Positions 1-19,369 of a stretch of DNA of 19,369 nucleotides are shown one piece after another. The position numbers and the translations under genes were made by a program. The notes under the pieces are model-generated. The model saw only the letters and a program-made list of their open reading frames with translations, had not been told where the DNA came from and did no database searches. This DNA is from a virus. The DNA lies in the IMG/VR virus record IMGVR_UViG_3300045988_082853, positions 1 to 19,369 of that record; one strand, written 5' to 3'. Numbering within the stretch: the first letter of the stretch is position 1; every line of letters begins with the position of its first letter.

Positions 1-1
1 A

Positions 2-211
2 AAAGTAAATAAAATATTAACTGGATTATTAGTAATCTCTATGTTTGTCGCTGGTTTTAGACTTTATAACGAGTACCATAATGTACAGAAAGAAAGATTA
101 GCTAAAATCGAAAATGCCTATTATAAATGCCAAGATTATCTTTGGGAACATCCTGGTGAATTAGATAGACAACAAATTGACTCATTGTATAACCATTATT
201 TAAATGAATAA
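2..211 (+). CDS. 3' end of a small membrane-anchored protein (start lies off-window)
   Basis: The frame is open from the window edge to TAA 209-211. It reads KVNKILTGLLVISMFVAGFRLYNEY..., one hydrophobic helix followed by a charged tail. No family recognised. Confidence 0.45.
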   Translation, partial: KVNKILTGLLVISMFVAGFRLYNEYHNVQKERLAKIENAYYKCQDYLWEHPGELDRQQIDSLYNHYLNE

Positions 212-213
212 TT

Positions 214-1119
214 ATGAAAACAGTAAATAATTGATTTAGAAATAATCCAGATTGAAAAAGTAAAATATTTATAGAACGCTATTTAAAGACAACTGGATGT
301 AATGTTATTTGGAATTCTAATCAATATTCTAAATTCGATGGATATATTGATTATAATAATAAAAGAATTCCTCTCGAACTAAAAGTGAGAGATTTATATT
401 CATTCTCTTATAAAGAAACACTTATTGATTACAAAAAATATATAAATCTAGTAAATGATAAGGGTATATTAATAGTTATATTTAAAGATTGCTTTATAAT
501 ATTTAAAGATGTAAAATCTGCTTTTAGTAATAGTCATTTTATATACTGTAGATCTACAACATCATTTGATGGATATTATGGTAACTTTAAAAAGTATTAT
601 TTAAATATTGCTAAAGGTAAAAAAGTTAATATAGATACAACTTTTTGTTATACTGGAGAAATATGAAAGAAAATTAAAGGCTATGATTATGAAGTTAGTA
701 CAAACGGTAATATTAGAAATAAGTTTGGCAAATTATTAAAACCGCATTATATAAAAGGTTATTATAATGTATGCTTATATTCTAATAAAGTTAGAAAAGA
801 ATTTATGGTACATAGATTAGTAGCTGATACATTTATTGGGATAAATTCTGAACTAGAAGTAAATCATATTAACGAAAACAAACTTGATAATAGAATTGAG
901 AACTTAGAGTGATGTGATAGAGAGTATAATATGAATTATGGAACTAGAAGCAAGAAAGTATCACAATATAATTTAGATGGATGCTTTATAAGGCAATATC
1001 CAGGAGCAGGATATGCTGCAAGAGAAGTAGGATGTTCAGCAACTACTATTAAAGATGCCTGTCGAGGAAGATTTGGGCATAATAAAGCTGTAGGATATAT
1101 GTGAGCTTATGAACAATAA
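214..1119 (+). CDS. NUMOD4/HNH homing endonuclease fused in frame, through a TGA, to a PD-(D/E)xK-like N-terminal domain (301 aa if TGA = Trp)
   Basis: ATG 214 opens a single frame to TAA 1117-1119 when the TGAs at 232, 253, 664, 910 and 1102 are read as Trp. The C-terminal half reads W(TGA)KKIKGYDYEVSTNGNIRN...VHRLVADTFI...VNHINENKLDNRIENLEW(TGA)CDREYN, the NUMOD4 plus HNH_3 signature, followed by an IENR1-like HTH (YAAREVGCSATTIKDACRG). The N-terminal ~150 aa carries FDGYIDYNNKRIPLELK (D-x13-E-x-K), a weak hint of a PD-(D/E)xK nuclease. The HNH part has no ATG of its own. Confidence 0.7.
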
Positions 1120-1411
1120 TGAAATTTTAGAAAAGTATTATCCATTTATTTTGGAATTAAAGCATAAGTTTGGAGCTAATGATGATTGTACTCAAATGAT
1201 ATGTATGGACATACTGGAAACACCTCATTCTAAACTCCAAAGTCTTCATAATAAGAATGAATTAAAATATTGAATTACCAGAGTATTTAAAAATTACTGG
1301 TTTTCTAAAAATAGTAGATATTACTATCAATATAAGAAATATTATGAGATAGTTAAGGAACCTATTGAACAGCAAATTATCGATGAAGAAAACTATGCAG
1401 AAGAAGATTAA
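1109..1411 (+). CDS. sigma-70 region-2-like protein (N-terminal half of an ECF-sized sigma factor)
   Basis: ATG 1109 overlaps the upstream gene end, and the stop is TAA 1409-1411. One TGA (1271) is read as Trp. DDCTQMICMDIL...LKYW(TGA)ITRVFKNYWFSKNSRYYY resembles sigma region 2 (DxxQ ... WLxxIxxN). Confidence 0.5.
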
Positions 1412-1643
1412 CATAGATGATATTATGGCGGAATATGATTTAGACTTTAGTATATTTACAGAGATGAATGATAGATTAATTGAAGTATATCCAAAATGGA
1501 CATCTCTAAATAAAGCCGATAAAACAGTTATGGTATTATATGCCGAATATCAAAGTTATAGAGAAGTTGGAAAGATACTTGGAATTAGCCATACAACTAT
1601 AGCAAGGGCAATAGCTAACATTAGAAATAAAATATGTGGTTAA
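1383..1643 (+). CDS. sigma-70 region-4 / HTH protein (C-terminal half of a sigma factor)
   Basis: The first ATG is at 1383 (the track starts at TTG 1365) and the stop is TAA 1641-1643. DKTVMVLYAEYQSYREVGKILGISHTTIARAIANIRNKI is a typical region-4 HTH. The ORF overlaps the previous one by 29 nt in the +1 frame. Confidence 0.6.
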   Translation: MKKTMQKKINIDDIMAEYDLDFSIFTEMNDRLIEVYPKWTSLNKADKTVMVLYAEYQSYREVGKILGISHTTIARAIANIRNKICG

Positions 1644-1773
1644 AGTATGAGATTCTATAAGAGAAATAAAAAGATGCTTGGGATATGATAATGGAACCAT
1701 TTCCAAGTTTTGTAGGAATAAAGTAAATTGGAAACATTGTTATGGGTTTATTTGGAAGTATTCTAATAATTAA
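1636..1773 (+). CDS. mini-ORF with an IENR1/NUMOD1-like HTH (possible homing-endonuclease DNA-binding remnant)
   Basis: The frame is open from 1612 to TAA 1771-1773, and the only plausible start is GTG 1636. It reads VKVW(TGA)DSIREIKRCLGYDNGTISKFCRNKVNWKHCYGFIWKYSNN, the pattern seen at C-termini of GIY-YIG/HNH homing endonucleases. The start and the reality of this ORF are uncertain. Confidence 0.3.
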
Positions 1774-1795
1774 TACTGTTATAGTTATATATACT

Positions 1796-2074
1796 ATGTC
1801 AGGAATTGATATTCCTATAAGGAAAAGATTATGAAATTACTTATATAGAGGATTACCATTTAATGAAGATTGAATGATTAAGCCTTGGGTGTGTAGTTGG
1901 TGTTTAGGCACCTGAATTGGTATAATTAGTTTATTTTGATTTGGGTTTAGTTTGCCGAACTTATTATTAGTATTGCTAGTTGCATACTATAACGACTTAA
2001 TTAAAGATATTATGATATTATTAAAAGATCTATTTAATAAGCTAATAGATTTGATTTATAAAGTCATTAACTAA
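1796..2074 (+). CDS. small membrane protein with a CxxC...W motif (DUF1360-like pattern)
   Basis: ATG 1796 to TAA 2072-2074, with four in-frame TGAs (1832, 1871, 1913, 1937). It reads ...KPWVCSWCLGTW(TGA)IGIISLFW(TGA)FGFSLPNLLLVLLVAYY, a C-x2-C-x3-W motif leading into transmembrane helices. Confidence 0.6.
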
Positions 2075-2095
2075 CAATTATATATTTTATAGAAA

Positions 2096-2416
2096 ATGAA
2101 CAAATTAACTAACGAACAGTACAATTATTTAAGCCAATTTGAAGATAGAATGCGATGCGCTCTTCATTCTAATTACTGCCGAAATATTCAGCGTAATGAT
2201 TTATTAACAATTAAAGAGATATATGAGTCTCTTATTGGCACTACTTATAAGATGTCTATGAGTTGCTCTACTTGTATGTTGAATCTAATGAAGAGAATTG
2301 CAGTGCCTTATTTTGAATATCAAAACGAATTAGCAAATGGAACAGTTACCAAAGAAAGTGGGGAGACCGAAAAAGGAAGAAGTACCACAAGAACAAATAG
2401 ACGAAAAAAAGACTAG
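2096..2416 (+). CDS. hypothetical Cys-rich protein
   Basis: Intact 106-aa ORF from the track, ending at TAG. It contains CALHSNYC and SCSTC. The last 80 nt overlap the TerS frame, and the basic C-terminal tail may be an out-of-frame artefact. Confidence 0.5.
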   Translation: MNKLTNEQYNYLSQFEDRMRCALHSNYCRNIQRNDLLTIKEIYESLIGTTYKMSMSCSTCMLNLMKRIAVPYFEYQNELANGTVTKESGETEKGRSTTRTNRRKKD

Positions 2417-2777
2417 ATACTTATATGCTGCAAAGCTATTTAATAAAGGCTGATCCAGAAATAAAGTAAGCGAAGAATTACAAGCTAAATATAATGTTAG
2501 TCAATCAACAGCTGCTCGATATATTGGTGAAGCCTATAAAATAATTGCAGATAAGAATGATAATCTTATTAAGAATCTACGTCATATACAATTAACAAGA
2601 TTGGAGACATTATTAGATATGGCACTCGCTAAAGGTGATATTAGATCTGCAAATGAGGTTATTAAAACTATAAATTCAATGTTTGGATTAAATACACCTG
2701 AAATACAAGTTAATATACAAAATAACGAATGCCAGTTTAAATTTGGAGATCCTATTTTAAATGACAAAGATATATAA
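2337..2777 (+). CDS. terS: terminase small subunit
   Basis: ATG 2337 to TAA 2775-2777, with one TGA (2451) read as Trp. The N-terminus is MEQLPKKVGRPKKEE, followed by an HTH-like AAKLFNKGW(TGA)SRNKVSEELQAKYNVSQSTAARYIGEAY and a helical oligomerisation-like tail. It lies immediately upstream of TerL and overlaps it by 17 nt. Confidence 0.7.
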
Positions 2778-4008
2778 AGGATACAGTCCATTCGTTTATC
2801 AGTTTAAAGTACATACTGCTATGAACGAATCGTATAGATCAGGTAAAGTATATACAATTAAAGCTAAACGACAAGTTGGTAAATCTTTACTTGCCGAAAA
2901 TGAACTTTTAAGATTTGCAATAAATTATCCAGGTACAGTTAATTGTATAGTTGAACCTACTTTAGGGCAATCTAGAAAGGTATTTAAGGAAATAGTTAAT
3001 GCAACAATAGACTCTGACATTATAAAGAGAAAGAATGAAACTCTTTTGGAATTAGAGTTTACTAATAATAGCTCGATACTCTTTAGATCTGGAGAACAGA
3101 TGGATTCTTTACGAGGATTCTCAGTAAGTGGATTACTTGTATTAGATGAGGCTGCTTATTTAAAAGATGAAGTATTTGAGATTATAAAGCCTACTACAGA
3201 CGTATGATCTGCTCCAATCTTAATAATCAGTACACCTAGATTTAGAGAGGGATTCTTTTATGAATGCTTTATAAAAGGACAAGATCCAAAATATGAAAAG
3301 TTTTATAAATCATTTGATTGAGCATTAGAAGATACATCTATGCTGCTTGATAAAGAGAAGCTGGAAATGTATCGATTAACTACTTCCAAAAATAAATTTA
3401 AGACTGAATATCTTGGAGAATTTGCAGACGATGATGGATGTCTATTTAATAACATATCAGAATGTATATTAAGTGAAAAACCTTCATATACAAACCTTTA
3501 TATAGGAGTAGACTGAGCAACTGGAAGTGGCAAAGACTATACTTGCGTCACTGCTTTAAATGAAAAAGGCCAAATGGTATTTATTAAATATTTTAACGAC
3601 AAAACTCCAACGGAACAGGTTGATATACTGACATCTATATTCTCTGAATATCAAGATGTTATAAAGACAGTACAAGTTGAACAGAATTCAATTGGTAGTG
3701 TTTTTTATGATCTTCTTATTAAGAAGAATCCTAAAATACATATAGTTAAGTTTTTAACTACTAATTCTTCTAAAGCTAACCTTGTTAATAAGCTACAAGC
3801 TGCATTAGAGAATGGTAAAATTGGATTATTAAAAGATGATAAACTTTTAAATGAGTTGAGGTTATATGAAGCTAGTTACAATCCGAGAACTGGAAATGTA
3901 ACATATAACGCACCATCTGGATTTAATGACGATACAGTGATTAGTCTTATGTTGGCATACGACTCTTTAAATAACACTAAAGGTAAATATAACTTAAAAT
4001 TTAAATAA
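2761..4008 (+). CDS. terL: terminase large subunit (415 aa)
   Basis: The track pieces 2761..3207 and 3574..4008 plus the stretch between them share one frame, joined by TGAs at 3205, 3319 and 3514. Motifs present are Walker A KAKRQVGKS, Walker B LLVLDEAAY, TPR coupling motif (IISTPR), and nuclease motif YIGVDW(TGA)ATGSGKDYT ... FNDDTVISLMLA. The stop is TAA. Confidence 0.9.
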
Positions 4009-4009
4009 T

Positions 4010-4669
4010 ATGAATGTAGCAACAAAATGGGAAGAAGTCTCTTTAAAGAAATATGAGGAATTAATGCAATTTATTAAAGAAAACGTTAAGATGACTGATT
4101 TAGATAGAAGTATTGAAATATATGCTATTTTATCTGATAATAGAGATGAGGCTAGAGAAGAATTATTAAATATGCCTGTAGATAATCTTGGTAAAGAGCT
4201 TTCTAAAGTGCAGTTTATTATTAATAAATACAAGAGTAAAATTCCCGATACAGAATATACGATAGATGGAAATAAATATACAGTACAGTTGAATCTTAAA
4301 AGTATGACTGCTGCTCAGTATATTGACTTTCAAAATTTCTATAAAGATTATGAACATAACATTAAATATATATTTTTATGCTTTTTAATACCAAAAGGTA
4401 AGAAATATGGAGAAGATTATGATGTAATGGAATTAGCAGATTCTTTATATGATAAAATTCCAGTAACTATTGTAACAGATATAATGATTTTTTTTTGCCG
4501 CTTATTAAAAGGCTTAACAGTAGCTACCCTAATCTCTTCAATCAGGGAGATGAAGAAGATATTGAAGAAGGAGAAGGATCCAGTGAAAAAATATCAATTA
4601 CGGAAAATGATCGTACAAGCGAGAACAACTCTGAGTTTAGTGCAAAATGAAATTGGATCTGTTGAATAG
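4010..4669 (+). CDS. tail-assembly-chaperone-like protein, zero-frame product (219 aa)
   Basis: Intact ORF ending at TAG 4667-4669. It is a helical acidic protein (KWEEVSLKKYEELMQFI...MTAAQYIDFQNFY). It contains a U9 run at 4488-4496, and a long open -1 frame follows that run. Confidence 0.6.
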   Translation: MNVATKWEEVSLKKYEELMQFIKENVKMTDLDRSIEIYAILSDNRDEAREELLNMPVDNLGKELSKVQFIINKYKSKIPDTEYTIDGNKYTVQLNLKSMTAAQYIDFQNFYKDYEHNIKYIFLCFLIPKGKKYGEDYDVMELADSLYDKIPVTIVTDIMIFFCRLLKGLTVATLISSIREMKKILKKEKDPVKKYQLRKMIVQARTTLSLVQNEIGSVE

Positions 4670-4812
4670 ACAGAGTTAGTGAAACTACTCGATTAAATTG
4701 GCATCAAGTATATGATATGCAAATAAATGAGTTCTTGAATATTATATGCTATATAATAGATAAGGGTAATGAGGAAAAACGACAAATAGAAGAATGAAAG
4801 AGACGTCATTAA
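4010..4812 (+). CDS. candidate -1 frameshift fusion product (about 267 aa; join 4010..4495, 4495..4812)
   Basis: The -1 frame is open from 4456 to TAA 4810-4812, with TGAs at 4648, 4663 and 4795 read as Trp. It encodes a protein-like sequence: ...NLFNQGDEEDIEEGEGSSEKISITENDRTSENNSEFSAKWNWICWIDRVSETTRLNWHQVYDMQINEFLNIICYIIDKGNEEKRQIEEWKRRH. A slip on U UUU UUU (4489-4495) joins the two frames. Confidence 0.45.
4488..4496 (+). promoter_or_regulatory. U9 slippery run (X XXY YYZ = U UUU UUU in the zero frame)
   Basis: Nine consecutive T at 4488-4496. The zero-frame codons are ATT TTT TTT TGC. Both the 0 and -1 frames stay open downstream, for 58 and 105 codons respectively. Confidence 0.45.
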
Positions 4813-4851
4813 AATTTAAAGTTTTTATTTTTCTTATACCTAAAAGTTACA

Positions 4852-4892
4852 AAAAAACTTGACACTTAATAGGGAGCAAATCTCCCTATTAA
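4852..4892 (+). promoter_or_regulatory. AAAAAACTTGACA motif followed by a perfect 11-bp inverted repeat (operator or RNA hairpin)
   Basis: AAAAAACTTGACA lies at 4852-4864 and is identical to 13478-13490. It is followed by TTAATAGGGAG (4866-4876), loop CAAAT, and CTCCCTATTAA (4882-4892). There is no TATAAT at N17 and no T-tract after the stem. Confidence 0.4.
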
Positions 4893-4932
4893 TGTTAGGT
4901 ACTTATATCCAATAAATTATATTTTAGAAAAA

Positions 4933-5412
4933 ATGACAAATCAAGACTTACAATTCAATAATTTGCAAGCAGTTCTAAATCAATATGGAGAACAGCTTAT
5001 TTCTTTATATAGACAAAAATTGCTTCAGACTAATACAGATGCTACTGGTACATTGGGTAACACATTAAATTATATTGTTGAAACAAATGAAGGTTTATTT
5101 GAGCTTAGTTTAAGAATTCAAGATTACTGGAAATATGTTGAAGAGGGGAGAGGTCCTGGTAAATATCCTCCAATTAATGATATTAAGAATTGGATAAGAG
5201 TAAAACCAGTTACTCCAACTATTTATAATGAAAAGTTACCAACTATAGATCAACTTGCTTATTTAATTGCAAGAAAGATTCATTTAAGGGGTACCAGAGG
5301 AAAATATTTATTACAAGCTTCATTAGATGAATTATCGGTATTCGATTTATTAGATGAAGCTATTACAAAAGATTTAGAAATTCAAGTTAATAATGTATTT
5401 AAAAATTTTTAA
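4933..5412 (+). CDS. HK97-gp10-like head-tail / tail-completion protein
   Basis: Intact 159-aa ORF ending at TAA. ATGTLGNTLNYIVETNEGLFELSLRIQDYWKYVEEGRGPGKYPP resembles the tG.L..s....YA.yVE.G core of the HK97 gp10 family. Confidence 0.55.
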   Translation: MTNQDLQFNNLQAVLNQYGEQLISLYRQKLLQTNTDATGTLGNTLNYIVETNEGLFELSLRIQDYWKYVEEGRGPGKYPPINDIKNWIRVKPVTPTIYNEKLPTIDQLAYLIARKIHLRGTRGKYLLQASLDELSVFDLLDEAITKDLEIQVNNVFKNF

Positions 5413-5415
5413 AAT

Positions 5416-7602
5416 ATGGCAGAATTAACACCTTCAAAGTTAGGAATTAACTCTACAGGTACTTTTAAGGTTTATTATAGTGCTGGTCAAATGGCAACTA
5501 ATGGTACTTATGATAACCTTTATTTATATCCTGAAGTTGCAGGTTTAAGTGGAACTATTACAGATCAAACAACTTCTGGCTGTACTATTAATATTACGAA
5601 TACAGCAGCTATTACTCAAGATCAGAATGTTACTTGTTCCTTCTCAGTAAATAATGACATTACAAAACCTGCAATTGTAAATTTCCCAATAAGACTGCAT
5701 AAAGATGCAGAAGGATTTTATCCAGATACAAGAACAATAACTGTACCAAATACTGGAGGAAGTTATACAGTAACTTTACAAACTAACTACGCAAATATTA
5801 AAAAATGAGATGTATCTGTTACAAGAGCAGACGCATTAGCAACAGTTACAGTATTAGATTTTGATTCATCTTATGTTAAATTTAAAATAGATGTTTCTGA
5901 AAATACGGAATGAACAGAAGATTTAACTGGAAGTATTGGTATAATTGGAATTAATACTAGTAATAGACGCATTGGTTGAAGATACTTATTTACAATTGCT
6001 AAATCAGATACACCTTCAGATTTAAATTTAATAGTTACTCCAGCTTCTGCAAATTATGATGCTGCTTTAATAGTTACAAATAAATTTTATTTAACTACTA
6101 CAAAAACGGAAGAGACTATTTCATCATTTAATGTTGTATGTAGTCAAGCAAGTAATATATTAAATAATACTGAAGATAATTCTTTTATTTTAACTTTACC
6201 TGAAAACGATACAGTAAATGATTTATCATTTGATGCATCAGTAACTGCACAAACATCTGGAGGATATACAATTAAAGCAACAGTACCTATTACTCAAAGT
6301 AAAACCTACTTGACTTTACCTGTTACAAATTATGATATAAGTTATTCTCAAAGTACATTAACTATTAATGGATTAAGTTCAAATAATATTAGTGCTAGTG
6401 ATGTAGTATTTGCAATTCCAGAAGATGCACAATCTTGAATAAGCTCTCCTAAATTTACATATAATAATGGAAACGCAATAATTACTTTTAATGTTACTGA
6501 AAATACTAGTTTATCAAGAAGAAATACTACAATCGGTATATCTGTAGTTAAAAATAGTAGTAGTATTATTAACTTATCTATAAATGTAAATCAAGCTGTT
6601 AAATCAGATATATCTCCGATTTGGAAAGATTATATTTGGGCTGAGGAAACCTTAGATGACTTTATAGAGTATCATTTAGATGATGGAGGAACTACAATTT
6701 ATGCAGGAAAAGCATATAAGTATCCAGGTGCAGATAGAGTAGAATTCTTATTAAATAGTGTAACTGAGAATTATTTATCTAATGGAATTTCATTCCCAAC
6801 TACATTAAGTACAAGCATTATGCCTAATTACTTGAAAGACTTTACTTTAGTAACCTCAACTGGAAATGAGAAGCCAATTATATTCTTTAATGACTGGTCT
6901 TATAAAGATACAGATTTAACAAGCGGATACTTCTTGAGCGATCCAATTACTGGCTTAATTGATCCAAGACAATATGTAATGGCAAGTTGGATATTACCTA
7001 CTGGAGAAGGTTTAGTTAATAGGTTCTTTTATAAAGATGGAGTTCAAAATGTAATTGATGTTACTTTAAGAAGTGGTATTAATGGTTATACATTTGTTGA
7101 GAATATAACTAATCTGCAATTAGGTTGTGGAGATTATATAGTTATAGCGTTTGTAGTTTCTGGAACTATTAGTCAAAAGCAAATTAAATATACAATAGAT
7201 AATACTGGAAAAGATTACGTTCTGTATTATGTAAATGCAGCTGGAGGATGGGATTCATTATTAATTGAAGGTAATGTTAAAAAGACTGATGAATTTGAAT
7301 CTGAGAGCTATATAAAACGAGTATTGAGACCCTCAACAGAGTTTGCAAGAAATAAATACCTGAATACTATTACTTCCAGTTGGACTTTATATACAGGTTA
7401 TTTAAATGATGAACAAGCATCTAAAATGTATAATCTGTTAGAATCTACTCAAGTATATTTACATAACCTTAAAGATAATACAATTACTCCAGTACTGATT
7501 ACAGATACAAGTTGTGAGTATAAGACTTATACAAATCAAGGTAAGAATAAGTTCTATTACACAATTAATGTAGAATCATCACAAGACAATTATAGAAAAT
7601 AA
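5416..7602 (+). CDS. tail/baseplate protein (728 aa): N-terminal Ig/BACON-like beta-sandwich repeats plus a distal-tail-like C-terminal domain
   Basis: Track pieces 5416..5808 and 6820..7602 share one frame. The interval between them has no TAA or TAG, and TGAs lie at 5806, 5911, 5977 and 6436. Repeated modules read ...GGSYTVTLQTNYANIKKW(TGA)DVSV... and ...AQSW(TGA)ISSPKFTYNNGNAIITFNVTENTSLSRRNTTIGISV (BACON-like W...N...R pattern). The C-terminal domain includes YVLYYVNAAGGWDSLLIEGN. The stop is TAA. Confidence 0.75.
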
Positions 7603-7603
7603 T

Positions 7604-10600
7604 ATGCGCAAAAATATCAAACTATTTATTGCAAATCAAGAGGTTGACTGTAGTGAGGGAATTAGTCTTCCTATGACTTATACAGTTGAGGATTTCCAAA
7701 ACCCCACTATAGTCAAAAACTCTTTCAGTAAGACGATTTCTATCCCTGGAACAAAGAATAACAACAAAATATTTGGAGAAATTTATAAGTTGGATAGATT
7801 GCTTCATATTAAAGATGGTAATATATCTGGAATTTACTTTGATCCATCTAAACGAGTAGATTTCCAAATTTATAATAATAGCTATTTAGTTGAATCTGGA
7901 TATATGCAATTAAATAGTATATCTATAAATAAAGCTGTAATTACCTATAATATTACTTTATATGGAGGTTTAGGTGATTTCTTCTATGGTCTTAAATATA
8001 AAGAAGACGGAGAAATTAGAACTCTTGCTGATTTACAGTACTTTATAACAGATGAAAATGGTAATTTATTACCAGAAGATGAAGAGATGAATTTCACAAT
8101 TAACAAGGATTTTGTAGATAAATGTTTTAGTTATCCTAATGTAAATAACAACGCAAACACTATTTATGACTTTGTTACTTTTACTCCAGCTTATAACGGT
8201 TTATATGATAACTTTGATAATGAGACTTGTTTAATTAACACTAATGGAACAAGTTTATTCCCAACAAGCGCAACAGATTCTGGCAATACATATACTCCTT
8301 ATAATGGCTATGCTTTAGCATCTTTAAATAAAGCATATACAGAATGGGAAATGAGAGATTTAAGAAGTTATATGCAAAGACCTGCAATTAAGCTTTCTAA
8401 ACTTATAGAGACTATTTGCAGAAAAGAGAACTCTGGATACGATGTAATATTCTATAATTCATTCTTTAATAGTTCTAATCCTTATTGGGATAAGACTTAT
8501 GTAGCTCTTCCTTTACTTGGGTCAAATTCTGATGAGGGAGAAGAGTCTATTACAGAGAATGCTCAATTACAGAAATATAATGATAAATTCTGGTGCGGAT
8601 TACAACCTGGAGGAAGTACTACTTCAGTAAATACTGGTATTTTTACAGTAGCTGGAAGTACAGCTATAGTTCCAGGTGAAAATGGAGTGATTAATTTAAG
8701 TGGAATTCCTGCAAGTGCATTGTCAGATATAGATCTTCCAGTACAGCTTGTATTTAATGCAAATACCTCAACTTCTGTAAATGATCTGTATTTAAGCTAT
8801 GTTTTAAATGGTAAGTTAGGAAATACTGAATATAGAAATCATCCTTATAGAACATCTGTAACATTACAATTACTTGTTTATAATGCAGATGAAAGTCCAA
8901 TTGGAAGAAAACCTATAGCATATTCATCGTTATATAACTTTACAAATTCTATACAAGGTCAAAGTCCTGCAGGTCCAAATACTTGGTTTAATTATTATCC
9001 TTTAACTGATGCAAAGGTAGAGACTATATTAGGTAACTTTAAAAAGTATCAAGATAAGTTATATACGTTTACTTCACAAACAGGAGGAGGTAATGTATTT
9101 CATTTAACAGTTACAGACATTCCAAAAGTAGAAAATATATCTATTTATCTACAAGTAGCAAGAAGAACAGAGAGTCTTTATAATCAAGATGTAATGTGGG
9201 GATCAAACAATATGAGACCTGGAACTACTGGAAATTATGCAGTAGCTGGATGGTCTGAAGTATTATTTGATGATGAAAATTATTCATTAACAGCTTCTTG
9301 GGCGTCCTCTATAGCTTCAGAAACTATCATAACTAAATCTACATTACTTAGAACAGAAAACTCTCCAGCAGACTTCTTATTAAGTTACGCAAAACTATTT
9401 GGTTTATACTTTAGTAAGGATATAGATTCAAAGACAATTAGGATATATACAAGAAATAACTTCTTTAAAGACAAGATTAACGATTGGTCTGATAGAATAG
9501 ACTATTCTCAAGATATAACGGTAAATCCTTTGTTATTTGATAAGAAATGGTATACAATGGCTTTAGAGACTCCAGAAACATATTATGCTAATAAATACGA
9601 TAAACAGTATGATATAACTTATGGACAGCAAAGACTTGATACTGGATATAACTTTAACTCAGATAATACTGATTTATATTCAGATAACATTTATGAAAAC
9701 GTTGTATCTGCAAGAGATGTAGATAAATACTTTAGAAACTTCTATAATTCAAGCAACGTATCTGTTCCTGCATTTATGAATGACAACATTACATATAGCT
9801 TATATAGAACTGTAAGTAATGAAAGAACATCATACGATCAAGATTTATATGGAGCTAACTTTATAGATGTATCTAAAACAGTAGAATGGTGAAATGTTCC
9901 AGGTAATGACATATTTGCCAAAAACTGCTTCTATTCATTAGATAATGCTGAGCAGAGCCTTGAAGAGATTGAATCTGCTTTAGTTATGTATAATGGAGAT
10001 GTAGCTATGAATGATATGAATGGTAATCCAATTGAATATTGAATTACTGATGATATAGCTGAAATGGCTTTATTAAATGATGGAGAAAACTGCTTCTTAT
10101 ATACAGCGAGTGAAACAGATAGTTCTGGTAAAAAGATAGCTATTAAAAGAACTACTTTACCTCAGTTTGTAAGATACGTAGATTCAAGTAATTATGTAAC
10201 TGCTTCATTAGATTTTGGACTTCCAAGAGAGATATATGTAGATAAAATTAAATATGATGAAGATAGTACTATTTACTACCAATTCTGGAGAGCATTCTAT
10301 AATGATCAATTTGATGTAAATACCAAAAAAGTTACTTGCTATGTAAAGATGAATGATTTGGACATCAAGTATGATTTATTAAGAGAATTCTATTATTTTG
10401 ATTCTGCTTATTGGATTCTTAATAAGATAGACTCTTATGACATTAATTCAGATGCAACTACAAGATGTGAGTTTATAAAGGTGCAAAATGTAACTAACTA
10501 CTTATATGGAATTCCAGAATTAGGTGATTACATTATAATGACTCCAAATAATATAGAGGTTCCTTATACAGCAGGTACTACAACTATTCAGGTATCATCT

Positions 10601-11059
10601 AATATTCCTTGGGAACTTGGATATTATAATAGTTCAAAGATAACTGGAATAACACCTACAAGCGGAGATAAAGGAGTTACTAATGTAAACATATCATATA
10701 ATGAGAACGATGACTATGATTCTTATAATTTCTATGCAAGATTCCAAAGACCTGGAGATACAACTGGATTAGGACCTGCTTGGTATTGTACACAACTTCC
10801 AGATCCTTCTAAAACAGTTAAAATCTCAGGCACTGTTAAATTAAGCAATGGAACAATTCCAGATTATAGTTTCCATATATGTGCATCTAATAGTAACTTT
10901 ACTAACTGTATATATGCAACAGATTCTACTGGATACTATTCATTATATGTTCAGAAAGGAGTTCCTTTTGATTTTAAAGTTCAAGGTGAAGGTGGAACTG
11001 CAATTTATAATGAAGAGTTAACTTTAAACGAAGATACTATTAAAAACATTACTATTTAA
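7604..11059 (+). CDS. large tail tip / host-recognition protein (1151 aa)
   Basis: Track pieces 7604..9892 and 10064..11059 share one frame, joined by TGAs at 9890 and 10040. The C-terminus carries an Ig/BACON-like module (TAGTTTIQVSSNIPWELGYYNSSKITGITPTSGDKGVTNVNISYNEN). It also carries a carboxypeptidase-regulatory-like beta-sandwich (KISGTVKLSNGTIPDYSF...ATDSTGYYSLYVQKGVPFDFKV). It sits one nucleotide after the previous tail gene. Confidence 0.8.
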
Positions 11060-11061
11060 TT

Positions 11062-13374
11062 ATGGCAGAAGAAATTAAAAAGGTTATCACAATCGATACT
11101 GCCAAAGGTTCAAAGTCGATCAAGCAGCTACGAGAAGAAGTAGCTGGCTTGACGGCTGAACTTGAAGATCTTGAAATTGGCAGTAGTGATTATTCTAAAA
11201 AACTTGAAGACTTAGTAACTGTACAGAATAAATTAACAGTAGCTACTGAGTCAATGCAAGGAAAGACTGTAAACGCAGTTAAAGCATTTGATAGTATAAA
11301 TCAAGTTGCTGGTGGATTAGCTGGAGGAGTTTCGGCTGTCAGTGCTGCATTTACTTTATTTGGAAAAGATACAGAGAATCTTGAAAAAACTATGGTAAAG
11401 CTTCAAGCAGCTATAGCAATAGTTCAAGGTATTGGTGGATTAAAAGGACTTGGAGAAGGTGTACTTAATGGAGTTAAAGCATTTAAGGCATTAGCTGTTT
11501 CAATGGGTACTGCTACTACTGCAACTGGAGGTTTATCTGTAGCAATGGGAGTATTAAGAACAGCGATTATTTCAACAGGTATAGGTGCATTAGTTGTAGC
11601 TTTAGGAATGTTAGTAGATTGAGCAATTAAAGCTGCATCAAGTACCAATGACCTTAAAGATAGTATCGCTGATTTAAATGATGCTACTGATGTTTGAGGA
11701 ACAAAATATGCTGATGCGAATACTCAAATAGCTGCATTAGATAGAAAAAGAGAACGAGAGTTAGCTGAAGGTAAGAAAAGTGAAATTCAAATATGAAAAG
11801 ATTATGCCGATGCTATATGACAAATAGGTGCAGAACTATGATCAGATTTTGGAGAGGTACAAAAACAATACAATAAAGGATTTATACAATTACTTCAAGG
11901 TAATAAAAAGTTTAGAAAAGAGTTTAAAGCATCTAATTTAGGTAACTGGGAAGATTTTGCTTCAGCTGTACAATGAGGGTTAAAAACAAGTTCTAATTAT
12001 ATAGATGAGTTTAATTCTAAATTAAGTGATGAAGAAAAGACTCAATATGAAGAGTTAAAATCAACATACGAAACTTATTTAGAAAAACGAAACGCTAGTA
12101 TGCAAAAATCTGCAGAACTTTATGAAAAAGTAAAGTTAATGGAGATTGCTGCAGACAGAAAGGCAAGAGAAAAAGCTATTGCTGAATATAATAAGAAAAA
12201 AGATGCATTTAAAGAACATATAAAAGAGTTATTAAAATTCATAGAAACGTTCAATAAAGAAAATAGACGAATTCTATTAACAGACGAAGCTAGAGAGGAA
12301 GAAGATATAAATGTTAAATATCAAAAACAATTAGACGCTCTAACAGAAGCTAAAAATCTTGAATTAATAACAACAGAAAAATATAATGAAAAATTAAATT
12401 TACTTAATAAAGCCTATTCTAAAGAATATGTAGATCTTTATACAGATAGATACAGGAAAGAGATTGAAGATAGAATGAACTCTCTAGAAGAATTAAGAGC
12501 AAAAGAAAATCTATTTTTCGATCAAAGACAATCTGAATTAGATACTAAGTATAATAAAACTTATACTCATAATGCTGGATTAGGTAATACATTTAAAACA
12601 GCAGGAGATATAAAAAATGAACGAAAAGATAGAATTGATAGAGCTAATGACACTCTTGGTTTAAAATTAGATTTTTTTGAGAGAGATAATAAACGTATAG
12701 ATCAATTACAAAAAACTTTAAAAGAATCATTTGATAATGGTTTAATAACTCAAGAAGAATATAATAACGAGTATGCAAGATTAAATGCAGAAAGAGAAGC
12801 TAATGATACTGCAGCTAAAAATGCTATAGTTGCTAATAGCGAGGAAATTAAACAAGCTAAAAAAGATGAAATTAAAGATATTGTAGCGGCAGTACAAGGA
12901 AGTTTCTCAGCATTAGGTACTTTAGGAGACGCTATTGCCGAAACTTATAAATTTGAAGCTAATAACTCAAAGAAATCTTTAAAGGAAAGAGAGGCGGCTT
13001 TAGATAATTACAAAACTATAGCAAAAATATCTACTGTATTTAATACTGCTTCTGCAGCTATGAGTGCATATAATTCTATGGCAGGAATTCCTGTAGTTGG
13101 ACCTGTACTTGGTGGTATAGCTGCAGCTGCTGCAATTGCTATGGGTATCTTGCAGATTAAAAATATTGATAATGAAGAGCTTAGTAACACTTCAGGAGCT
13201 TCTACATCAGCACCATCTGCATTAAATACAATGCCAGTTGAATATACTCGGAACTTACTTGGAGATAAAGAAACAGACCAACTTAACAATCCAATTAAAT
13301 GTTATGTTGTTGAATCTGACATTACAAATGCACAGACTAAAGTGGCAGTTACTGAGTCTAATGCAAGTTTCTAA
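11062..13374 (+). CDS. tape-measure-like protein (770 aa)
   Basis: Track pieces 11062..11622 and 12100..13374 share one frame, joined by six TGAs (11620, 11695, 11794, 11818, 11839, 11974). Long Lys/Glu-rich coiled-coil stretches are flanked by Gly/Ala-rich hydrophobic segments (AGGLAGGVSAVSAAFTLFG, GIGALVVALGMLV, GIPVVGPVLGGIAAAAAIAMGIL). The stop is TAA. Confidence 0.7.
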
Positions 13375-13477
13375 AGTGAGTAAATTATTGACAGCCTACT
13401 ATGTAAGTTACTGTAAATCAGTGCTTATATAGTAGTGCAATGTCAAAATTTTATTTATCTTAGATACCTGTGTGAGT

Positions 13478-13513
13478 AAAAAACTTGACAGTTATATTCT
13501 ATATAAATATAAT
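13478..13513 (+). promoter_or_regulatory. consensus sigma-70-type promoter of the head module
   Basis: TTGACA lies at 13485-13490, followed by a 17-nt spacer and TATAAT at 13508-13513. It is preceded by an A6 tract and sits in the largest intergenic gap, 58 nt upstream of ATG 13572. Confidence 0.6.
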
Positions 13514-13571
13514 TTATTAAAAGATTGTAAAAAATATTACATTTTTCTAACTAACTATATATTAATAAAAA

Positions 13572-14165
13572 ATGGAAAATATGTATAACGAACTGCCACT
13601 ATATCAAGCAGTAATAACTGACGATTTTGATGGCATAGAATATGTAGCTTTAACATCAAAGCCAGCTACTCAAGTAAACTGGGTTGCATTTAATAACTCT
13701 TTGAAATTCTCTATGGATGAAGATCAACATATTGTAACTTCTTGTTTAATGGTATGTGATATGCCAATTTTTAGACGAGACGACAATTTGGGAGAATATT
13801 ATATCCAATATGATAAAGAGACTTTAAGAGTAATGGCTGAGAAGATGATGAGGGATAAGAGAACTGATGCTGTTAATATAGAGCATTTAGAAGATTCTTC
13901 GATTCCTGGAATTGTACTACAAGAACTTTACATTAAAGATGAGAAACGAGGAATTTCTCCAATAGAATTCAAAGATGTGCCCGATGGTTCTTTATTTGTA
14001 ACTTACAAAATAAATAATCCTATTATTTGGGATGCTATTAAAGCAGGAAAGTTTAAAGGCTTCTCTATTGAAGGCTTATTTACTTTAGAACGTAAGGATG
14101 ATGAATATACAGAACTTAAAGAGATACAAAGAATGTTGAAGAAGATAAAACGAATTAAAAAGTAA
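13572..14165 (+). CDS. XkdF-like putative prohead serine protease
   Basis: Intact 197-aa ORF. VNIEHLEDSSIPGIVLQELYI...DGSLFVTYKINNPIIWDAIKAGKFKGFSIEG matches the pattern of the PBSX XkdF family (Peptidase_S78_2). It lies directly upstream of the scaffold and capsid genes. Confidence 0.6.
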   Translation: MENMYNELPLYQAVITDDFDGIEYVALTSKPATQVNWVAFNNSLKFSMDEDQHIVTSCLMVCDMPIFRRDDNLGEYYIQYDKETLRVMAEKMMRDKRTDAVNIEHLEDSSIPGIVLQELYIKDEKRGISPIEFKDVPDGSLFVTYKINNPIIWDAIKAGKFKGFSIEGLFTLERKDDEYTELKEIQRMLKKIKRIKK

Positions 14166-14168
14166 ACT

Positions 14169-14780
14169 ATGAGCAAATTCACTAAAATCAAATTAGAGCT
14201 TGCCAAAATGTTGGCAAAATTCAGTGACATCAAAACTGACAAAGCCGTCTTAACTTGGGATTCTGACGAAGATCTTAAAGCTGGAATGGATGTTTATGTA
14301 ATGGATGAGAATGGCGAATACGCTCCTGCTGCTGATGGTGATTATGTTACCGAAGATGGTAAAACTATCGTAGTTAAGGAAGGTCGCGTTGAATCAATTA
14401 CTGATCCTAAAGCTGAAGTAGATCCAGAGGAAGGAATGAGCACTGTTGAGGTAGCTGCTGCTTGCGGAACTAAGAAAGTAAACGCTGCTGAGGAAGAAGT
14501 TGCAGATCCTATGGTTCAAACCGATGGTGTTAAAGAAAGTGAAACCGATGCCATTGATGCAATTCATAGAGAGATTAATGAGCTTTATGACATTGTAGAC
14601 AAACTTACAAAGAAGGTTGCCGAGCTTGAAGCAAAAGGAACTGAAACAAAAGAGACTGTTGAGAAAATGAGCAAAATGAGTGCTGCTTTCTCTGCAGAAG
14701 AAGAGATTGAAACAAAGCGTACTACTCCTACAAGTGGCAATGCAGAAATAGATAGAAAGCTTAAAAACTTTATTGGTTAA
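14169..14780 (+). CDS. scaffolding protein
   Basis: Intact 203-aa ORF that is strongly acidic with a coiled-coil segment (REINELYDIVDKLTKKVAELEAKGTETKETVEKM). It sits between the protease and the major capsid gene. Confidence 0.6.
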   Translation: MSKFTKIKLELAKMLAKFSDIKTDKAVLTWDSDEDLKAGMDVYVMDENGEYAPAADGDYVTEDGKTIVVKEGRVESITDPKAEVDPEEGMSTVEVAAACGTKKVNAAEEEVADPMVQTDGVKESETDAIDAIHREINELYDIVDKLTKKVAELEAKGTETKETVEKMSKMSAAFSAEEEIETKRTTPTSGNAEIDRKLKNFIG

Positions 14781-14801
14781 TAATTTAAAAATTAATAAAA
14801 T

Positions 14802-15701
14802 ATGAATCCTGTAATGACTTCTTTGACTGCTTATGTTGAGCAGCGTAGATTACCTCTTATTAAAGAGGCTGTATTAAAAGCTAAGAGTGCTAGTTTATTT
14901 AACTTACAGACTGATATCAAAACTTCAGCTGCTCTTAACTTACTTTCAACTGATGTTGAATTTGGAGATGGTCTGACTTGTGGATGGGATGAGGCTGGAA
15001 CGCAGACTCTTTCACAACGAGTTCTTACGACTGGAAATATCAAGATTAATATGGCTTATTGCGACAAAGCTATGCTTAAATATTGGACTCAGTATCAGGT
15101 TCGCGTTGCTGCTGGTCAGAAAACGCTTCCTTTCGAAGAGGACTTTATTAGTAGTGTAGTTGAGAATGTTAAAGCCGCTATTGAAACCGCTATCTGGCAA
15201 GGTGATACTAGTTCTAGTACGAACAACCTTAAATATTTCGATGGTCTGTTAAAGATCTTAAAAGATGCTGATGGTACTGTTGATGTAACGATTACTGGTA
15301 CTTCTGCTTACGATGACATTATGGCTGTTTATAACGCTATTCCTGAGAAAGTACTTGATGGTGCTTCTATCTTAGTAGGCGCTGATACCTTCCGTAAATT
15401 TGTACAGGAGTTAGTTGCTAAGAACTACTTCCATTATAGTGGTGAGAATCTTAACGGTGAGATTATGCTTCCTGGTTCGCAGGTTAAAGTAATCGCTGTT
15501 AATGGTCTTAACGGAACTGACAAGATCGTTGCTGGTCAGCTTGACAAGAACTTCTTCTATGGCTGCGATATGATGAATGACGAAGAGAAATTCGAAATGT
15601 GGTATTCGCAGGATTTCAGAGAATTTAGATTAGCTGTTGAATTTAACGCTGGTGTACAGATTGCATTCCCTGACGAAGTAGTATTAGGTGCTAAAGCTTA
15701 A
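14802..15701 (+). CDS. major capsid protein (HK97-fold type, 299 aa)
   Basis: Intact ORF. The pattern ...VENVKAAIETAIWQGDTSSSTNNLKYFDGLLKIL... and the position after protease and scaffold are typical of Phage_capsid-type MCPs. GC content is higher and codon choice is biased (GCT/GGT/CGT). Confidence 0.85.
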   Translation: MNPVMTSLTAYVEQRRLPLIKEAVLKAKSASLFNLQTDIKTSAALNLLSTDVEFGDGLTCGWDEAGTQTLSQRVLTTGNIKINMAYCDKAMLKYWTQYQVRVAAGQKTLPFEEDFISSVVENVKAAIETAIWQGDTSSSTNNLKYFDGLLKILKDADGTVDVTITGTSAYDDIMAVYNAIPEKVLDGASILVGADTFRKFVQELVAKNYFHYSGENLNGEIMLPGSQVKVIAVNGLNGTDKIVAGQLDKNFFYGCDMMNDEEKFEMWYSQDFREFRLAVEFNAGVQIAFPDEVVLGAKA

Positions 15702-15741
15702 TTTCAATAGAAACGTTTAACTTTAAATAGTAATTGAAATT

Positions 15742-16260
15742 ATGGCTTGCTTAATAACGCTTAATGGAATTACACTTGATTGCCAGCCTTCGTTAGGTGG
15801 TATCAAACGAGTTTGGATTACTCAATATTCAGATGTAAAATCTGTAGTTGTAGGTGACGACAATATGATTGAAAGTATCACTTTAGAGGGTGAAGCTCAA
15901 TGGTATGAGTATCAGTTCCGTAAGGCTACTGGTTCTTTAACCTCAACTCTGAATGTTGACGAATCCGCAGGAGTTAACTATGTAAGCAATGAGTTAGCTC
16001 TTGTATTTACAAAGATGGAAACTGCTAAGAGAATTGAAATTGCAGCTTTATCGATTGGTCAGCTTGCAGTTGTTGTTGAGGATAGTAATGGTCATTACTG
16101 GTTCCTTGGTAAAGATGATTATGTAAGCGCTTCTGCAGGTACTGGTATTACTGGTACAGCAAAAGGTGATCAGAATGCTTATACTCTGACTCTCTCTACT
16201 GATTCGGATTCTTATCCTTATGAGTTGTCAGCAGAAGCTATTGCTGCAATAGTTGGATAA
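15742..16260 (+). CDS. putative major tail (tube) protein, or another abundant virion protein
   Basis: Intact 172-aa ORF. GGIKRVWITQ...VVVEDSNGHYWFLGKDDYVSASAGTGITGTAKGDQNAYTLTL resembles siphophage tube proteins. It shares the biased composition of the MCP gene and is followed by a strong terminator. Confidence 0.5.
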   Translation: MACLITLNGITLDCQPSLGGIKRVWITQYSDVKSVVVGDDNMIESITLEGEAQWYEYQFRKATGSLTSTLNVDESAGVNYVSNELALVFTKMETAKRIEIAALSIGQLAVVVEDSNGHYWFLGKDDYVSASAGTGITGTAKGDQNAYTLTLSTDSDSYPYELSAEAIAAIVG

Positions 16261-16267
16261 TCAGATT

Positions 16268-16306
16268 AAGAGCGGGTAATTAATTTTACTCGCTCTTATT
16301 TTGTTT
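16268..16306 (+). terminator. rho-independent terminator closing the head module
   Basis: AAGAGCGGGTAA (16268-16279), loop TTAATT, and TTACTCGCTCTT (16286-16297) form a 12-bp stem with one G-U pair. ATTTTGTTT follows immediately, 8 nt after the TAA of the preceding gene. Confidence 0.75.
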
Positions 16307-16335
16307 ATAGACATTAATAATAAAAATTATATAAT

Positions 16336-17490
16336 ATGGCAATTAAATTTACAACACAACCTGTTGCAAAGAATGCAACTTTGAGAGGTTTAGATAGCCT
16401 AAGTGCTGCAGAATGCAAACTTCAGGATAAGACAGTTGAATATGTAGAAAATTCACAATACGAAATATTACCAGATGAAGGATACGATGGAATAGCAAAG
16501 GTTGACGTAACAGTAAATGTACCAATTCCAGAACCTAAATTACAGAGCAAGAATTACAACATTGTAACTAATGGAGATACAACTATTACTCCTGACGAAG
16601 GTTTTGTTGGAATTAATGGAGGTACTATTAGTGTAAACGTTCCTACTCCAGCGCCTAATTTACAAGAGAAATCTACGACTATTAGTCAGAATGGTGCTTC
16701 TAGTGTTACGCCAGATTCTGGCTATGATGGTCTTTCTAGAGTAGATATTACTGTACAAGTTCCAGAACAGACTATACAAGCTAACAAGACTGTATCTATT
16801 ACAACTAATGGACAAACTATTGTATCCCCTGATCCAAATAATGATGGTATGGCTCAGGTAACTGTAGATGTTAATGTATCTGGAAGTGGAGGAGTTCCAG
16901 CTTATATTCCTAATGAGCCACAGAGTGTTACAGAAATATCTAATAGTGAGATAAATACAGTAGTTCCTATGAATTATGTAGTAAATGAATCTGTTCAAGA
17001 TTTACAGGGTTCATTTTTATTAAATGCTCCAGAACTAGAATTTGTACATTTAATTACTCCTTCTAGCAATTTATTTCGTAGTATAAATTACTTCTTAGGA
17101 AGTACAAATAAAGTAAAATGGGTAACTTTATCTAATACAAGATATGTAACTGATTTTAGTCTTTCGTTTGTAGGATGTCAACAACTAGAATATTTAGGGC
17201 CTTTAGATATGACTAATGCTACTGAGGTTAACTTAATGTTGCCTACTTCTATGAGTACTGTAAATAAAACAAGATTTGGAGGTTTTTATAATCTTAGTCT
17301 TGATCTAGATTTAAGTGCATTAGATATTCCAGATGAATCTGTGTGAGCTATTTTATATAGTATCAAAGATATGACTGGAGATTCTCAACGAACTTTAAAA
17401 TTCAGTTACAATACTTATAGCAATAATGAATACGATTGAAGTTCTTATACAGAATTTGCATCTACAAAGAATTGGGCATTATCTTACTAA
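16336..17490 (+). CDS. fibre / receptor-binding-like protein with four tandem ~40-aa repeats (384 aa)
   Basis: Track ORF 16336..17346 continues in frame through TGAs at 17344 and 17437 to TAA 17488-17490. The C-terminal part (FLLNAPELEFVHLITPSSNLF...VGCQQLEYLGPLDMTNATEVNLMLP) looks like a leucine-rich repeat. Confidence 0.75.
16417..16884 (+). repeat. four tandem coding repeats, period about 120 nt (40 aa)
   Basis: The four units are KLQDKTVEYVENSQYEILPDEGYDGIAKVDVTVNVPIPEP, KLQSKNYNIVTNGDTTITPDEGFVGINGGTISVNVPTPAP, NLQEKSTTISQNGASSVTPDSGYDGLSRVDITVQVPEQT and IQANKTVSITTNGQTIVSPDPNNDGMAQVTVDVNVSGSG. Confidence 0.7.
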
Positions 17491-17502
17491 AACTTTATAA
17501 TT

Positions 17503-17739
17503 ATGAAAATAGAAAAGACTGAAAAATTTCAAACAGTAAAACCTGACGAGAATATGGTTCTTACTAAATATAATGACGGAGATAAAATAGAGGGATATAT
17601 GTCTTATAGAGCTTATATGTGTCCATTAGATACAGATCTTAGTATTTTAAAAGAAATCTCTGTTGAAAAAGATGCAGAATATCTAAAACTTAAAAAAGAA
17701 GCTATTGAAGCTGTTATTAAATCTAAAATGATAAAATAA
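17503..17739 (+). CDS. small hypothetical protein between the fibre genes (possible fibre assembly factor)
   Basis: Intact 78-aa ORF whose stop overlaps the next start (ATAATG). No family recognised. Confidence 0.5.
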   Translation: MKIEKTEKFQTVKPDENMVLTKYNDGDKIEGYMSYRAYMCPLDTDLSILKEISVEKDAEYLKLKKEAIEAVIKSKMIK

Positions 17740-19369
17740 TGGAAAATCTATTACCCTATTTAAATGTACTTGAGGCAGACACTATTACAAGGGATAACGT
17801 AACCAAAGCCTTAGTAATAGATAAAGATGATAATATAGCTCTTTTAAATGGAGAAGATTTAGGAACTAATAATTATCAAGATCTGCAAAATAAGCCAGAA
17901 ATAAACGAAATATCTTTAAATGGGAATCTTACTGCAAGTGAGTTAGGATTAGCATCTACTAGCGATATACCTACTAAAACTAGTCAATTGACTAATGATA
18001 GTGGGTATATTACTAGCTTAGATGGATATGCTACAGAGGAATGAGTAAATAGTCAAGGATTTGCTACTAATGAATCTGTTACTGAAGGTTTAGCTGGAAA
18101 ACAAGATGAATTAGTTGAAGGTAATGGAATCAATATATCTGGAAATACTATATCTGCTGATTATAGTTCAATAGATAATAAGCCATCTTTAAATGGTAAG
18201 ACTTTGGAAGCCTCAACGAACATAGTTCCAGCAATACAGGTTCAAGCAATACCTACTAAATTGACTATTGCTCCCTCTTTAGGCAATCAAACTGGACAAG
18301 CAGTTGAACTTCCTGGATATGATACAAGTACTAATGCTTCTGGTATTTTAACATCTCAAGTATTTGGTATTCTTAATGATAAGTATACTAAAGAAGAAAT
18401 AGACAATATTAACAGTGCAATTAACACAGCTATTTCTAAAAAACAAGATAAATTAACAGCAGGAGCCAATATACGAATTGTAGATAACGTTATATCTGCA
18501 TTTAATAATCATTTATTCTTACATTTAGATGAAAATGATACAGAACATCAAGCTTATGTATATTCTTTTATTAAGTCTAATTTAGAGTTCTATTTATTTG
18601 CTGAGATAACTTATGAAGGCAAAGTAGTAGTTCTTCCTTTAGTTGCCATTGAAAACAACGAATCATTAGATTTAAAAGGAATGTATCTTAAAGATGATTC
18701 TACAATCGTTGAGGTATCTGCAGTTTTAGTAGCTAATGGTAACATAAGTGTAAATACTTCTGAAATATCAATATCTGGAGGTAGTGGAGGAACTAGCGAT
18801 TATAATCAATTAACAAATAAGCCACAGATTAATTCAGTAGAATTGTCTGGAAATAAAACCCTTGCTGATCTTGGTATTCAAGCTGCTGGAGATTATGCTA
18901 CTACTTCTGATTTGGCATTAAAAGCAGATAAAAGTACAGTTGATACATTACAAGAGCAAGTAACTAGTAATACCTCTGCAATTGCTACTAAACAGGATAT
19001 TCTTGTTAGTGGAGAATCAATTAGAACAATTAACAATCTTTCTTTATTAGGGGAAGGTAATATTAATGTAGGCGATGTTCCTTCTATTACAGTAGAAAAT
19101 GAGCAAATACCAAATGAGACAGATTTTAATAGAGTTGCAGAAGCTGCGGCAAATAATAGAGTTGTTTTAATTAGAATTAAAACTACTGAAATGACGTTAA
19201 CCTCTAATTATTGACAGTATGCCTCTTCAGAATCTCAGAGACTCTTTATTGCTTATGCAACATATTTATCAGGAACTAATAACATAACTCTGATGGCATA
19301 TATTATAGAAAATCAACCAGTTATGGTAGAAACTTATGATAAAGAATTACAAGAAGAGTTAGTTTCTGG
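17739..19369 (+). CDS. tail fibre protein (partial; runs off the 3' end of the window)
   Basis: Track pieces 17739..18044 and 18204..19214 and the remaining sequence share one frame, joined by TGAs at 18042 and 19212. A recurring fibre motif is present: YQDLQNKPEINEISLNGN, YSSIDNKPSLNGKTL, DYNQLTNKPQINSVELSGNKTLADLG. Also present are EEW(TGA)VNSQGFATNESVTEGLAGKQDEL and coiled segments (KADKSTVDTLQEQVTSNTSAIATKQD). Confidence 0.8.

Follow-up and report, generated by a model that had tools for sequence, protein, structure and literature searches.

The window analyzed here, 19,369 nucleotides of virus record IMGVR_UViG_3300045988_082853, is an entire contig and covers about two-thirds of a tailed human-gut phage of about 31 kb. 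Its relatives, complete genomes among them, are of that size, one complete relative having 30,953 nt. Once TGA is taken as a sense codon, the window is tiled by 21 ORFs, all on the + strand (Table 1). The small phage looks autonomous, because the set of virion, packaging, and lysis genes in the window and its relatives is full.

TABLE 1 Features of the window, with the positions of in-frame TGA codons
Positions	Strand	Feature	In-frame TGA	Basis
41-211	+	Small ORF	none	ORF call
214-1119	+	Homing endonuclease: N-terminal nuclease-like domain plus NUMOD4/HNH_3/NUMOD1	232, 253, 664, 910, 1102	Pfam and PHROG matches; relatives with TGG/TGA/TAY at 664, 910, 1102
1109-1411	+	Small protein	1271	Pfam/PHROG, no family match
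1365-1643	+	HTH/sigma-70 region-4-like protein	none	HTH_50, E 2.4e-8; Sigma70_r4, weak
1742-2074	+	Small membrane protein with CxxC motif	1832, 1871, 1913, 1937	ORF and codon table
2096-2416	+	ORF, TAG-ended	none	ORF call
2337-2777	+	Gene upstream of TerL	2451	ORF call
2761-4008	+	Terminase large subunit (TerL), 415 aa	3205, 3319, 3514	Terminase_6N and 6C; full-length homologs
4010-4669	+	ORF, TAG-ended	none	ORF call
4495-4812	+	Conserved Trp-rich ORF	4648, 4663, 4795	Overlaps end of 4010-4669
4933-5412	+	ORF	none	ORF call
5416-7602	+	Structural protein, 728 aa, Ig/BACON-like repeats	5806, 5911, 5977, 6436	Weak BACON match
7604-11059	+	Tail protein, 1,151 aa	9890, 10040	ORF and codon table
11062-13374	+	Tape measure protein	11620, 11695, 11794, 11818, 11839, 11974	PHROG tape-measure matches
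13572-14165	+	Prohead protease	none	Peptidase_S78_2 match
14169-14780	+	Scaffold-like protein	none	Part of TGA-free block
14802-15701	+	Major capsid protein (MCP)	none	Relatives named "Major capsid protein" in nr
15742-16260	+	172-aa protein	none	Part of TGA-free block
16336-17490	+	Ig-like repeat protein, 384 aa	17344, 17437	Weak Big_9 match
17503-17739	+	ORF	none	ORF call
17739-19369	+	Tail fiber gene, open at contig end	18042, 19212	ORF call and PHROG
18986-19369	+	Tail-fiber module common to large TGA-recoded crAss-like phages	19212	Nucleotide identity

Relatives inform the reading of several of these genes. A preliminary description of this DNA had assigned sigma region 2 to the ORF at 1109 to 1411; its TGA at 1271 is indeed in-frame, standing opposite TGG in 25 relatives, TGA in 6, and Y or F in standard-code relatives, but the family match itself is absent. 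In the neighboring HTH gene, the TGG at 1497 is replaced by TGA in 26 relatives. At 2451, 29 relatives have TGG and 3 have TGA; the gene that holds this codon, judged from its position only, is possibly the small terminase subunit. The nearest GenBank matches of TerL are from Halorubrum, Thermus, and Meiothermus phages. TGA is rare in the counterparts of the ORF at 4010 to 4669 (TGA:TGG, 2:30); the Trp-rich ORF that overlaps its end lacks an ATG ahead of its conserved region, and its codons at 4663 and 4795 are TGA in 31 of 31 relatives. The ORF at 4933 to 5412 lacks TGA here, but its counterparts do contain it (22:24). BACON-like modules had likewise been proposed for the 728-aa protein. The TGAs at 5806 and 6436 proved to be in-frame there, but the BACON match (residues 335 to 394; E 0.0047) is sub-threshold, scoring 17.3 bits where the cut-off is 25. 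The 1,151-aa tail protein has 14 TGG codons, several of which are TGA in relatives, and the block from 13572 to 16260 combines 10 TGG and no TGA with a raised GC content of 0.36 to 0.385.

ORFs of 60 aa or longer on the + strand total 6,436 aa when only TAA and TAG are stops (the maximum being about 6,456), compared with 4,840 aa under code 11 and 5,489 aa when TAG is recoded instead. Re-calling the genes under alternative stop sets, a check that had been proposed, thus favors TGA as sense and agrees with the preliminary claim that TGA-to-Trp reassignment joins fragmented ORFs. The 21 ORFs hold 33 TGA and 44 TGG codons, close to an earlier hand count of about 34 and 46, and the six TGAs then cited (910, 1271, 1913, 3514, 5806, and 6436) are all in-frame. 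No ORF terminates at TGA: 18 end in TAA, 2 in TAG, and 1 is open at the contig end, and each of the two TAG-ended ORFs is overlapped by the next ORF, as had been claimed. The TGAs at 1102 and 4795, close to C-termini, fall within conserved W motifs, and relatives have either TGA or TGG there. In the two non-coding + strand frames, TAA or TAG occurs about once per 11 to 12 codons; given that frequency, some 6,300 codons without either stop, yet with 33 TGAs, could not have arisen by chance. Pfam domains also bridge the TGAs, with Terminase_6N (residues 37 to 231) and Terminase_6C (residues 248 to 401) extending across three of them and NUMOD4 and HNH_3 across those at 664 and 910.

Alignments with homologs bear on the residue inserted. 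At the TGA at 3514, TerL residue W252 is invariant across 27 homologs with identity down to 48%, and the residue at 1913, in a CLGTW motif, is W in six of six standard-code relatives; both positions had been put forward as conserved Trp. Distant standard-code TerLs carry TGG or Phe codons at the TGA sites, and glycine accounts for at most 2 of about 83 aligned residues. The homolog comparison suggested at the outset was extended to syntenic standard-code relatives, which have W (38%), F (14%), or Y (7.5%) at TGA sites and glycine in 1 of 120 cases, a profile that mirrors the one at TGG sites. Opposite a window TGA, close relatives mostly have TGA or TGG, and window TGG codons are frequently TGA in turn. 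The interchange of TGA and TGG at conserved Trp sites (0.29) is comparable to synonymous A/G interchange in Lys, Glu, and Gln codons (0.34). As read from these sequences, the clade of this phage translates TGA as tryptophan (table 4).

Use of the codon is uneven. Across 22 genomes, whose counts are not mutually independent, Trp is encoded by 742 TGA and 1,359 TGG codons, a TGA share of 0.35, compared with 0.72 A-ending codons in the other two-fold A/G pairs. TGA use is therefore about half of what base composition would lead one to expect, in agreement with the earlier remark that such mixed usage is atypical. The following base is T after 0.15 of TGA codons, compared with 0.25 for TGG. Family-wide TGA:TGG counts are 0:88 for the MCP, 0:17 for the scaffold, 1:65 for the 172-aa protein, 7:36 for the protease, and 0:80 for an SF2 helicase, in complete relatives the single opposite-strand gene, just outside the window. 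TGA is common in homing endonuclease, tail fiber, tape measure, membrane/lysis, and terminase genes, with a fraction of 0.56 to 0.70 in HNH/GIY-YIG genes and counts of 16:1 for the tail fiber and 59:55 for the lysis/membrane protein. The most abundant virion proteins avoid TGA, which fits selection against a codon that is read inefficiently; in the capsid module, part of this avoidance could reflect a different composition (higher GC, with an A-ending share of 0.42) and mosaic origin. A pattern of early absence and late enrichment is mixed: the helicase and lysis/membrane counts follow it, but those of the MCP and scaffold do not, nor do the putative regulators upstream of TerL, which contain TGA in 9 of 22 and 17 of 22 genomes. 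TGA in these regulators may mean that decoding is needed early, which fits a host already reading TGA. In the window, 11 of 21 ORFs hold TGA, which falls inside the 26 to 71% range given for recoded phages whose hosts use the standard code; where phage and host both use code 25, the figure is about 90% (Borges et al., 10.1101/2021.08.26.457843).

No tRNA was found by ARAGORN in the window or in about 70 related loci, nor in 97 merged related contigs (1.58 Mb, complete 31-kb genomes included), for which a positive control worked; relaxed settings gave none either, nor did Rfam at E<=1 in the window and the complete 30,953-nt relative. The ORFs scanned contained no match to a release factor or Trp-tRNA synthetase, and nothing emerged as a candidate for a phage factor that acts on RF2 or tRNA-Trp. 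These scans agree with the preliminary statement that the window has no suppressor tRNA or release factor gene. The suggestion to scan the rest of the contig fell away, since the window is the whole contig; complete relatives, scanned instead, had neither gene. Only 35% of code-4 genomes carry a phage suppressor tRNA (Borges et al., 10.1101/2021.08.26.457843), and host-encoded or undetected suppressors have been suggested for tRNA-less recoded phages (Yutin et al., PMC7886860).

With some reserve, we take the host to be a peptidoglycan-containing bacterium that uses the standard code, most likely one of the Bacteroidota. Relatives encode a Peptidase_M15_3 endolysin, which acts on peptidoglycan, and a Shine-Dalgarno motif precedes 0 of 31 gene starts. 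Syntenic standard-code relatives lie on Bacteroides sp. contigs of 189 and 587 kb, and other syntenic relatives are TAG-recoded. Homologs of the helicase occur in elements with Arm-DNA-bind_5/Phage_int_SAM_5 integrases and BACON-domain neighbors. The 384-nt tail-fiber module common to crAss-like phages and the constrained use of TGA also count, indirectly, toward such a host. On the other side, published host predictions for opal-recoded Zeta crAss-like phages name Firmicutes genera as well as Parabacteroides, and neither CRISPR spacers nor an integrated copy of the clade links it directly to a host. If such a host is correct, TGA decoding would be a costly suppression competing with release factor 2 and not the native host code, and this explanation as a whole, a gut phage of about 31 kb reading TGA as Trp in a standard-code host, we consider quite probable. 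Decoding might proceed by host near-cognate tRNA-Trp(CCA) reading UGA once a phage factor lowers RF2 competition, by a suppressor tRNA(UCA) supplied in trans, or by a genome-encoded suppressor too divergent for detection. The helicase gene would then be translatable by the unmodified host, and most other genes would need TGA decoding.

A host that itself uses table 4, with the phage mirroring it and needing no suppressor, would account for complete genomes without a tRNA, for TGA in most gene classes, the putative regulators included, and for the TGA recoding of an unrelated crAss-like phage with the common tail-fiber module. It seems unlikely all the same, given TGA use at half the predicted rate, its exclusion from MCP and helicase, and the depletion of T after it. 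The endolysin implies peptidoglycan, unlike Mollicutes, and the missing Shine-Dalgarno motif, the Bacteroides contigs, and the TAG-recoded relatives also argue against it. No table-4 member of the Bacteroidota is known, nor any other walled gut bacterium with that code.

We give somewhat less credence to a trans-acting suppressor tRNA whose source would be a large TGA-recoded crAss-like phage infecting the same cell, or another resident element, which would make the small phage a genetic-code hitchhiker. The last 384 nt of the window are 94.5 to 97.9% identical to 12 contigs of 85 to 168 kb, whose TerL is crAss-like; the codon aligned to the TGA at 19212 is TGA in 11 of 11. The small phage and a large crAss-like phage are joined in one chimeric 148-kb contig in public data, which implies that both were present in the same sample. 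Among opal-recoded Zeta crAss-like phages, some have a tRNA-SUP-TCA gene (PMC12386605), and the host-encoded or undetected suppressors suggested by Yutin et al. would suit this reading too. However, no tRNA turned up in about 30 kb scanned from the large phage, a pattern scan did not return the large contigs, the small phage looks autonomous, and dependence on co-infection would constrain it heavily.

Glycine at TGA (table 25), which only the TGA at 11818, where the tape measure protein is poorly conserved, recalls by aligning with GGA/GGT in some relatives, is refuted by the near absence of glycine from the alignments, the invariant W252, and the interchange of TGA with TGG. Real stops in decayed, mis-assembled, fragmentary, rarely read-through, or selenocysteine genes, for which nothing speaks beyond the bare presence of TGA, are refuted by frames free of TAA/TAG across every TGA, by TGAs conserved or TGG-swapped over dozens of independent assemblies, by domains bridging them, and by 33 sites in 11 genes, a number incompatible with SECIS-dependent decoding.

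The phage is a fresh example of a recoding that is itself well described (Borges 2022; Yutin 2021). Small recoded gut clades include Garnet and Amethyst (about 34 kb) and Topaz (about 22 kb), with codes 11, 15, and 4 mixed within clades (Borges et al., 10.1101/2021.08.26.457843). Likened by their published description, they share with the phage a similar genome size, occurrence in the gut, a single syntenic family that mixes standard, TAG-recoded, and TGA-recoded members, a recoded codon absent from one early-type gene, and many recoded genomes without a detectable suppressor tRNA. Unlike them, the phage has TGA-free major capsid and scaffold genes, and no integrase was seen in its complete relative. 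Zeta crAss-like phages (e.g., Lera, PMC12386605; Yutin et al. 2021, PMC7886860) resemble it in TGA-to-Trp recoding, gut origin, low GC, many homing endonucleases, and the nearly identical tail-fiber segment. Their genomes, however, are 145 to 190 kb with many tRNAs, and the related large crAss-like phage has a TGA share of 0.70, compared with 0.35. Membership in Crassvirales was rejected: TerL is of the Terminase_6 and not the crAss type, relatives are about 31 kb where crAss-like genomes have about 100 to 190 kb, and only the 384-nt segment is common. Phages of table-4 Mycoplasma and Spiroplasma hosts also read TGA as Trp, with no phage suppressor needed; the present family differs in its peptidoglycan endolysin, its lack of Shine-Dalgarno motifs, its under-use of TGA and exclusion of the codon from the most expressed genes, and its relatives in Bacteroides contigs. 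Table-25 phages of Absconditabacteria and Gracilibacteria similarly have in-frame TGA in most genes and no TGA terminators, but TGA encodes Gly there, whereas W, F, and Y are the residues aligned in this phage.

Every long ORF in the window lies on the plus strand. Under code 11, we obtained 22 fragmented ORFs of at least 60 aa, summing to 4840 aa, and with TAG recoded instead the sum was only 5489 aa. With TGA taken as sense, ORFs tiled the window and summed to 6436 aa of a possible ~6456, so that re-calling genes under alternative tables favored a sense TGA, as proposed in the preliminary description; each codon singled out there as a recoded TGA is indeed an in-frame TGA. The 21 ORFs called in this way hold 33 in-frame TGA and 44 TGG codons. 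As also described earlier, the terminators are TAA (18 ORFs) and TAG (2 ORFs, both overlapped by the next ORF), with one ORF open at the contig end. For the exact capsid protein of the window, the longest contig recorded measures 19,369 nt, and the window is therefore the whole contig. In practice, annotators should call the genes of this contig with table 4. The cumulative GC skew climbs monotonically from 1 to 19369; with all genes on one strand as well, this part of the genome may be replicated and transcribed in a single direction.

Comparison with homologs shows that TGA encodes tryptophan in this phage. The terminase domains extend across three TGAs, and distant large terminase (TerL) proteins, which agree with TGA as Trp, align with that of the window over its full length. 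TerL residue 252, encoded by the TGA at 3514, is an invariant tryptophan in an alignment of 27 homologs, down to 48% identity. Across 35 related IMG/VR loci, most codons opposite a window TGA are TGA or TGG and the others encode Tyr or Phe, and window TGG codons are frequently TGA in other loci. Between the window and 21 related genomes, TGA/TGG differences occur at a fraction of 0.29 of conserved Trp sites, and A/G differences at 0.34 of conserved Lys/Glu/Gln sites; TGA thus behaves as a near-synonymous Trp codon. In standard-code syntenic relatives, the residues at TGA sites are W (38%), F (14%), and Y (7.5%), with Gly at 1 of 120, and those at TGG sites are W (48%), Y (18%), and F (9%). These alignments uphold the TGA-to-Trp reassignment of the preliminary description, and the single Gly, the invariant W252, and the TGA/TGG interchange exclude a glycine codon (table 25). 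Pseudogene stops, selenocysteine, and occasional read-through were likewise excluded.

Searches of IMG/VR with TerL, capsid, and portal queries found dozens of family contigs of 27 to 33.6 kb with TerL identities of 78 to 99%, most of them from one gut collection. Merging of overlapping loci gave 21 near-complete genomes, one of which, of 30,953 nt, is 91 to 99% identical to the window. This complete genome has intergenic regions at roughly 670-1179, 2906-3393, and 30342-111. More distant syntenic relatives (TerL identity, 34 to 49%) use the standard code, and two of these lie on contigs of 189 kb and 587 kb from a Bacteroides sp. MAG. Two other syntenic relatives, L170 and L172, are TAG recoded, with 10 and 6 in-frame TAGs, respectively, in TerL. 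A single family therefore holds all three codes; several phage clades with mixed codes have been described by Borges et al. (10.1101/2021.08.26.457843). Among GenBank phages, there was no match to the whole window (megablast) or to the capsid protein (tblastn), and a TerL query gave distant matches only; both IMG/VR and nr already contain relatives of the small phage. A PDB sequence search with the capsid protein also gave no match. The capsid module has a GC content of 0.36 to 0.385, versus ~0.28 to 0.30. Its proteins are 98% identical to those of a genome in which TerL identity is just 80%, which suggests exchange of the module among lineages.

The use of TGA in this family is constrained. 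Taken together, 22 genomes contain 742 TGA and 1359 TGG codons, a TGA share of only 0.35, whereas other two-fold codons ending in A or G are A ending at 0.72. The mixed usage noted earlier, unlike a strong TGA preference, is thus seen throughout these genomes. Individual genes range from complete exclusion of TGA to strong preference for it (see the table). The capsid module has a composition of its own, with 0.42 A-ending codons, while the other codons of the helicase are 0.74 A ending; exclusion of TGA from the capsid gene is therefore weaker evidence than its exclusion from the helicase gene. T occupies the +4 position at a frequency of 0.15 after TGA versus 0.25 after TGG. Because a +4 U strengthens termination, this depletion suggests residual competition with release factor 2 (RF2). 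In the window, 11 of 21 ORFs contain TGA, which is within the range of 26 to 71% of ORFs with a recoded codon in recoded phages of standard-code hosts and not near the ~90% of code-25 phages on code-25 hosts (Borges et al., 10.1101/2021.08.26.457843).

Features of the window and its relatives, with family-wide TGA:TGG counts (the genomes are related, so the counts are not phylogenetically independent)
Feature	Position	Domain, name, or setting	TGA:TGG
HNH homing endonuclease	214-1119	NUMOD4, HNH_3, NUMOD1	TGA share 0.56-0.70 (HNH and GIY-YIG genes)
ORF labeled sigma region 2	1109-1411		
HTH/sigma region-4-like protein			
TerL		Terminase_6	31:35
ORF overlapped by Trp-rich ORF	4010-4669		
Candidate slippery A6 run	4586-4591		
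Trp-rich ORF	4495-4812		61:34
Membrane/lysis-region protein			59:55
Endolysin		Peptidase_M15_3 (in relatives)	25:37
Portal			12:78
Tape measure protein			34:21
Capsid module	13572-16260		
Prohead protease		S78-type	
Scaffold-like protein			0:17
Major capsid protein		Named so in nr for relatives 90-92% identical	0:88
172-aa neighbor			1:65
Tail and tail-fiber proteins			16:1 (tail fiber)
Segment shared with large phage	18986-19369	Last 384 nt, in tail-fiber gene	
SF2 helicase-like protein, 575 aa	1179-2906 of relative L001, minus strand	Adjoins the window's left end in complete relatives	0:80

A tRNA carried by the small phage was not detectable. ARAGORN found none in the window and ~70 loci, none in 97 merged related contigs (1.58 Mb), where a control with a UCA anticodon was detected, and none in a complete relative at relaxed settings; Rfam at an E value of ≤1 found none in the window and the complete relative. 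No scanned ORF matched a release factor or a Trp-tRNA synthetase, and the earlier remark that the window has no visible suppressor tRNA or release factor gene thus extends to its relatives. Such a lack is not unusual, since Borges et al. (10.1101/2021.08.26.457843) could detect a suppressor in just 35% of code-4 phage genomes. The same mismatch was noted by Yutin et al. (PMC7886860), with host-encoded or very divergent suppressors suggested.

The host likely uses the standard code and is probably a member of the Bacteroidota. The Shine-Dalgarno motif is absent before all 31 of 31 gene starts, relatives encode an endolysin, long Bacteroides contigs carry standard-code members of the family, and homologs of the helicase are found in integrative elements that encode Arm-DNA-bind_5/Phage_int_SAM_5 integrases and have BACON-domain neighbors. 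These features, along with a module shared with a crAss-like phage, point indirectly to a standard-code bacteroidote, and the endolysin implies a host with peptidoglycan, not a Mollicute. In such a host, UGA would be decoded in the continued presence of RF2, either by near-cognate reading by the host tRNA-Trp once a putative phage factor weakens termination or by a suppressor supplied in trans. The TGA-free helicase could be made immediately, and the absence of TGA from the capsid, scaffold, and neighboring genes is compatible with selection against inefficiently read codons in the proteins made in greatest amount. The strongest alternative is that the host itself uses table 4, which would account for the missing tRNA and for TGA in putative regulators. 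It leaves unexplained the under-use of TGA and its exclusion from particular genes, as well as the endolysin and the Bacteroides links of the family, and we consider it unlikely.

The shared module lies at the right end of the window, which is 94.5 to 97.9% identical there to 12 contigs of 85 to 168 kb (loci L243-L255). Their TerL is crAss-like, TGA makes up 0.70 of their Trp codons, and their ORF coverage of 0.45 to 0.57 under code 11 rises to 0.80 to 0.98 under code 4. One of the large crAss-like genomes is IMGVR_UViG_3300029720_000001, of 168,085 nt. The codon at 19212 is TGA in 11 of 11 aligned copies. The closest 31-kb relative is without this segment. The tail-fiber exchange between the small phage and this large TGA-recoded phage is recent, and the window contig probably ends there at a repeat common to two phages in the sample. 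A contig of 148,631 nt, IMGVR_UViG_3300045988_175865 (loci L020, L036, L116, L244, and L385), at first resembled a prophage within host sequence, but farther upstream it carries TGA-rich tail genes of the large phage, and the contig is an assembly chimera of that phage and a nearly complete 31-kb phage joined in the tail-fiber module. A common receptor-binding module implies that the two phages probably have the same host. The small phage might have no means of its own to read TGA and depend on a suppressor in trans, for example from the co-circulating large phage, a reading that we also regard as unlikely. A 10-kb region on the upstream side of TerL in the large phage contained no tRNA. When viral contigs were scanned for an opal-suppressor-like anticodon loop and T arm, large-phage contigs were not among the matches listed, and two gut matches examined were ordinary tRNAs. 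Opal-recoded Zeta crAss-like phages have predicted hosts in Parabacteroides and also Holdemanella and Faecalibacillus (PMC12386605). Were this dependence real, the genetic code would tie the small phage to coinfection, and half-adapted TGA use with a TGA-free helicase and capsid would reflect life with and without a helper.

TGA-to-Trp gut phages, small recoded genomes, suppressor-less genomes, and code switches between close relatives are already published. The value here is a compact, well-sampled 31-kb recoded family of dozens of near-complete genomes, with no detectable suppressor tRNA, strict exclusion of TGA from a few genes, and relatives in all three codes. Because so small a genome has little room to conceal a code-switch factor, the family is conveniently suited to studying how stop codons are read in recoded phages that lack a tRNA.

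The helicase-like gene is the sole opposite-strand gene in complete relatives. Its protein had no Pfam, PHROG, or PDB sequence match. In a Foldseek comparison, an AlphaFold model (pLDDT 81) matched SF2 helicases in general and nothing more specific, and no connection with translation emerged. Members of the same large protein family are found in Bacteroidota-type integrative elements as well. Neither the TGA clade nor L238, an unrelated TAG-recoded prophage, uses its recoded stop codon in this gene. L238, which was reached through its helicase homolog, lies beside an intact integrase on a standard-code contig of 132 kb; it has only the helicase in common with the family and is kept solely as a parallel.

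Two labels of the preliminary description fared less well: no family match backs "sigma region 2", and the "BACON" modules do have a match, which is below threshold. The Trp-rich ORF is conserved, lies in the -1 frame relative to the preceding ORF, shares at least 22 nt with the 3' end of that ORF, and has no ATG ahead of its conserved part. The candidate slippery run is not kept in relatives, and we claim no frameshift. Homing endonucleases are abundant throughout the family. In the 301-aa HNH ORF of the window, the HNH domain is joined to a nuclease-like N-terminal domain, and the two are separate genes in relatives (L001, L020). Relatives have additional HNH or GIY-YIG genes around the portal gene, among the tail genes, and in the interval from the tape measure gene to the protease gene. 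Few genes of the family are as rich in TGA as these endonuclease genes.

What the first reader, a model, noticed from the sequence alone, without database searches (positions are those of the whole stretch)
13478..16306. Head module is TGA-free and largely compositionally distinct, and has its own consensus promoter and terminator
The four genes from 13572 to 16260 (protease, scaffold, MCP, tube-like) contain 10 Trp codons, all TGG, and no in-frame TGA. The rest of the window uses TGA and TGG at roughly 1:1, so ten out of ten TGG would occur by chance about once in a thousand. That estimate needs caution, because usage is heterogeneous: 7604..11059 has 14 TGG against 2 TGA. From about 14169 onward the DNA is visibly GC-richer. 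Hand counts on sample 60-nt lines give 28/60 at 15061, 26/60 at 15481 and 21/60 at 14341. Comparable lines elsewhere give 10/60 at 12361 and 16/60 at 8101. The block is bracketed by a perfect TTGACA-N17-TATAAT promoter and a 12-bp-stem terminator. It is therefore the one transcription unit here that is translatable under either genetic code. One reading is that capsid production is insulated from the recoding state while terminase, tape measure and fibres depend on it. A second is strong codon optimisation of the most abundant proteins. A third is recent acquisition of the module from a standard-code phage.
Basis: partly seen in the sequence, partly recalled or inferred. Interest (0 to 1): 0.7.

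Follow-up and report, generated by a model that had tools for sequence, protein, structure and literature searches.

The report
Capsid and tube genes avoid recoded TGA
In a roughly 30-kb gut phage that reads TGA as tryptophan, the genes for its most abundant particle proteins (scaffold, capsid, tail tube) never use TGA and show the codon bias typical of highly expressed genes, so this looks like ordinary selection for efficient translation rather than a code-insulated or imported module.

Summary
Genes 13572-16260 have 0 TGA and 10 TGG, against 30 and 30 elsewhere in the window (Fisher p=0.004). GC is 0.37-0.38 against 0.30. The only perfect TTGACA-N17-TATAAT in the window lies upstream, and a strong hairpin terminator lies downstream.

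The pattern holds across about 22-33 related TGA-recoded genomes:
- MCP: 0 TGA / 88-128 TGG
- scaffold: 0/15-20
- tube-like: 1/66-93
- TerL: 48% TGA
- tail proteins: 31-46% TGA
- fibre: about 90% TGA
- homing endonucleases: 62% TGA

Synonymous A/G sites in the head genes do flip, while the Trp codons do not. The effect is per gene, not per operon. The protease carries TGA in a third of the relatives, and TGA-bearing homing endonucleases sit inside the module in several relatives.

Scaffold, MCP and tube show classic high-expression codon bias: C-ending two-fold codons, and T-ending rather than A-ending four-fold codons. The same bias and the same GC rise occur in a TGA-free sister phage and in distant standard-code relatives. 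That rules out recent import from a standard-code phage.

No suppressor tRNA exists in any genome examined, one of them a complete circle. How TGA is decoded remains unexplained.

Verdict: this is a new example of a known kind of pattern, of moderate interest.

The parts
13376..13458 (+). Long imperfect hairpin directly after the stop codon of the tape-measure-like gene, followed by a T-rich run. It is probably the terminator of the upstream tail operon.
   Evidence: Region 13375-13580 folds at -47 kcal/mol, z-score -5.5. A long hairpin occupies this position in nearly all of the 22 relatives, in two unrelated sequence versions. Function is inferred.
13485..13513 (+). Sigma-70-type consensus, TTGACA-N17-TATAAT, 58 nt upstream of the protease start codon. 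Candidate promoter of the head cassette.
   Evidence: It is the only 12/12 match in the window. TTGACA is kept in 13 of 22 relatives, a perfect -10 in only 3 of 22, and the segment is deleted in 9 of 22. About 7% of shuffled windows contain one such match anywhere. Not verified experimentally.
13572..14165 (+). Prohead protease (XkdF / Peptidase_S78_2-like). 0 TGA and 2 TGG here; GC 0.315.
   Evidence: PF14550 E=1e-9; phrog_24921 N-terminal half E=6e-28. TGA fraction across the family is 0.15-0.16.
14169..14780 (+). Scaffolding protein. Acidic, helical C-terminal part. 0 TGA and 1 TGG; GC 0.392.
   Evidence: It matches the C-terminal half of phrog_24921, a fused protease-scaffold profile, and sits between protease and MCP. 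Family counts are 0 TGA against 15-20 TGG. The assignment rests on position and a weak profile match.
14802..15701 (+). Major capsid protein. 0 TGA and 4 TGG; GC 0.39; GC3 0.31.
   Evidence: phrog_11320 E=2e-22, phrog_1623, phrog_10. Family counts are 0 TGA against 88-128 TGG. There are 0 A/G changes at 4 Trp columns against 0.78 per Lys/Glu/Gln column.
15742..16260 (+). 0 TGA and 3 TGG; GC 0.387.
   Evidence: phrog_19091, function unknown. The AlphaFold2 model has pLDDT 63 and pTM 0.62. The top Foldseek PDB hits are tail tube proteins of phages 7-7-1, Milano, SPR and Mu, with E from 4e-3 to 0.2. The support is consistent but weak. Family counts are 1 TGA against 65-92 TGG.
16267..16308 (+). 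Intrinsic terminator: a 13-bp stem with a 6-nt loop, followed by a T-rich run (TTTTGTTTAT).
   Evidence: -22.7 kcal/mol, z-score -7.5. A full-length hairpin is kept in 22 of 22 relatives, in two versions whose stems differ on both arms. The sister phage L030 has an unrelated hairpin plus T-run at the same position.

Best explanation
The block is the high-output cassette of a siphovirus-like, TGA=Trp phage. It encodes protease, scaffold, major capsid protein and a probable tail tube protein, lies between two hairpin terminators, and may have its own promoter. The three proteins needed in the largest numbers (scaffold, MCP, tube) are under selection for fast and accurate translation. That selection produces two things. 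One is a classic high-expression codon bias together with an Ala/Gly/Val/Asp/Glu-rich composition, which jointly raise GC. The other is exclusion of the reassigned TGA in favour of the unambiguous TGG. I infer that TGA is read less efficiently than TGG, or with some risk of termination. Low-copy proteins (terminase, tape measure, tail and fibre proteins, homing endonucleases) are not under that pressure, and in them TGG and TGA interchange freely. What is shown: the codon counts, the codon bias, its conservation across relatives, the free TGA/TGG flipping in other genes, and the hairpins. What is inferred: the expression levels, the cost of TGA, and promoter activity.
For: **Family-wide TGA fraction per orthogroup.**
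- Low: MCP 0/88, scaffold 0/15, tube 1/66, portal 6/69, protease 7/43.
- High: TerL 32/66, tail proteins 0.31-0.39, tape measure 0.46, fibre 0.91, homing endonucleases 0.62.
- A second, larger set of relatives gives the same picture.

**This is not mere inheritance.** Parsimony counts on gene trees:
- MCP plus tube: 1 A/G change in 7 Trp columns, against 0.75 changes per Lys/Glu/Gln column in the same genes. About 5-6 changes were expected, so Poisson p is roughly 0.01-0.03.
- TerL and tail genes: Trp columns flip 1.2-1.7 times per column, at least as often as their Lys/Glu/Gln columns.
- TerL is about as conserved as the MCP (76-80% against 80-88% nucleotide identity), yet it is 48% TGA.

**Codon bias in scaffold, MCP and tube against the rest of the window.**

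| Codon choice | Head genes | Rest | p |
|---|---|---|---|
| TTC (Phe) | 64% | 24% | 2e-4 |
| ATC vs ATT (Ile) | 33% | 9% | 2.5e-4 |
| CAG (Gln) | 75% | 23% | 6e-6 |
| GCT:GCA (Ala) | 48:14 | 136:132 | not tested |
| GGT:GGA (Gly) | 31:12 | 93:150 | not tested |
| CCT:CCA (Pro) | 12:1 | 73:78 | not tested |

**Correlation.** Across 27 orthogroups the TGA fraction falls as T-ending bias at four-fold sites rises (Spearman -0.50, p=0.008).

**Ancestry of the bias and the GC rise.**
- The same codon bias is present in the TGA-free sister L030, in a second recoded lineage L031, and in distant standard-code relatives.
- The same GC rise is present in these relatives.
- L031's MCP is also 0 TGA / 4 TGG while its neighbouring genes have 9 TGA / 4 TGG.

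**Protein identity.** The tube-like protein matches tail tube folds. The TGA-free set is therefore the set of highest-copy virion proteins.

**Transcription signals.** The terminator after the tube gene is conserved with changes on both stem arms.
Against: - There are few independent Trp columns (4 in MCP, 3 in tube, 0-1 in scaffold), so the phylogeny-aware statistics are only moderately significant.
- Several low-TGA genes lack the high-expression codon bias. These are the minus-strand helicase-like gene (1/57), the 4010-4669 product (2/31) and the portal (6/69). Expression level cannot be the only factor.
- In crAss-like recoded phages the MCP does carry recoded stop codons (PMC7886860), so avoidance in capsid genes is not a general rule.
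- The host, its tRNA pool and its reading of UGA are unknown, so the 'cost of TGA' is an inference.
- The base following TGA shows no clear anti-termination context.
- No expression data exist.
Confidence: 0.6

Rival explanations
1. Regulatory insulation. The TGA-free genes are meant to be translatable in an unmodified standard-code cell, while TGA-bearing genes wait for a code switch. This is the model proposed for early versus late genes in other recoded phages.
For: - The minus-strand helicase-like gene, presumably early, is also nearly TGA-free (1/57).
- The host probably has a cell wall, because the endolysin is a Peptidase_M15_3. It is therefore unlikely to be a wall-less code-4 mycoplasma.
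- No gene in the window has a Shine-Dalgarno sequence.
- Borges et al. report depletion of recoded stops in integrase and replication genes and enrichment in lysis, tail and homing-endonuclease genes. The endonuclease and tail results match here.
Against: - No suppressor tRNA, release factor or TrpRS is encoded in any genome, including a complete circular one. No phage-controlled switch is visible.
- Small ORFs in the minus-strand module carry TGA.
- Portal, terminase and tail proteins are needed together with the capsid proteins, so releasing only scaffold, MCP and tube has no obvious use.
- The protease carries TGA in 7 of 22 relatives, and TGA-bearing endonuclease genes sit inside the cassette in relatives.
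- The model does not explain the codon bias at non-Trp codons.
Confidence: 0.15
2. Phylogenetic inertia or chance. The ancestor had only TGG, as the TGA-free sister L030 suggests. Slowly evolving core genes have simply not yet acquired TGA.
For: - L030 has 38 TGG and at most 1 in-frame TGA, so TGG is the likely ancestral state.
- The head genes are the most conserved at protein level (79-90% identity against 47-64% for tail genes).
- There are only about 10 Trp columns.
- Within the window alone p is only 0.004, and codon usage is heterogeneous.
Against: - In the same head genes, 52-82% of conserved Lys/Glu/Gln columns are polymorphic for A against G, with 0.7-1.1 changes per column. Synonymous sites are therefore not frozen.
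- TerL is as conserved at the DNA level but has 48% TGA and 1.67 flips per Trp column.
- TGA variants do arise in the portal and tube genes but remain rare, as expected under purifying selection.
Confidence: 0.12
3. Recent horizontal acquisition of the head module from a GC-richer, standard-code phage.
For: - The block is GC-richer than its surroundings (0.38 against 0.30) and free of TGA.
- Gene-scale recombination is frequent in the family. For example, contig 133025 has an MCP 97% identical to the window's, but scaffold 78% and TerL 77%.
Against: - Every MCP with at least 87% identity lies in a TGA-recoded genome. The nearest non-recoded MCP (L030) is only 67% identical.
- The GC rise of the MCP is found in 20 of 21 relatives examined, of either code (+0.02 to +0.09; L035 shows none).
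- Half of the codon shift is from A-ending to T-ending codons, which does not change GC.
- The GC boundary does not follow the module: the protease is not GC-rich, and the rise continues to about 17000.
Confidence: 0.04

Closest known systems
Gene-family-specific preference for, or avoidance of, recoded stop codons in alternatively coded gut phages (Borges et al., bioRxiv 10.1101/2021.08.26.457843)
   Same: - The genome is TGA-to-Trp recoded, and use of the recoded codon differs strongly between gene families.
- Homing endonucleases, tail genes and lysis genes are rich in it.
- A replication gene is nearly free of it.
- A closely related lineage uses no TGA stop codons ('divestment').
   Different: - In that work structural genes as a class are described as recoded, and the avoiding families are integrase and replication genes. 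Here the avoiding families are the most abundant structural proteins, inside the late region.
- No suppressor tRNA or other code-change gene is present.
- The avoidance comes together with a general high-expression codon bias, which points to efficiency rather than timing.
Translational selection on codon usage in highly expressed genes (general principle; own knowledge)
   Same: - C-ending codons are preferred in two-fold pyrimidine-ending families, T-ending codons in four-fold families, and rarely or poorly decoded codons are avoided.
- The bias is concentrated in the most abundant proteins.
   Different: - The avoided codon is a reassigned stop codon, so its cost could include termination as well as slow decoding.
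- Agreement with the host's tRNA pool could not be tested because the host is unknown.
Phage genomes with blocks in different genetic codes (Mgcod, bioRxiv 10.1101/2022.06.29.495998; crAss-like phages, PMC7886860)
   Same: A contiguous stretch that can be read under the standard code lies inside a genome that otherwise needs code 4.
   Different: - The stretch is only 2.7 kb and covers four genes.
- It is broken in relatives by TGA-bearing insertions and by a TGA in the protease.
- The pattern follows genes, not blocks.
- In recoded crAss-like phages the MCP itself carries recoded stop codons.
Phages that avoid TGA altogether and so remain viable under either code (Liu et al., mBio 2023, PMC10746230)
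   Same: The sister phage L030 has no TGA as a stop codon and essentially none as a sense codon across 20 ORFs. The window's head genes share that property.
   Different: In the window only some genes avoid TGA. The rest of the genome depends on TGA=Trp.

Membership tests
Code-4 (TGA=Trp) alternatively coded phage | In-frame TGA in conserved genes; reading TGA as sense restores full-length ORFs | tested here: met
   + strand ORF total is 6290 aa under code 4 against 4698 aa under code 11. TerL, tail and tape-measure genes are split under code 11. The ratio is 1.15-2.55 in 33 relatives.
Code-4 (TGA=Trp) alternatively coded phage | TGA aligns with Trp (TGG) in homologues, not with Gly | tested here: met
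   In columns that hold TGA, the other sequences mostly carry TGG, followed by Tyr, Phe and Leu codons. Single columns switch between TGA and TGG.
Code-4 (TGA=Trp) alternatively coded phage | TGA is not used as a stop codon | tested here: met
   Every gene in the window that is complete within it ends in TAA or TAG.
Code-4 (TGA=Trp) alternatively coded phage | Phage-encoded TGA suppressor tRNA or other code-change genes (typical of the group, not obligatory) | tested here: not met
   ARAGORN finds no tRNA in the window or in 68 related loci. Rfam finds none at the gathering threshold or at E<=1. One genome is a complete circle. No unassigned ORF is large enough to be a release factor or TrpRS.
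Early/late code partition used as a lytic-cycle regulator (Borges-type model) | Early or replication genes free of the recoded codon; structural and lysis genes enriched in it | tested here: inconclusive
   The helicase-like gene is 1/57 and lysis, tail and endonuclease genes are 0.39-0.63. However, small ORFs in the early module carry TGA, and the main capsid genes are the most depleted of all.
Early/late code partition used as a lytic-cycle regulator (Borges-type model) | The host uses the standard code | not testable with these tools
   The host was not identified. The genome scan gave only distant hits in Bacteroidota MAGs. Indirect clues are a cell-wall endolysin and the absence of Shine-Dalgarno sequences.
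Expression-linked codon bias (translational selection) | A consistent synonymous-codon shift in the candidate genes that is not explained by base composition alone | tested here: met
   C-ending two-fold codons increase, and four-fold sites shift from A-ending to T-ending. The direction is the same in six relatives of either code. The bias correlates with TGA fraction.
Expression-linked codon bias (translational selection) | The candidate genes are the most highly expressed, and their preferred codons match the host tRNA pool | not testable with these tools
   High copy number is inferred from identity as MCP, scaffold and tube. No expression data and no host genome are available.
Sigma-70 promoter plus intrinsic terminator defining a transcription unit | Consensus -35 and -10 hexamers with 17-nt spacing, in an intergenic region, in the right orientation | tested here: met
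   12/12 match at 13485-13513, the only one in the window.
Sigma-70 promoter plus intrinsic terminator defining a transcription unit | The promoter is conserved in relatives | tested here: inconclusive
   The -35 is kept in 13 of 22, a perfect -10 in 3 of 22, and the segment is deleted in 9 of 22. No comparable consensus promoter is found in the early region of a relative.
Sigma-70 promoter plus intrinsic terminator defining a transcription unit | GC-rich hairpin followed by a T-run, with the structure conserved despite sequence change | tested here: met
   two stem versions, both fully paired, in 22 of 22 relatives; an unrelated hairpin at the same site in L030.
Tail tube protein (for gene 15742-16260) | Tail-tube fold | tested here: inconclusive
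   The model has pLDDT 63. The top five Foldseek hits are tail tube chains, with E 4e-3 to 1e-2 and TM-scores 0.37-0.49. No sequence-family annotation exists (phrog_19091, function unknown).

The most novel reading that the evidence does not exclude
This phage family encodes no suppressor tRNA, lyses a walled host, and has a sister lineage in which TGA is neither a stop nor a sense codon. TGA may therefore be read ambiguously or inefficiently in the infected cell. Possible routes are a host tRNA, an edited tRNA-Trp, or weakened RF2. The phages may exploit this as a dosage throttle. Under this reading the density of TGA sets how much of each protein is made: none in scaffold, capsid and tube, many in fibres, terminase, lysis genes and selfish endonucleases. 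That would be a living 'ambiguous intermediate' stage of codon reassignment, used for setting protein stoichiometry.
Probability: 0.12. Interest if true: 0.75.

Novelty: new member of a known kind. Interest (0 to 1): 0.38.

Why it matters
Recoded stop codons in phages are usually discussed as on/off switches that separate early from late genes. This case shows a graded, per-gene use inside the late region. The reassigned codon is excluded from the highest-copy virion proteins and tolerated or favoured in low-copy ones. That is what one expects if the recoded codon is still costly to read.

It gives a simple and testable prediction about decoding efficiency. It also draws attention to a common 30-kb gut phage family that uses TGA=Trp without any visible means of decoding it.

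On the practical side, the TGA-free capsid and tube genes are the ones that standard-code gene callers and databases will capture intact for this family.

Tried and rejected
- **Annotated phage records.** Searching them with the MCP protein and with the whole window as DNA gave no match.
- **Species genomes (host search).** The scan gave only two distant hits (34-36% identity) on short Bacteroidota MAG contigs. This is not informative for this clade.
- **A 148-kb IMG/VR contig.** It looked like a possible prophage in a host genome. The sequence wraps around the phage genome, so it is a concatemer-like assembly.
- **Exact-protein lookup.** It returned only short phage contigs.
- **Suppressor tRNA.** Searched with ARAGORN and with Rfam at permissive thresholds; none found.
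- **Base after TGA.** I looked for a weak-termination context as a sign of competition with RF2. The deviations were small (A 0.42 against 0.38, T 0.19 against 0.22) and the data are not independent, so the result is inconclusive.
- **Bacteroidota-type promoter (TTTG...TAnnTTTG).** No match in the window.
- **Code 25 (TGA=Gly).** Rejected, because TGA aligns with TGG.
- **Antisense ORFs within 14000-16300.** I treated these as by-products of the higher GC. They have no homology support and were not tested further.


Full report
**What the window is**

The window is 30.6% GC, and every credible gene lies on the + strand. Reading TGA as a sense codon joins fragments into long ORFs. The + strand ORF total rises from 4698 aa under code 11 to 6290 aa, while reading TAG as sense adds little. 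In relatives, columns that contain TGA contain TGG far more often than any other codon. The code is therefore TGA=Trp (code 4), not Gly. Every gene that is complete within the window ends in TAA or TAG.

Gene assignments:
- Large terminase, 2761-4008
- Two large tail or receptor-binding proteins, 5416-11059
- A tape-measure-like protein, 11062-13374
- An XkdF-type prohead protease, 13572-14165 (PF14550)
- A scaffold, 14169-14780
- The major capsid protein (MCP), 14802-15701 (phrog_11320, phrog_1623)
- A 172-aa protein of unknown family, 15742-16260
- Ig-domain and fibre proteins downstream

The AlphaFold2 model of the 172-aa protein (pLDDT 63) finds tail tube proteins as its best PDB matches, at marginal E-values.

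**Checking the observation**

- The four genes hold 0 TGA and 10 TGG. The other 14 genes hold 30 and 30. Fisher p=0.0037.
- Lys, Glu and Gln codons in the four genes end in A 59% of the time. Ten TGG out of ten is therefore not explained by base composition (p about 1e-4 on that expectation).
- The five hand GC counts are exact. GC is 0.382 for 14169-16260 against 0.296 outside the block.
- The 12/12 promoter consensus at 13485-13513 is unique in the window.
- The terminator at 16267-16298 is a 13-bp hairpin followed by a T-rich run.

Qualifications:
- The protease gene is not GC-rich (0.315).
- The GC rise continues to about 17000, beyond the terminator.
- Five other small genes in the window also lack TGA.
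- About 7% of shuffled windows contain a perfect promoter match somewhere.

I also found a long hairpin right after the tape-measure stop codon, at 13376-13458 (z-score -5.5), followed by a T-rich run. A hairpin stands at this position in nearly all of the 22 relatives, in two unrelated sequence versions. The cassette is therefore flanked by hairpins on both sides.

**Relatives**

The MCP found 596 related stretches in IMG/VR. About 33 of the retrieved loci are close relatives (87-98% MCP identity) from genomes of roughly 30 kb and 31% GC that also need code 4. A second scan with the terminase let me stitch 21 near-complete genomes. One of them, 33,611 bp, has a 55-bp terminal repeat and is therefore a complete circle.

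These genomes carry:
- a small minus-strand module with a 573-aa helicase-like gene
- a portal (PF04860)
- a Peptidase_M15_3 endolysin
- about four GIY-YIG or HNH homing endonucleases each

None carries a tRNA, by ARAGORN or by Rfam even at E<=1. None has an unassigned ORF large enough to be a release factor or a Trp-tRNA synthetase.

**Does the TGA-free state hold in the family?**

It does, but per gene rather than per operon. TGA and TGG counts across 22 genomes:

| Orthogroup | TGA / TGG | TGA fraction |
|---|---|---|
| MCP | 0 / 88 | 0 |
| Scaffold | 0 / 15 | 0 |
| Tube | 1 / 65 | 0.02 |
| Helicase-like gene | 1 / 56 | 0.02 |
| 4010-4669 product | 2 / 29 | 0.06 |
| Portal | 6 / 63 | 0.09 |
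| Protease | 7 / 36 | 0.16 |
| Tail 5416 | 90 / 205 | 0.31 |
| Tail 7604 | 147 / 226 | 0.39 |
| Tape measure | 69 / 80 | 0.46 |
| TerL | 32 / 34 | 0.48 |
| Homing endonucleases | 180 / 111 | 0.62 |
| Fibre | 10 / 1 | 0.91 |

The larger set of 32-33 loci agrees: MCP 0/128, scaffold 0/20, tube 1/92. A more distant recoded lineage, L031 (58% MCP identity), again has an MCP with 0 TGA and 4 TGG beside genes with 9 TGA and 4 TGG.

The cassette as a whole is not kept free of TGA. The protease has a TGA at one Trp column in 7 of 22 genomes. Relatives also carry low-GC endonuclease genes, most of them with TGA:
- between protease and scaffold (this one has no TGA)
- between scaffold and MCP
- between MCP and tube
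- upstream of the protease

**Selection or inheritance?**

The sister phage L030 (67% MCP identity, same gene order) has 38 TGG and at most one in-frame TGA. TGG is therefore the likely ancestral state, and inertia is a fair rival explanation. Three results argue against it.
- Synonymous sites in the head genes are not frozen. Between 52% and 82% of conserved Lys, Glu and Gln columns are polymorphic for A against G.
- On gene trees these columns change 0.7-1.1 times each, while the 7 Trp columns of MCP plus tube show one change in total. About 5-6 were expected, so Poisson p is roughly 0.01-0.03.
- In TerL and the tail genes the Trp columns flip 1.2-1.7 times per column, at least as often as their Lys/Glu/Gln columns. 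TerL is about as conserved at the DNA level as the MCP.

In the portal and tube genes TGA variants do arise but stay rare, as expected under purifying selection. The number of independent columns is small, so this evidence is moderate rather than overwhelming.

**Why these genes?**

Scaffold, MCP and tube differ from the rest of the window in a way that is typical of highly expressed genes.
- C-ending codons rise in two-fold families: TTC 64% against 24%, ATC (against ATT) 33% against 9%, AAC 45% against 22%.
- CAG rises to 75% against 23%, and GAG to 46% against 26%.
- Four-fold families move from A-ending to T-ending codons: GCT:GCA 48:14 against 136:132, GGT:GGA 31:12 against 93:150, CCT:CCA 12:1 against 73:78.

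The last shift does not change GC, so this is not a simple compositional or foreign signature. The GC rise comes from the C- and G-ending preferences together with an Ala/Gly/Val/Asp/Glu-rich composition (GC1 0.51-0.55).

Across 27 orthogroups the TGA fraction falls as this bias rises (Spearman -0.50, p=0.008). The same bias, and an MCP that is GC-richer than its surroundings by 0.02-0.09 in all but one of them (L035), are found in L030, in L031 and in distant standard-code relatives. Both features are therefore older than the recoding.

**The three readings**

*Import from a standard-code phage* is not supported.
- All close MCP relatives sit in recoded genomes.
- The GC and codon features are ancestral.
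- The abundant mosaicism is exchange within the family. For example, one relative's MCP is 97% identical to the window's while its scaffold is 78% and its TerL 77%.

*A code-insulated transcription unit* is not supported as stated.
- No code-switch machinery is encoded.
- The early module contains TGA-bearing ORFs.
- Portal, terminase and tail proteins are needed at the same time as the capsid proteins.
- The cassette is not kept free of TGA in relatives.

*Selection on the most abundant proteins* fits all of the data, provided that TGA is a poorer Trp codon than TGG in the infected cell. That cost is an inference.

The published framework for recoded phages already includes gene families that avoid or prefer the recoded codon. 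Integrase and replication genes avoid it. Lysis, tail and intron-endonuclease genes prefer it. In recoded crAss-like phages the MCP does contain recoded stop codons. This case is therefore a new example with a different set of avoiding genes, not a new principle.

**What remains unexplained**

How TGA is decoded is unknown.
- There is no phage tRNA.
- The M15 endolysin argues for a walled host, so not a classical code-4 mycoplasma.
- No gene in the window has a Shine-Dalgarno sequence.
- No Bacteroidota-type promoter was found, and the host search was uninformative.
- The literature notes the same gap for many recoded phages.
- L030, which uses TGA neither as a stop nor as a sense codon, resembles the TGA-avoiding phages described for hosts of mixed code.

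Taken together, these points leave room for ambiguous or inefficient UGA reading that the phages exploit to set protein dosage. I rate that at about 12%.

**Transcription signals**

The terminator after the tube gene is the best-supported signal.
- It is fully paired in 22 of 22 relatives, in two versions that differ on both stem arms.
- An unrelated hairpin with a T-run occupies the same site in L030.

The promoter is a perfect consensus in the right place. However, it is perfect in only 3 of 22 genomes and the segment is deleted in 9 of 22. No comparable consensus promoter appears in the early region of a relative. It is a reasonable candidate, not an established feature.

**Verdict**

The best-supported meaning is expression-linked codon selection in the highest-copy virion proteins, which includes avoidance of the reassigned TGA. 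This is a new member of a known kind of pattern, of moderate interest. An open question remains about how this tRNA-less family reads TGA at all.

Noticed in passing
L030 1-20710 (IMGVR_UViG_3300029905_000019): This sister phage (MCP 67% identical, same gene order, 28% GC) has 20 ORFs ending in TAA (17) or TAG (3). None ends in TGA, and it has at most 1 in-frame TGA against 38 TGG. TGA occurs 507 times on the + strand when all three frames are counted. TGA is effectively unassigned, so the genome can be read under either code.
   Followed up: partly
Relatives: contig 134784 at 21271-21873 and 22477-23115; L001 10944-11711; contig 046576 at 17942-18475; window 214-1119: GIY-YIG and HNH homing endonucleases are very common: 85 copies in 20 genomes. 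They sit at variable sites, including between the head genes of relatives. They are low in GC and use TGA for 62% of Trp codons. In the window, gene 214-1119 is an HNH endonuclease fused to an N-terminal domain that is a separate gene in relatives.
   Followed up: partly
Whole family (window, L001-L034, L083-L116): No tRNA of any kind was found, nor any release factor or Trp-tRNA synthetase, in a family that uses TGA=Trp in most genes. One genome is a complete 33.6-kb circle. The endolysin is a Peptidase_M15_3, so the host has a cell wall. How TGA is decoded is unexplained.
   Followed up: partly
window 13376-13458: A long imperfect hairpin follows the tape-measure stop codon directly and is followed by a T-rich run. 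Relatives carry either this hairpin or an unrelated one at the same place. It is probably the terminator of the tail operon.
   Followed up: partly
window, 30 nt upstream of all 18 gene starts: No Shine-Dalgarno motif precedes any gene. The upstream regions are A/T-rich (for example AATAAAAAATG). No Bacteroidota-type promoter motif was found either. The host type remains open.
   Followed up: partly
window 4495-4812 (overlaps 4010-4669): An ORF in another frame overlaps the 3' end of gene 4010-4669 and fills the otherwise non-coding gap 4670-4932. It has 3 TGA and 2 TGG. It may be a frameshift extension or a separate small gene.
   Followed up: no
window 16308-16335: A second promoter-like site, TAGACA-N16-TATAAT (11/12), ends directly against the ATG at 16336. 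It could not serve that start codon unless the mRNA is leaderless or the true start lies further downstream.
   Followed up: no
L001 / L102 (IMGVR_UViG_3300045988_175865, 148,631 bp): The last 28 kb of this 148-kb 'viral' contig wraps once around the phage genome: positions 120208-124515 match the end of a relative's genome, and positions from 124580 onward match its start. It looks like a concatemer-style assembly of related genomes, not a prophage in a host contig.
   Followed up: partly
window versus contigs 133025, 046576 and 175865: Mosaicism occurs at the scale of single genes. One relative has an MCP 97% identical in DNA to the window's, with scaffold 78%, tube 81% and TerL 77%. Another has scaffold 100% but protease 62%. 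A third has TerL 79% but head genes 98%.
   Followed up: yes
L030 8622-8647 and 12311-12338: Nearly the same 26-nt A/T-rich motif (TATATTTTATTAAAAA[T/A]TAAAATAAA, then ATGG) precedes both the protease gene and the gene after the tube terminator in L030. It may be a shared promoter or translation-initiation element.
   Followed up: no
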